From: Raja brachyura | Lineage: Eukaryota | Assembly: GCA_963514005.1 (NCBI GenBank) | Contig: OY740783.1 | Location: 129,890,001-129,954,000, forward strand | Direction of reading: 5' to 3' | DNA: 64,000 bases | Shown here: positions 1 to 64,000 of the stretch, one piece after another | Layout of the letters: every line of letters begins with the position of its first letter | Numbering within the stretch: position 1 is the first letter of the stretch | The notes under the pieces: model-generated | Told to the model about the DNA's origin: nothing | What the model saw: only the letters and a program-made list of their open reading frames with translations | Database searches by the model: none | Position numbers and translations under genes: made by a program

Positions 1-413
1 AGTCCAAAGTCCGGCCCATGCACTCGATGTACTGAAACAGCTTCCGATCCAGGCAAGCCTCCAGGCTGCTGCAGGGACTCCTCCGTCACCCTCGGCCGGC
101 TCGTCCCGTGAACCCTACGTACCTCTCCTCACCCGACTGTGCCCCGGAGGGTGCCTCCTGATACCAACCTCGATGTCTTTGGAGGCCATACCCCAGCCTC
201 ACTCCTACCAGCCCACTCCTCATGTCCGTCATCACCAGTGGGCCCCCCCCCCCTCCTGGTGTTAGCAGAGTTGTTGCCAAACCAAAGTGCTCTGCATCCC
301 AAATAGGATGCTTTCTACAGGGCATTTGTAGAAGTTGGTAAGAGTTGTTGGAGACATGCCAAACCTCTTTCATCTCTGGGGAAGTAGAGGTGTAAGTGCC
401 CTCTACTTCCTAC

Positions 414-582
414 NNNNNNNNNNNNNNNNNNNNNNNNNNNNNNNNNNNNNNNNNNNNNNNNNNNNNNNNNNNNNNNNNNNNNNNNNNNNNNNNNNNNNNN
501 NNNNNNNNNNNNNNNNNNNNNNNNNNNNNNNNNNNNNNNNNNNNNNNNNNNNNNNNNNNNNNNNNNNNNNNNNNNNNNNNNN
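414..582. other. Assembly gap (N run)
   Basis: 169 consecutive N. Confidence 0.99.
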
Positions 583-589
583 CATTTCA

Positions 590-777
590 CATAGTGCTGG
601 AGTAACTCAGCGGGTCAGGCAGCATCTGTGGAGAACATGGATAGGTGACGTTTCACAGAGTGCTGAAGTAACTCAGCGGGTCAGGCAGCATCTGTGGAGA
701 ACATGGATAGGTGACGTTTCACAGAGTGCTGGAGTAACTGAGCGGGTCAGGCAGCATCTCTGGAGAACATGGAGAGG
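590..777 (-). repeat. 66-bp tandem array (about 3 units, runs into the gap), Penelope-terminal-repeat derived
   Basis: Unit agagtgctggagtaactcagcgggtcaggcagcatctgtggagaacatggataggtgacgtttcac. Confidence 0.9.
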
Positions 778-1749
778 TTAATTAGTTTCAGTTATAGTTT
801 TAGAGATACACCACGGAAACAGGCCCTTCAGCCCACCGAGTCCGCACCGACCAACGATCCACACACATTAAGGTCATATGGTCATAAGGAATAGGAGAAG
901 AATTAGGCCATTCGATCCATCAAGCCTGCTCTGCCATTCAATCATGGCTGATCTATCTCTCCCTCCTAACCCCATTCTCCTGCTTTTTCCCCGTAACCTC
1001 TGACACCCGTACTAATCAAGAATCTATCGATCTCTGCCTTATAAATTGCTGTGACTTGGCCTCCACAGCCGTCTATAGCAAAGAATTCCACAGATTCACT
1101 GCCGTCTGACTAAAATTCCTTCTCTTCTCCTTCCTAAAGAACGTCCTTTAATTCTGAGCCTATGACCTCTGGTCCTAGACTCTCCCACTAGTTGAAACAT
1201 CCTCTCCACATCCACTCTATCCAAGCCTTTCAATATCCGGTACCTTTTAATGAGGTCCCCTCCTTATTCTTCATAAAACATTAACACAACCCTATACACA
1301 CTAGGGACAAATTACATTTATACCAAGCCGATTAACCAACAAACCTGCACGTCTTTGGAGTGTGGGAGGAAACCGGAAAACTCGGAGAAAATCCCACGCA
1401 GGTCACGGGGAGATTGTACGGACTCCGTACAGACAAGCACCCATAGTCAGGATCGAACCCGGGTCTCTGGCGCTGTAAGGCAGTAGCTCTATCGCTGCGC
1501 CACCGTGTGCCCGGGTTGGATCGGGATCCTTCTTCAGACGGAAGAACTAAAACTTCACCTTTCCATGTTCTCCAGAGTAGATGCTGATCTGCTGAGTTAC
1601 TCCAGCACTCTGTGACCTTTTGTGCATTAACCATCTGCATCTTGTAGTTTCTATCTTTTTATTTAGTTTACAGGACCAGGGACCCTCTGATAGCTCAGCG
1701 TCAATGGCCTGTCATGATAAGGCTTATCTCACTTTAAAATCATCTTCCA

Positions 1750-2088
1750 GTCTGAAGAAGGGTCCCCTATCCATGTTCTCCAGAGAAGCTGCCTGACCCG
1801 CTGAGTTACTCCAGCCCTCTGTGAAACGTCACCTATCCATGTTCTCCACAGATGCTGCCTGACCCACTGAGTTACTCCAGCACTCTGTGAAACGTCACCT
1901 ATCCATGTTCTCCACAGATGCTGCCTGACCCACTGAGTTACTCCAGCACTCTGTGAAACGTCACCTATCCATGTTCTCCACAGATGCTGCCTGACCCGCT
2001 GAGTTACTCCAGCACTCTATGAAACGTCACCTATCCATGTTCTCCACAGATGCTGCCTGACCCGCTGAGTTACTCCAGCACTCCGTGA
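1750..2088 (+). repeat. 66-bp tandem array (about 5 units)
   Basis: gaaacgtc recurs at 1823, 1889, 1955 and 2021. Preceded by ctgaagaagggtc. Confidence 0.92.
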
Positions 2089-3657
2089 CATTTTGTAAAT
2101 AGAAGGTGCCTGCTTGCTGCCTTAATGTCGGATTGGGTTCACCATTTGAAATTTTCTCATTGCATTTTGCGGAAGTGGAGAATGAGGAAGGAACTCAAAC
2201 TATACCCAAAATATACACTTGGGTCTGTGGGAATTATTATGGGAAAGGAAACTACGCATCTTGTTGAAATGTTTTTTTAATGAATGCCAATGAAACATGG
2301 CTGACATTGCATATTAAAGTCACTATATAATCAAGCATAGAAAACTGGTTAAGTAATCTTTTCCCCAGTGTGGAGATGCCAACAACTAGGGGGCATAGCT
2401 TGTGGTGAGAGTTTAGTTGAGTTTATTGTAACGTTTACCGTGGTACAGTGAAAAGCTTATGTTGTGTGCTAACCAGTCAGCAGTAAAACAGTACATGATT
2501 ACAATTGTGCAGTCCACAGTGTACAGATACATGACAATAGACATTTGGCCCTTCGAGCCAGCAGCGCCATTCAATGTGATCATGGCTGATCATCCCCACT
2601 CAGTACCCCGTTCCTGCCTTCTCCCCATATCCCCTGACTCCGCTATTTTTAAGAGCCCTATCTTGCTCTCCGTGAAAGCATCCAGAGAACCTGCCTCCAC
2701 AGACTCACCACTCTCTGAGAAAAAGTGTTGCCTCGTCTACGTTCTAAATGGCTTACCCCTATTCTTAAACTGTGGCCCCTAGTTCTGGACCCCCCCAACA
2801 TCGGGAACATGTTTCCTGCCTCTTAACAATCTTATATGTTTCAATGAGATCCCCTCTCATCCTTCTAAACTCCAGAGTGTACAAGCCCAGCTGCTCCATT
2901 CTCTCAGCATATGACAGTCCTGCCATCCCGGGAACTCACCATGTAAACCTACGCTGTACTCCCTCAATCGCAAGAAAAATACGGGCCAATAGCATGAATA
3001 GCATGAATAACGTTTAGTGCAAGGTAAAGACAATCCGAGGGCCTCCAATGCGTTTAAAGAAGATGTATGGGGTGAGTTGTTTTACACAGAAGGTGGTGGG
3101 TGTCTGGAACCAGGGGTGGGGGTAGAGGCGGATATGACAATGGTGTTTAAGAGGCTTTTCGATAGGCACATGGATATGCGTGGAATGGAGGGGTGTGGAT
3201 CACATCTAGGCAGAGAAGACGTCTCTTAGCGGCTCGTAACGCTAATGGCAGGTACTCGGGAAACGCTGTAAGCTCGTGAAGACTCGTGAAGATTTTTCAA
3301 CATGTTGAAAAATGTCCACGAGAGCCCCGAGTACCTACGAGCAGCCATTACTGTAATTCTCCGAGTTCAAATCAGGGGAAACTCGGGAGAACTCTTGAAT
3401 TAGCTCGTACAGTGGGACAGGCCCTAAATGCGTCATGCTGACGACAAGGAATCGGAGGGGAAGTGCAACTAGAGCCAGAGATAAAAAAATATTTGCCGCG
3501 TCGCATAGGGGAAGACAACTATTCTTTGTGAGCTTATAAATAGAAAAGGGTAGGATATGACAGCAGGGGCCTCAATCAGGATAAAAAGAGGAACTTACAC
3601 AGGGCTGACATGGACATTGTTAAGTTGCTGATCATGTTCAGCAGCTTGTAACAGTTA

Positions 3658-3891
3658 AGGGCCTGTCCCACTCTCACAACCTAATTCACAACCTTTTTTA
3701 CTCGTGGACTTTGATCATGTTAGCAAAAACGCCCCGACTTACTTGATACCACGAGTACCTACAACTAGCATCACGGCCTGCTATGACTTTCCTACGACCT
3801 TCGACGACCTCGTGACGACCATGCTGCGAGTATGAGTCAAAGGCAAACTCGGCAGAGGCCGGGAATTAGGTCGTGAAAGTGGGACAGGCCT
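3658..3891. mobile_element. Harbinger-type MITE (related copies at 11223-11458 and 55572-56184)
   Basis: GGCCTGTCCCAC...GTGGGACAGGCC TIRs, TWA-like flanks, internal (ctacgac)n. Confidence 0.75.
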
Positions 3892-5758
3892 TAACAGTGA
3901 AGGAGCAGCTGGGCTTGTACACAATGGAGTTGAGAAGGATGAGAGGATACCTCATTGAAACGTATAAGATTGTTAAGGGTTTGGACACGCTAGAGGCAGG
4001 AAATATGTTCTCAATGTTGGGGTAGTCCAGAACCAGGGGCCACAGTTTAAGAATAAGGAGTAAGTCAATTAGAAAGGAGACGTGGAAACATTTTTTCTCA
4101 CAGAGAGTGGTGAGTCTGTGGAATTCTCTACCTCAGAGAGCAGTGGAGGCAGGTTCTCTGGATGCCTTCAACAGTGAGCTAGATAGGGCTCTTAAAAATA
4201 GCGGAGTCAGGGGATATGGAGAGAAGGCAGGAACGGGGGTACTGATTGTGGATGATCAGCCATGATCACATTGAATGGCGGTGCTGGCTCGAAGAGCCGA
4301 ATGGCCTACTCCTGCACCAATTGTCTATTGAGACCCTTCTTCAGATTGTTTTTTGGCTATTGTGGATTGTTGCTTTTCACTTAGTATGGCTGCATGGTAA
4401 CTCAAATATCACTGAACCTTAATTGGTGCAAGTGACAATAGATTTGAACTCGAACTTGAACGAACTTGCCTTACTAACTATTTGTTGGATCTGCCTGTCC
4501 CAAGTAAGTAATCTTGAGGGGATTTGAAGAATAAAGATTTTGCCCGGAATGTGATTAACTCTGGTACTCAGAGAGAGAAACAGATGCTCTCACAATGGTT
4601 CAGAGTACGTTAAACAGCATAGTTTAGAAGACTTCACTAAGGTTATTAATGTCACATGTACTGGTGTGTAGTGAAAAGCTTTGTTTTGCATGTTATCTAA
4701 TCAGACAACACTATACATAAATACTACCAAGTCAAACTCCAGTACAATAGTTAGAGCAAAGGGGAAGATAGTTTGTGTAAATTGTGTTGTGTCTTGTATC
4801 TTTTCTTGTATGACAGCAGAAACCAAATTTCGTTTGAACTTCATTTGAGGTTCAAATGACAATAAACGGTAATGTATTGTATTGTAAGATACAGAGTGCA
4901 GAATATAGTTGTCAGCATTGTAGCGCATCAGTTCCAGAGACAGAGTCCAATGTCCGCAATGGGGTAGAGGAGAATCGGACAGCACCCTAGCTTATGGACG
5001 GACCGTCCAGAAGCCTGATAACAGAGGGATAGAAGCTGTTCCTGAGTCTGGTGGTGCACGCTTTCAAGCTTCTGCTATGGCCACTGTTATCATAGATAGT
5101 AACACAATTAGTATATTAGTGTTAGCATATTAATGTTAACTGTGTCTGAGTCACAGGAAGAGGTTGGCTAGGCTAGGACTTGTTGCTATAGATTTAGTTT
5201 AGTTTATTGCTGGGCCATTGCCTTTTGTGGTTTATATCAACGATTTGGTTGACAACACACAGTGTGATTAGCAAGTTTGCAGATCACACTAAAGTGGGTA
5301 TTTGTAGACGGCAAAGATGGTTATGAAAAATGACGGCAGGGTCTTGATCACTTGGGCTCGTGGGCTGAGGAATGGTTAACGCAGACAAGTAAGTTAATGG
5401 AGTTTAATACATAGGCATTGTCTTTTGAGGATGTCAAACTTGCAGAATCTAAAGAGTGAATGGCATGGAGCTGTGGGGAGTGTTGTAGAACAGAGGGATC
5501 TAGGAGTGTAGGGACATGGTTTCCTGAAAGTGGCAGCACTGATAGATGGTTAAGGAAGGTCTCGGCACTTTGGTTTTCATCAGTTGATATTGTAAGTAAG
5601 TAAGTAAGTAATTTTTATTTATATAGCACTTTTAACTCAAATCACGTTGAAGCCAAGTGCTTTACAGAGAAAAAAAAGTTAGATTATCATACATCCATAT
5701 AAAATAAAATAAAAAGAATATTGAGTTTAGAAGTTGGAAGATTGGGGTACTGTTGTAT

Positions 5759-6411
5759 AATAGACAATAGACAATAGGTGCAGGAGTAGGCCGTTCGGCC
5801 CTTCGAGCCAGCACCGCCATTCAATATGTTCATGGCTGATCATCCCCACTCAGTTCCCCGTTCCTGCCTTCTCCCCATATCCCCTATCTTTAAGAGCCCT
5901 ATCCAGCTCTCTCTTGAAAGCATCTAGAGAACCTGCCTCCACCGCCTTCTGAGGCAGTGAATTCCGCAAATTCACCACTCTCTGTGAGAAAAAGTGTTTC
6001 CTCGTCTCCGTTCTAAATGGCCTACCCCTTATTCTTAAACTGTGGCCCCTGGTTCTGGACTCCCCCAACATCGGGAACATGTTTCCTGCCTCTAGCGTGT
6101 CCAAACCCTTATATGTTTCAATGAGATTCCCTCTCATCTTTCAAAACTCCAGAGTGTACAAGCCCATTTGGCTCCATTCTCTCAGCCTATGACAGTCCCG
6201 CCATCCCGGGAATTAACCTTGTAAACCTACGCTGTACTCCCTCAATAGCAAGAATGTCCTTCCTCAAATTAGAGGACCAAAACTGCACACAATATTGCAG
6301 GTGTGGTCTCACTAGGGCCCTGTACAACTGCAGAAGGACCTCTTTGCTCCTATATTCGATTCCTCTTGTTATAAAGGCCAACATGCCATTCGCTTTCTTC
6401 ACTGCCTGCTG
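5759..6411 (-). mobile_element. CR1 3' fragment inserted into an opposite-strand CR1 fragment
   Basis: RPHLQYCVQFWS and FFSQRVVNL, (gacaata)n tail. The host + strand CR1 continues from 6412. Confidence 0.85.
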
Positions 6412-7099
6412 TAAGAAGTTGGTGAGGCTGCATTTGGAGTATTGTGTTCAGTTTTGGTCACCCTGCTGCAGGAACAATGCAGTTCAGCTAGAAAGAGTGC
6501 AGAGACGATTTACAAGGATGTTGCCGGGACTCAAGGGTCTGAGGTATAGGGAGGGGTTGGGCAAGCTAGGGCTTTAAACTTTGGAGTGCAGGAACCTGCG
6601 AGGTGATCTTATAGAGGTGTATTTTATGATGAGGGGAATAGATGGGGTGAATGCACAGAGTCTTTTACCCAGAATAGGAGGATCAAGAATTAAAGTTGAG
6701 AGGGGAAAGATTTAATTGGAACCCCGACAGGAGCAACTTTTTCACACAGTTGGAACGAGCTGCAAGAGAAGGAAGTTGAGGCAGGTATGCTAACGACTCT
6801 AAAAGGCGTGGACTGCTACATGGATGAGAAATGTTTAGCGGGATAAGGGCCAGGTGGGACTAGAATCATAGAGTGTGGAATCAGGTCCTTCGGCCCAATT
6901 TTCCCATGCTGACCAACATTCCCTGTCTACACTAGTCCCACCTGCCTGCATTTGGCCCATATCCCTCTAAACCTTCCCTATCCAAGTACCTGCCCAAATG
7001 CTTATTAAACGTTGCAGTTGTGCCTGTCTCACCTACCTGTGCTGTATGAGCCTTTGACTCTCTATTTAACCCCTTGCAGTGCCCTCTAATATACAGTTT

Positions 7100-7306
7100 T
7101 GCCTTTTCAATAAGAACCCTGAATTTGTCTCCCACGGTTACAATACAAAGACTCTCTCAGCCCACTACGAAATGACTTCCGGCAGTCTTCAACTAATTTC
7201 TGAGAGCTTAAAGGGAAATGAAGAAACACTCCGAGCGACTTCTGTATTTCAGCGACAAGGAGCTCACAGCAGTGGGTGCGGTGGACACCACACTGAAGTG
7301 TTGGCG
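7100..7306 (+). promoter_or_regulatory. Putative proximal promoter/5'UTR of the receptor gene
   Basis: Non-repeat island upstream of the ATG with an ETS core ACTTCCGG (~7176), an ETS/IRF-like GGAAATGAAGAAAC (~7213) and a RUNX site TGCGGT (~7277). Short motifs only. Confidence 0.4.
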
Positions 7307-7367
7307 ATGTGCTCTCTCCGAGTTTGTCTCTGCACCGTCCTGCTCTCCGTCTCAGTCCACGGTTACC
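7307..7367 (+). CDS. Exon 1, signal peptide [20 protein letters not shown]
   Basis: ATG in a gcgATGt context, 20-aa hydrophobic leader, phase-1 donor GTGAGT at 7368, in a non-repeat island. The link to exon 2 across 18 kb is inferred. Confidence 0.75.
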
Positions 7368-10300
7368 GTGAGTGTTTTCTCTTGACCTGATTCTCTCCTT
7401 GTTGTCGCCACCGGGCTCAGGAACGGGGTGGCACGGTGGTGCAGCGGGTAGAGCCACTGCCTCACAGACCCTGGTTAAATCCTGACCTCGGGTGCTCTCT
7501 GCGTGAAGTTTGCGCGCTTTTCCCTGCGACCGCTTGGGTTTTCTCCGGGTGCTCCGGTTTCCTCCTGCATCCCTAAGACGTGTGTGTTTGTAGGTTAATT
7601 AGCCCTGTATTTTGTCCCTGGTTTGTAGGGACTGGTTGAGAAAGTGGAATAATGTTGAACCAGTGTGAACGGGTGGTCGATGGTTAGCATGGACTTAGTG
7701 GGCTGAAGGGCCTGTATCCGTGTTGGATCTCTAAAGTTAAAGCAGGCTCTCACTCAGTACATCAACAACACCCCGTACGTTGTGTAGCTCTGTGGTTAAT
7801 AATTCCTGCAATAACTTTAGGGTGTGATAGAGTTGCTGCCTTACAGCGCCAGAGACCCGGGTTTGATCCTGAGCTTGGGTACTGTCGGTATGGAGTTTGC
7901 ACGTTCTCCCCTTGACCACAACGTACTTCCTCTGGGTGCTCCAGTCTCCTCCCACACTCCAATGATGCGTGGGTTTTGTATGTTAATTGGCTTCTGTAAA
8001 TTGTCCCTAGTGTGTAGGATAGAAGAGTCTATGGGTGATCACTTGGTTGGCCGAATGGCCTGTTTACATCCTGTTTCTCTAAACTAAACTCCTCTGAAAC
8101 CGCTCCCGTCCAGCAGAAGGTACAGAAGCTTCAAAGTGCGCACCACCAGACTTAGGAACAGCTTCTTCCCCTCTGTTATCAGGCTTCTGAATGGTCCTTC
8201 CATGAGCTAGGGTGCTGTCTGATTCACCTCTACCCCATTGCGGACATTGGACTTTGTCTCTGGAACTGATGCGCTACAATGCTGAGAACTTTATTCTGCA
8301 CTCTGTATCTTCCCCTTTGCTCTACCTATTGTACTGGAGTTTGCCTTAATTGTATTTATGTGTGGTATTATCTGATCTCATTGGATAGTGTGCATAACAA
8401 AGCTTTGTACTGTACCTCGGTACACGTCACAAGAATAAGCCCAGAGATACCAATAGGCTGCTCTGGAAGGGCTAGATCGCATGGGATCCTAGGGGAGGTG
8501 GCTGAATGGTTAGAAAATTGGCTTTGTTGTTTGTTATCGATATCAATGATTTGGATTGATTGGGGATGATCAGCCATGATCACTTTGAATGGCGGTGCTG
8601 GCTCGAAGGGCCGAATGGCCTACTCCTGCACCTATTGTCCATATTGGATGAGAGCGTACAAGGCACGATTAGCAAGTTTATAGATGACACAACATTGGTG
8701 GTATTGTAGATTGTGAAGATGGTTGTCAGAAATTGCAGCAGGATCTTCATCGGTTGGGCGGGTGGGCTGAGGAATAGTTGATGGAATTTAATGCGGAGAG
8801 ATGTGAGGTGTTGCATTTTGGGAGAACTGACAAAGGCAGGACCTACGCAGTGATGGGTAGATCTCCGGGGAATGTGGTGGAGTAGAGGGATCCAGGAATG
8901 CAGGTACATAGTTCCTTGAAAGTGATATATAAAGTAGATAGTTCGGTCAAAGAGGCTCTTGGCACATTGGCCTTCATCAGTCAGAGTAAGAAGGTGTAGT
9001 GTAGAAGGTGGGAGGTCATGTGACAGTTACACAAGACGTTGGTGAGGCCACATTTAGAGTGTTGTGTTCAGGTTTTGTCACCATGTTATTTGAAAGATGT
9101 TGCCAAGCTGGAACGGGTGCAGCGAAGATTTACCAGGATGTTGCCAGGACTCGAGGGGCTGAGCTTTCGGGAGAGGATGGCATCATGTTCAGCACAGATA
9201 TTGTGGGCCTGAGCAAGATGACTACGTTGGGAAATCTAAACATTAGACGCAAGGACCTGCAGTTACTGGTTTACCAAAATGGACATAAAGTGCTGGAGTA
9301 ACTCAGTGGATCAGGCCACATCTTAGTTCCGTTTGGTGTAGAGATACAGCATGGTATCAGGTCTTCTGGCCCACCAAGCCCTGCCCTGACCAGCAATCAC
9401 CCATTCACACTAGTCCTATCCTACACACTAGAGACAATTTACACAGGCCAATTATCCTACACACCTGCATGTGGGTGGAAACCGGAGAAAACCCAGGCGG
9501 TTACAGGGAGAACGTGCAAACTCTGTATAGTCAGCACCCACAATCAGGATCAAACCCAGGTCTCTGCTGCTGTGAGGCAGCAACTCTACCATCAGTTCAC
9601 TGTGCCATCTCTGAAGAACATGGGCAGGGGACGATCCGGGTTGGGACTCTTCTTCCTGGTGCTTTGCGATAAACGCTGTCTCAGGGCATCAGTTGAAAGG
9701 CACTGAACAACAAAGTTTCTGTACAGCATCACAGATTGATTACAGCCTGGAAAGAGGCCATTCCTCCCATTGTGATCGTACTGGCTCACTGCAAAAGCAA
9801 TCTAGCCACGTCAGCCTCCCGCTCAATTCTGCTGGTGAGGTCTCTACCTCTGCCCCCCCGGTGGAGGGGTAGACATCACGGCCCTCGACAACAGCACATT
9901 GAAGTGGCGACAGCGCCTGGAGGCCGCTACATAACCTCTACTGCCTCAAAGGCACGAAGAGGAATCCTGCTCATTCTTCTTTTGCAAATACGTAGGCAAT
10001 TCTTTCGTAAATGTGACGTTGAGTCCGCCTTAACTTTGCTTCTGCTATGTGATTGCCTCGTGTACCTAGATTCAGTGAAAACCTATGTTTTGTGCTATCC
10101 TTAGTCATAGAGAGAGGAAACAGGCCCTTCAGCTCAACTTGCCAATGCCGAGCATCGTGCCCCATCTGCACTAGTCCCATCCGCCTGCGTTTGGCCCATA
10201 TCCCTCTAAATCTTTCTGATCCAGGAACTTGTCCAAATGTTTCTTTAAACGTTGTGATAATACCTGCCTCAACTACCTCCTCCAGCAGATCATTCCACAA

Positions 10301-13300
10301 ACCCACCACTCTTTGTGTTTAAAAATAAATGCCCATCAGGTTCATATTGAATCTTTCCCTCCTCAACTTAAAACTATGTCCTCTGGTTTTTAATTCCGCG
10401 ACTCTGTATAAAAAAACTCTGGGCATTCCATTCCTCTCATGATCTTACCCACCTCTGCAAGATCCTCCTACAAAGTCCTACAAGTCAAGTCAAGTCAAGA
10501 GAGTTTATTGTCATGTGTCCCAGATAGGACAATGACATTCTTGCATTGCTGCTACACAACAGGATATTGTAGTCATAAATACAGATCAGATCAGTGTGTC
10601 CATGTACCATAGAATATATATATATACACACATCAGCAAACAGATAAAGTGCAATAGGCTGTTATAGTTCATAGTTTGTTTGAAGTTGTGTTTAATAGTC
10701 TGATGGCTGTGGGGAAGTAGCTATTCCTGAACCTGGATGTTGCAGATTTCAGGCTCCTGTACCTTCTACCTGAAGGCAGCGGGGAGATGAGTGTGTGGCC
10801 AGGGTGATGTGAGTCCAAGATGATGCTGGCAGCCTTTTTGAGGCAGCGACTGCGATAGATCCCCTCAATGGTAGGGAGGTCAGAACCGATGATGGACTGA
10901 GCAGTGGTTACGACTTTTTGCAGCCTTTTCTGCTCCTGGACGCTCAGGTTGCCGTACCAAGCCATGATGCAACCGGTCAACATGCTCTCTACTGTGCACC
11001 TGTAGAAGTTCGAGAGTCCTCCTTGACAAACCGACTCTCCGTAATCTTCTCAGGAAGTAGAGGCATGATGATACAATACATGAATACAATTAAGCCAAAC
11101 ACAAGTACAAAGAGAAAAATACCCAGTGCAGAATATATTGCTGCAGGATTACAGTTACAGAGAAAAAGTTGCAAAGTCTGCAATGTGGTAGGTTGGAAGA
11201 TCAAAACTACGCTCTAACAAGGAAGGGTCCCCACTTTCATGACCTCATTCACGACCTTTTTTTACTCATGGACATTTTTCATCATGCTAGAAAAACGCCT
11301 CGACCTACTTGATGCCACGAGTACCTACGACTAGCATCACAACCTGCTACGACCTACCTACTACCTCCTACGACCTCGTGATGACCATGCTTCGAGTATG
11401 AGTCAAGGGCAAACTCAGCAGAGGTCGTGAATTAGGTCGTGAAAGTGGGACAGGTCCTTCATTCTCGTAAACGCAGAGCACCTTGTTTCATGCTGAGGGG
11501 AACAGGTCCTTCGGGACATGGTGTCTGTGCCGAACAAGATGCTGAATCAAACTAATCCCCTCTGTCTGCACATATAACCCTCCATATCCATGGGCCTATC
11601 TAAAAACCTTGTAAACAGGGCTGTGGAGTCGATACCCAAAGCATCCGACTGTGTCCGACTCCTTGATTTCCTGTGTATCCGACTCCGACTACGATCCCTA
11701 GAGATAATAACTCTAAATCTGCTATGATGCCATTACACAAGATTGCATTTCACAAGAACTATATGAATCATCAGGCTACCTTTTAAACCCATGTCCTGAA
11801 AGTTTTGAGTCTAATCATTGTGGTTATGCTATTGTGGCTTTTCTGATTGTTTATTCTTGAATAAAACAGAATTCATTATTCTGCTAAAAGTGGCGTTTAC
11901 AACTTACAAGTTGTAAACGGCACTACCGTATCTGCTTCCACCAACCACCCCCTGGCAGTGCGTTCCAGGCACCCACCGCCCTCTGGGTAATAAAACTGTC
12001 CCCACACATCTCCTTTAAGCTATGCCCTCGCTACTAGCCTCCCTGTAGACTTGGGACTGTGCAGCTAAACTATGCCCTAACTTCATCTACAAGTTTGCAG
12101 ATGATTCCACTGTGGTGGGACAGATCACAAACAGTAACAAGCTGAAGGACAGGAAGGAAATAGAGATCTCAGTGAAGGTGTCAAGTCAAGCCAACATCCT
12201 CTCCCTCTCTGCCTTTGATATTTCCACATTGGGGGAAAAATAAAATTCTGTCCCAGCTATGCCTCTCATAATTTTATATACTTTCAGGTCTTCCCCTCAA
12301 CCTCCGATGCTCCAGAGAGAACACTCCAGGTCTGTCCAACCTCTCCCTGTAGCTAATTACCACTCGCCCATGCATCATTCTGGCTAACTTCTGCACTGAG
12401 AAACCTCCACATCCTTGCTATAATGGGGCAACAAAACCTATACGCAACACTCTAAATGTGGCCGAACCAAAGTCTGATAAAACTTCAAATTCATCTCTGT
12501 ACTGACCCAAATGATTGCATTCATAACGTTGCCCCCTGCTTGATAATCTCTCCATGTTATTGTGCAAGGATCTTAGAAATTAAAGCCAAATGAGGCCATT
12601 TTGTCAGTCCTGCCATGCAATGCGATCTCCAACTTCAGTGCATTTAGATTCATACAGCACGGTAAAAAAAGGCCCTTTGGCCTAACTTGCCCACGCCAGC
12701 CAACATGCCCCATCTTGTGCACCACGGTGGCGCAGCGGTAGAGTTGCTGCCTCACAGAGCCAGAGACCCGGGTTCGATCCCGACTACGGTTGCTGTCTTT
12801 ACGGAGTTTTACGTTCTCCCCGTGACCCCGTGGGTTTTCTCCGAGATCTTCGGTTTCCTCCCACACTCCAAGGACGTGCAGGTAAGTAGGTTCATTGGCT
12901 TGGTGTATGTGTAAATTGTCCCTAGTGTGTGTAGGGTAGTGTTAATGTGCGGGGATCGCTGGTCGGTGCGGACTCGGTGGGCCAAGGGGCCTGTTTCCGT
13001 GCTGTATCTGTAAACTAAAACTAAACTACAATAGTCCCACCTGTCGTAGTTTTACCCATATCCCTCTAAACATTTCCTATCCATTAACCTGTCTAAATGT
13101 CTCTTAAATATTGTTATAGTACCTGCCTCAACTGCTTCCTCTTGCAGCTCGTTCCATACACCCAGCACCCTTTGTAAAAACATTGTCCTCAGGCTCCTAT
13201 TAAATCATTCCCCCCTCACCTTAAACTTATGTCCTCCCTCTGGTTCTTGATTCCCCTCTGGGTGAAAGACTGTGCATCCTCCCTATATATCCCCCCCATA

Positions 13301-16300
13301 GTTTTTTACACCACTAGATGATCGCCCCTCAGCCTCCTGCGCTCCAAGGAATAGAGTCCTAGCCTGCCCGACCTTTCTCTACACCTCAGGCTCTCAAGTC
13401 GTGACATCATCCTTGTAAATCTTCCCTGCGCTCTTTCCAGCTGAAGGCATCCTTCCAGTATCAGGCAGACCATAATAGTGAGATTAAACGAGAACTTACC
13501 TGTTCGAAGTTTGATCTTTATTTTATGAGGAGTTACGATGAGGGATTACGTGAAGAAGCCCCGCCTGGCGCTGGATCAGCATACTTCAAAGCAGCGGCAT
13601 GAAAAACACAGAACCAATAGCCGGAGTAAAATAGTAAGGCTCAAAATAGACTAGAACTACCAGATGATCATTTATATTATGAGGGTTGGGAGTGGAGGGC
13701 ACGTAATCCCTCATCGTAACTCCTCATAAAATAAAGATCAAACTTCGAACAGGTAAGTTCTCGTTTAATCTCACTATTTTACTTCGGAGTCACGTGAGTG
13801 ACTACGTGAAGATTTTAAAGCTCTGTGTTTTCCATGTCGTAAATTCATTTCATACAACTCTCTGTTTGGTCAAAATAGTAGTGAGTAAAAAGTATTTTAA
13901 CACATTGTTATAATTTATGTAATAAGTCCTTTAATTATAAAAAAGAACAACTTTTTTAATAATAATAATAACCCCTCTATCGCAGGGGAAAATGACAAAA
14001 TAATTGATAAATTATGTCAATGGTAACATAAATCGATAATATAAATCGATAATATAAACAAAGCAAGCATTTAAAGAGAACCCAGTACTGCGTGTCCAAA
14101 TCCTGGCACCGTGACAACAGGTTTATTGTAGAACTTTGAAAAAGTTTCTTCTCTAGACCACCCTGCGGCCTCTAAAATTTGATCGAGTGGTACGTCCTGT
14201 ACCTTCGCCGCGGACGTAGCTGCCGCCCTAGTGGAGTGAGATTTAAACACATCAGTGTCTATTCCTGCTAGACCCAAAACCTGTTTTAACCATCTAGAAA
14301 TGGTTTGAACTGAAACTTTTGTATGTGGTTTTTTGTGTGTTATCAATAACGCTTTCTCAGAACCTCTGAGATTTTTGGTTAACTCCATGTATTGAGTTAA
14401 ATGCTTAACTACACACAATGTTTCATCAATAGGATATGCTTTAAACATTACCTTCATTCCAGTTCTCCCTGGTCTGCTTTGTTTGATTAAGTCATAAACA
14501 TAAAACACAATGTTATCTGAAGTCACATGCATGCAATCCAACCTTAACAATTGCAAAGTTTGTACTCTTTGAGCTGATACCAATGCCATTAACATAACCA
14601 CCTTGAATGTTAAGTTCTGCAAAGACATTGAATTAATTGGAGTCCATTGTTGAAGCAAAGTGAGAACAATACTAACATCCCAAATTTCTGTATATCTGGG
14701 CTTGGGAGGATTTTTATTAAAAATACCTTTCATGAATCGGGATACTAATGGGTGAGACCCAACTGAATCCCGATCCGAAATTTGTCCTAAATAGGATGAC
14801 AATGCACTCCGAGCACAATTAATGGCACTATAACTCAAATGCTCATCAAACTGTAACCCAGCAAGGAACTCCAATACATTTGAAATGTTTGCAGAATGAT
14901 AAGATATCTTTGACTGTGTACAAAAGGCTTCCCATTTCCTTATATGCGTCATATATTGTTTTTTAGTGCTAGTCCTCCAAGCTGCATCTATAACATCCAT
15001 GGTCCTGTCCGACAGTTCAAACTCTTGCAATGGTCTGGTCAGAACCTGCAGATTAACAAATTAATATGATCATGCAATGGATGAATTTCTTTTGTTACTG
15101 GTTGTGTCAACAGATTGTCGCAACTGGGAATTGTCATACATGGTTCAATAATCATTTCTAGCATCAATGGGAACCATGACTGCGTAGGCCAATTTGGCAC
15201 CACCAAAATGCCTTTGGCAGCGTCTTGCGCTATTTTCTTGAGACATTGCCCAATGAGACAGAATGGGGGAAAAGCATAAAAGAACATATTCCCCCAGTGT
15301 AGCGAGAAAGCATCCACCGCTACTGCCCCTGGATCGTGTTCCCAAGACACGTATTTCGGCAATTGGTGATTCAATCTAGATGCAAACAGATCAATGTCCG
15401 GTACTCCATACCGACTGACAATATTTTTGAAAATTTGTGGATTTAACATCCATTCTGTATTGTCTTTAAATATTCGTGATCTTTTGTCTGTCATAACATT
15501 GTCTCTCCCTGGGAGATAAATAGCTGAAAGCCCAATATTTTTTGCAATACACCATTGCCACATCTGGTTACCAGATGATCACATGAAATTGATCTGACAC
15601 CACCCATGTGATTGATATATGCCACAGCTGTGGTATAATCTATTTGTACTTGGACATGCAAATCCTTTAATGAAGAGCAATAAGCTTTTAATCCATAAAA
15701 TGCTCCCACTAGCTCCAAATAATTAATACCATATGTTTGGAGCAACAAATCCTCTTGGACAGCCCATCTGCCTCCACAGCTGGTCTCATTGTCCATAGCC
15801 CCCCATCCGAGAGAACTTGCGTCAGTTTGTAAAACCACGACTGGCTGATGAACTAAAATGTTCTTAGCAGCTTGTGGAACATTCTCAATCCACCAATGTA
15901 ATTCTGATAAAGCTTCCTTAGGCAATTGCATTGGCCTATCAAAATGGCCTGCTCGCTGAACTAGCGCTTTAGTTTTTGCCCTCTGAAGATTTTGGTAATG
16001 TAAACGACCAAATTCTACTGCTGGAAATGCTGCTACCAATTTACCAATACCCTTGGCAACCTCTCGGATGGAGGGATAAGGTTTGTTAAGCAGGTTTTGA
16101 CACACATTTGTCAAATCTAACTCCTTATCCATTAGTAAAGTTACCAACATAGTAACTGAGTTAATCACAAACCCCAGATATTCAATGGTTTGGGATGGCT
16201 GTAACTTAGACTTTGTTGGATGGATCAGAAAACCCAACTTCTCAAACAAGCTAATAGTTGCTGAGACTGATTTTCCAGCTGATTCCTGATTAGCATTGAC

Positions 16301-19300
16301 AATTAAAATGTCATCTAGATAAGCCATAACGATGTGTTTTTGTGCCCTAAGCAGTGCAAGTGCTGGCTTTAACAATTTAGTGAACAATCTAGGTGCTGAA
16401 CTTAATCCATTAGGCAAAGCTTTGTATTGCCACAGCTGTCCCATCCATTTAAACTTTAAATACCTGCGAAAATTATGATGAATTGGGACCGAATAATATG
16501 CATCCTTCAAGTCTATTGTAGCCATATAACAGCCTGTTGATACCAACTGCATTGCAGTGTAGAAAGTGTCCATTTTAAAATGTTTATACTTGACAAATGT
16601 ATTCAAAAATGTGAGATCTAAAATAATCCTACAACCCCCATCTTTCTTTGGTCTGGGGAAAATGTTTGATATAATTTGTTGTGGATCCTCTCCTGTTTTC
16701 TCGATAACTCCTTTTTTACTCAAATTCTTAATTTCTTTGTCCATTTGATTTGTCTCAAACTCTGAGAACCTCAAAGGATGACTAGGCTCATTTTGTCCCA
16801 ATGGAACCATACCTTCCACAAAATCAATGGTAGATCCTAGTACAGTGTCTAATACCACACGATCAACTGTAATACTGTCCCATTCCTTATAAAACATTTG
16901 GAGTCTACCACCAATCTGTGGCTCATCCCAGCATTCCTCTTTAATAGGATAATGTTTATGTACCTCTCCAACTGGACGAAATGATCTTCTTTTCCCAATG
17001 AATGGGTGTACATTCGGCTGTGTTGGCTGGAAATTTTTCCTTATCATACTCCTGCCTCGGCTTGTACCAGCTCCAAAATCAAATCTCTTCCTCGTATAGC
17101 CAGTCCATCTCTGGCCAAAGTTGAAGGGTTTCATACGACCAAGAGTCTTTGCCTCTTCATCTATTTCTTTAATTTGTTTAGACAAATCCTCTCCGAACAA
17201 AAAACCAGGAGTTTGAACATTGCTTGGTTTACACAATCCTGCAAATCTTGGATGTAACAGAGGTCGAATGGCAATCTTCCTCATACAATTTATCTCAAAA
17301 AATGAGTTGCAAAATAAGGCCAACATATGTTTCTGCACTTTGGTCATTCCACAACCTTCCACTTGTCTGCCAAGTGCAGTAATGCCAGCTGAAATCAGCT
17401 TGAGGACTCTTTGAAATCGAATTTCCTGCGCCCGCATAATTGATGACATTGGCGCCCAAACAACCGGATTCACCGTAGGTACCTTCAATGAGGCACAATT
17501 GATAGGTGTTTTATACATTTCTGCTGTCTCAACCATAACAGCATCTTGAAGCGGGTGAGAGACCATATAATTAATATTGGCCGCCAGGTTATCTTCCATG
17601 GCCTCACCGCCTCCTCCAGGTATTGCAAAATCTTGTGCCACATCAGGCACACCTGGAGCCATATAATTGTATTGTGGTGTGTACTCCGGACCACAATCAC
17701 CACTTTCAGGGTCTGTCTCATACAGCCCTGGTACTCCTGAAACTTGTTCAAAGGAGACTTCCTCCAGTCCATACCCAGGCACTGGAGTTTCAAATTCCCA
17801 ATTCGAATTGGCACCATATTCACGATATGGAACCCCCTCAGGGGCTGCCTGGGAATATTCTGGGTTCTTAGACCCTTGGTTGATAATAGTTTGGAGCATT
17901 TTCTCCATTTGGTCCATTCTGAGCCATAAGGCTTTTCTTTCTGGACCTTCAGAATCAGAGTCCTCAGAAACCCCAGGCCCTTCAGCTTTTCTTTTACTTT
18001 TTTTTTAGGCACTGGGATTTCCTCTACAGTTTCTGTTTGTGGAGCAATCAAAGCCTCACTAACGGGTGTTTCAACGGCCACCGGTATCGGAACCGGCTCC
18101 ACAATAATCTGCTGTCCCGACTCCTCTGCACCCTGGGACGCACGTTTTACCCGCTGTTTTTTGGCCTTCTCCATTTTGTTTTTTACTAACTCCTCCTGGT
18201 TTACCCACCAGGCTACGGAGTTCTGGAACCTCGCCCTAAATTTTTGTAAAACTCTCTTACCTGCGGGCTGGTTCCTTACCGCTGTGTGGAGCTGCGCTCT
18301 GCAGCTCTTTCGCTGCCGACAGCTACGACGTAATGCCGATCCAGCGCCAGGCGGGGCTTCTTCACGTAGTCACTCACGTGACTCCGAAGTAAAATTGAAC
18401 ACAATACTCCAAATGTGGCCTCACCAACGTGTTGCGACTCCCAACTTCTGTACTCAATACAAGTCAAGTCAAGTGAGTTTATTGTCATGTGTCCCAGATA
18501 GGACAATGACATTCTTGCATTGCTGCAGCACAACAGAATATTGTAGGCATAAATTCAGATCAGTGTGTCCATATACCATGGAATATATATGTACACACAC
18601 AAATAAACAGATAAAGTGCGATAGGCTGTTATAGTTCAGAGTTTGTTTGAAGTTGTGTTTAATAGTCTGATGGCTGTGGGGGAGCAGCTGTTCCTGAACC
18701 TGGATGTTGCAGTCTTCAGGCTCCTGTATCTTCTACCTGATGGCTGTGGAGAGATGAGTGTGTGGCCAGGATGGTGTGGGTCCTTGATGATGCTGCCAGC
18801 CTTTTTGAGGCAGCGATTGGGATAGATCCCTTTGATGGAAGGGAGGTCAGAGCCGATGATGGACTGGGCAGTGGTTACAGCTTTCTGCAGTCTTTTCCAA
18901 TCCTGGATGCTCAAGGGTCTGTCCCACTTTCCCGAGTTACTCACAAATTCTCGCAAGTTTTCCCCTTGATACAAACTCGGAGAATTACGGTAATAGCCAC
19001 CCGTAGGTACTCGGGTCTATTTTTTTTTTACTTGTGGACATTTTTCAACATGCTGAAAAAACGTCCCAATTTATCGACTCCATCCCCTATTCCCAATTCC
19101 TCCGTCTACGCCGCATCTGCTCCCAGGATGAGGTGTTCCACACCAGGTCATCACAAATGTCCTCATTCTTCAGAGTACGGGGATTCCCCTCCCCCATTAT
19201 AGATGAGGCTCGCACCAGGGTCTCCTCCATACCCCGCAACACTGCCCTCTCTCCCCATTCCCCCACTCACAACAAGAGCAGAGTCCCCCTGGTCCTCACC

Positions 19301-22300
19301 TTTCACCCCACCAGCCGGCACATACAACAGATAGTCCTCCGCCAGTTTCGCCACCTCCAATGTGACCCCTCCACTCACCACATCTTCCCATCTCCCCTCC
19401 CCCCCCCCCCCGTCTGCCTTCCGCAAAGACCGCTCCCTCCGCAACTCCCCTGTCAATTCTTCCCTTCCCTCCCGCTCCACCCCTTCCCCGGGCACTTTCC
19501 CTTGCAACCGCAAGTGATGCTACACTTGTCCCTTCACCTCCCCCATCCACTCCTTTCAGGGACCCAAGCAGTCCTTCCAGGTCCGACAGAGGTTCACCTG
19601 CACCTCCTCCAACCTCATCTACTGCGTCCGTTGCTCCAGATGCCAGCTGATCTATATCGGTGAGACCAAGCGGAGGCTTGGCGATCGTTTCGCTGAACAC
19701 CTCCACTCGGTCTGCAATAACCAACCCGACCTCCCGGTGGCTCAGCACTTCAACTCCCCCTCCCATTCCGTATCCGACCTCTCGGTCCTGGGCCTTCTCT
19801 ACGGCAAGAGTGAGAAACACCGCAAGTTGGAGGAACAGCGCCTCATATTCCGCTTGGGGAGTTTGCATCCTCTGGGCTTAAACATTGAATTTTCTCAATT
19901 CTGTCAACCCTGGCCGTCTCCTCCCCTTTCCACCTCTCCCTCAGCCCTCGGGCCCTGGCATTCCTTCTCTCTCTATTTCTCCCCCACCCAAGTCGCACTA
20001 GCTTCTCATTTTCACACTACAAACAGCTTACAATGGCCTGTTTCCTTTATCATCGATACTTTTTTGCATATCTTTCATTTATTGTTCTTTATCTCTCCAC
20101 ATCACCGTCCCACGACCCGAAACGTCGCCTATCTCTTTCGCTCCTTTGATGCTGCTACACCCGCTGAGTTTCTCCAGCCTTTTGTGTACTCCCAATTTAT
20201 CTGATCCGAGTACTTATGGCTGGCATTACGAGCCGCTACAAAATATCTACGGACTCGCTACGGACATTCTCCGAGTTTGAATCAAGGGGAAAACTCGGGA
20301 GAATTCGTGAGTAACTCGGGAAAGTGGGACAGGGGCTTCAAATTGCCGAACGAAGCCACAATGCAAGCGGTCTACTGTGCACCTGTAGACGTTCGAGAGA
20401 GTCCTCCTTGGCATATCGACTCTCCGTAATCTTCTCAGGAAGTAGAGGCGCTGATGTGCTTTCTTTATGATTGCATCAGTGTTCAGGGACCAGGAGAGAT
20501 CAGTAGCAATACCAACCGATCGATACCAACTAGATGCAGGACACTTCACATGCCTTCCACCATTTTGACATTGTCAAATTCTCCCACTGCCTCATGTTCA
20601 CCAGGGATGTACGGTGGCACACTGGTGCAGAGGTCGAGCTGCTGCCTCACAGCACCAGTGACACGGGTTCCATCTTGAATTTGGAAGCTGTCCGTGAACG
20701 GTGTTTGTACGTTCTCCCTGTGGGTTCCCACCTCCAAAACATGCAGGTTTATAGGTTATTTATCTAGTTGGATAATGTAGATTTAGTGCGAACAGCTGAT
20801 TGCTGGTCGGCGTGGGCTGCAGGGCCTGTTTACCAAACCAAAACCTCCATCTGCCGTCAGGAAGGTCTTAAAACTTCTTCTGAAACAGAGATCCAACCGG
20901 CTCCCCTCTCTCCATCAGCCAGCACTCTCATCCACCCAGCAGAACTTGTTCTCAGCCCAACAACTTCTCTAGTGACTCCTCTCACTTTCTACAAATCAGA
21001 GGTAACCATGGGCACTGGTGTGAGCCTTAGCTCATTCTGCCTTTACAATGGATCTGTGAAACTCTCCCTGCTCCAAACCTTCTATAGGAGCACTCCACAA
21101 CACATTCTCAGTTACATCAATGACTTTGTTAGTGCTGACTCCTACACCCAGATAGGAAAGGTTTAGAGGGAACTGGGGCAAATGGGCCAACTCAGAATGG
21201 CACCTGGTTGACATGGACAATTTGGGCCGAAGGGCCAGTTTCCCTGCTGCCCGACTCCATTACTCTATAGCTAAGTTGCACTGAGGTAGATTAGAAGTTC
21301 GGGAAAAACATCCTTAACATATGAGAGTTCCTTATGTTTAGGTTTAGGTTTATTCTTGTCACGTGTACTGGGGTACAGCGACAAGCTTTGTTTTGCACAC
21401 TATCCAACAGATCAGATAATACCACACATAAATACAACCAAGTCAAACTCCAGTACAATAGGTAGAGCAAAGGGGAAGATACAGAGTGCAGAATATAGTT
21501 CTCAGCATTGTAGCGCATCAGTTCCAGAGACAAAGTCCAATGTCCGCAATGGGGTAGAGGTGAATCGGACAGTGCCCTAGCTTATGGAAGGACCGTTCAG
21601 AAGCCTGATAACAGAGGGGAAGAAGCTATTTCTGAGTCTGGTGGTGCGCGCTTTCAAGCTTCTGTACCTTCTGCCAGACGGGAGCGGGGAGAAGAAGGAA
21701 TGACCGGGGTGGGACAGGGACAAGTCTTTAATTACATTGTGTTAAAGTCTGAAGAAGGGTCTCGACCCGAAACGTCGCCTATCTCCTTCGCTCCTTAGAT
21801 GCTGCTGCACCCGCTGAGTTTCTCCAGCTTTTTGTGTAACCCTCTTTAATTACATTGGCTGCTTTCCCGAGGCAGCGTGAAGTGTAGATGGAATCGATGG
21901 TGGGGAGTGTGGTCTGTGTGATGGACTGGGCTACATCTACAATGGTGGGGAGTGTGATCTGTGTGATGGACTGGGCTACATCTACAATGGTGGGGAGTGT
22001 GGTCTGTGTGATGGACTGGGCTACATCTGCAATGGTGGGGAGTGTGGTCTGTGTGATGGACTGGGCCACATCTGCAATGGTGGGGAGTGTGGTCTGTGTG
22101 ATGGACTGGGCTACATCTACAATGGTGGGGAGTGTGGTCTGTGTGATGGACTGGGCCACATCCACAACTCTGTGCGATTTCTTGCGATCCTCCTGTTCCC
22201 AACCCAGGCTGTGATGCAACCGACAGTGTGCTCACTACGGTGCATCTGTTGATGTTTCTAAGAGGTACTGGAGACACACTGAATTACCTTAGTCTCCTCA

Positions 22301-25300
22301 GGAAGTAGAGGCGTTGGTGTGGCTTCTCAGCCATATTGTTGATGTGTTTGCACCTGGACAGATTAATAGCCCTGTACCACGGTACGAGTTCATTCCAAGA
22401 TCTCTCCCGAGTTTGCCCTGATTCGAACTCGGAGATTTACGGTAATGGCCACTCGTCGGTACTCGGGGCTCTCGTGGACATTTTTCATCATGTTGAAAAA
22501 TCTTCATGAGTCTTCCTGTGCTTCCCTGCCATTAGCGAGTCTTCCCGAGTACCTGCTGTTAGCGCTACGAGCTGCTAAGAGAAGTCCCGAGCTCCGACGT
22601 ACCCGCCACGTTCATACTCCTTGCTTAACACGAGTTTGATTTTTTTAAACTTGGGAGAGCTCGTACCGTGGGACAGGGCTTTATGGGTGATATTAACAGC
22701 TGGGAACAAAGTTCCTGATACATACCGTGGTGTGTACTCCACCACGTTCCCTGTGGTCACTGACCAGCAAGACTACAATTACACCAGGTAAAGGACACTC
22801 GGACAGGGGCATGGATAGGAAAGGTTTTGGGGGGGGGGGGGGGGGATATGGGCCAAGCGCAGGTAAATGGGATAGTGATGGGACATCAGGCAACTGAACC
22901 GTCCTCTCACCAACTAGAGAGCGGCCCTGACCTCCCATCTACCTCACTGGAGATCCTCAGACTATCTTTAAAGGGCTGTCCCACAGTACGAGGTAATCCA
23001 AGAGCTTTCATGAATTAAAAAAAAATCAAACTCGTGGTAACTACGTAGAATGAACGTAGCGGGTACGTCGGAGCTCGGGACATCTCTTAGCGGCTCGTAA
23101 CGCTACCGCAGGTACTCGGGAAACGCGGTAAGCTCGGGAAGACGCGTGAAGATTTTTCAACATGTTTAAAGATGGCCACAAGAGCCCCGAGAACCTACGA
23201 GTGCTTATTACCGTAATTCTCCGAGTTCTAATCGGGGGAAACTCGGGAGAACTCTTGAATTACCTCGTACAGTGGGACAGCCCCTTTTTAATCTGATTTT
23301 GCTGACTTATCTTGCACTAAATGTTATTTCCTTTATCCTTTATCTGTACACTGTGGACGGCTCGATTGTAATCATGTACAGTCCATCTGCTGACTGGATA
23401 GCACGCAACAAAAACGATTTTCACTATACATCGGTACACGTGACAATAAATTAAACTAAAAGCTCAGGTAGAGTTCTTGACCGGCAAGCACAAGTTGGGC
23501 TGAAGGGCTGGGGATACTGAATACCATTAGCAATTGGATCAACAATTGACACAGAGTGCTGGAGTAACTCAGTGAGTCATGCAGAATCTCTGGTGAACAT
23601 GAAGAGGTGACGTTTTTTCAGCTCATAACCCTTCTCCAGACTGTTTCTCACATAAAAGAGTGGCGCTGACTCATGTAAGAAGGCTAGAGAGGAGGAAGCA
23701 ATGTGGAAAAGAAATTCTCAGAAATCGAGAACCACTGGTATTACAGCTGCCCTGCCCCCGTCACCATTCTAGAAGGCACTTTTGAACCCAACCCAACCAC
23801 TTCTGTAAACCTCGTAACACTCTAGACCAGGTGCCACGGCCTTAGAACATATCTGGTAGAACGGTACACACAAACATGGCCCTTCACCCCACAATACCTG
23901 TGCCAAACAGGATGCCAGGACCATATTTAGACTTCAAACATACAGTATGGAAATAGTCCCTTTGGCCCACCGAGTCCGCGCCGACCTGCGATCATCCCCC
24001 ACACTAGTTCTATCCTACACACCAGGGACAATTTTCAATTTTACCGAAGCCAATTAACCTGCCAAACACCTTTGGATGTGTGGGAGGAAACCGGAGCACC
24101 CGGAGAAAACCCACGCAGTCACAGGGAGAAAGTAAAAACTCTGTACCAGGGTCTCTGGAGCTGTGAGACCCAGCTATTCACAGTCTGAATCACCAATTTG
24201 GTTCAACATCATTTCCAAGGTTGTGCAAGGTATTAAACCAGACGTGACTTTGGGCATAGACACAAAGTGCAGGGGTAACTTATACATACAATTTTATACA
24301 ATTATACAATTGTTTATTGTCATTTGAATCTCAAATGAGGTTCAAACGAAATTTGGTTTCTGCAGCCATACAACAAGAAGAAACAATTTAACAAGACACA
24401 CAACCAACTCAATTCACACAGACATCCATCACAGTGAATCTCCTCCTCACTGTGATGGAAGGCAAAGTCTTGTCTCTCCCCTGCTCTCCTTCCTGTCCCG
24501 ATGTTAAAGCCCCTGGCGCGCAACGTAGGGCCCCGCTCCGGGTCATTTTCAACCCCGCAACTCGGGCGGGAGAAGTTGCCGTTGCGGGAGATTCGAAAAG
24601 CGGTCTCCCACTAGGGACACGCGAGCTCCCGATGTTCCTCTCCACCGGGCCTGAGGCCGGAGCCTCCGAAGCTCCGAAGTCGGATCGCAGGCGCGCGCCA
24701 CCACAGCTTTCCACGTGTTTCCCCCACTCCTCCCCCCACATATACACAGCTAAAAACAATATAAAACAATCTAAAAACCGCAACCAACTATACATTCAAC
24801 GGGACAAATATAAAAAAAAGACAGACGAAGTGCAGAGGCCGCTACCACGTCGGTCACGTCACCCACTAAAGTGCAAGGGGTACAACGAGGGTGATTGGAA
24901 GATCAGGAATTTATCCTTAGCAAATGAGGAGCGTTCAGTAGTCTGATAACAGCGGGGAAGAAGCTGTTCCTGAGTCTGGTGGTCTGTGCTTTCAAGGGCC
25001 GGGACCCTTCTTCACTTGCCAGGTTTTGTCCTGCCCCCACTTCTCTCTATCAACTTTCTCCCCCACCTCCAGCCAACTGCCATCTGTCTGAAGAAGCCCC
25101 CCCCCCCCCCCCCTCCTCTCCCCTAAAATGTCTCCTCTTCATTGCCTCCGCAGATGGTGCCTGACCTGCTGAGTTCCTTCCTCTGGGACTTTGTTGCTGG
25201 CTGTAACCCACTCCCCTGCGTCGATGTGTAAATCAGTATCACCGACAACTGGTGGTGCCACTTGTGACTCCAGTCCAAGCGCAGTGTGGCTCTGGAACCT

Positions 25301-28300
25301 GTGTTTCTTCCCCTGTTGTTCTATTATTCACCTCTCTCTTCCCCCCTCTCTCTCTCTCCAGGCTTTTCGCACGATGGTTGGACAATGTCCGGTGCTGATG
25401 AGGTATCTGCGATGGAAGGGGCCTCTGCTGTGTTGCCGTGTACATTCACCTACCCACCCAATGGTGGCAACGTCACCGGCTCCGTGTTGTGGCACAACAA
25501 GTTGCCATTAGAGGCTCTCAGCCTTGTGTTTAAATGCACATATGCCGGTCCCGGCCGCCCCCGATGTGATGAAGTGACACAGAAGGCCGGAGGAGGTCGG
25601 TTCAAATTCGTGGGGAACCTCCCAGAGGGAGATGCCTCGATAATGGTGGAGCCGCTGAGAAAGAAGGACAGGAATAGTTACCGGTGCCGCGTGGAGCTCA
25701 CTGTTGGGGGTTTTCAATCTGTGATTCTCACGCAGCTGACTGTGGAAGGTGAGAACAATGTTCAGAAACTGTCGCTGCATCTTGTAGGGTCGGTGGGGGC
25801 GCTGCAAGCCGGCAGCCCCGTCAGCAGTGTGTTAGTCATTTCAACTTTTTTTATTTTTTTAGTGTGTTTTAAAGTGTGTTTTTTATGTTTCTTTGTGTGT
25901 CTTGTGTGGGGGGGATGAGGGGGAAACCGTTTCGGTCGCCTCCTTCACAGAGAGGCAACTTTTTCCAGGTCGCCTCCCGGTGGGCGAACAACAAGGATCG
26001 AGCGGCCTTTCCCGGAGACGCGCCCGGGGGTTCAGCGGCGGGCGCAGCGTGGACACTCGGCGGGGAGCAGGGGAGCAGGTGAGCCGTCGCCGGAGGGGAG
26101 CGCTCCGTTTCGCTGGTCCACGGCAGCCAGCAGCCTGAAGCCGCGGTCTGCAGAGCTCCAGCTGGCGCGGAGTCCGCAGCCTGGGATCCCCCCCGTTGGG
26201 AACCCGGGAGAAGAAGAAGCTCTCACCGCCGGCCCGCAGCCATCTTCTACCGCGGGCCCGGCGTGGACTAACCATCAGGAGTGGGGTCCCTCGCCTGGGA
26301 CCCCTGGAGGGGAGCTCCGACCGCCAGCCCTGCGGTCTGTGGTGCTTCTGGCTGCGGCGCGGCGGGAACTTTAAATCTTCGACCGCCGGCCTGCGGCCAA
26401 CACCAACCTGATGCCACGGTGTCTGGTGGGGAAGAGACGATTCTGGACTTACCTGGACTTTTACCTGCCTCGACATCTGGACGCCCGTAGCGGCGGCTGC
26501 GGAGGGTTGAGGTCCCGACCACGGGGGGAAATGGAGGAGGACTGGCCATTTTTTTTGCCTTCCACCACAGTGATGTATGCTGTGGTGGATGTTTGTGTTC
26601 AATTTTTAATGTGTTTTTGTGTGTTCTTTATCATTGTACCGCTGCTGACACATTCATTTCACTTGCACTTTGTGTGCAATGTGACGAATAAAACTGATTG
26701 ATTGATTGATTGTACAGTGAGTCATAGAGTTATACAGCATGGAAACAGGCCCTTCAGCCCAACTCATCCATGCTGACCCAGCTACACTAAACCGATTTGC
26801 CCATTATTTGACCCACATCCCTTTAAACCTTTTGTATCCGTGTGCCTGTCCAAATGTCTTTTAAATGTTGTTATAGTCCCTGCTTCAACTACCTCCTCTG
26901 GCAGCTCTCTCTATACATCCACCATGCTCTGTACCTTGAAGATTGAATACTCTAACCAAGTAGCCCTTGCATCCCCTCTCTCTCCATCCCTCCCCTACCC
27001 AAGCTTCAAAGTTGTCTTGTGTCTATCTTCAGAGTAAACCAGCATCAGGAACTGCAGATACTGGTTTACACTGAAGATAGACGTAAAATGCTGGAGTAAC
27101 TCAGCGGGACAGGCAGCATCTCTGGAGAGAAGGAATGGGTGATGTTTTTGGGTCGAGACACTTCTTCAGACAGAGTCAAGGGAGAGGGAGACACAAAGAT
27201 AATGAAGTGTAAGGTGTGAAAAGGAGACATCAAAGAGGATAAGTTCAAGGAAAATGTAAAATAGATCATTGTTAGCTAGAAGGAGGTGCCAATGTGCCGA
27301 AAGTCTTTTTGACCACCTTATCTACCTGCGACTCGACCTTCAAGGAACCATGCACCTGTACTCCAAGATCCCTCTGCTACACAACACTCCCCAGAGGCCC
27401 ACCATTCACTCTTCAGGTCCTGCCCTTGTTAGACTTCCCAAATTTAGAAAGGGCTGCAAGGAAAAGCCTGCAAACTACAATCCAATGAGCTTAACATATT
27501 TGGTAGGCAAGTTACTGGAGAGTATTCTGAGGTATAAGATATGTATTTGGATAGACAGGGACTGATTAAGGAGAGTCAGCATGGTTTTGTACGTGGGAGA
27601 TTGTCTCACAAATCAGATCGAGTTTTTTGGAGAGGCACCCAACAAGGTTGACGAGGCCAAATCCGTAAACGTTGCCTCTGTGGACTTCAGCAAGTCATTT
27701 AGTAAGGCTCCACTTGACAATAGACAATAGGTGCAGGAGTAGACCATTCAGCCCTTCGAGCCAGCACCGCCATTCAATGTGATCATGGCTGATCATCCAC
27801 AATCAGTACCCCGTTCCTGTATTCTCCCCATATTCCCTGACTCCGCTATCTTTAAGAGTCCTATCTGGCTCTCTTGAAAGTATTCAGAGAACCGACCTCC
27901 ACTGCCCTCTGAAGCAGAGAATTCCACAGCCTCACAACTCACTGAGAAAATGTGTTTCCTCGTCTCCATTCTAAATGGCTTACCCCTTATTCTTAAACTG
28001 TGGCCCCTGGTTCTGGACTCCCCCAACATCGGGAAAATATTTCCTGCCTCTAGCTTGTCCAAACCCCTAATAATCATATAGGTTTCAATAGGATACCCTA
28101 AATTCGAGGGTATACACGCCCAGCCGTTGCATTCTCTCAGCATATGACTGTCCTGCCATTCCGGGAATTAACCTTGTAAACCTTTGCTACACTCACTCAA
28201 TAGCAAGAATGTCCTTCCTCAAATTAGGGGACCAAAACTGCACACAATATTCCAGGTGTGGTCTCACTAGGGCCCTGTACAACTGCAGAAGGACCTCTTT

Positions 28301-31300
28301 GCTCCTATACTCGACTCCAAAATGCCATTCACTTTTTTCACTGCCTGCTGTACCTGCATGCTTACTTTCATAGACTGATGAACAAGGATCCCCCAGATCC
28401 CGTTGTACTTCCCCTTTTCCCAACTTGACGCCATTCAGATAGTAATCTGCCTTCCTGTTTTTTTTTACCAAAGTGGATAACCTCACATTTATCCACATTA
28501 TACGCCATCTGCAATGCATCTGCCCACTCCCACAACCTGTCCAAGTCACCCTGTATTCTCATAGCATCCTCCTCACAGTTCAAACTGCCACCCAGCTTTT
28601 ATGTCATCTGCAAATTTGCTAATGTTACTTTGAATCCCTTCATCCAAATCATTGATTCATATGGTAAATAGCTGCAGTTCCAGCACCGAGCCTTGCGGTA
28701 CCCCACTAGTCCCTGCCTGCCATTCTGAAAGGGACCCGTTAATCCCTACTCTTTGTTTCCTGTCTGCCAACCACTTCTCTATCCATGTTAGCACTCTACC
28801 CCCCAATACAATGTGCCCTAAATTTGCCCACTAATCTCCTATGTGGGACATTATCAAATGTTTTCTGAAAGTCCAGGTACACTACATCCACTAGCTCTCC
28901 CTTGTCCATTTTCGTAGTTTCATCCTCAAAAAATTCCAGAAGATTAGTCAAGCATGATTTCACCTTCGTCAATCCATGCTGACTCGGATCGATCCTGTTA
29001 CTGCTATACAAATGTGCGGCTATTTCACCTTTAATAATTGACTCCAGCATCTTCCCCACCACCGATGTCAGGCTAACTGGTCTATAATTTCCTGTTTTCT
29101 CTCTCCGGCCTTTCTTAAACAGTGGGATTACATTAGCTACCTTCCAATCCACAGGAACTGATCCTTAGTCGATAGAACATTGGAAAATTATCACCAATGC
29201 ATCCACGATTTCTAGAGCCACTTCCTTAAGTACCCTGGGATGCAGACCATCGGACCCTGGGGATTTATCAGCTTTCAGTCCCATCAGTCTACCCAACACC
29301 ATTTCCTGCCTAATGTGGATTTCCTTCAGTTCCACCGTCACCCCAGATCCTCTGGCCACTAGTACATCAGGAAGATTGTTTGTGTCCTCCTTAGTGAAGA
29401 CAGATCCAAAGTACCTGTTCAACTCATCTGCCATTTCCTTGTCCCCCATAATAAATTCACCTTTTTCGGTCTTCAAGGGTCCAACTTTGGTCTTAACTAA
29501 TTTTTTCCTCTTCACATACCCAAAGAAGCTTTGACTATCCTGCTTTATATTCTTGGCCAGCTTACCTTCGTGCCTCATCTTTTCTCCCCGTATTGTCTTT
29601 TCAGTTATCTTCTGTTGCTCTTCAAACATTACCCAATCCTCTTGCTTCCCACTCATCTTTGCTACGTTGTACTTCTTCGCTTTAATTTTTATACTGTCCC
29701 TGACTTCCCTTGTCAGCCACGGTTGCACATTACTCCCCTGTGAATCTTTCTTCCTCCTAGGAATGAACTGCTGCTGTAACTTCTGTATTATTCCTAGAAA
29801 TACCTACCATTGCTGTTCCACTGTCATCCCTGCTAGTGTATCTTTCCAGTCAACTTTGGCCAGCTCCTCCCTCATGGCCCCATAGTCCCCTTTATTCAAC
29901 TGCAACATAGACACCTCCTATCTACCCTTCTCCCTCTACAATTATAGATTAAACCCGACCATGTTATGGTCACTGCCTCCTAATGGCTCATTAACCTCAA
30001 GTTCCTTTATCAAATCCGGTTCATTACATAACACTAAATCCAGAATTGCCTTCTCCCTGGTAGGCTCCAATACAAGCTGCTCTAAGAATCCATCATGAAG
30101 GCACTCTACAAAGTCCCTTTCTTGGGGTCCAGTACCAACCTGATTTTCCGAGTTTACCTGTGTGTTGAAATCTCCCATAAGAACCGCAACATCACCTTTG
30201 CTACATGCCAATTTTAACTCCTGATTTAACTTGTGCTCTATGTCCAGGCTACTGTTTGGGGGCCTGTAGATAAGTCCCATTAGGGTCTTTTTACCCTTAC
30301 AATTCCTTAGTTCTATCCATACTGACCCCACATCTCCTGTTTCAATGTCACCCCTTGCAAGGGACTGATTTCATTCCTCACCAACAGGGCTACCCCACCC
30401 CCTCTGCCCACCTGTGTCTTTTCGATAGGAGGTATACCCTTGCAACATCATACTTGCCAATTTCTAACTGATCCTCAAGCTCGTCCACTTTATTCCTTAT
30501 ACTTTGCGCATTCATATACAACACTTTGACCTCAGTATATAGGTATGTTACAAAACTTACCTTGAGCAGCGTTGCAATTCTGCCGCTCCCCGTGTGCGTG
30601 ACTTTGGCGCCTTTCGGAGGGAGGCGGGCTTAAAGTGCCGTTTTTCGACAGACTGGGCAAATCGATCAATGTCGGGCAATTTCGTTGCGGAAGAAAAATT
30701 GCTCCGACATTTCATTATTGAAGGTATTTTTAAATTACATTAGATTATTTATTATCTAGAGTAATTTAAAAATCACCTTCAAAAGCCTTGAGCGCCGACA
30801 GCGGGAAGGATTTTGCGTAGGGGAGAAAAAAAGGTACACAGTTTATTTTTATATTAAAAGTTGGTTTTTATGGAGGCTTTAATAATATTTTCATGTTGCG
30901 AAATAGGGTCCAAAAAAAATGTATGAACCAACAGTATTTTTCCTCCCGACTTCACCGCAAACCACAACGTTCCAATCCACCGCATTCTACTAAAACCCAC
31001 TCGCTGGCCCAGAAATTCATTAAAATCAGATTTAAAAATTATGTTATATTGTGGATTATTGTGTGAATGTTATTTGGACACTTAGGCAATTAAAAAAAAG
31101 TTTATCTTTTCTTAAGAAATGGATAGATGTTTAGATCTACTCATTGAATTTTGTAATTAGCTACAATTAGATAACTAACTAATTATATGCTTTAATTTCA
31201 GGTCATCCTAGTAAGATTGTTTCATATTTGTTTCAGAATGCTTCAATCTATAATAACTGAAAATTTCATTGCGTTCTCTTAATTTTTAAGAAAGTTATGG

Positions 31301-34300
31301 GCTTTTAACTGTTCTAGATCACAGCTTTTGATTTAAGTCAATTGAAAGGCAATGGGGAACAAGATGCTAATTTCCGAGTATGAAAATAGTCATAACTTTC
31401 TTAATACTGAAGATATGAAAGTGAATTAGGTGTCAAATTAAACTTCTTGTTATGCTTTTTCTAATGGGATAAATTGCAGACTTGATTTTAAAAATCTCAA
31501 AATTTTGTAACATTGCTACAGTATACACCTCCCTTCTCGCACCACTTGTAATTGGCCCTGACCTTACTCCCTTATCTCTTCTCGAACTTTCCTTCCCATT
31601 AATTTGAGAATCTTTTTTAATTTTTCCCTTCCCCTTCAACTCCACCTTTATACTCCCAATTTGTCAATCCTTCCCCCCCACTATTTAGTTTAAACCCACA
31701 CGTGTAGCCCTAGCAAACCTGCCTGCCAGAATGTCGGTCCCCCTCCAGTTAAGGTGTAACCCGTCCCATTTGTGCAGGTCACCCCAACCCCAGAAGAGAT
31801 CCCAGTGGTCTATACATCTAAATTCTTGCTCCCTGCACCAGCCCCTCAGCCACACATTCAGATCCCCTATCTCCCTGTTCCTGTCCTCGCTAGCACGAGG
31901 TACTGGAAGCAATCCAGAGATGACCTGACGACTGACGACGTTACATTGACGACTGCTTTGGTGTCACCTCCTGCACCCAAGCACAACTGACTGACTTCAT
32001 CCATTTCACCACCAACTTCCACCCGGCACTCAAATACACTTGGACCATTTCCGACATTTCCCTACCATTCCTTGACCTCACCATCTCTATTGCAGGTGAT
32101 ACACTCCTGACTGACATCCACTACAAACCAACTGACTCCCACAGCTACCTGGACTACTCTTCCTCCCACCCTGCTTCCTGTAAGGACTCCATCCCCTATT
32201 CCCAATTCCTCCGTCTACGCCGCATCTGCTCCCAGGATGACGTGTTCCACACCAGGTCATCACAAATGTCCTCGTTCTTCAGAGAACGGGGTTTCCCCTC
32301 CCCCACTATAGATGAGGCTCACACCAGGGTCTCCTCCATACCCCGCAACACTGCCCTCTCTCCCCATTCCCCCACTCACAACAAGGGCCGAGTCCCCCTG
32401 GTCCTCACCTTTCACCCCACCAGCCAGCGCATATAACAAATAGTCCTCTGCCAGTTTCGCCACCTCCAACGTGACCCCTCCACTCGCCACATCTTCCCAT
32501 CTCCCCCCGTCTGCCTTCCGCAAAGACCGCTCCCTCCGCAACTCCCTCGTCAATTCTTCCCTTCCCTCCCGCTCCACTCCTTCCCCGGGCACTTTCCCTT
32601 GCACTGCAAGAGATGCTACACTTGTCCCTTCACCTCCCCCATCCACTCCTTTCAGGGACCCAAGCAGTCATTCCAAGTCCGACAGAGGTTCACCTGCACC
32701 TCCTCCAACCTCATCTACTGCATCCGTTGCTCCAGATGCCAGCTGATCTACATTGGTGAGACCAAGCGGAGGCTGGGCGATCGTTTCGCCGAACACTTCC
32801 GCTCGGTCCGCAATAACCAACCCGACCTCCCGGTGGCTCAGCACTTCAACTCCCCTTCCCATTCCGTATCCGACCTCTCGGTCCTGGGCCTCCTCCACGG
32901 CCAGAGTGAGCAACACCGCAAGTTGGAGGAACAGCACCTCGTATTCCGCCTGGGGAGTCTGCATCCTCTGGGCTTAAACATTGAATTTTCTCAATTCTGT
33001 TAACCCAGAATGCCCCCTCCCCCTCCCCACCTCTCCCTCAGCCCTCGGGCCCTGACATTCCTTCTCCATCTTCCCCCTCCCCCCCCCCCCCCACCCCAGT
33101 CGCACTAGTTTCTCATTTCCACACCACAAACAGCTTACAATGGCCTGCTTCCTTTATCATCAATACTTTTTTGCATATCTTTCATTCATTGTTCTTTATC
33201 TCTCCACATCACTGTCTATATCTCTCGTTTCCCTGATCCCTGACCAGTCTGAAGAAGGGTCTCGACCCGAAACGTCGCCTAGCTCCTTCGCTCCTTAGAT
33301 GCTGCTGCACCCGCTGAGTTTCTCCAGCTTTTTGTGTAACCCCAGAGATGACCAGCCTAGAAGTCCTGCTTTTCAGTCTTCATCCTAACTCTCCGAAGTC
33401 ATGTTGGAGAACCTCCTTCCTCTTCTTCCCCATGTCGTTTGTGCCTACGTGCACAACTACTGCCAGCTGTTCACCTTTTCTCTCGAGGATGTTCTGAATT
33501 TGGCTCGTGACATCCTGAACCCTGGCACCAGGGAGTCAATAGACCATCCTCACGTCTCATCTGCCACCACAGAATCTCCTGTCTGCTCCTCGGACAATGG
33601 AGTTACCCACCACTATGGCTTTGCCCAACGCCAGTTGCGTCCCATCTCTAAGATTTACGAGGATGTTGCCAGGACCTGAGCTAGAGGGAAAGGTTGGGCA
33701 GATTAGGACTTTATTCCATGCAGCGCAGGAAGATGAGGGGTGACCTTGCAGAGGTGTATAAGATCGTGACGGGAATAGATGGGGTAAATGCACAGAGCCT
33801 TCTGGCCAGAGTAGGGGAATCGAGAGGAGAAAGGTAGGAGAGGGGGGAAAGATTTAATAGGTACCTGAGGGGTAACTATTGTACACAAATGGGTTGGGTG
33901 TATAGAATGAGCTGCCAAAGGTGGTAGCTGAGGTAGGTATTATCGCAAGACATTTGGATAGGTACATGGATAGGAAATGTTAAAATGGCCAAACGCAGGC
34001 AGGTGGGACTAGTCTCGATGGGCATCTTGGTTGGCATGGGAAAGTTGGAATGCACTGCCAGGGGTGGTGGTGGAGGCAGATACTATAGTGGTGTTTAAGA
34101 GGCCTTTAGATAGGCACATGGATACGCAGGAAATGGAGGGATATGGATTGTGTGCAAGCAAAGAAGATCAATTTGATTTGGCTTCATGTTCGGCACAGAC
34201 ATTTTGGAACGAAGCATCCTCCTGTGCTGTACGGCTCGATGTTCCACGTTTTATAACATTCCCCACCTTTGTTATCAGATTCCACCCTCTACACCCTTTA

Positions 34301-37300
34301 GTCTTCCCCACTGAACATCTCCAGCCTTGGTCACTACCTCTACGCTTCTTCCATCACCTCATTCATCCCTCTCCTCACCAGGATCTATCTATCACTTGTC
34401 CAAAGTCTGAAGAAGGGTCTCCACCCAAAACATCACCCATTCCTTTTCTCCAGGGAAGCTGCCTGTCCTGCTGAGTTACTCCAGCATTTTGTGTCTACCT
34501 TCCATCTATCACTTGCCAGCTCTTGCACCACCACTCCCCTCACCTCTTTCTACAGCAATCTCCCCTCTACTCCGTCAGACTGAAGAAAGGAACCGATCCG
34601 AAAGGTCATCTGTCCATTTACCTCCCCGGATTGCTGGGGTCTTTTCACCACAACCCTCTGTCTATCAGTAAATTAGTTCTGAATCCAAATGGTCATGGCA
34701 CCATTAATCCTTCTGAGTCAGCCTACCATGAAGAGTGGCACGGTGGCACAGCGGTGGAGTTGCTGCCTCACAGCGCCAGAGACCCGGCTTCGATCCCGAC
34801 TACAGGTGCTGTCTGTTCTTTCGGTTTTTTCCGGGTGCTCAGATTTCCTGCCACACTCCAATAATCTGCAGGTTTGCAGGTTAATTGGCTTCTGTAAATT
34901 ATCCCTAGTGCGTGTAAGGTAGTGTTAAGCCCCTGTCCCACTTAGGAAACCTGAACGGAAACCTCTGGTGAGCTTGCCCGCGACGCAAGGTTTCCACGAG
35001 GTCGCCGGAGGTTTTGGTCACTCTCTCTAATGGTCGAAAGTGGTTTCCGCTTGGTCAAGGCTTCATCTAGGTTGCTTCGATTGTTTCAACAAAATCAAAA
35101 CCAGCCTCGACTAAAAATAGGTTGCTGTTTTAAAAATTAATAATTTTTTAGTCGCAGGTCTATTCGAAGCCGGTTTTCTTCACAGTCGAGGAAGGTTTTC
35201 AACATATGTGTGGGAGGTGGTAGAAGGTTGCAGGTCACCTCGACCTTGATTTTTTGTTTGGGTGGCGGGCAAGGTCTCCAGAGGTTGCTGTTTAGGTCTT
35301 GTCAGTGGGACAGGGGCTTAAAGGGGCTTAAAAGGTCTCCCGAGTGGGATGATTGCTGGTCGGCACGGACTCGGAGGGCCGAAAGTCCTGCTTCCACGCT
35401 GTATCTTTAAACTCAAATAGCATAAAAGATGCTGCCTGACCCGCTGAGTCCCTCCAGCACTTTCTTTTTTGCTGATGATTCCAGCATCTTCAGTTCCTTG
35501 AGTCTACAAGTTTGGCTGGTTGGGTTCTCTGGGGCAGTTTTTAAGCCTCGAATTTTTCCCCGATAAGTTGGTTGATTGCGGTCGGCGAGGTTCAACTGAT
35601 GCATTCCGGTGTCTGTCCTTCCCTCAGCGCCCGGCGGGAATGTCTCAGTGGTGACTGGGACTGTGGGAGGTTCGGCCACGTTACCCTGTGTGTATCAGCA
35701 ACCCCAGCGTTACCGCAGCGTCCTCACGGTCACATGGATGAGGAAGGATCCCTACCGACACATCGTCACGTTCACACACAAAGCTGATGGATCCTGGGCG
35801 GTGGAGAACGGAGCAACTCGGTTCGAGCTGGTCGGGGACCCAGAGCTGGGAAACGTCTCAACCAGGATAAACCAGCTGAGTGTGGAGGACAGTGACGGCT
35901 ACCAGTGTCTGGTGGAGTTCAGCAAACCGGAATACTACGATGCGACAAAGGACGTCGACGCACATTTGAGGAGCAGCGTACACCCCCCGTACACCCATCA
36001 GTACCAGCGTGAGGTCCGGCTCCAGGTCCAGCAGCCGCTCGCACCCGGTAAGAAACCATCGCCACGTTCTGCCGTGTGGAGCGAAGGTCAATAGTTTGCC
36101 TGAACCCCACCCCACCCCCACACATGTGCCGTTCAGTGTAGCTTCCTCTCCCGTGCCCGGACCCTTGCGCTGAATGCCGTGTGTGTCACTCCCAGAGTCA
36201 GACCGACTGACGGAGTCCGAACCAGTGAGTCGTTATTCATAGAGTTGTAGAGAGTCACAGAGTCCCAGGTCCTTCTGCCCATCTTGCCCACGCCGACCAA
36301 CATGCCCCATCAACACTAGTCCCGCCTGTCCACATTTGGCCCATATCCTTCTAAACTTATCCTCCCCAAGAACCTGTCTAAATGTCTCTTAAATGTTGCA
36401 AGAATCCCTGCCTCAACCACCTCCTCCTGCGGCTCTTTCCTTACACCCACCAATCTTTGTGTAAAAAAAGTTACCCCTCAGATTCCTATTAAATCTTTCC
36501 CGCCTCACCTTAAATCTATGTCAGGTGGTTCTGGATTCCCCAACTCTGGACAAAAGACTGTGTGTGTTTACCCGATCTATTCCTCTCATGATTTTTATAC
36601 ACCTCTATAAGATCGCCCCTCATCCTCCTGCGCTCCAAGGAATAATGTCCTAGCCTGCTCAACGTCTCCCTACAGCTCAGCATGTCAAGTCACATCCTTG
36701 GCAACACCCTTGTAAATCATCTCTGCATCCTTTCCAGCTTGACAGCATCGTTCAAGTTCAAATGTATTTGTCACGTGCACCATAAGGTGCAGTGAAATGT
36801 GATTTACCATGCAGTGTTACAATTAAAAAAGGACATAGTACACAATGTAATTCAACACACATCCACCACAGCATTCTTCACTGTGGTGGAAGGCAATACT
36901 GTTCAGACAGTCCCGTACATGGTGACCAAAACTGAACACAATATTCCAAATGTGGCCTCTCCTATGTCTTATACAACAGTAACATATCCTCCCAACTTCC
37001 ATACTCAATACTCTGACTGATGAAGACCAATGTGCCAAAAGCCTTTATGATCACCCTATCATCGGCTGATATTCAATCACGGCTGATCTGTCTTTCCCTC
37101 TCAACCCCATTCTCCTGCCTTCTCCCCATAACCCCTGATACCAAAACCAGTCAAGAATCTATGAATCTCCGCCTTAATAAATATTCATTGACTTGGCCCC
37201 CATGCCCGTCTGTGGTAATGAATTCCACAGATTCACTACCCTGTTACTCACGAAATATCGCCTCAACTCCTTCCTAAAGGTACATTATTTTATTCTCAGG

Positions 37301-40300
37301 CTATGGCCTCTGATCCCAGACTCTCCCACTAGTGGAAACATCATCTCCACATCCATTCTATCCAGGTCATTCACCATTCGGTGAGTTCCCCCCCTCATCC
37401 TCAACTCCAGCAAGTACAGACCCAGTGCCGTTCTAACGTTCATCATATGTTAACCCAATGAATAAGTTTATGAATGAATAAATGAATGAAGGAATTAGTT
37501 TATTGGCCAAGTATTCACATACAAAGAATTTGCCTTGGTGCTCCGCCCGCAAGTGACAACATGACATGCAGTGACAATTAAGAATGATACATAAAACATT
37601 AAACATTAATAATAAATAATTCCTGGGATCATTCTCTTAAACCCCCTCTGGACCCTTTCCAGAGCCAGCACATCCTTCCTCAGATATGGGGCCTAACATT
37701 ACTCACAATGCTCCAAATGCGATCTGACCAGTGCCTTGCAGAGCATTCCATCCCTGTTTTTGTATTATAGTCCTCTCAAAATAAATGCTAGCATTGCATT
37801 TTCCTTCCTTACTACCCATTCAACATGCGGATTAATGTTTTGGGAAACCTGCACCAACACTCCCAAGACCCTTTACATCTCTGGTCATTCAGTCAAGTCC
37901 AATGTCCGCTATGGTGTAGAGGTGACTCGGATAGTACCCTATCTCATGGAAGGACTGTTCAGACAGTGCATCTTATCCCTCAGAATACTGTCTCATAACT
38001 TTCTGACCACAGATAGTTAGACTCACAGCACTGTCATTCCCAGGATTTTCCCAGCCACCCTTCTTAAACAGAGGCACAACATTTGCCACCCTCCAGTCTC
38101 GTCATTTACGGCAGCACGGTGGCGCATCGGTAGAGTTACTGCTCTACAGTGCCGGAGACCCGGGTTCGATCCAGACTATGGGTGCTGTCTGAGCGGAGTT
38201 TGTACGTTCTCCCCGTGACCTGCGTGGGTTTTCTCCAAGATCTTTAGTTTCCTCCCCACACTGCAAAGACGTACAGGTTTGTAGGTTAATTGGCTTGGTA
38301 TAAATGTAAAACATTGTCCCTAATGTGTGTGTAGGACCGTGTTAATGATGTCCATGTGGACTCGACGGGACGAAGGGCCTGTTTCCACGCTGTATCTCTA
38401 AAATAAATAAAACTAAATTTAGATCATTTACCTTAATTCACAAGCAAGTTAGAAATGGCGTTCCCACATACGAGTTATTTGATGGATCATCATTGATCAT
38501 ATGTTAAGGCCGGGTGTGAACACATGGGCCTACTGATCTCCCGGTCTTCACTGCTCTTTTTTTACAGTGACACCAACAGTGACACCAACAGTGACATCAA
38601 CGTACATCCTGCTCATTCTGATTGCCCTCCTCATGCTCTGCATCCTGCTCATTATTATTCTCTGGAAGAAAGGAGGTGAGTTGACCTACAAATAAGCCAT
38701 TGCAATTCTCTGTCTGCTATCGATTATTATTGTTCCTTGCACCGGGATGCAGAGATCAGCTTTGCTTATGTGCTGGGGGTTACACAAAAAGCTGGAGAAA
38801 CTCAGCGGGTGCAGCAGCATCAAAGGAGCGAAGGAGATAGGCGACGTTTCGGGTCGAGACAGACAGCATTTTCTTCAGACAGCATTTGCTTATGTGCTAT
38901 CGTTTGTCTTTAATTGGACGTCGCACTTCACGCTGGCTCGGCAAGACCACCGGCATAATCAAGGACCGGTGGGTGGGGGGGGAGGAAGAGTGGGTGAGGG
39001 GGGGGGGGGGGGTGAGGGGGGGGGGGAAGTGGGTGAGGGTGGGGAGTGGGTGAGGGTGGGGAGTGGGTGAGGGGAGACAGTGTGTGAGGGGAGACAGTGT
39101 GTTGGGGGGGGAGAATGGGTGTGTGAGGGGGGGGAGTGGGTGAGGGGGAGCAAGTGGGTGAGGGGGGGGAGTGGGTGAGGGGGGAGAGTGGGTGAGGGGG
39201 GGGGAAGAGTGGGTGGGGGGGAGTGGGTGAGGGGTTGGAGATTGCCTTTGGGCTGTAACTTTGATGAATCTTTATTATTCTACATTTGTTATACAATGTG
39301 GATGTCAGCCATTACCTTAATCTTTTCTCATCTCTTTATTCCTGCAGTGTTTTCATCCGTAATGAGGTCAGCCACATTTTCAAAAAGGTAAGAGGGGACA
39401 TGAATCCAAGGCTAAGCGGGGTGGCACGGTGGCGCAGCGGGTAGAGCTGCTGCCTCACAGCGCCAGAGACCCGGGTTCGATCCTGACTACGGGTGCCGTC
39501 TGTACGGAGTTTGTACGTTCTCCTCGTGACCGCGTGGGTTTTCTCCGGGTGCTACGGTTTCCTCACACACTCCAAATACGTACGGCGTTGTAGGATAATA
39601 GGCTTCTCTGCATTGTAAATTGTCCCTAGTAGAGTGAGTAGGATAGTGCTCGTGTACTGCCGATCGCTGGTCGGTGCTGACTCGCTGGGCCGAAGGGCCT
39701 GTTTCCACGCTGTGTGACTAAACTAAAGTGTAAAGTCTAGCATCGCACATTTCCACACTGGGTAAAAAGGTTTTGACAGTCTACCATATCCATACCTCTC
39801 ATTATTGTACATCATACAGGTGTATGGGTTTGTAGGTTAATTGGTTGGTAAAATTGTAAACTGTCCCTACTGCGTAGGGTAGTGCTAGTGTACAGCATGG
39901 ACTCGGTGGGCCGAAAGGCCTGTTTCCGCACTGTATCTCCGAAGTAAAATTTCATATACTCACTGTGGTAAGCACCCTCTGAGATCTGTGGTGTGAGCAG
40001 GAAGTTGAGATGCGCGGATTGCCATGAGATTTCCTGGGCGTTTGATGCAATTTCCTCACGTTGGTTCCTCTCTCTGTAGGAGCGCTGTGAGTCCGGATGT
40101 CACTGGCCGAGGGGCACAGCTGCAGTGTGATTCAGGTACTGAGCGAGCACCTTCTACCCTGCCCAAGGCAGCAAGCAGACCAAAACCAACAGGAGGGCTG
40201 CAGGTAGCAAATGGAGGGTGGAGACAGTACGGGACTGCACACGAGGAAATGCAGATGCTGGTTTGCAAAATAAAATACACAAAGTGCTAGAACAACTGAG

Positions 40301-43300
40301 GCGGCACAGTGGTGCAGCATTGGAGTCGCTGCCTTACAGTGCCAGAGACCCGGGTTCGATCCTAGCTACAATGCTGCCTGTACTGAATTTGTGCGTTCTC
40401 CCCGTGACCGTGTGGGTTTTCTCCATGTGTGTAATTATACCCCTAAAGCTTAACCCCCTTTAGTCTCGTTCAGTAAAACAGTGAGTTAAACGCCAGATCA
40501 CTATTCTTTATTCTTTTCAACAATAGCAAACTCCCTCTACAATGCCTAACCACCGCGGGTCCATTCCTTGTCTCTGCTCATTTAAGCCCTTCAGCCCCGT
40601 GTAAGCGGACACCTCCAAAGGTTTACGCAGTCCAGAGCGCCCCTCCAGAAGATCGACTCCAATCCTCGTGGGGTCCACTCTTTTATAGGTCATCTTACCC
40701 TGTGGCGCCCCTACAAACCAATCACAAATATTGATTACATTGTACAGTTATTGACAGTTCCCTAAACCAATTACAAAGTTCCACATTACAATGTTTCAAC
40801 AGAAGCTTCTGGAAGGAAGTCAGTTCACTAAAGTAATGCAACACTTTCCCCGGTAGTATAAACATTTCAAAGAAGGTTTCACACAACAACCTGGGTTGTG
40901 GGGTCAATTCTCAAGGCTCTGAGAGCAAGGATAAGTTTAATGGGAAGAGGGACTAGCACCGACTTGATGGGTGTATTCCTTGAGAGGATTCTATGATGTG
41001 GAACTCATTGCCACAGACGGTGATGGAGGCCAAGACATCGGGTATTTTTAAGGTAGAGATCGACAGTCTCTTGACAGTACAGGTGCCAAAGGTTATGGGG
41101 AGAAGGCAGGAGAATGTGGTTCAGAGGGAAAGATAGATCAGCCATGATTGAATTGTGGAGTAGACTCGATGGGCCGAATGGCCTATTTCTGCTTCTATCA
41201 CTTATGAAATTATGATTCTCTTGAGAGGAATAGTGTAAATACAGTCTTTTACCCCAACTGGGGAATCGAGAACCAGAGGACAAAGGTTTAAGTTCAGAGA
41301 GGAAGGACTTAATAGGAATCTGAGGGGCAATTTTTATACATAGCGGGTGCTGGGTGTGTGGAACGAGCTGCCAGAGGAGGTAGCTACTATCATAATGTTT
41401 AAAATAAGATTTGGACAGGTACATGAATAGGAAAGGTGGGACTAGTATAGAAGTGGGCATGTTGGGCCGAAGGGCCTGTTTCCACTCTGTATCATTCTAA
41501 GACTGATTGGTGTTACAGAGCGTGACAATAATGTGGTATCCAACAGCGACGAGGTAGGTGAACATTAGCACCTTATTTTGAGTCAGAGCTGTGATCTAAT
41601 TTGTGTTCCAAGCTTGGTCGGGCAACCCAGAGAACATCTCCCCACACATTAACACCATCCTACACACACCATCCTTCGCCTACCGAGGTCGCGTCGACCA
41701 GCGATCACCCTGTACGCTAGCACTATCTTACACACTGGGGACAATTTACAATTTTACCAACCAACCTAATCAAGAATATACTAATCTTCACCATAGACAT
41801 ATCGACTGACTTGCCCCTCACATACCCCCCCTCAGCGGGTCAGGCGTCATCCCTGGAGAACACGGATGGGTAACGGTCCAGGTTAGGATCCCACTGAAGG
41901 TTCAGGCTCAGGTTTATTATTGTCATGTGTACCGAGGTACGGTGAAAAGCTTTAGCTTTGCGTGCTGTCCAGAACGTAAGTGAGTAAGTTTATTGGCCAA
42001 GTATTCACATACAAGGAATTTGCCTTGGTGCTCCGCCCACAAGTAACAACATGACATACAGTGACAGTTACGATTGATTCAGAAAACACAAAACATTAAT
42101 AATAATTAAACATTAATGATAAAACACCTGAGTCTGAAGAAGGGTCTCGACCCGAAACGTCGCCTATCTCCTTCGCTCCTTAGATGCTGCTGCACCCGCT
42201 GAGTTTCTCCAGCTTTTTGTGTAACCCAATGATAAAACACCATTGATCAAGCATGTGAACCAACAAAATACCAGATCAAAGGGAGGCTACAGATTTTTGG
42301 CTGTTAAGTAGAGCAACTACTTGTGGATAAAAACTGTGTTTATGTCTGGCTGTGGCAGCTTTGACAGTCCGGAGTTGCCTTCCAGAGGGAAGTGATTCAA
42401 AGAGTTTGTGGCCAGGGTGAGAGGGGTCAGAGATGATCTTGCCCGCTCGCTTCCTGGCCCTTGCAGTGTACAGTTCATCAATGGAGGGAAGGTTGCAGCC
42501 AATAACCTTCTCTGCTGATCGGACGATTCACTGCAGCCTCCGGGTGTCGTGCTTGGTGCCTGAGCCAAACCAGACCATGATGGAGAAGGTGAGAACAGAC
42601 TCTACGATTGACCTGTAGAATTGGACCATCATTACATGTGGCAGATTGTGCTTCCTCAGCTGCCGTAGGAAGTACATCCTCTGTTGTGCCTTTTTGACTG
42701 TGGAGTCGATGGTCACCCCCCACTTAAGGTCCTTGGAGATGATGGTTCCCAGGAACTTAAAGACTCCACAGATGTGACTGTGGTGTTGTTGATGGTGATT
42801 GGGGTGAGGGGAGGGGGAGCTCTTCTAAAGTCTACAATCAATTCCATTGTCTTAAGAGCATTGAGCTCCAGGTTGTTGCGAAGGCACCAGGACGCCAGCT
42901 GTGACACTCAGCTCAAATACAATCAGTTGAAGCTCAAGTGCAATAGGCAGAGCTAAGGGGAAGATACAGAGTGCAGAACCCTTGAGGTCGGCTGCAGGCA
43001 CAAAGGCGGGTGGGTGAGGAGATGGACGGGGCATCCAAGAAAGGAGACGGCTGGAGGCCCACAACAGCCTGGGACTCGCCTGGAACAGGCACCGCTCATC
43101 TGCACTGGAGCGTGGACTCTGGAAATGGCACCAAAACATGGCGCCTCTTGCATGCGGGGTCAGTAGACTGTTTCTGTACACTTGCTAATCAAGGCAATAC
43201 TCTACTGGAGTGTATGTAAGTTAGAGAATTTCACCGTGTTAGCACTTCACACATGTAATAATAAAAGCACCATTGAATATAGTTCAGCATTGTAGTTCAT

Positions 43301-46300
43301 CAGTTCCTTACAAGAAGGGTCCCAAGTGCTGGTTAACAAAAAAGAGACACTTAGTGCTGGAGTAACTCAGCGGTTCAGGCAGCTTCTCTGGAGATCAAAG
43401 CTATTTAGGGGCAGCACATGGTGGTGCAGCTGTAGAGTTGCATCCTCACAGCGCCAGAGACCCGGGTTCCATCTTGATTATGGGTGCTGTCTGTACAAAG
43501 TTTGTCCGTTCTCCCTGTGACCACACACGTGGTTCAGGAGCCTACTTCAGATACTTCGGGTTGGGGCCAGAGCTGAAACGTCACCTATCCACATTCTCCA
43601 GAGATGCTGCCTGACCCGCTGAGTTACTCCAGCACTCTGTGAAACGTCACCTATCCATGTTCTCCACAGATGCTGCCTGACCCGCTGAGTTACTCCAGCA
43701 CTCTGTGAAACGTCACCTATCCATGTTCTCCACAGATGCTGCCTGACCCTCTCTCTCTCCCTCTCCCTCGTTTGAAGGAGTAACTCTCGTGTGCTTTACA
43801 GATCAGGCTGAGTCCAGCACGTACGCCAGCATTATCATCAACAGTGGAAAAGCGAAGAAGCCGCAGGCAGATGATGAAGGTACACACCTTGCTCACAGTC
43901 ATAGAGTGATACAGCGTGGAAACAGACCGCTTGGCCCAACTAGCCCACACCGGCCAACATGTTCCAGCTACACTAGTCCCACCTGCCCATGTTTGGTCCA
44001 TATCCCTCCAAACCTGTCCTAAAAAATGGGTTCCAATCCCACTTCTGACACCATGTTGAGTGATGACCAAACAATAACAGAAGGCTTGCACCAAGATAAA
44101 GATCCAAAGACTTTATTAACTACATAGCAAGCATGACTTCACACTTCCACGTTCAACTTACAATAAAGGAATCCAGCGTGCAGTTATAACTGAAAAGCTA
44201 GTGGGCGTAACTACATGACTCATGAAATGAGTGACACTAATCTACACCCATGTACCTGTCTGAATGTTTCTTAAATGTTGGGATAGTCCCAGCCTCAACT
44301 ACCTCCTCTGGCAGCTCGTTCCATACACCCACCACCCTGTGTGTGAAAAAGTTACCCCTCAAATACCTATTAAATCTTTTCCCCTTCACCTTCAACCTAT
44401 GTCCTATGGTCCTTGATTCACCAACTCTGGGCAAGAGACTCCGTGCGATTACCCGATCTATTCCTCTCAACACCAAGTCCCACATCCCTCACAGTTCGAC
44501 TGGTTGACTAATGGCACATTCTCCTTTACCTCCAGGTGCGCAGAAACCTGAAGCTGCAAACTCAGGTGAGAATGATTCTGTTCCTACTTTACGTTAGTTG
44601 AGTTTAGAGATACAGCGTGGAAACAGGCCCTTCCGCTCACCGTGCCCGCACCGACCAGCGATCCCCGCACATTAACACTACCCTACACTAGGGGACAATT
44701 TTTACATTTAGACCAAGCCAGTTAACCTACAAGCCTGTACGTCTTTGGAGGGTGGGAGGAAACCGAAGATCTCGGAGAAAACCCACGCAGGTCACGGGGA
44801 GAACGTACAAACTCCGTACAGACAGAACCCATAGATGAGCTCGAACCTGGGTCTCCAGCGCTGCATTCACTGTAAGGCAGCAACTCTACCGCTGCGCCAC
44901 CGTGACTTTAGAGATACAGCGTGGAAATGGGCCCTTTGGCCCACAGAGTCCGTGCCAACCAGCGATCACCCTGTACGCTAGCACCATCTTACACACTAGG
45001 GACAATTTACAATCTGACCAACCAACCTAATCAAGAACATATTAATCTCCACCATAGATATATCGATCGACTTGCCCTCCCCCAGCCGTCTATGGCAATG
45101 AATTCCACAGATTCACTACCCTCTGACACATGTCTCTTTCTATTCATGTGTGTGTCTGTAAATTACTGTGTCAAGATTTCACTTATTCACGGGAACAGCA
45201 ATCAGATCAGGTAAAGTGTTGGCACAAGGAACTGCAGATGCTGGTTTACAAACAAGTGCTGGATTAACTCAGTGGGTCAGGCGTCATCCCTGGAGAACAC
45301 GGATGGATAACATTTCCGGTCAGTTCCCACTGAAGGTTCAGGCTCAGGTTTATTATTGTCATGTGTACCGAGGTACGGTGAAAAGCTATGGCTTTGTGTG
45401 CTTTCCAGAACGTAAATATAATCAGTTGAAGCTCAAGTGCAATAGGCTGAGCTAAGGGGAAGATACAGAGTGCAGAGCACTTGAGATCGACTGCGGGGAA
45501 CAAAGGCGGGCGGGCGAAGTGAGGGACGGGGCATCCAAGGAAGGAGACGGCTGGAGGCCCACAACAGCCTGGGACTCACCTGGAACAGGTTCCTAGCATC
45601 TGCACTGGCGCATGGACGCTGAAAATGGTGGGCTGGCAGTTGACTCACGGCTATTCCTTGAAATTCCATTTCAAGCAGGGTGCAAGGCCACCAAATTCCA
45701 GTGCAGTTTCTTACCACTTCAAGCAGTGTGCAAGGCCACCAAATTCAAGTGCAGTGTCATACAACTTCAAACAGGGTGCAAGGCCACCAAATTCAAGTGC
45801 AATTTCATACCATTTGAAGCAGGCTGCAAGGCCACTAAAGACAGCAAGTCGTGACCTCTCCCTCCTCCATCGTGCAGAGACTGAGCCACGCCCACACTTC
45901 TGGGTTTTATAGTCCCTTCCCCCCTCCCATCAGAAGGGGCATGGCCTTCATGGTGTGATTGACAGGAGAGAGACTCTCAACATTTTTTAAACACTAATAA
46001 CTTTTATTTTTCACCGATGGGAAAAGTCTTTGGCACCTGATGAGCGGAGGGGGACTCAGAGTAAGTTGGCCAAAAATCACAGCCATACGTGGTAGCGTTT
46101 TTTCTAAAATCAATGTAAAGCGCAAACAGGAAGTGGTCAAGATTAGACTTTTAATTATAGAGAAGGCAAGGCAACTTTAATTAGGCAAGGCAACTTTAAG
46201 TAGGCAAGGGAACTTTAATTAGGCAAGGCAACTTTAATTAGGCAACACAGCTTTAGCATTGCCAAACCAAAGGCAACACAGCGCTAGCATTTCCAAACCA

Positions 46301-49300
46301 AAGGCAACACAGGTTTAGCATTTCCAAACCAAAGGCAACACAGCCTTCGCATTTCCAAACTATATTTTCAAACCACATTAAGGGCACTGACAGGTCAGTA
46401 AAACCACTCACAGTTTAGTAGACATGTGTTCAGTGTTATTCACAGCTCAGACTGAGAGACGTGACCCTCTCGCTCCCACATCTTGCAGAGACTGACTGAG
46501 ACATTCAACACTTCCGTGTTTTATAGTCCCTTCAGAAGGGGCATGGCCTTCAGAGGAGAAAATCTCAACATTTTTAAAACACTGATAACTCTTTTATTTT
46601 TCATCGATGGGAAAAATCCTCTTGTCCTGCGCAGCGGAGGGGAACTCTGAGTAAGATGGCCAAAAATCACAGCCGTAAGTGGCAGTGTTTTTTCTAAAAT
46701 CAATATACAGAACAACAGGAAATGGTCAAGATCAGACATTTAGTAATATCGATGTTCTCCAGAGATGCTGCCTGACCCGCTGAGTTACTCCAGCACTCTG
46801 TGAAACGTCACCTATCCATGTTCTCCACAGATGCTGCCTGACCCGCTGAGTTACTCCAGCACTCTGTGAAACGTCACCTATCCATGTTCTCCACAGATGC
46901 TGCCTGACCCGCTGAGTTACTCCAGCACCTTGGCTCGTGTATATGCGCCTCTCTCTCTCTCTGTAGTTTGAAGGAGTAACTCTCGTGTGCTTTACAGATC
47001 AGGCTGAATCCTGCACGTACGCCAGCATTATCATCAACAGTGGAAAAGTGAAAAAGCCGCAGGCAGATGATGAAGGTACACACCGTGCTCACAGTCATAG
47101 AGTGATACAGCGTGGAAACCATGTTGAGTGATGACCAAACAATAACAGAAGCCTTGCACCAAGATAAAGATCCAAAGACTTTATTAACTACATAGCAAGC
47201 ATGACTTCACACTTGCACGTTCAACTTACACTAAAGGAATCCAGCATGCAGTTATAACTGAAAAGCTAGTGGGCGTAACTACAGAAGCATGACTCATGAA
47301 ATGAGTGACACTAATTTACACCCATGTACCTGTCTGAATGTTTGTTAAATGTTGGGATAGTCCCAGCCTCAACTACCTCCTCTGGCAGCTCGTTCCATAC
47401 ACCCACCACCCTGTGTGTGAAAAAGTTACCCCTCAAATTCCTATTAAATCTTTTCCCCTTCACCTTCAACCTATGTCCTACGGTCCTTGATTCACCACCT
47501 CTGGGCAAGAGACTCTGTGCGTCTACCCAATCTATTCCTCTCAACACCAATTTCCACATCCCTCACAGTTCGACTGGTTGACTAATGGCACATTCTCCTT
47601 TACTTCCAGGTGCGCAGAAACCTGAAGCTGCAAACTCAGGTGAGAATGATTCTGTTCCTACTTTACGTTAGTTGAGTTTAGAGATACAGCGTGGAAACAG
47701 GCCCTTCCGCTCACCGTGCCCGCACCGACCAGCGATCCCCGCACATTAACACTACCCTACACTAGGGGACAATTTTGACATTAAAGGGCCCGTCCCACAT
47801 GGCCATCATTTGCGCGCCATTAACGCGATCTGGTAGCCTGTGGGTAACGTGGGACGGGCGCATGGAGTGACGTGGAGGAGTGTGGATCCAGATCCGCCGC
47901 ATTCCTACTCCCAGAGCGGGGTCAAGACGATTGAAGATCGACACAAAATGCAGGAGTAACTCAGCGGGACCGGCAGCATCTCTGGAGAGAAGGAATGAGT
48001 GGCGTTTTGGGTCGAGACCCTTCTTCAGACTGAAAAAGAGTCTTGACCAGAAACATCATCCATCTTCAAATGACGTCACGCGCTCCAGACGGCTGTGCGG
48101 GCACATGATGACGCGTGTCAGTCACTACCTGTCACGTAAATGACGGCCAAGTGGGACAGGCCCTTTAGACCAAGCCAGTTAACCTACAAACCTGCACGTC
48201 TTTGGAGTGTGGGAGGAAACCGAAAATGTCAGAGAAAACCAACGCAGGTCACGGGGAGAATGTAGAAACTCCGTACAGATAGCACCCATAGTCGAGATCG
48301 AACCCGGGTCTCGAATCCATTCAGCCCTTCGAGCCATTCAATATGATCATGGCTGATTATTCAAAATCAGTACCCCGTTCCTGTTTTCTCCCCGTATACC
48401 TTGATTCCATTAGCCCTAAGAGCTATATCTGACTCTCTTGAATATATCCAGTGAATTGGCCTCCACTGCCTTCATAGATTCACAACTCTCTGGGTGAAAA
48501 AGCCTTTCATCTCAGTCCTAAATAGCCAACCCCTTATTCAAGCGAATACAAGCCCAGTCGACCCATTCTTTCGTCATATGTCTGTCCCACAATCCCAGGA
48601 ATTAACCTGGTGAACCTAAACTGCACTCCCTCAACAGCAAGAATGTCCTTCCACAAATTAGGAGACCAAAATTGCACACAATACTCCAAGTGCGGTCTCA
48701 CCTGGGTCCTGTACAACTGCAGTAGGACCTCCTTGCTCCGAAACTCAAATCCTCTCTCAATAAAGGCCCACATGCCAGTAGCTTTCTCCACTGCCTGCTG
48801 TACCTGCATGCTTACTTTCAGTGACTGATGTACAAGAACACCCAAGTCTCATTGCACCTCCACTTCTCCTAATCTGGCACCATTCAGATAATAATCTGCC
48901 TTCCTGTTTTTGCCACCAAAGTGGATAACCTCATATTTATCCACATGATACTGCATTTGCCATGCATCTGCCCACTCAGTCAACCTATCCAAGTCACCCT
49001 GCAGCCTCATAGCATCCTCCTCGCAGCTCACACTGCCACCCAGATTTGTGTCATCCGCAAACTTGGAGATGTCACATTTAATTCCCTCGTCTAAATTGTT
49101 AATATATATTGTAAATAACTGGGTCCCAGCACTGAGCCTTGCGGTACCGCACTGGTCACTGCCTGCCACTCTGAAAAGGACCCGTTAATTCCTATTCTTT
49201 GCTTCCTGCCTGCCAACCAGTTCTCTATCCATGTCAATACCCTACCCACAATACCATGTGCTCTAATTTTACCCACTAATCTCTTGTGTGGGACCTTGTC

Positions 49301-55183: not shown

Positions 55184-58100
55184 TAAAAATATGTTAGTCG
55201 CAATTTTGCAGAGAATTTAAATTATTTTTTCTTCGTCCTTTGGCCGTTGCATTCAGTCATATCCTTCGCACCCAACGCAGAGCATACCGTATCACTACTG
55301 AACTGGCCCAACCTTTCTCAGGTAAACTCCATACTGATCCATGCTATCAGTTTAGATTATTGAATCAGGCCACTGAAGCCACGTCGACCATCGAGCATCA
55401 GTTCTACATCTCACTTTCTCATGGACTCTCTACACACTGTAAACGGCCCCCGGTGTGTCAGGAGTGGATGAGAAAATGGGACGACATGGAACTAGTGTGA
55501 GCAGGTGATTGTTGGTCAGCCTGGACTCCGTGGGCCGAAGGGCCCGTTTCATCGCTCTAACCTAAAACTAAAGCCCCGGCTCCACTTTCACGACCTAATT
55601 GGTGACCTCTGCCGAGTTTGCCCTTGACTCATACTCGCAGCATGGTCGCCACAAGCTCGTAGGAGGTCTTCGTAACTCTTCGTCGTGCTCGTGAGTGGTC
55701 CCCGCATACTCGTGGCCTCAAGTAGGTCGCGGCGTTTTTCCCAGCCTGATAAAAAATGTCCACAAGTTTAAAAAAAGGTCGGCATGGAAAATATGGACAC
55801 TTTTTACTCGTAGATAGGTCGTAGGTAAGTCATAGTAGGTTGTGATGGTAGTCGTAGGTAGGTCATAGATAGTTGTAGGTAATCGTAGGTCGGTAACTGG
55901 CCCGAGAAAGACAATGCAAACATGACATAATTTTATCACGTGATCATTTTCCACTCGTAGTTAGTCGTAGTTGGTCTTAGGTGTGGAAGACTGAGGTCGA
56001 GGGGGGTCGTAGGAGGTCGTAGGCATGGTCGGAGGAGGTCGTAGACATGGTCGGAGGAGGTCGTAGACATGGTCGTAGACATATTGGTAGGAGGTCTTTT
56101 ACTTTGTCGAGTCAACACGACCTTGACATTTTTTTCAACTCTTCTAGGGTTTTCTAAACTAGGTCGTCCAAGTGGGACAGGCCCTTAAATCTATTTCTAA
56201 ACTAAAACATTACAAGGGGCCATTAATAGAGGGCGATTAACCCACAATCCCGCACGTCTTTGGAATGGGGGTGAAAGGCGGACACCCGGTGGGAACCCAC
56301 TGGGTCACGGGGAGAACGTGCAAACTCCACACACAGACAGACAGTGCCCGATATCAGGATTTAACCCGGGTCTCTGGCACTGCCAGGCAGCTGCTCTACC
56401 AGGAAGGTTGCGTCACCGTGCTGCCCCCTAAATCTAACACCATACTAACCTCCTTCTCTGGACTTCACTCACCGAGCACCATCAGCGCCGACTAGCTCCT
56501 GACTCCTGTGCATGTCCAAGGACCAGGCTGCAGAAGGGTCTCGGCCCGAAACGTCACCCATTCCTTCTCTCCAGTGATGCTGCCTGCCCCGCTGAGTTAC
56601 TCCAGCTTTTTGTGTCTTTCTTCGGTTTAAACCAACGTCTGCAGTTCCTTTCTATGCACCATGACCTTGATTCCCGTACCCTGGGTAAAAGACTGTGCAT
56701 TGCTCTGTAAATATAATACCAGTTTTCCAATGCACTATTCTGCACACTGGGCATTCACCCTATCTTATCCCATCCTCCCTATATTACAACAAGACTAACA
56801 ATTAGAACATTCATTAAATGAGGTGGTGGGCCGCACAAGAAACATGAAAACAGATAGCGAGACATTCCCAGCCTGGGAAAACATAGAAACATAGACAATA
56901 GGTGCAGGAGTAGACAATAAGTGCAGGAGTCGACCATTCGACCCTTCAAGTCAGCACCGCCATTCAATACGATCACTGCTGATCATCCCCAATCAGTACC
57001 CCGTTCCTGCCTTCTCTCCATATCCCTTGATTCCGTTAGCCCTAAGAGCAAAATCTAACTCTCTCTTGAAAACATCCAATGAATTGGCCTCCACTGCCTT
57101 CTGTGGCAGAGAATTCCACAGATATGTAACTCTCTGGGTGAAAAAGCTTTTCATCTCAGACCTAAATTAATGCCTACCCCTTATTCTTAATTCTTAAAAA
57201 GGTTCAGCCTGTCTAAACTGAATGACAGGAGTATTTGGCTCGGGAAGCTTACAAGCCAGCAGTATGAATATTGGTTGGTCCAACTTCAAGTAACCCTTGC
57301 ATCCCCTCCCTCCATTCCTCCCGCACCCTAGCCATCGTACTAGTTTCATTGTCGTCCTGTTGAGTTTGTTTAATTCATTATCACCTACCCCAGTGCCAAC
57401 AATGGACAATTGTGAGCTCTATTCCTTAATCTTTCATTCATTTGATCCATTTGTCTATATCACCGTCTATATCTCTCGTTTCCCTTTCCCCTGTCTCTCA
57501 GTCTGAAGAAGGGTCTCAACGCGAAACGTCACCCATTCCTTTTCTCCAGAGATGCTGCCTGTCCCCACAGAATTACTCCAGCTTTTGGTGCCTGTCGACA
57601 GGGATACAGAGAGGTCTGGAGATGCCTGTGACGGTTCCCACAGTCAAATAGAACATTAGCAGCAGAGGCAGGAGGAGGACATTCTGCCCATCGTGCTTGT
57701 TCTATCACTCAATGGGTGTGTGGCTGATATTTTACCGCAGACCACTTTCCTCCTCCTCCTTAATCCTACAATCTCCAACAGTGGGCAGTACGGTGGCGCA
57801 GCGGAAAAAAACGGTGCGTTACTGCACCAGAGACCCGGGTTCGATCCGGACTACGGGTGCTGTCTGTATGGAATTTGCATGTTCCCCCTGTGACTGCGTG
57901 GGTTTTCTGTGGGAGCTCAGGTTTCCTCCCACACTCCAAAGACGTGCGGGTTTGTAGATGAATGGGCTTCAGTAGAAAATTGTAAATTGTCCCCAGTGTG
58001 CGTGGGACAGAACTAGTGTACAGGGTGATCGCTGGTCGGCACGGACTCGCTGGGCCAAAAGGCCTGTTTCCATGCTGGATCTCTAAAGTCAAAATCTCTC

Positions 58101-58391
58101 CGCCATCTGTCTGACTGAACCCCTGCCAACTTTTGTGGGTTAGTGCTTCAAAGATACACCAAACGCGGATGAGGAAATTATAACTCATCATGTTTGGTTG
58201 GAAGCATGGGAGCCGTTTAAAGAATGTTTCTCAATTGTACTCTTCATCGAATCATTTAGTGTTATGGAGTCATACAACGTGGAAACAGGCCCTTCATCCC
58301 AACTTGCCCCATCTACAATAGTCCTTCCTGCATGCGTTTGGCCCATATCCCTCTGAACCTGTCATATCCATGTACCTGTCGAAATGTTTCT

Positions 58392-58972
58392 AAATGAATG
58401 AATAAGTTAATTGGCCAAGTATTCACATACAAGGAATTTGCAAGTGACAACATGACATAGTGACAGTTAGGAATTACACACAAAACATTAAACATTAATA
58501 ATAAAACATTATCGATTAAACATGGTATTAATTAAATAAAATACCAGAGCAAAGGGAGGCTACAGATTTTTGGCTGTTGAGTAGAGCAACTACTCGTGGA
58601 TAAAAACTGTTATTTCATGTCTGGCTGTGGCAGCTTTGACAGTCCGGAGTTGCCTTCCAGAGGGAAGTGATTCAAAGAGTTTGTGGCCAGGGTGAGAGGG
58701 GTCAGAGGTGATCTTGCCCGCTCGCTTCCTGGCCCTTGCAGTGTACAGTTCATCAATGGGGGGAAGGTTGCAGCCAATAACCTTCTCTGCTGATCAGACG
58801 ATTCGCTGCAGCTTCCAGGTGTCGTGCTTGGTGGCTGAGCCAAACCAGACCATGATGGAGAAGGTGAGGACAGACCCTACGACAGCCGTGTAGAATTGAA
58901 CCATCATTGTCTGTGGCAGATTGTGTTTCCCCAGCTGCCGTAGGAAGTACATCCTCTATTGTGCCTTTTGAT
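58392..58972 (-). mobile_element. Rex1/Babar-like 3' fragment
   Basis: Near copy of 41980-42700. Confidence 0.8.
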
Positions 58973-59717
58973 AAGTGTCGTGATAATACCCGTCTCGACA
59001 ACCTCCTCCAGCAGCTCCTTATACAATATATTGTTGAGGCTGCGTTTGGAGTATTGTGGTCAGTTTTTTGTGTTCAGCTTTTGTCATCCTGCAGCAGGAA
59101 AGACGTGGTTACATAGGGAAGGATGCAGAGAAGATTTACGATGATGCTGCCAGGATTCAAGGAGCCCCAGCTTCAGGGAGAGGTTGGGCAGGTTAGGACT
59201 TTGCACCTTGGAACACAGAAGGATGAGGAGTGATCTTGGCGAGGTGTACAAAATCATGAGAGGAATAGATAAGGTGAACACACAGTCTTTACCCAGGGTA
59301 GGGGCATCAAGAAGGGGCACAGTCTTAGAATAAAGGCGAGTCCATTTAAGACTGAGGTGAGAAAAAACTTTTTCACCCAGAGAGTTGTGAATTTGTGGAA
59401 TTCCCTGCCACAGAGGGCAGTGGAGGCCAAATCACTGGATGGATTTAAGAGAGAGTTAGATAGAGCTCTAGGGACTGGTGGAATCAAGGGATATGGGGAG
59501 GAGGCAGGCACGGGTTATTGATTGGGGATGATCAGCCATGATCCTATTGAATGGCGGTGCTGCCTCAAAGGGTCGAATGGCCTCCTCCTGCACCTATTTT
59601 CTATGTTTGTAAGAACAGGGGACATAGGCTTAAGGTGTGGGGAGAAAGATTTAATAGAAATCTGAGGGTCAACTTTTTTACACAAAGGATGGTGGGTATA
59701 TAGAACAAGCTACCAGA

Positions 59718-62700
59718 ACTGCTAGCACAGTTGAATAGATTGAAATCAGACGTGATTTTCCTTCAAGAGACTCATCTTAAAAGAGATGCTCAACATAGAT
59801 TAACAGCAAAATGGATTTCCAAGGTATATCACTCTTCATTTATACACAAATCTAGAGGAGTTGCAATAATTATCCGTAAAGGTATACCTTTTAAACAAAA
59901 TTCTATAATAGAGGACAAAGAGGGTAGATATGTAATAATTACAGGGGAATTATATTCACAGAAAATAATTTTGGTGAATATATATGCCCCTAATTTTGAT
60001 AACCCACTATTTTTTAAGAAAATATTTAATAATATTCCTATTTCCACTCAATATAATTTAGTTATTGGGGGTGATTTTAATTGCACCTTAGATAGCTACC
60101 TAGACAGGTCTTCTACAAAAAGGAAAGCTACCTCTAATTCAAGTAAATGTTAAGGATATTTGGAGACTAGATAATCCATCCGGACGAGAATACTCGTTTT
60201 TTTCGCCCGTATATGGAACCTATTCTAGGATAGATTATTTTTTAATAGACTCAAAATTACTACCTTTTACGTATGACACAAAATATCATAATATTATTAT
60301 TTCAGATCATGCGCCACTAACATTCAAGATAAAACTAAAAGATATACTTAATAAAACGACTACTTGGAGATTTAATCCCCAGATATTAAAGGATAAGGAC
60401 TGTTGTAAACATGTAATGGAACAGATTAAACTATTTTTTGAAACTAATGACAAACCTGAGATTTCACCATCGTTACTCTGGGACACATTTAAAGCATTTA
60501 TGTGTGGTGCAATAATATCAGCACAGGCTTATTTTAATAAAGAAAATAGAAAGATGGAACAAAGGTTAGAAAATGAGATAAAACAACTAGATAGTGAAAA
60601 CATAAAACGCCCTTCTAAAGAGCTAAGTAATAAAATTGCAATAGCAAAATATAGACTAAATAAAATATATTCTAACCAAGTCATTAAACTATTTCAACAA
60701 ACCAAACAAGTGCACTTTGAGTTTGGAGACAAACCACAAAAACTGTTAGCACGACAACTTAGAAAATTAGAAGATGAAAAATTGATACATAGAATTAGAT
60801 CTGCGGATGGAAATATATTGACGATACCAAAAGATATTTATGATAGATTTCTACAATATTATCAAAATCTTTATTCATCTAAATTAACAGGACAAACAGT
60901 TGGTATGGAAACATTCCTACAAGAGTGTCAAATTAACAGTCTAGATCAGGAAGGTAGACATTTGTTAAACGCTGAAATAACAGTAAAAGATATTGAAGAA
61001 TCAATTAGTTCGTTAAAGAATGGAAAAGCAGCGGGCCCTGATGGCCTGAATGCAGAATTTTATAAAAAATTTCTAGACCTGATTTCCCCAAGATTATATA
61101 CAGTATATAGATATGCATATGAACAAGGCAAATTACCAGAATCTTTAAACAAATCCACAATTACACTCATTCCTAAGGTAGATAAGGATTTGGAAGATCC
61201 AGGATCATATAGAGCGATCGCACTTCTAAATACAGACCAAAAAATATTAACTAAAGTTTTATCTCAGAGATTAAGTTTAGTGATTTCTAAATTAATACAT
61301 CATGATCAAACAGGTTTTATTCCAAAACGCTATTCATCCCATAATCTCAGACGCTTGTTTAATATTATATATTCAAAAAGAGTACGGGACAGGGAATTAG
61401 CACTTGTATCGCTAGATGCAGAAAAGGCATTTGATCAGGTGAAATGGTTATATTTATTTAATATAATGGAAAAGTTTCAATTGGGGGATAGATTCTGTAA
61501 AGGGATAAGAATTTTATATTTGAATCCAACGGCAAGAATTTTAACTAATCAAATATTATCAGCTAAATTTAAGCTCTCTAGGGGATGTAGACAGCGATGT
61601 CCGTTATCGCCTTTACTATTTGCTTTGATGATAGAGCCCTTGGCGGAAAGAATCAGATCTGAACCTGAAATCTATGGCTATAATACTGACACAACAACTA
61701 ACAAAATATCTTTATATGCAGATGACGTTTTGATTTATATTACAAAACCGGAAATTAGTATACCTAAGCTGTTTAATGTTATAACAAAATTTGGCACATT
61801 TTCAGGATTTAGGATTAATTGGAACAAAAGTGATATTATGCCTATAACAGGAATTAATTTAAATATATTACAACAATATCCATTAAAAATAGTTACAGAC
61901 AAATTTAAATATTTAGGAATTAATGTAACTAAATCTTATAAATCACTAATTAATTCTAATTACCCTCTATTATTAGATAAACTTTAAAAAAATATTTTGT
62001 ATTGGAAAACACTTCCTATATCCATGATTGGAAGAATAAATGCTATAAAGATGGTGTTTTTACCACAATTATTATATTTGTTTCAGGCTATTCCTTTTTT
62101 TCTCCCAAAGACTTTAAAAAAAAAAGATAATATTATTTATAGTTTTATTTGGGATTATAAAAATCATAGAATAAGTAAAAAACATTTATGTAAATCTAAG
62201 ATAAACGGAGGACTAGCACTTCCAAATTTTTTATATTATTTTTGGGCAGTCCAGATTAAGAATATGAATTTTTGGTGGGTAAATATGGATCATGAACCAA
62301 TGTGGTTAAAGATGGAAAAGGAAGATTGTTTACCTTATAATGTAGGCTCGATTCTCTTTGCCCCAAAGGAAGTACAAAAAAAATTTATAGGGACAACCCT
62401 ATAATTTATAATAATAGACGTATTTGGAAACAAATAGTTAAGACTTTACAGCTAGATAATCTCTCACTCAGACTACCAATAACGAATAACCCATTATTTA
62501 AACCCTCTATATTGGATGGAGGGTTTAGACATTGGGATGATTTAGGAATTAAAAGGATAGAGCACCTTTATAGAAAAGTAAAATTTCTTTTATTCCAAGA
62601 GTTACAAGATATCTACGGATTGTCTCCGCAACACTTGTTTAGGTACTTACAAATTAGAGATTATATAAAATCCAACACACAAGATTATAAAAATAAAGTA

Positions 62701-63813
62701 CCAGGATTATTAGATGATTTGTTTAATTTGCACACAAATACAGAAAAATTAATAGCCTATATATATAACATAATTTTGGATAAGGAGAATCCGACAACTG
62801 AAACATATCGTCAAGCATGGGAGAATGAAATTGGTTTATCCATAACAAAAGAAAATTGGGAAGAAAGTTTACAGCAAATACATCGGTGTTCGTTAAATGC
62901 CGGACATACATTGATACAATTCAAAGTATTATATAGATTACATTATTCAAAAACTAAATTAAATAGTATCTTTCCCAATCTCTCTTCAATTTGTGATAAA
63001 TATAAGAATTTAGAAGCAAATTTAACACACAGTTTTGCTACATGTCCCAAATTGAATCACTACTGGACAGAAAATTTTAAGGTTATTTCTGAGGTTCTTA
63101 AAATTAGATTGGATCCAGACGCAAAGTTATTAATACTTGGAATTTTGGATTCAAATTCGGTACTTACAGTAAATCAAAGAAATTTATTTGATTACTGTTT
63201 GATAATAGGGAAAAAAATCATATTGAAATTTTGGAAGGGAACATTAACCCCCACAATTAAAATGTGGGCAGCAGAAATGTTGGAGACGTTACAATTAGAA
63301 AGAATCAGATTTGTCCTATTGGACAAATATAATACCTTCGAACAAATATGGTCTCCATATATACAGTATTTAGAGAAGTAGCTGTTCTTGACATCACAGC
63401 TTGACGGGTACCCTGCGGGACGATGAGAATAACATATTCTTATACTAGGATTAATAGGCATGTCTTCATTGATATTATTATTTTTTAATAGTTTTAGATA
63501 CAATATATTTTGTTGATTTTCATTTATATATATATAATATCTTTTCACTTTTTGTTAACCTTTTTTCCTTTCTCTATTTTCTTTTTCTCTTTTATATAAT
63601 CAAATTATTATTTAATCACTCTCTTATTGATTTAAAACTACTCTATCCTTATCTTTATTTCCTAAAAAAATAGAAGATAATAACTTTCAACGGGTTATTT
63701 AAAAAAAATATGGAATTAAGTTGATGTTTGTATATGTTTACACTATTGTAAATTGATTACTTCTAATAAAAGAAATTAAACAAGAGATTCATACAACTGC
63801 TAAAAAAAAAAAA
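59718..63813 (+). mobile_element. L1-clade LINE, truncated near the start of ORF2, with several stops/frameshifts, 3'UTR and poly(A)
   Basis: FLQETH, NIYAPN and GGDFN (APE). KAAGPDG, SLDAEKAFD and YADD (RT). AATAAA at 63765-63770 and an A-tail at 63802-63813. AT-rich, inserted in a CR1 fragment. Confidence 0.95.
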
Positions 63814-64000
63814 GAGGTAGTTTGAACGACAATCGGGCAGGTGCATGGATAGGACAGGTTTAGAGGGATACGGGCCAAACACGGGCAGGTGGAACTAGTG
63901 TCAAAGGGGCTTGTTGATCAGCATGGGCAAGTTGGGAAGACACTTAACATACAAATGAAAAAATACACTTTTTAAACAAAAAGCAAGATGGTGGCCAAGC

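What the first reader, a model, noticed from the sequence alone, without database searches (positions are those of the whole stretch)
7307..52201. Inhibitory tandem-V Siglec-15-like receptor: a new domain architecture for the family
Seen: 11 phase-compatible exons give SP-V-V-TM-tail with STYASI, CTYASI and VIYAAV, and the TM has no charged residue. Established: canonical Siglec-15 is V+C2 with a TM lysine that recruits DAP12 (activating), and Siglecs carry a single N-terminal V domain. Inference: this is a cartilaginous-fish Siglec-15 offshoot in which the V exon was duplicated, C2 was lost and signalling polarity was switched to inhibitory. It could be the inhibitory half of a paired-receptor system. 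The ORF track shows only fragments of it.
Basis: partly seen in the sequence, partly recalled or inferred. Interest (0 to 1): 0.9.

Follow-up and report, generated by a model that had tools for sequence, protein, structure and literature searches.

The report
Inhibitory two-V Siglec-15-like receptor gene
This is an intact skate gene for an immune receptor with two V-type Ig domains, an uncharged membrane anchor and three inhibitory tyrosine motifs; it is real, but unnamed orthologues are already in public annotations of many sharks and rays, next to activating twins that NCBI calls Siglec-15.

Summary
Eleven exons on the + strand (7307-52201), all with AG/GT borders, join into one 1323-nt frame of 440 aa. 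The product reads signal peptide, V1, V2, an uncharged TM, and a tail whose only three tyrosines sit in STYASI, CTYASI and VIYAAV.

It aligns end to end (72-73%) with NCBI models from two skates, Amblyraja radiata XP_032874362.1 and Leucoraja erinacea LOC129695285. These have the same exon order.

Both V domains hit Siglec-15 best among solved structures by sequence. V1 keeps the key Arg and the extra Cys pair, and its model superposes best on Siglec-15.

- V-V without C2 is not special to this gene. All sampled elasmobranchs have it, in ITIM forms and in TM-lysine forms.
- V2 is an old, separate clade, not a fresh copy of V1.
- The V-domain tree neither proves nor rejects V1 as a Siglec-15 V.
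- Two-V Siglecs are already known (Siglec-12).

No transcript evidence could be obtained for this genome. I found no paper on the family. First-stage notes of this scan report similar V-V genes, activating and inhibitory, elsewhere in this genome; I did not test them.

Verdict: a real gene, a new variant of a known kind, of moderate interest.

The parts
7307..7367 (+). Exon 1: start codon and signal peptide ([20 protein letters not shown] plus 1 base); donor GTGAGT
   Evidence: Sequence. It is 80-90% identical to the leaders of the family.
25362..25748 (+). Exon 2: V1, a V-set domain of 129 codons, phase 1-1. It keeps the Arg equivalent to human Siglec-15 R143, the Trp equivalent to W44, the canonical Cys pair and the extra Cys pair. 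One NVT site.
   Evidence: AF2 model has pLDDT 85.7 and its top PDB fold hit is Siglec-15 7zoz.
35628..36047 (+). Exon 3: V2, a V-set domain of 140 codons, phase 1-1. It has Leu in place of the Arg, only the canonical Cys pair, and a long F-G insertion. Two NVS sites.
   Evidence: AF2 model has pLDDT 85.9 and a V-set fold, with VSIG4 and nectin on top and 7zoz at rank 15.
38568..38675 (+). Exon 4: short Thr/Pro/Val stalk, uncharged TM helix, then KKG stop-transfer
   Evidence: It is 73% identical to the Leucoraja orthologue TM exon.
39348..39387 (+). Exon 5: membrane-proximal tail ([13 protein letters not shown]), ending in phase 2
40080..40135 (+). Exon 6: tail ([18 protein letters not shown])
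   Evidence: It is 89% identical to the orthologue.
43802..43879 (+). Exon 7: first ITIM exon (STYASI, Tyr365)
44536..44565 (+). Exon 8: 10-codon spacer exon ([10 protein letters not shown]). It is present in Amblyraja XP_032874362.1 and Leucoraja isoform X1 and skipped in Leucoraja X2, so it may be optional.
46998..47075 (+). Exon 9: second ITIM-like exon (CTYASI, Tyr401)
47610..47639 (+). Exon 10: second copy of the 10-codon spacer exon
52167..52201 (+). Exon 11: C-terminal canonical ITIM (VIYAAV, Tyr433) and stop codon
43574..48312 (+). Tandem duplicate of the module 'ITIM exon plus spacer exon'. 43574-44855 matches 46801-48312 at 88-96% nucleotide identity, introns included.
   Evidence: Both modules are also in the Amblyraja and Leucoraja orthologues, where they differ more from each other.

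Best explanation
The window holds one intact 45-kb gene. It is the orthologue of Amblyraja radiata LOC116971354 and Leucoraja erinacea LOC129695285.

It encodes a type I membrane receptor of about 440 aa: signal peptide, a Siglec-15-like V domain (V1), a second and older V-set domain (V2), a very short stalk, an uncharged TM helix, and a 116-residue tail with three ITIM-type tyrosines.

It belongs to an elasmobranch-wide multigene family. The same V-V ectodomain is combined either with a Lys-bearing 'PLGxK' TM and a short tail (activating type, the one NCBI names Siglec-15) or with a neutral TM and ITIMs (this gene).

Likely mechanism:
1. V1 binds a ligand, probably a sialoglycan, through the conserved Arg.
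2. A Src-family kinase phosphorylates Tyr365, 401 and 433.
3. SHP-1/SHP-2-type phosphatases dock there.
4. They damp ITAM signalling, including that of the DAP12-type activating paralogues.

Shown here: gene structure, domain types, motifs, orthology, and the existence of both receptor types in related species. Inferred: ligand, phosphorylation, phosphatase recruitment, cell type, and expression in this animal.
For: Gene structure: 11 exons with AG/GT borders and one open frame.

Orthology: end-to-end alignment at 73% and 72% identity to XP_032874362.1 and LOC129695285, with the same exon order, both ITIM modules included. In the V-domain tree, V1 is sister to the two skate inhibitory V1 domains (100/88*), and V2 sits inside the skate V2 clade (98/83*).

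V1 is Siglec-15-like:
- PDB sequence search puts Siglec-15 first at E 2.1e-12, against 1.2e-07 for the next hit (Siglec-8).
- The AF2 model's top fold hit is 7zoz, TM 0.81, 32% identity.
- The Arg and both Cys pairs align with R143, C64-C142 and C95-C104 of human Siglec-15 (PMC10264397).
- The Arg is kept in 21 of 24 family V1 domains. All three losses are in members I classed as activating (two have a TM Lys on record).

V2 is a V-set domain, not C2.

Inhibitory signature: neutral TM, and three Tyr that all lie in ITIM-like motifs. The CTYAS[IL] and V[IT]YA[AE]V motifs are conserved from skates to bullhead, hound and carpet sharks.

Pairing: activating and inhibitory members of one species have 66-86% identical ectodomains. 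In Leucoraja and in Amblyraja the two models share one longest-contig length and have neighbouring LOC numbers, which points to one chromosome. The activating TM motif PLG[LIMV]K matches the LG.K of bird, teleost, frog, lungfish and mammal Siglec-15.
Against: - There is no transcript evidence for this genome. No RNA run is on record. The one read-laying run showed no exon-exon joints and looked like genomic DNA swamped by repeats.
- The orthologue models are automatic predictions, and I could not inspect their RNA support.
- V1-only isoforms that skip V2 are annotated in stingrays, Narcine, Heterodontus and Hemiscyllium. V2 may therefore be optional here too.
- CTYASI has Cys at position -2, outside the textbook ITIM consensus.
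- Siglec-15 ligand contacts other than W44 and R143 (Y87 and the G-strand RYE stretch) are not conserved in V1. Sialic-acid binding is therefore plausible but unproven.
- The tree does not place V1 with canonical Siglec-15 V with any support.
Confidence: 0.75

Rival explanations
1. This gene is a lineage-specific offshoot of a canonical V+C2, TM-Lys Siglec-15. Its own V exon was duplicated, C2 was lost and the signalling polarity was switched, giving an architecture new to the family.
For: V1 and V2 both hit the Siglec-15 V domain best in the PDB by sequence. No C2 exon is in the window. Related V-V-C2 proteins exist (lungfish Siglec-15 X2, Heptranchias P0048), so C2 loss at some point is plausible.
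Against: The V-V, no-C2 ectodomain is shared by TM-Lys and ITIM members in every elasmobranch sampled. V1 and V2 are only 27-30% identical and form separate starred clades that each span sharks and rays. Holding V1+V2 as an exclusive clade costs 15.5 lnL (p-AU 0.065). The same full-length architecture is already annotated in other species.
Confidence: 0.12
2. The main product is a single-V receptor (SP-V1-TM-ITIM). V2 is a cassette exon that is often or mostly skipped.
For: V2 is a phase 1-1 exon, so skipping it keeps the frame. V1-only isoforms are annotated in Hypanus, Hemitrygon, Narcine, Heterodontus and Hemiscyllium (P0017, P0018, P0022, P0036, P0025).
Against: The two skate orthologues are annotated with V2 in all listed isoforms. 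V2 is well conserved: 79% identity to the nearest skate V2, with 16 invariant columns across the family. That argues for use.
Confidence: 0.2
3. It is Siglec-like by descent only. The ectodomain recognises a protein or non-sialylated ligand, as many V-set paired receptors do.
For: Apart from W44 and R143, the ligand-contact residues named for human Siglec-15 are not conserved, and the F-G region is shorter. The position of V1 relative to Siglec-15 V is unresolved in the tree. Close V-set neighbours by fold include non-lectins such as P0 and VSIG4.
Against: The Arg is kept in all inhibitory members sampled and lost only in members I classed as activating. That pattern is typical of paired Siglecs. 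The top sequence and fold hits are Siglec-15 and then sialoadhesin.
Confidence: 0.3
4. The gene is a silent or decaying copy in a large multigene family.
For: No RNA evidence was found. Introns are packed with transposons, including an apparently intact DIRS-like element. The branch leading to the window's V1 is rather long (0.30).
Against: All 11 exons are open, all 20 splice dinucleotides are canonical, and all structural Cys/Trp residues and all three tail motifs are intact.
Confidence: 0.07

Closest known systems
Canonical Siglec-15 (human, bird, frog, teleost)
   Same: V1 shares the F-strand Arg (R143), W44, the canonical disulfide and the unusual second disulfide (C95-C104). It gives the best sequence and fold match to 7zoz. 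The activating paralogues of the family share the LG.K TM motif with Siglec-15.
   Different: The second domain is V-set, not C2. The TM has no Lys, so no DAP12-type pairing is expected. The tail is long, with three ITIM-type tyrosines, rather than short and non-ITIM (PMC6941304). Phylogenetic grouping of V1 with Siglec-15 V is not demonstrated.
Public gene models XP_032874362.1 (Amblyraja radiata LOC116971354) and XP_055488062.1/063.1/065.1 (Leucoraja erinacea LOC129695285 X1-X3), all 'uncharacterized protein'
   Same: Same exon order and domain order, 72-73% identity end to end, same two ITIM modules and the same C-terminal EVIY..VVTSR.
   Different: A different species, or possibly a different paralogue. 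In the window the two ITIM modules are almost identical to each other (2 of 26 residues differ). In Amblyraja 7 of 26 differ. This points to recent homogenisation here.
Siglec-12 (two V-set domains, ITIM tail)
   Same: A Siglec with two N-terminal V-set domains and inhibitory signalling (PMC6288428). NCBI names several shark and salamander relatives 'Siglec-12-like'.
   Different: Siglec-12 is a CD33-related Siglec with C2 domains after the two V domains. Shark CD33-like Siglec V domains lie on a long separate branch from V1 and V2. This gene has no C2 at all.
Paired Siglecs (Siglec-5/14, Siglec-11/16) and PILR alpha/beta
   Same: The logic is the same: near-identical ectodomains joined to opposite signalling modules, and loss of the essential Arg in some activating partners (PMC6288428).
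   Different: Different V-domain lineage. PILR beta scores only E 0.18 against V1, and PILR-like rows sit in another clade. The activating partner of this particular gene is not in the window.

Membership tests
Canonical Siglec-15 | N-terminal V-set domain with the essential F-strand Arg (human R143) | tested here: met
   V1 has YRCRVEL aligned to human YFCRVEF. The Arg is present in 21 of 24 family V1 domains.
Canonical Siglec-15 | Second intradomain disulfide C95-C104 besides C64-C142 | tested here: met
   All four Cys align. They are invariant or nearly so in the family. The feature is described in PMC10264397.
Canonical Siglec-15 | Second extracellular domain is C2-set | tested here: not met
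   Exon 3 is V-set (Pfam E 9.6e-13). Every one of the 42 PDB fold matches printed (ranks 1-50) is a V-type domain. No C2 exon is in the window.
Canonical Siglec-15 | TM lysine (human K274) for DAP12 pairing | tested here: not met
   The TM is [21 protein letters not shown], with no charge. No PLGxK-type exon is in either strand of the window.
Canonical Siglec-15 | V domain groups with Siglec-15 V domains in a tree | tested here: inconclusive
   The V1 clade is unresolved (55/41). The canonical Siglec-15 V clade sits weakly nearer V2 (80/78). The AU test does not reject V1 + Siglec-15 as one clade (p 0.256).
Canonical Siglec-15 | Binds sialylated glycans | not testable with these tools
   Needs binding assays.
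Elasmobranch V-V Siglec-15-like receptor family, inhibitory branch | SP-V1-V2-neutral TM-tail with CTYAS[IL]-type and C-terminal V[IT]YA[AE]V motifs; V1 and V2 fall in the family clades | tested here: met
   Full-length alignment. The V1 clade has support 99/99* and the V2 clade 100/99*, and the window's domains sit inside the skate subclades.
ITIM-bearing inhibitory receptors (functional class) | Neutral TM plus at least one (S/I/V/L)xYxx(I/V/L) motif in the tail | tested here: met
   STYASI and VIYAAV fit the consensus. CTYASI is a near match.
ITIM-bearing inhibitory receptors (functional class) | Phosphotyrosine-dependent recruitment of SHP-1/SHP-2 or SHIP | not testable with these tools
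   Needs pull-down or a signalling assay.
Paired activating/inhibitory receptor system | An activating partner with a highly similar ectodomain in the same genome, usually linked | tested here: inconclusive
   Met in related species: Leucoraja 77% and Heterodontus 85% identical ectodomains, pointing to the same chromosome. No partner is in this 64-kb window. Only untested first-stage notes place TM-Lys V-V genes 0.89 Mb before and 3.5 Mb beyond this window on the same piece.
pIgR/CD300/MDIR-type V receptors (considered) | V domains closest to pIgR/CD300/TREM | tested here: not met
   pIgR does not appear in the V1 list. For V2 it scores E 5e-06 to 1e-05, weaker than Siglec-15 at 7.5e-09. No hit carries an MDIR name. 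Skate MDIR sequences themselves were not compared.

The most novel reading that the evidence does not exclude
Siglec-15 is treated in the literature as a lone, conserved activating Siglec. It may descend from an ancient paired system of two-V receptors in early jawed vertebrates. Elasmobranchs would have kept both halves, TM-Lys and ITIM, and expanded them. Teleosts and amniotes would have kept only a V-C2 activating form. Salamander 'Siglec-12-like' two-V ITIM proteins, whose V domains group with Siglec-15 V (87/78), could be leftovers of the inhibitory half. This gene would then be a living example of the lost inhibitory partner of Siglec-15.
Probability: 0.3. Interest if true: 0.6.

Novelty: new variant of a known kind. 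Interest (0 to 1): 0.4.

Why it matters
Siglec-15 is a drug target in bone disease and cancer, and it is described as conserved through vertebrate evolution as an activating V-C2 receptor. In cartilaginous fishes its nearest relatives form a multigene family with two V domains, no C2, and both activating and inhibitory members. That changes the picture of how this Siglec lineage began. It also offers natural Arg-plus and Arg-minus, activating and inhibitory variants for studying ligand-driven evolution of paired receptors.

For annotation, the family has no consistent name. NCBI calls its members uncharacterized, pIgR-like, HAVCR1-like, CD33-like, sialoadhesin-like, JAML-like, or Siglec-10, -12 or -15.

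The single gene in this window adds one more member. It is not a new architecture.

Tried and rejected
- RNA evidence. The run search with the V2 exon found no run on record as RNA. Laying four runs on 35600-41599 at 85% likeness was swamped by intronic repeats. It showed no joint at any exon border and had perfect-match contigs in introns, so the runs look like DNA. This gives no verdict on expression.
I did not test synteny, exon-versus-intron conservation or linkage of the activating partner in Amblyraja.
- A C2 exon, a third V exon or a Lys-TM exon in the window: none found by tblastn with 25-230 family proteins or by motif scan.
- Literature. Seven searches found nothing on an elasmobranch Siglec-15-like V-V family. 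The library lacks most subscription journals, so this is weak evidence of absence.
- MDIR/pIgR/CD300 reading: rejected on hit ranking only.
- PILR reading: rejected (E 0.18; separate clade).
- Flanks 1-7300 and 52200-64000 hold only repeat-derived ORFs. No second receptor gene is there.
- Findings search by words found nothing. By genome it gave leads only.

Full report
**What is in the sequence.** The window is vertebrate DNA with long, repeat-filled introns. Reading the sequence around them, and using family proteins as guides, I placed 11 exons on the + strand:
- 7307-7367: leader
- 25362-25748: V1
- 35628-36047: V2
- 38568-38675: stalk and TM
- 39348-39387 and 40080-40135: tail
- 43802-43879: STYASI
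- 44536-44565: 10-codon spacer
- 46998-47075: CTYASI
- 47610-47639: second spacer
- 52167-52201: VIYAAV and stop

All internal borders are AG/GT. The exons sum to 1323 nt and give 440 codons with one terminal stop. Nine introns are phase 1 and one (exon 5/6) is phase 2. The TM helix has no charged residue. The tail has only three tyrosines, each in an ITIM-type motif.

A note on method. I built the joined model only inside scripts from window.fa and compared it locally with proteins already fetched. I did not send it to any database, fold or complex tool. All such searches were made exon by exon, by reference.

**Orthologues and family.** Three searches found a large family confined, among the strong hits, to sharks, skates and rays: V1 by word index, V1 against 1.84 billion representatives, and the Leucoraja protein P0028. 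The joined model aligns end to end with Amblyraja radiata XP_032874362.1 (433 aa, 73%) and Leucoraja erinacea LOC129695285 (72%), both 'uncharacterized protein'. Leucoraja X2 skips the first spacer exon, and X3 skips the whole first ITIM module. No protein of the window itself appeared in the database, so this copy seems unannotated.

**Two kinds of family member.** One kind ends in a TM of the type IPLGLKT... with a Lys and a tail of 11-17 residues. [quoted passage not shown] The other kind has a neutral TM and a long tail with CTYAS[IL]-type motifs and a C-terminal V[IT]YA[AE]V. Both kinds carry the same V1-V2 ectodomain and no C2. Within a species the two kinds are 66-86% identical over the ectodomain. 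In Leucoraja and Amblyraja the two models share one longest-contig length and have neighbouring LOC numbers, which points to one chromosome. V1-only isoforms are also annotated in several species.

**What the V domains are.** Both exons pass Pfam's V-set cut-off.
- V1: against all PDB sequences the best hit is human Siglec-15 (7zoz, E 2.1e-12). Next are Siglec-8 (1.2e-07), CD33, TIM-3 and sialoadhesin. The alignment puts V1's Arg on R143, its Trp on W44, and its four Cys on C64-C142 and C95-C104. These are the features that the crystal-structure paper singles out (PMC10264397). The other named ligand contacts (Y87 and the G-strand RYE stretch) are not conserved.
- An AF2 model of V1 (pLDDT 85.7) superposes best on 7zoz (TM 0.81, 32% identity), then on sialoadhesin.
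- V2: its best PDB sequence hit is also the Siglec-15 V domain (7.5e-09), but by a small margin. It has Leu or Gln in place of the Arg in all 21 family members examined. Its model (pLDDT 85.9) is a plain V-set fold closest to VSIG4 and nectin, with 7zoz at rank 15. It is not a C2 domain.

**Tree.** I built a careful ML tree of 69 V domains.
- The window's V1 is sister to the two skate inhibitory V1 domains (100/88*).
- All family V1 domains form one clade (99/99*), and all V2 domains another (100/99*).
- The V2 clade is sister to the second domains of two other elasmobranch receptors (100/99*). One of these (Heptranchias P0048) is V-V-C2-TM-ITIM.
- The canonical Siglec-15 V domains (mammal, bird, frog, teleosts, lungfish) group weakly with salamander two-V proteins and then with V2 (80/78). 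The position of V1 is unresolved (55/41).
- Forcing V1 + Siglec-15 V together is not rejected (p-AU 0.256). Forcing V1+V2 as an exclusive clade is disfavoured but not rejected (p-AU 0.065).
- In several lineages the activating and inhibitory domains of one species or genus cluster together (Heterodontus, Mobula, skate V2). This is the pattern expected from gene conversion or recent duplication in paired receptors.
- The lungfish 'Siglec-15 X2' is V-V-C2-TM(Lys). Two V domains ahead of a C2 may therefore be old, and C2 loss in this family is plausible.

**The Arg.** It is present in 21 of 24 V1 domains. The three losses (Rhinoraja, Narcine, Hemiscyllium) are all in members I classed as activating; a TM Lys is on record for the first two. 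Every inhibitory member keeps the Arg. The sample is small, but the direction is the one known from mammalian paired Siglecs (PMC6288428).

**The tail.** The module 'ITIM exon plus spacer exon' occurs twice. The two copies with their introns are 88-96% identical at nucleotide level. Their ITIM exons differ in 2 of 26 residues, against 7 of 26 in Amblyraja. Two ITIM exons are also present in stingrays and sharks. The duplication is therefore old, and the near-identity here points to recent homogenisation.

**Transcripts.** I could not test them. No run on record as RNA holds the V2 exon. The single read-laying run (35600-41599, four runs, 85% likeness) was dominated by repeats, showed no joints at exon borders, and had perfect contigs in introns, so the runs look like genomic DNA.

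**How it most likely works.** It is an inhibitory cell-surface receptor.
- V1, at the tip, binds the ligand, most likely a sialoglycan held by the Arg. I put this at about 50-60%.
- V2 acts as a spacer or second binding surface. It has a long batoid-specific F-G insertion.
- After ligand engagement the three tail tyrosines are phosphorylated and recruit SHP-type phosphatases.
- These oppose ITAM signals from DAP12-type partners of the TM-Lys paralogues.
- Only the architecture and motifs are shown. The rest is inferred from how ITIM receptors and paired Siglecs work (PMC6288428, PMC6941304).

**Comparison and novelty.** It fails two defining features of canonical Siglec-15, the C2 domain and the TM Lys (PMC6941304). 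It should therefore not be filed as Siglec-15. It is a Siglec-15-like inhibitory paralogue. Two-V Siglecs (Siglec-12) and paired Siglecs are known kinds. The exact architecture is already present in public automatic annotation of many elasmobranchs, without a name. Seven literature searches found no description of it; the library is incomplete.

**Elsewhere in this genome.** First-stage notes of this scan report further V-V genes, with and without TM Lys, on the same and other pieces. I used them as leads only.

**Verdict.** The gene is real and the reading 'inhibitory V-V Siglec-15-like receptor' is right. The claim of a new architecture and the proposed order of events are not supported. Interest is moderate.

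Noticed in passing
window 14071-18174, minus strand (intron 1): A DIRS-like retroelement with three long open frames: tyrosine recombinase (319 aa, Phage_integrase E 6e-09), reverse transcriptase (808 aa, RVT_1 E 2e-20) and a 229-aa upstream ORF. It looks recently active.
   Followed up: partly
window 28193-30331 and 48534-50699, minus strand: Broken LINE copies (reverse transcriptase and endonuclease pieces) in introns 2 and 10.
   Followed up: partly
window 32599-33003 and 19034-19868, plus strand: Two related repeat copies. The ORF at 32599-33003 carries a GIY-YIG nuclease motif (Penelope-like element); the copy at 19034-19868 was not searched. Both lie in the sense orientation of the gene's introns.
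   Followed up: partly
window 59731-63381, plus strand: An AT-rich (GC about 0.30) L1-like LINE with long open frames (140, 523, 135 and 289 aa), downstream of the gene.
   Followed up: no
window 35906-36020 (V2 F-G region): A long insertion between strands F and G of V2, about 20 residues more than in sharks. It is conserved in skates (..[14 protein letters not shown]..) and shorter in stingrays. It is modelled as a loop with a short helix at lower confidence (pLDDT 67-72).
   Followed up: partly
window 21779-22277: A tandem 16-codon repeat array (..[13 protein letters not shown]..) open in several frames on both strands. It looks like a minisatellite inside a repeat element in intron 1.
   Followed up: no
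window 35838-36028, run X6: Contigs about 90% like the V2 exon lie at depth 35-55. Unique intron sequence of the same run lies at about 3. This means either many near-identical V2 copies in the genome or expression of paralogues in that run. I could not tell which.
   Followed up: no
proteins P0040/P0053 (salamanders) and P0043 (lungfish): Bony-vertebrate relatives also carry two Siglec-15-like V domains. The salamander 'Siglec-12-like' models have CTYADI and VTYAVV tail motifs. The lungfish 'Siglec-15 X2' is V-V-C2-TM(Lys).
   Followed up: partly

Follow-up and report, generated by a model that had tools for sequence, protein, structure and literature searches.

A Siglec-15-like V-set exon in an ITIM-consensus gene of Raja brachyura and its place in a paired shark-and-ray receptor family

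The gene and its splicing

The window (the whole analysed stretch, 64,000 nucleotides of Raja brachyura contig OY740783.1, here C3, positions 129,890,001 to 129,954,000) contains a gene of 11 GT-AG exons between 7307 and 52201. Its phases are consistent and it encodes an open protein of 440 amino acids, as derived from splice sites and from tblastn matches of skate homologs. The protein comprises a signal peptide, two V-set domains (V1 and V2), a short Thr-rich stalk, an uncharged transmembrane (TM) helix and a tail with the motifs STYASI, CTYASI and VIYAAV. Exon 1 (7307-7367, +) carries the start codon and signal peptide, shares 90-95% identity with ortholog N-termini and ends in a GT donor. 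Exon 2 (25362-25748, +) encodes V1, a Siglec-15-like V-set domain by Pfam, PDB sequence match and AlphaFold2 model. It is bordered by ag/GC...GAAG/gtgaga, with a polypyrimidine acceptor and a GT donor, and leads from phase 1 to phase 1; the reading frame is open from 25364, and a translation begun at 25362 hits stops. Exon 3 (35628-36047, +) encodes V2, a second V-set domain (E 1.7e-12) whose best PDB match is also Siglec-15; it splices onto the TM exon, has Leu in place of the F-strand Arg of V1 and lacks the extra Cys pair of that domain. Stalk and TM helix are found in exon 4 (38568-38675, +), the juxtamembrane tail in exon 5 (39348-39387, +) and further tail sequence in exon 6 (40080-40135, +). 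Exon 7 (43802-43879, +) contains the ITIM-consensus STYASI (43816-43833) and is followed by a 10-codon spacer in exon 8 (44536-44565, +), by exon 9 (46998-47075, +), a duplicate of exon 7 with the ITIM-like CTYASI, by the duplicate spacer in exon 10 (47610-47639, +) and by exon 11 (52167-52201, +) with the C-terminal ITIM-consensus VIYAAV (52169-52186) and the stop. STYASI and VIYAAV fit the ITIM consensus, provided that Ile is allowed at +3 for STYASI. The tail grew via duplication of a unit of Tyr exon plus spacer exon. A 96% identical duplicate (44047-44708 and 47114-47781) has the spacer exon inside.

The gene is spliced at the V1-V2 and V2-TM junctions in run X4, one public sample that is not on record as RNA. 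Contigs of this run cover the V2 exon and leave the flanking intron bins uncovered. One contig has 28 letters of the V1 end, below the 31-letter bar of the tool, directly before the V2 start, and another has the TM exon start directly after the V2 end; both junction strings match this gene exactly, once each. Besides the exons, the window contains a retroelement in intron 1 (14074-18004, -) whose ORFs encode reverse transcriptase and tyrosine recombinase, a layout of the DIRS type. A Penelope-like GIY-YIG fragment is located in intron 2 (31936-33000, +), and the gene is followed downstream by an L1-like element with reverse transcriptase (59704-63378, +).

Residues and fold of V1

V1 is assigned to the V-set by Pfam (E 2.4e-8). 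The best PDB sequence match is human Siglec-15 (7zoz, 50.3 bits, E 2e-12), followed by Siglec-8 (34.9 bits), and a profile of 10 paralogous V1 domains also finds Siglec-15 (63.5 bits) ahead of its runner-up (34 bits). Cys codons start at 25439 (LPC), 25535 (VFKC), 25565 (PRC) and 25685 (YRC). Counted along the PDB sequence alignment, the residues C26, C58, C68 and C108 of V1 correspond to C64, C95, C104 and C142 of Siglec-15. The B-strand Cys (25439-25441, +) equals C64, and its predicted partner is the F-strand Cys (25685-25687, C142). The extra pair (25535-25537 and 25565-25567, +) equals C95-C104, with a predicted disulfide, and is kept in 76/77 and 74/77 of the family V1 domains. The F-strand Arg (25688-25690, +, codon CGC), R109 of V1 and R130 of the precursor, aligns with R143, and the A-strand Trp W6 (25379-25381, +) with W44 in the same pairwise alignment; the G-strand Phe F117 (25712-25714, +) shares a MAFFT column with Y154. 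The codons of the Arg and the four cysteines read as the first-pass annotation gave them. Its proposal that essential Arg and extra Cys pair are Siglec-15 signatures holds at the level of alignment, the bond itself being a prediction, and the misalignment with the essential Siglec Arg that it named as a refutation is not what the alignment displays. According to PMC10264397, R143 of Siglec-15 forms a salt bridge with the carboxylate, W44 (the NHAc contact) and Y154 make CH-pi contacts, Y87 contacts O9 and C95-C104 is called a unique feature. The equivalent of Y87 is Leu49 in V1, and the FG loop is 3 residues shorter than in Siglec-15. The YxCR motif alone is not diagnostic, because the F strand also has an Arg in V domains of lamprey and hagfish, in a TIM-1-like protein of a frog and in PILR-like and CD33-like domains.

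The AlphaFold2 model of V1 (pLDDT 81) has the extra cysteines on adjacent short strands (53-60 and 67-69). Superposition of such a model on Siglec-15 had been proposed as a check. Foldseek and VIA do put Siglec-15 at the top (Z 16.9, rmsd 2.0, 118 residues aligned), with MPZL1, SCN2B and P0 tied to it within 1 Z, so the fold alone does not mark out Siglec-15. NKp30 as nearest kin was rejected as the best match, a partial one of 22.6 bits over residues 8-47, and so was the TIM family (24.7 bits against 50.3 for Siglec-15).

Family membership and ancestry

Shark or ray proteins account for 36/36 matches to V1 in the first search and for the top 71 in a profile search of 1.84 billion representatives. 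The nearest domains belong to Leucoraja and Amblyraja, at 69-71% identity (98/85 support in the 83-row tree). Family members are of two types, both found across sharks and rays: one with an uncharged TM and mostly an ITIM tail, the other with a short tail and a TM lysine in an LGLK-type motif that mouse Siglec-15 shares. Over the two V domains, an ITIM member from the thorny skate is 67% identical to a TM-Lys member. The genome of R. brachyura contains 3 inhibitory-type genes (the window gene, C3:133.40 Mb and C3:129.84 Mb) and 7 TM-Lys genes with open V1, plus several broken copies. Tyr exons were looked for in the inhibitory-type gene at C3:129.84 Mb and not found. This nearest paralog (C3:129.837-129.868 Mb, 95% V1 identity, inhibitory-type TM) is possibly truncated. 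In the carpet-shark members P0001, P0004, P0025 and P0034, the V1 G strand contains a J-segment-like FGxG motif.

The profile search also reached Siglec-15-like domains of lungfish, coelacanth, gar, bowfin, salamander, teleost, bird and mammal, and a second chondrichthyan group of V-V-C2 layout. In a first tree of 83 rows, an MPZL-like row stood beside the family. The tree was rebuilt because this row had been pulled there as a long branch, and the 44-row version leaves out the 4 long rows and part of the redundant ones. Siglec-15-like domains and the family form one group in the 44-row tree (98/88), apart from a CD33/CD22-like group (99/93) and a PILR-like group (99/91); its rows were collected by similarity to V1, its group labels are partly ours, and mammalian CD33, PILR, NKp30 and MDIR rows are left out. 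The family (100/100) and canonical Siglec-15 (96/92) arise as separate branches from an unresolved base, which places V1 inside the broad Siglec-15-like clade and outside the canonical group. AU tests reject neither a grouping of the family with Siglec-15 (p 0.19) nor one with the PILR-like domains (p 0.066). The exon is part of a paired elasmobranch family with members of ITIM type and TM-Lys type, which lies within the broad Siglec-15-like clade.

With human Siglec-15 (7zoz), V1 has in common the V-set fold, the B-F and C'-C'' Cys pairs and the equivalents of R143, W44 and Y154, and the activating paralogs of the family share the TM Lys. The window gene differs in its V-V layout with no C2 domain, in its uncharged TM without Lys, in its ITIM motifs and in the absence of Y87; the family is multigene and paired, whereas Siglec-15 is a single conserved gene, and the neighbour is pikachurin in place of SLC14A. 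Judged on these features, the gene would work like a Siglec, yet it is set apart from canonical Siglec-15 by C2 domain, TM Lys and neighbourhood. Siglec-15 canonically lies next to SLC14A and EPG5. In R. brachyura, SLC14A and DYM are found on contig C1, and the window gene is located on C3, upstream of pikachurin; a tentative EPG5 ORF on C1, given no name by Pfam, Atlas or PDB, carries no weight here.

These data also bear on a reading that concerns ancestry only and is compatible with a sialic-acid-binding V1, namely that the family comprises the true Siglec-15 orthologs of the skate, moved from the SLC14A region and expanded, with a secondary ITIM tail. Two genome searches give no Siglec-15 match on C1, nor is there one within 200 kb after SLC14A. 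Mouse Siglec-15 as query returns a V1 exon of this family as its first genome match, a reciprocal best match, and paddlefish Siglec-15 a related C3 exon followed by family V1 exons; the LGLK motif common to the paralogs and mouse Siglec-15 points the same way, and the AU result for the family with Siglec-15 is compatible with it. Against it stand the position of V1 outside the canonical group, the V-C2-TM layout of other skate genes (C3:120.3-120.4 and 128.40 Mb), one of them with a TM Lys, and the ITIM-tailed Siglec-15-like receptors of salamanders, whose tails are weakly similar. We regard orthology in this strict sense as doubtful, if a serious candidate. The tail similarity between window gene and salamander receptors is weak (2/1000 and 5/1000 shuffles as high), as is that to coelacanth (30/1000); by the same shuffle comparison, likeness to sevengill V-V-C2, CD33-like, PILR-like and mouse Siglec-15 tails is weak or absent.

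A second Siglec-15-like group on C3 (120.31-120.41 Mb and 128.40-128.41 Mb) has the layout V(n)-C2-TM and lacks the C'-C'' Cys pair. One member of this cluster, which adjoins UBA6, carries the TM Lys; an exon near C3:120.22 Mb is tentatively NAT8L-like and likewise carries no weight. Among Siglec-15-like receptors with Arg and C' Cys are ITIM-tailed V-V(-C2) proteins of salamanders and multi-V proteins of lungfish (P0072-P0074, P0121, P0137).

The F-strand arginine and its proposed ligand

The V1 row set consists of 77 unique family domains and 9 paralogs from this genome, with 3 near-identical rows collapsed to give 83. The Arg is present in 33/33 inhibitory-type, 17/35 TM-Lys and 11/15 unclassified rows, the set taking in isoforms and tandem copies or domains, with class set by pattern and 15 rows unclassified. 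In this genome it is kept in 3/3 inhibitory and 3/7 activating V1 exons; among the TM-Lys paralogs, the one at C3:128.957 Mb retains it and those at C1459:3.8 kb and C3:128.99 Mb lack it. The Arg column is the most asymmetric among the V1 columns scored, and F117 ranks fifth. Of 22 columns conserved at >=97% in inhibitory rows, 21 stay at >=93% in the activating rows once a divergent clade of 9 rows is set aside, so loss of the Arg (17/28 of these rows retain R109) does not reflect general decay. A tree built without the Arg column requires 9 changes. Outside the divergent clade, the 9 non-Arg groups are 7 activating, 2 unclassified and 0 inhibitory, which makes at least 7 separate losses confined to the activating type; with unambiguous branch lengths of 4.59 activating and 5.08 inhibitory, the chance of 7/7 on the activating side is roughly 0.005. 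An independent-pairs test of the asymmetry, underpowered, is never reversed and not significant (median p 0.25). Pooled dN/dS of 8 paralogs is 2.8 in the BC/CC' loops and 1.9 in the FG/G region, both of which flank the site, and 0.6 elsewhere, for regions picked after the variability was seen and paralog pairs that are not independent. As a family-wide pattern, the Arg asymmetry lends indirect support to the functional V1 site that the first-pass annotation had suggested.

The exon is the first V domain of an intact V1-V2-TM ITIM-consensus gene in a shark-and-ray Siglec-15-like paired family, and we consider it probable, on sequence grounds, that V1 binds host sialylated glycans via Arg109 and that the receptor signals inhibition. 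Our confidence goes no further because the motif is non-diagnostic and zebrafish Siglec-15, which retains Arg and cysteines, showed no strong binding to the glycans tested (PMC7226832, section 3.3.2). If V1 works as Siglec-15 does, R109 would salt-bridge the Neu5Ac carboxylate, W6 would pack against the N-acetyl group and F117 against glycerol C9. The edge formed by C' and C'' may be braced by the predicted C58-C68 disulfide, and V2 and stalk may serve as spacers. Which linkage and which underlying glycan are preferred may depend on the CC' and FG loops, which are variable. Ligand clustering would lead to phosphorylation of the tail tyrosines and recruitment of SHP-1/SHP-2. The TM-Lys paralogs, whose ectodomains are nearly identical, would associate with an adaptor of the DAP12 type and act as counter-receptors, in which the Arg for the self ligand would be dispensable. 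Recruitment of phosphatase and adaptor, and the cell type in which it would take place, we infer.

The zebrafish result also favours the view that Arg and cysteines are an inherited framework, maintained by ancestry or gene conversion, with no sialic acid binding by V1 and the ligand site in the variable loops or V2. It is further consistent with the Arg in non-Siglec V domains and with the Met that paddlefish Siglec-15 has at this position. A mere framework is nevertheless difficult to reconcile with a CpG-containing CGC codon that underwent at least 9 changes across the family, none of them in an inhibitory-type row, and with the variation of the adjacent outward positions 107 and 111 in inhibitory rows (kept in 21/33 and 29/33); we judge it quite improbable.

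Alternatively, Arg109 may read a self ligand other than plain sialic acid. Candidates are a sialyl-O-glycopeptide whose peptide is recognised too, in the manner of PILRα, some other anionic group or the surface of a protein. The Arg asymmetry points to a needed ligand and not to its identity, V1 lacks Y87 and differs in its FG loop, PILRα has the same CRVEL motif with a similar G strand by alignment, and the AU value for the PILR-like grouping fits as well. PILRα/PILRβ resemble the family in the CRVEL F strand, the pairing of ITIM and DAP12 types and the lack of a C2 domain, and differ in that V1 has a B-strand Cys which PILRα lacks in the alignment. PILR has a single V domain. This ligand is nonetheless unlikely in view of the PDB matches (50.3 bits for Siglec-15, 14.9 bits for PILR), of the separate PILR-like family in rays and this genome with its own group, and of the retention of W, R and aromatic residue in V1. 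According to PMC13358205, PILRα is part of a paired ITIM/DAP12 system and links sialic acid to ITIMs. PILR-like V domains of rays and this genome include L067 (on C944) and the proteins P0234, P0225 and P0291; in several rays, PILR-like genes and this family occur on contigs of equal length and hence likely share a chromosome.

The family has a counterpart in the paired CD33-related Siglecs (Siglec-5/14, Siglec-11/16), which likewise have ITIM and TM-charged partners with near-identical ectodomains. They differ in their V-domain lineage, in the C2 domains that the family lacks, and at the F strand, where the family has Cys and CD33-type V exons have Phe. Essential-Arg losses occur there as well, according to PMC6288428, which describes paired Siglecs as counter-traps; the primate losses it reports affect the inhibitory Siglec-5 and -12, while none is found among the inhibitory rows of this family. 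The multigene activating and inhibitory V-type Ig receptors of the clearnose skate (MDIR/CD300-type, PMC3031540) are a further parallel. By that description, MDIR are CD300/TREM/pIgR-like, whereas the best matches of V1 are Siglecs; the family may still coincide with an MDIR subfamily.

A spliced paired family with ITIMs in the Siglec-15 lineage would mean that the pairing of inhibitory and activating Siglecs evolved in another lineage as well, possibly earlier than the CD33-related pairs. In the literature, Siglec-15 counts as one of four conserved Siglecs and is classed as activating. Among the papers listed by full-text searches, no title or abstract reports this family or an ITIM-bearing Siglec-15 lineage; earlier work may nonetheless include shark members. 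More tentatively, and at somewhat less than even odds in our estimate, Siglec-15 may be the sole activating survivor of an ancient paired radiation: jawed-vertebrate ancestors would have had ITIM-bearing self-sialic-acid sensors of the Siglec-15 lineage, which salamanders would retain and sharks and rays would retain in expanded form. The distribution of the Arg would then reflect selection for self-sialic-acid recognition on inhibitory members, repeatedly dropped by activating partners. With Gln, Gly, His, Asn, Ser, Lys or Tyr in place of Arg, the family constitutes a natural mutant panel, by which the question of the ancient Siglec ligand is directly testable.

The first-pass annotation had further inferred that self-sialic-acid recognition would be coupled to ITIMs independently of the CD33-related Siglecs. 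A separate lineage in the trees and ITIM motifs in the same gene agree with the independence; the principle itself is not new, being known from CD22, fish MAG and PILRα, the former two with ITIMs. Fish are described as lacking inhibitory CD33-related Siglecs. In this genome, 27 of 39 matches to a shark protein with Siglec-5 and -7 as best PDB hits exceed 120 bits and lie on C50, C51, C36 and C1482, and the four CD33/Siglec-5-like V exons that were read contain YFFRVEF or YHFRIEF. V exons of this CD33/Siglec-5-like kind, with the essential Arg, form a large cluster on these contigs, despite the lack ascribed to fish.

Follow-up and report, generated by a model that had tools for sequence, protein, structure and literature searches.

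A long germline F-G loop in the second V domain of a Siglec-15-like receptor gene of the skate Raja brachyura: a candidate diversified contact surface

Why does the second of two V domains in a Siglec-15-like receptor carry 35 residues between its F-strand cysteine and its G strand, where the first domain has 14, and is this loop peculiar to one gene? We addressed this question in a 64,000-nucleotide stretch of contig OY740783.1 of Raja brachyura (positions 129,890,001 to 129,954,000; hereafter the window, i.e., the whole stretch analysed). A first-pass annotation had proposed that the second domain (V2) lost the arginine kept by the first (V1) and was neofunctionalised, with a protruding loop reminiscent of the CDR3 of VNAR but encoded without rearrangement. 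The genes concerned are known by automatic names only, and the innate receptors of cartilaginous fishes are poorly catalogued; a literature search found no paper describing the family, and work on shark NCR3 might cover its shark members.

The window gene and its V2 domain

Searches by tblastn with skate orthologues, combined with splice-site inspection, recovered 11 coding exons, all in phase, from the signal peptide (7307) to a stop at 52201 (Table 1). The transmembrane (TM) helix is uncharged and the tail holds three cytoplasmic Tyr motifs, STYASI, CTYASI and VIYAAV, the last classed by the ITIM signature in the consulted part of PMC7226832. Judging from its sequence, this is an intact V-V-TM gene of inhibitory design, with a likely inhibitory function. 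We noticed that the second Tyr motif results from duplication of a two-exon cytoplasmic unit inside the gene (43802-44565 and 46998-47639), and that the number of such units varies among orthologues. Elsewhere in the window, intron 1 holds long overlapping ORFs on the minus strand (14074-18369) with reverse transcriptase and tyrosine recombinase motifs, which we take to be a DIRS-type retrotransposon, while pieces of an ORF2 with endonuclease and reverse transcriptase motifs, presumably LINE-like, lie at 59704-63378 (+) and have a 98-99% identical copy 90 kb upstream in reversed orientation.

Table 1 Features of the receptor gene in window coordinates
Feature	Position	Strand	Basis
Exon 1, signal peptide	7307..7367	+	tblastn to skate orthologues P0006/P0008, 90-95%; GT donor, phase 1
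Exon 2, V1 domain: Cys-to-G segment of 14 residues, Arg next to the F-strand Cys, additional Cys pair	25362..25748	+	
Exon 3, V2 domain: V-set fold, two Cys, Leu at Arg site	35628..36047	+	
F-strand Cys and 35-residue segment, inside V2 exon	35906..36013	+	
Predicted F-G loop proper, 23 aa with short helix	35924..35992	+	structure model
Part of V2 loop varying among paralogues	35921-35983	+	paralogue alignment
Exon 4, short Thr/Pro stalk and uncharged transmembrane helix	38568..38675	+	tblastn, splice sites
Cytoplasmic exon	39348..39387	+	tblastn, splice sites
Cytoplasmic exon	40080..40135	+	tblastn, splice sites
Cytoplasmic exon with Tyr motif STYASI, copy 1 of duplicated two-exon unit	43802..43879	+	
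30-nt cytoplasmic exon, copy 1	44536..44565	+	tblastn, splice sites
Cytoplasmic exon with Tyr motif CTYASI, second copy	46998..47075	+	
30-nt cytoplasmic exon, copy 2	47610..47639	+	
Last coding exon: ITIM consensus VIYAAV and stop	52167..52201	+	

The V2 segment reads as first described: the F-strand Cys (TGT, 35906-35908) is followed by 35 codons (35909-36013) and then by VRLQV, against 14 residues in V1, and V2 has Leu at the Arg site and only two Cys, whereas V1 keeps the Arg and an extra Cys pair. The reported richness in Tyr and His also stands (four Tyr and three His among the 35 residues); in the 57 batoid rows of a 68-row V2 alignment, Tyr and His occupy 9.8% and 8.2% of the loop versus 3.7% and 3.5% of the framework. 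Germline encoding without rearrangement was confirmed in that the whole segment lies within one open, in-phase exon (35628-36047) bounded by AG and GT, and this exon runs unbroken between its AG and GT both here and in 10 aligned paralogues. Its end (36029-36047) extends four codons further than in most paralogues, owing to 12 nt duplicated where strand G ends, a place where copies carry 0, 2 or 4 extra codons and one is 2 shorter.

AlphaFold modelled V2 as a V-set sandwich (pLDDT 87.8 with the 68-row alignment), in which DSSP assigned strand F to residues 89-98, a helix to 111-116 and strand G to 122-134. Structure prediction thus upheld a true F-G insertion but reduced its extent, since 12 of the 35 residues fall in strands F and G, leaving a loop proper of about 23 residues (99-121) that is modelled as ordered (pLDDT 79-82). 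A V1-V2-TM model of the orthologue P0004 (pTM 0.76) likewise gave a helical loop (pLDDT 67-73). Fold searches with V2 returned V-set domains in a tie, Siglec-15 among them with a Z of 13.6 and an rmsd of 2.5 over 113 residues, and an ESM Atlas search returned generic V-set clusters. In Ig topology, a second domain turns its F-G and B-C loops towards the first; the V2 loop would therefore lie at the V1/V2 junction and not at a VNAR-like tip.

Both V1 and V2 are Pfam V-set domains, and the best PDB sequence match of each is Siglec-15 (7zoz; E = 4.9e-11 for V1 and 7.5e-9 for V2), consistent with the likeness proposed earlier for V2. According to the consulted part of PMC10264397, Siglec-15 has a V-domain Arg (R143) after the F-strand Cys and a C'-C'' disulfide (C95-C104). 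V1 carries its Arg directly after the F-strand Cys, and its extra Cys pair aligns with the pair of 7zoz, whereas V2 lacks both. Further likenesses are the LGLK transmembrane motif shared by activating paralogues and the best matches of primate Siglec-15 in this genome, which are mostly V1 exons of the family. The differences concern architecture (V-V, with a V-set second domain followed by the TM exon, versus V-C2), signalling (an uncharged TM and ITIM-type tail in the window gene versus a Lys TM for DAP12/DAP10 and no ITIM), organisation as a multigene family, and a Cys-to-G segment of 35 residues in V2 versus 17 in Siglec-15. Human SIGLEC15 is linked to urea-transporter genes; here, urea-transporter genes are on contig C1 and the receptor cluster is on C3. 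The sequence of V1 leads us to predict that it binds sialic acid.

Distribution and history of the V2 type

V2 matches in this genome include 18 strong ones among the 29 listed, situated on C3 at 128.9-133.5 Mb and on two small contigs, with several copies broken by stops or frameshifts (L008-L011, L016-L018). The closest named proteins to V2 come from Amblyraja and Leucoraja (72-78% identity), and database searches found V1-V2 proteins in skates, stingrays, devil rays, sawfish, electric ray and several shark orders. Applying a motif rule to 94 named proteins (P0001-P0094), we obtained 69 V1 and 100 V2 domains, counts that are not independent events because the proteins are gene predictions including isoforms and near-duplicates. 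The Cys-to-G segment of V1 has 14 residues in 65 of the 66 domains measured. That of V2 spans 17-20 residues in sharks (39 measured of 40; 32 of the 39 have 17, as Siglec-15 does), 18-34 in non-skate batoids (47 of 48) and 12-35 in skates (11 of 12). Eleven aligned V2 exons of this genome have 35 residues in seven cases and 33, 26, 15 and 15 in the rest; the reading frame is open in all 11, and every length change is a multiple of three. For outgroups, a regular expression for F-to-G length measured 249 of 313 domains with a median of 14, and we used only this median as many G strands were mis-called.

Because shark segments have 17-20 residues and batoid segments 12-35, the long V2 loop is, on these predicted proteins, a batoid innovation and not special to the window gene. 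A family in which such a loop is normal therefore exists among skate and ray V2 domains but not among shark ones, and the length of 35 is usual in this skate subfamily (7/11) while lengths vary across batoids. The Arg after the F-strand Cys, found in 52 of 69 V1 domains, occurs in none of the 100 V2 domains, sharks included, so its absence is, as far as the surveyed sequences go, a long-standing trait of V2-type domains and not of this gene in particular.

A tree built from domain cores after removal of the loop (103 columns, 58 hand-picked rows, from an extraction rule that missed some domains) placed the 14 V2 rows in one clade (100/100) apart from the V1 rows. Since V2 rows have their own clade and V1 rows sit elsewhere, V2 is, by this tree, no recent copy of V1. 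The idea that V2 lost its Arg and was neofunctionalised in this gene is contradicted both by the count of 0/100 and by the separate clade. The V2 clade groups with second domains of V-V-C2 proteins (including a chimaera protein) and with TIM-like rows (96/86), deeper forks being without resolution on 103 columns.

The V-V-C2 genes (P0109, P0111, P0121 and P0098, automatically named 'Siglec-15/-12-like') resemble the family in that their second V lacks the Arg and adjoins V2 in the tree, and a sister cluster of them is on the same contig (C3:120.3-120.4 Mb and 128.4 Mb; L019-L023, L026, L058, L062). They differ in keeping a C2 domain, in their short F-G segment and in a first V without the extra Cys pair; such Siglec-15-like genes occur in chimaera, sevengill shark and rays too. 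Members of the TIM (HAVCR) family have four extra Cys and a WFND motif in the F-G loop, whereas V2, despite the 96/86 grouping in this small tree, has two Cys only and no WFND-type motif. Shark NKp30/NCR3 has been described as a VJ-type V domain most similar to NKp30 and linked to the MHC (PMC12227049, as far as consulted). NKp30 aligned only to V1 residues 5-41 (E ~1e-3 versus 5e-11 for Siglec-15) and was absent among the 60 PDB sequence matches listed for V2. We also noticed that strand G of shark V1, but not of skate V1, is often FGSGKGT-like and thus J-motif-like (P0038, P0039, P0056, P0059 and others), which may bear on shark 'NCR3' assignments.

Other arrangements of these domains were observed as well. 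Gene models P0001-P0003, P0036, P0087 and P0094 show V2-V2 tandems or place V2 first, which would make the long loop membrane-distal. Tandem Siglec-15-like V domains, all with the Arg, are found in lungfish (P0097, P0126) and gar (P0124); V-domain multiplication thus recurs in the Siglec-15-like family, bony fish included.

Loop divergence and paired receptors

Among the seven paralogues with 35 residues, tree length per codon was 2.6-2.7 in the loop versus 0.76-0.78 in the framework (~3.4-fold), and pairwise dN was 0.275 versus 0.078, making the loop the fastest-changing part of V2; the B-C loop is variable too. The dN/dS comparison among these paralogues therefore bore out a fast-evolving loop but not a significant excess of omega over 1, because maximum likelihood gave 1.69 for the loop (p = 0.32) and 0.81 for the framework, neither different from 1. 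An earlier result of p = 0.049 for the loop, obtained with a kappa grid starting from 1, was dropped after a wider grid gave the value above. A pairwise bootstrap for the loop yielded P = 0.033, which is weak since pairs are non-independent. Together, positive selection on the V2 loop is suggested by these sequence comparisons. As to changes in length, a 21-nt unit is tandemly repeated in the loop of the broken copy L009 and a Tyr run occurs in the stingray protein P0012, and both would point to slippage as the source.

A tandem copy of the window gene (L002) lies 81 kb upstream, within a whole-gene duplicate at C3:129827500-129870500 (L002, L031, L073, L075-L079) with 95-97% identity to the window gene as far as the TM exon. 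The V2 region matches the window at 97%, and the blocks that align past the TM exon match it at 90-92%. V2 residues are identical at 96/97 positions before the loop, 16/21 in it and 16/16 after it; among the 63 loop bases, 6 differ and each alters a residue, against a single difference in 330 framework bases (Fisher p = 8e-5). Flanking introns differ by ~2.3%, so that the loop diverged about four times faster (p = 0.003), a ratio that patchy gene conversion could also give. A false duplication (haplotig) was ruled out, as the TM exon and tail differ.

The twin's TM exon, ~75% identical to that of the window gene, carries an Arg, and its second cytoplasmic exon is broken by a 2.4-kb retroelement-like insertion. 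Tyr exons were not found in the twin in a search that covered all but the 2.6 kb before the window, and the window gene and one further gene were the only ones in which they turned up. By its sequence, the twin could be a copy in decay or else a partner that activates or acts as a decoy, and it is possible that it represents an inhibitory-to-activating conversion in progress. Six other V2 copies in this genome have a Lys-type TM exon after them. Across 53 batoid rows, we classified 32 as activating-type and 14 as inhibitory-type, with 7 left unclassified; the loop closest to an inhibitory row belonged to a same-species activating receptor in 7 of the 14 (twice identical), to another row in 6, and was tied in 1. 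The paralogues thus lie in clusters, resemble one another in their ectodomains and carry a charged TM in some copies and an ITIM tail in others, the pattern by which paired receptors are recognised, and such sequences make it likely that the elasmobranch-wide Siglec-15-like family consists of paired activating and inhibitory receptors.

Explanations for the loop and their meaning

At a confidence slightly above even, we read the long germline V2 F-G loop as a diversified ligand-contact surface in a likely inhibitory member of likely paired Siglec-15-like receptors. V1 would bind sialylated self glycans via its Arg and signal inhibition, and V2 would contribute a further, variable surface through its F-G and B-C loops at the V1/V2 junction. 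Loop change might be driven by microbes that mimic the receptor-ligand interaction or exploit it, while gene conversion would hold inhibitory and activating twins alike over the remainder of the ectodomain. Loop length likely changes through in-frame slippage and short duplications in a germline exon and not through RAG rearrangement. Relaxed constraint would stay compatible with the data, because the loop omega of 1.69 is not different from 1 and that of the framework is near 1 (0.81); moreover, the 2.4-kb insertion suggests that the twin may be a decaying copy, which would count against this reading of paired receptors, as do the 6 of 14 inhibitory rows whose closest loop is not a same-species activating one.

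A protein without any such loop, owing to splicing of the segment or a silent gene, is very improbable. The segment does offer 18 in-frame GT..AG pairs spanning 48-123 nt, but a GTRAG donor is absent from all of them, and the three whose removal would take out just the loop are 54-60 nt long and without a pyrimidine tract; the frame kept open in 11/11 paralogues, with length changes in threes, and NCBI orthologue models that keep the segment (themselves predictions) also speak against splicing. Read-contig mapping over 35400-38800 was swamped by repeats, with two presumed-RNA runs covering part of V2 at ~90% identity, and the V2 exon compared with four sequencing runs of unstated kind gave paralogue mixtures and one non-canonical joint in a single low-depth contig.

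Two explanations that accept the loop but deny it a role in recognition are each, in our judgement, unlikely. Were it a product of slippage at a tolerant surface position that drifts under relaxed constraint, without specific function, one could accommodate the likelihood test (omega not above 1), the overall omega of 1.28 and the broken copies listed above, but hardly the enrichment of Tyr and His, the retention of long loops in skates, stingrays, devil rays, sawfish and electric ray, or the excess of loop over intron divergence in the twin, subject to the gene-conversion caveat given there. A structural part, in which the loop sets the angle between V1 and V2 by packing on V1, or else holds cis-dimers together, and ligand recognition is left to V1 alone, finds agreement in the conserved loop end (PPY/F, then the G strand; omega 0.12), in the predicted helices and in the V1-V2-TM model, whose pTM of 0.76 suggests a defined domain angle. 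However, shark V1-V2 receptors manage with 17 residues, lengths from 15 to 35 coexist within one genome, and twins with near-identical V1 and V2 cores differ chiefly in the loop.

A bolder form of the contact-surface reading, which we hold only tentatively, is a germline repertoire of CDR3-like V2 loops (12-35 residues, Tyr/His-rich) that would contact microbial proteins in the manner of antibody paratopes, next to a V1 that senses sialic acid, in convergence on VNAR-style recognition within an undescribed innate family. The consulted part of PMC6312525 reports VNAR CDR3 lengths of 0-40 (median ~20) and a J-type GxG motif in FR4. The V2 loop is comparable in F-G position, in length, in Tyr richness and in variability. 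The resemblance to VNAR first proposed stops there: V2 has no J-type GxG (strand G is without GxGT) and no loop Cys, it is the membrane-proximal domain, followed by a TM exon and no constant domains, it is one germline exon with no joining of split V, D and J segments, and its loop variants number tens at most versus a somatic repertoire.

Much of the design is already known, i.e., paired receptors, gene conversion and variable loops. Siglec-5/14 and KIR/LILR are paired receptor families. Closest in pattern are the Xenopus CEACAM pairs, for which the consulted part of PMC5112662 describes near-identical activating and inhibitory ectodomains, signs of gene conversion and change on CFG-side loops. 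The skate and ray family shares the similar ectodomains, the gene-conversion signs and the loop-centred change, and it differs in a length range of 12-35 residues within one second-domain loop. As the design is known and the feature is family-wide rather than special to the window gene, the surprise is limited. Batoids nonetheless lengthened and diversified one loop where their sister sharks kept 17-20 residues, which provides a clean natural experiment, and a twin pair differing in five loop residues offers a direct binding test. Here, our sequence comparisons imply that the V2 loop likely varies what on/off receptors recognise, without gene rearrangement.

What the first reader, a model, noticed from the sequence alone, without database searches (positions are those of the whole stretch)
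41690..48312. ITIM number increased by tandem duplication of a two-exon module
Seen: a ~3.3-kb unit with a 78-nt ITIM exon and a 30-nt spacer exon, both phase 1-1, is present twice. The exons differ at only a few bases (S>C, A>V) and keep their splice sites. The introns have since gained different insertions: Rex1 in copy 1, Helitron-like and Harbinger elements in copy 2. So the duplication is real and not recent. Both copies start in SINE-tail sequence. Inference: SINE-mediated unequal crossover created a modular, skippable cassette that could give tails with 1, 2 or 3 tyrosine motifs.
Basis: partly seen in the sequence, partly recalled or inferred. Interest (0 to 1): 0.7.

Follow-up and report, generated by a model that had tools for sequence, protein, structure and literature searches.

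The report
Old tail duplication, later overwritten copy
A skate immune-receptor gene carries two near-identical copies of a small signalling module; other skates have two as well, so this is likely an old duplication in which one copy was later overwritten by the other, not a newly gained inhibitory signal.

Summary
The duplication is real. A 78-nt tyrosine-motif exon and a 30-nt spacer exon occur twice, in frame, in an 11-exon, 440-aa Siglec-15-like receptor (two V domains, membrane helix, tail) of a skate.

It did not raise motif number here. Amblyraja and Leucoraja homologues have the same two modules, and 9 of 11 complete family tails carry two or more internal motifs.

The copies look alike because a 1.1-kb core was homogenised. 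Flanks differ 10.6%, the core 2.8% (p=8e-9), and module 1 now has module-2 residues at 5 of 5 diagnostic sites. A paralog 3.4 Mb away joins a copy-1 left flank to a copy-2 right flank around one module, so it contracted.

The motif is non-canonical. Cys at Y-2 is ancestral, so the change was C>S in copy 1; only the terminal VIYAAV is a strict ITIM.

Skipping is in frame and annotated in Leucoraja isoforms. One RNA-like run shows a Y-to-spacer splice directly and, indirectly, use of both modules. SINE-mediated crossover is plausible but unproven.

The mechanics are ordinary. The elasmobranch Siglec-15-like paired-receptor family was not found in the literature searched.

The parts
7307..7367 (+). 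Exon 1, signal peptide (ATG to phase-1 donor)
   Evidence: matches homologue leaders
25362..25748 (+). Exon 2, V-set domain 1, Siglec-15-like (four Cys, F-strand Arg in YRCRVE)
35628..36047 (+). Exon 3, V-set domain 2
38568..38675 (+). Exon 4, stalk and uncharged transmembrane helix
39348..39387 (+). Exon 5, cytoplasmic (phase 1-2)
   Evidence: conserved in both paralogs
40080..40135 (+). Exon 6, cytoplasmic (phase 2-1)
41639..41671 (.). 33-nt remnant of a left-flank SINE ('Z') that survives at ~250 nt in paralog N
   Evidence: (100% over 33 nt)
41678..43128 (+). Copy 1 old flank; 10.6% from copy 2 (44939-45628), 2.8% from paralog P
41978..42914 (-). Copy-1-only DNA with a LINE fragment (PF09004; Rex1-like by recall); its LINE part is also in paralog P
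43594..44706 (+). Copy 1 homogenised core holding exons 7 and 8
43802..43879 (+). Exon 7, tyrosine-motif exon 1 (STYASI; Ser derived from Cys)
44536..44565 (+). Exon 8, spacer exon 1
44594..44904 (.). Full-length SINE at the junction of the copies; candidate crossover product
44939..45628 (+). Copy 2 old flank; 45118-45298 is also kept by paralog N
45629..46754 (.). Copy-2-only repeat DNA: tandem arrays and two ~320-nt units (Helitron-like by recall)
46755..47780 (+). Copy 2 core (likely donor) holding exons 9 and 10
46998..47075 (+). Exon 9, tyrosine-motif exon 2 (CTYASI, ancestral form)
47610..47639 (+). Exon 10, spacer exon 2
47782..48167 (.). Harbinger-type MITE, 38-nt inverted arms; marks the right end of the homogenised core; same site in paralogs P and N
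52167..52201 (+). Exon 11, coding part: terminal ITIM VIYAAV and stop

Best explanation
Two in-frame copies of a tyrosine-exon plus spacer-exon module lie in the tail of a likely inhibitory, Siglec-15-like receptor; the duplication likely predates the split from Amblyraja and Leucoraja, and gene conversion likely overwrote module 1 with module 2 later. Order of events (inferred): (1) tandem duplication, possibly by unequal crossover between same-orientation SINEs; (2) copy-specific gains or losses of repeat DNA; (3) whole-gene duplications giving paralogs P and N; (4) at about the same time, conversion of the 1.1-kb core from copy 2 into copy 1, bounded by non-homologous DNA on both sides; (5) deletion of one module in P; (6) a C>S change in exon 7. 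Function (inferred): after V1 binds a probably sialylated ligand, Src-family kinases would phosphorylate the tail. The terminal VIYAAV and an internal [C/S]TYASI would then engage the tandem SH2 domains of SHP-1/2. Skipping a module would change the number and spacing of internal sites rather than switch inhibition on or off.
For: Shown: flank 53/499 versus core 23/816 differences between copies (p=8e-9), while the same segments differ evenly from paralog P (14/499 versus 33/816, p=0.28). P's left flank sides with copy 1 at 46 sites against 7, yet P carries the copy-2 MITE. N's right flank sides with copy 2 at 14 sites against 2. Amblyraja and Leucoraja proteins have Y-S-Y-S-terminal tails; their module-1 exons differ from each other by 2 of 25 residues but from their own module 2 by 7. 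The window's module 1 has module-2 residues at 4 of 4 Y-exon sites and at the one spacer site. Cys stands at Y-2 in 22 of 36 internal motifs in 42 homologue records (isoforms included), Ser in none. Run X4 covers exons but not unique intron and has a GT..AG Y-to-spacer joint; contig ends fit forks at the S/C codon and after spacer+A.
Against: Orthology to the Amblyraja and Leucoraja genes rests on protein likeness; their intron DNA could not be fetched, so that theirs is the same duplication is inferred. The three core sequences are not significantly different from a star (10/13/20 sites, p=0.16), so the order of conversion and the P split is unresolved. No spacer-to-Y joint was listed, and no contig with the exon-9 bases at positions 52 and 56 was shown; use of exon 9 is inferred from contig geometry in one run of one sample. 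Phosphatase recruitment and sialic-acid binding are untested.
Confidence: 0.7

Rival explanations
1. Accordion: a one-module haplotype (like paralog P) recombined unequally with a two-module haplotype and re-expanded. The result equals conversion, but by two crossovers.
For: P shows that contraction between the cores happens. Core similarity ends where homology is interrupted.
Against: It predicts that copy 1's core groups with P. It does not: P=copy1 at 10 sites, P=copy2 at 13, copy1=copy2 at 20, though the difference is not significant.
Confidence: 0.17
2. One reading: a lineage-specific duplication raised this receptor from two to three tyrosine motifs.
For: The unit is a clean tandem with SINEs of one orientation at both ends. 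Paralog P has a single Y exon, and the genome search found only 3 Y exons.
Against: P is a mosaic of copy-1 and copy-2 flanks, so it is derived, not ancestral. 9 of 11 complete homologue tails have two or more internal motifs. Two other skate genera have Y-S-Y-S.
Confidence: 0.09
3. The core is alike because of purifying selection or slower mutation, not conversion.
For: The core holds both exons.
Against: Core introns (19/708) are no more diverged than exons (4/108, p=0.53) and include a LINE fragment. The core is not slower against P.
Confidence: 0.02
4. The tandem is an assembly mis-join of two haplotypes.
For: No laid contig spans the whole region.
Against: Flanks differ by 10.6%. Paralog N keeps copy-2-specific DNA. 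Homologues have two modules. An X2 contig crosses a copy-2-specific junction (45360-45555) with no difference (possibly the assembled individual).
Confidence: 0.02

Closest known systems
Siglec-15
   Same: Best solved-structure match for V1 (E 2e-12) and V2 (E 7.5e-9). V1 keeps the WxM start, the cysteines and the Arg aligned in xCRVE. 10 of 36 homologues have a membrane Lys, the DAP10/12-pairing feature of Siglec-15 (PMC7226832, passages).
   Different: The second domain is V-set rather than C2-type. This gene has an uncharged helix and a tyrosine tail. It sits in a multigene cluster on contig C3, while urea-transporter genes, recalled as neighbours of mammalian SIGLEC15, are on C1.
Paired Ig receptors with gene conversion (Xenopus CEACAMs, PMC5112662 passages; Siglec-5/14, recalled)
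   Same: Inhibitory and activating-type members, homogenised ectodomains (paralog N is 2.6-2.8% from this gene in the V exons), and fast V-exon change against P.
   Different: Here conversion acts inside one gene, between tail modules, not between ligand-binding exons of two genes.
Skate MDIRs (named in PMC3031540, passages)
   Same: Multigene activating/inhibitory Ig receptors of a skate.
   Different: MDIRs are described there as CD300/TREM/pIgR-like; V1 here is closest to Siglec-15.
RefSeq LOC129695285 (Leucoraja) and LOC116971354 (Amblyraja)
   Same: Same domain order and Y-S-Y-S-terminal tail; module-skipping isoform models in Leucoraja.
   Different: Their two modules remain distinct (7 of 25 residues); here they differ by 2.

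Membership tests
ITIM (strict, [I/V/L/S]xYxx[L/V], PMC7226832) | Terminal motif VIYAAV fits | tested here: met
ITIM (strict) | Duplicated motifs STYASI and CTYASI fit | tested here: not met
   Both end in Ile; CTYASI also has Cys at Y-2. STYASI fits only the relaxed form allowing Ile at Y+3 (recalled).
ITIM (functional) | Phosphorylation-dependent SHP-1/SHP-2 or SHIP binding | not testable with these tools
   needs biochemistry
Siglec | N-terminal V-set domain with F-strand Arg | tested here: met
   Arg aligned with the Arg of Siglec-15 FCRVEF; that this is R143 is recalled
Siglec | C2-set domain(s) after the V-set domain | tested here: not met
   domain 2 is Pfam V-set, E 1.7e-12
Siglec | Arg-dependent sialic-acid binding | not testable with these tools
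   needs a glycan assay
Siglec-15 ortholog | Transmembrane Lys, no ITIM | tested here: not met
   absent in this gene; Lys present in 10 of 36 homologues
Siglec-15 ortholog | Conserved synteny | tested here: inconclusive
   one recalled marker (PF03253) maps to C1, not C3
MDIR | Sequence affinity to MDIR1-4 | not tested
   source paper not held; no MDIR-named hit among 36 homologues
SINE-mediated unequal crossover | Same-orientation SINEs at both ends of the ancestral unit | tested here: met
   SINE Z in paralog N and the SINE at 47668-48314
SINE-mediated unequal crossover | Hybrid SINE at the junction | tested here: inconclusive
   3 shared-derived sites with each parent; one strong site per side in the expected order (44721, 44840); 44848 lies past the end of Z
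Intragenic gene conversion | Tract more alike than flanks, not explained by rate or coding constraint | tested here: met
Harbinger-type MITE | Terminal inverted repeats and a 3-bp TWA target | tested here: met
   38-nt arms; TAA/TTA flanks, TTA empty site; family name recalled, no library

The most novel reading that the evidence does not exclude
Sharks and rays have their own expanded, fast-evolving paired-receptor family built on a Siglec-15-type domain, parallel to the CD33-related Siglecs of mammals. Its inhibitory tails work as an accordion: a conserved non-canonical Cys-x-Tyr motif exon is duplicated, converted, skipped and deleted gene by gene. A 97%-identical neighbour that lost the tyrosine exons and has a membrane Arg is a paired decoy or activating partner in the making.
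Probability: 0.35. Interest if true: 0.62.

Novelty: new member of a known kind. Interest (0 to 1): 0.36.

Why it matters
As a duplication it is ordinary, and it warns that near-identical tandem exons can hide an old event under recent conversion. Its value is as a documented case of signalling-tail turnover: three paralogs in one genome hold two, one and no tyrosine exons. It also points to an elasmobranch Siglec-15-like paired family that six literature searches did not find described. If sialic-acid binding and SHP recruitment by the Cys-type motif were shown, it would bear on how old inhibitory Siglec signalling is and on how wide the ITIM definition should be.

Tried and rejected
Sequencing runs: no RNA holder was listed; X4's RNA nature is inferred only. 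Laying four runs on 38400-52600 was swamped by repeats, with 16,597 joints not shown, so isoform skipping in this species and copy number in the second individual (X3) could not be read. ESM Atlas gave only generic V-set clusters. Earlier-findings look-ups returned nothing. Literature searches for a description of this family found none. Searches (ITIM exon duplication; role of Y-2) returned no papers, and one search listed none that I opened for this. The original MDIR paper is not held. A tree of 25-residue modules was not built (too short); distances only. Whether the shark and stingray two-motif tails stem from the same duplication as the skates' is unresolved: skate modules are closer to each other (7 of 25 in Amblyraja and in Leucoraja) than to either stingray module (10-14). 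P as the pre-duplication state was rejected (mosaic flanks). No structure or complex prediction was run; it would not bear on the question.
Full report
Setting. The window lies near the end of contig C3 of a 2.7-Gb genome. The closest named homologues are from Leucoraja and Amblyraja (69-71% over V1), so the animal is taken to be a skate (inference). Eleven exons with AG/GT ends give one open frame of 440 aa: leader, two Pfam V-set domains, an uncharged membrane helix and a tail. The tail order is C1, C2, Y1, S1, Y2, S2, terminal exon, with motifs STYASI, CTYASI and VIYAAV.

Observation. The tandem is real. The Y exons differ at 4 of 78 bases and the spacer exons at 0 of 30. All six skipping combinations tried keep the frame. 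The inverted arms and empty site of the MITE are shown. The LINE fragment has a PF09004 hit. The names Rex1, Helitron and Harbinger are recalled, as no repeat library was available.

Uneven divergence. Between copies, the upstream flank differs at 53 of 499 aligned sites (10.6%). The core 43753-44706 differs at 23 of 816 (2.8%; Fisher p=8e-9), and the adjoining 159-nt tandem block at 1. The right flank differs at 16 of 151. Against paralog P the same flank and core differ evenly (2.8% and 4.0%, p=0.28), so slow mutation is not the cause. Core exons are not better kept than core introns (4/108 versus 19/708, p=0.53). The core ends at non-homologous DNA on the left and at the MITE site on the right. 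This is the pattern of gene conversion on an older duplication (inference).

Paralogs. V1 matches 32 places in the genome, mostly on C3. Only three Y exons, two terminal exons and three membrane exons of this type were found.

Paralog P (C3:133.36-133.42 Mb, inverted, about 94% alike over tens of kb) has one Y exon reading CTYASI. Its left flank is copy-1 type (46 sites against 7) and includes the LINE fragment, but it also carries the copy-2 MITE. It is therefore a contraction of a two-module gene, not the ancestral state.

Paralog N (C3:129.82-129.87 Mb) has V exons 2.6-2.8% from this gene, a split C2 exon, one spacer exon and no Y or terminal exon. It keeps copy-2-specific DNA at both sides of the core. 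The tandem thus predates both gene duplications.

Homologues. Of 36 proteins found, 11 have a complete tail ending in VxY[AS]xV. Nine of these have two or more internal motifs and two have one; one of those two is isoform X2 of a gene whose X1 has two. Ten of 36 have a membrane Lys and no internal or terminal motif of this type. The Amblyraja protein and Leucoraja isoform X1 have the exact Y-S-Y-S-terminal order; Leucoraja X2 lacks spacer 1 and X3 lacks module 1. These are automated RefSeq models. Their module 1 carries K, S, N, T at four sites and L in the spacer. The window's module 1 has the module-2 residue at all five, which gives the direction 2 to 1. Cys is at Y-2 in 22 of 36 internal motifs and Ser in none (42 records, isoforms counted), so STYASI is derived.

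Motif status. By the signature [I/V/L/S]-x-Y-x-x-[L/V] (PMC7226832, passages) only VIYAAV is an ITIM. STYASI fits a relaxed form (recalled); CTYASI fits neither. The conservation of CTYA[ST]I across skates, stingrays and sharks suggests function, which is untested.

RNA. No run is on record as RNA. Run X4 (same sample as X1 and X2) covers the exons, has no cover over unique intron at 47142-47333 and 47550-47597, and shows a GT..AG joint skipping 534 nt from Y to spacer at depth 15, with 2 other letters, as expected of the exon-7 or P form. That contig starts at Y base 16. Bin depths admit one solution for the upstream pieces, 46995-47042 at depth about 16, which fits a graph merge at the S/C codon. 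The contig ends one base past the spacer. A 443-nt contig matching the terminal exon with no difference begins with 25 unlaid letters (record 32), the length expected for spacer bases 2-30. A fork after spacer+A needs a second exon starting with A, which is the Y exon. A piece at 47611-47636 of depth about 5.5 fits this, but it is 1 of 32 numerical solutions over two placements of the cut, and no such joint was listed. So the Y-to-spacer splice is shown; spacer-to-terminal and spacer-to-Y are inferred from one run.

Mechanism of the duplication. Homology now starts in a SINE tail (41678/44939), but the junction holds a full SINE (44594-44904) directly before that tail. Paralog N shows a same-orientation SINE just left of the unit, of which 33 nt remain at 41639-41671. 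A crossover between it and the right-flank SINE predicts a hybrid at the junction. Polarised against 41 other SINE pieces, three derived sites are shared with each parent. One strong site per side lies in the expected order (44721 right parent, 44840 left parent), and one site is past the left parent's end. The last 55 nt survive in neither parent. I put SINE-mediated crossover at about even odds.

Comparison with known systems. V1 and V2 both match Siglec-15 best among solved structures, with the key Arg aligned in V1. The second domain is V-set and the helix lacks Lys, so it is not filed as a Siglec-15 ortholog; it likely works like an inhibitory CD33-related Siglec. Conversion among paired receptors is known (PMC5112662, passages). 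MDIRs are known skate receptors of another stated affinity (PMC3031540, passages). PMC4810170 and PMC8455134 were seen as one passage each and added nothing. Other papers were seen as search listings only, and no supplements were read. Searches found no description of this family; most subscription journals are outside the library.

Verdict. The feature is real and its mechanics are familiar. The better story is an old module duplication reworked by conversion and deletion within a paired-receptor cluster. Interest 0.36.

Noticed in passing
G000:C3:129823838-129870627 (L007-L012), paralog N just upstream of the window: Ectodomain exons are 97% identical to this gene, but the membrane exon is diverged and has Arg near its outer end (ILRIL). 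C2 is split by a 2.4-kb insertion, and the Y and terminal exons are lost. Candidate decoy or activating partner, or a pseudogene.
   Followed up: partly
window 25362-25748 and 35628-36047 versus paralog P: V exons differ at 75 of 792 bases (9.5%) against 239 of 5577 (4.3%) in introns (p=1e-8): a sign of diversifying selection or exon exchange on the ligand-binding domains.
   Followed up: partly
G000:C3:133373677-133378560 (L003), paralog P: A separate ~500-nt duplication holding the spacer exon flanks a ~3.9-kb insert, likely a LINE, so P could encode Y-S-S-terminal. P also lacks window 48014-50934, with similar repeats at both ends of the gap.
   Followed up: partly
G000:C3:120.3, 128.4-129.0, 133.4-133.5 Mb; C987; C1459: Further V1-like exons, some with stops or split: a larger, partly inverted cluster of the same family.
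   Followed up: no
window 13813-18332, minus strand: Element in intron 1 with long ORFs resembling reverse transcriptase/RNase H, a methyltransferase and a tyrosine recombinase; DIRS-like by recall.
   Followed up: no
window 59700-63381, plus strand: LINE with endonuclease and reverse-transcriptase frames broken by a few stops.
   Followed up: no
homologues P0001-P0004: Shark and electric-ray members have the V1-V2 pair doubled: module duplication in the ectodomain as well.
   Followed up: no
homologue P0027 (Hypanus): Four tyrosine motifs in the tail, one V domain: further tail-length variation in the family.
   Followed up: no
window 38568-38590: A 12-nt tandem duplication at the start of the membrane exon (VTPT twice), absent from P and N.
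   Followed up: no
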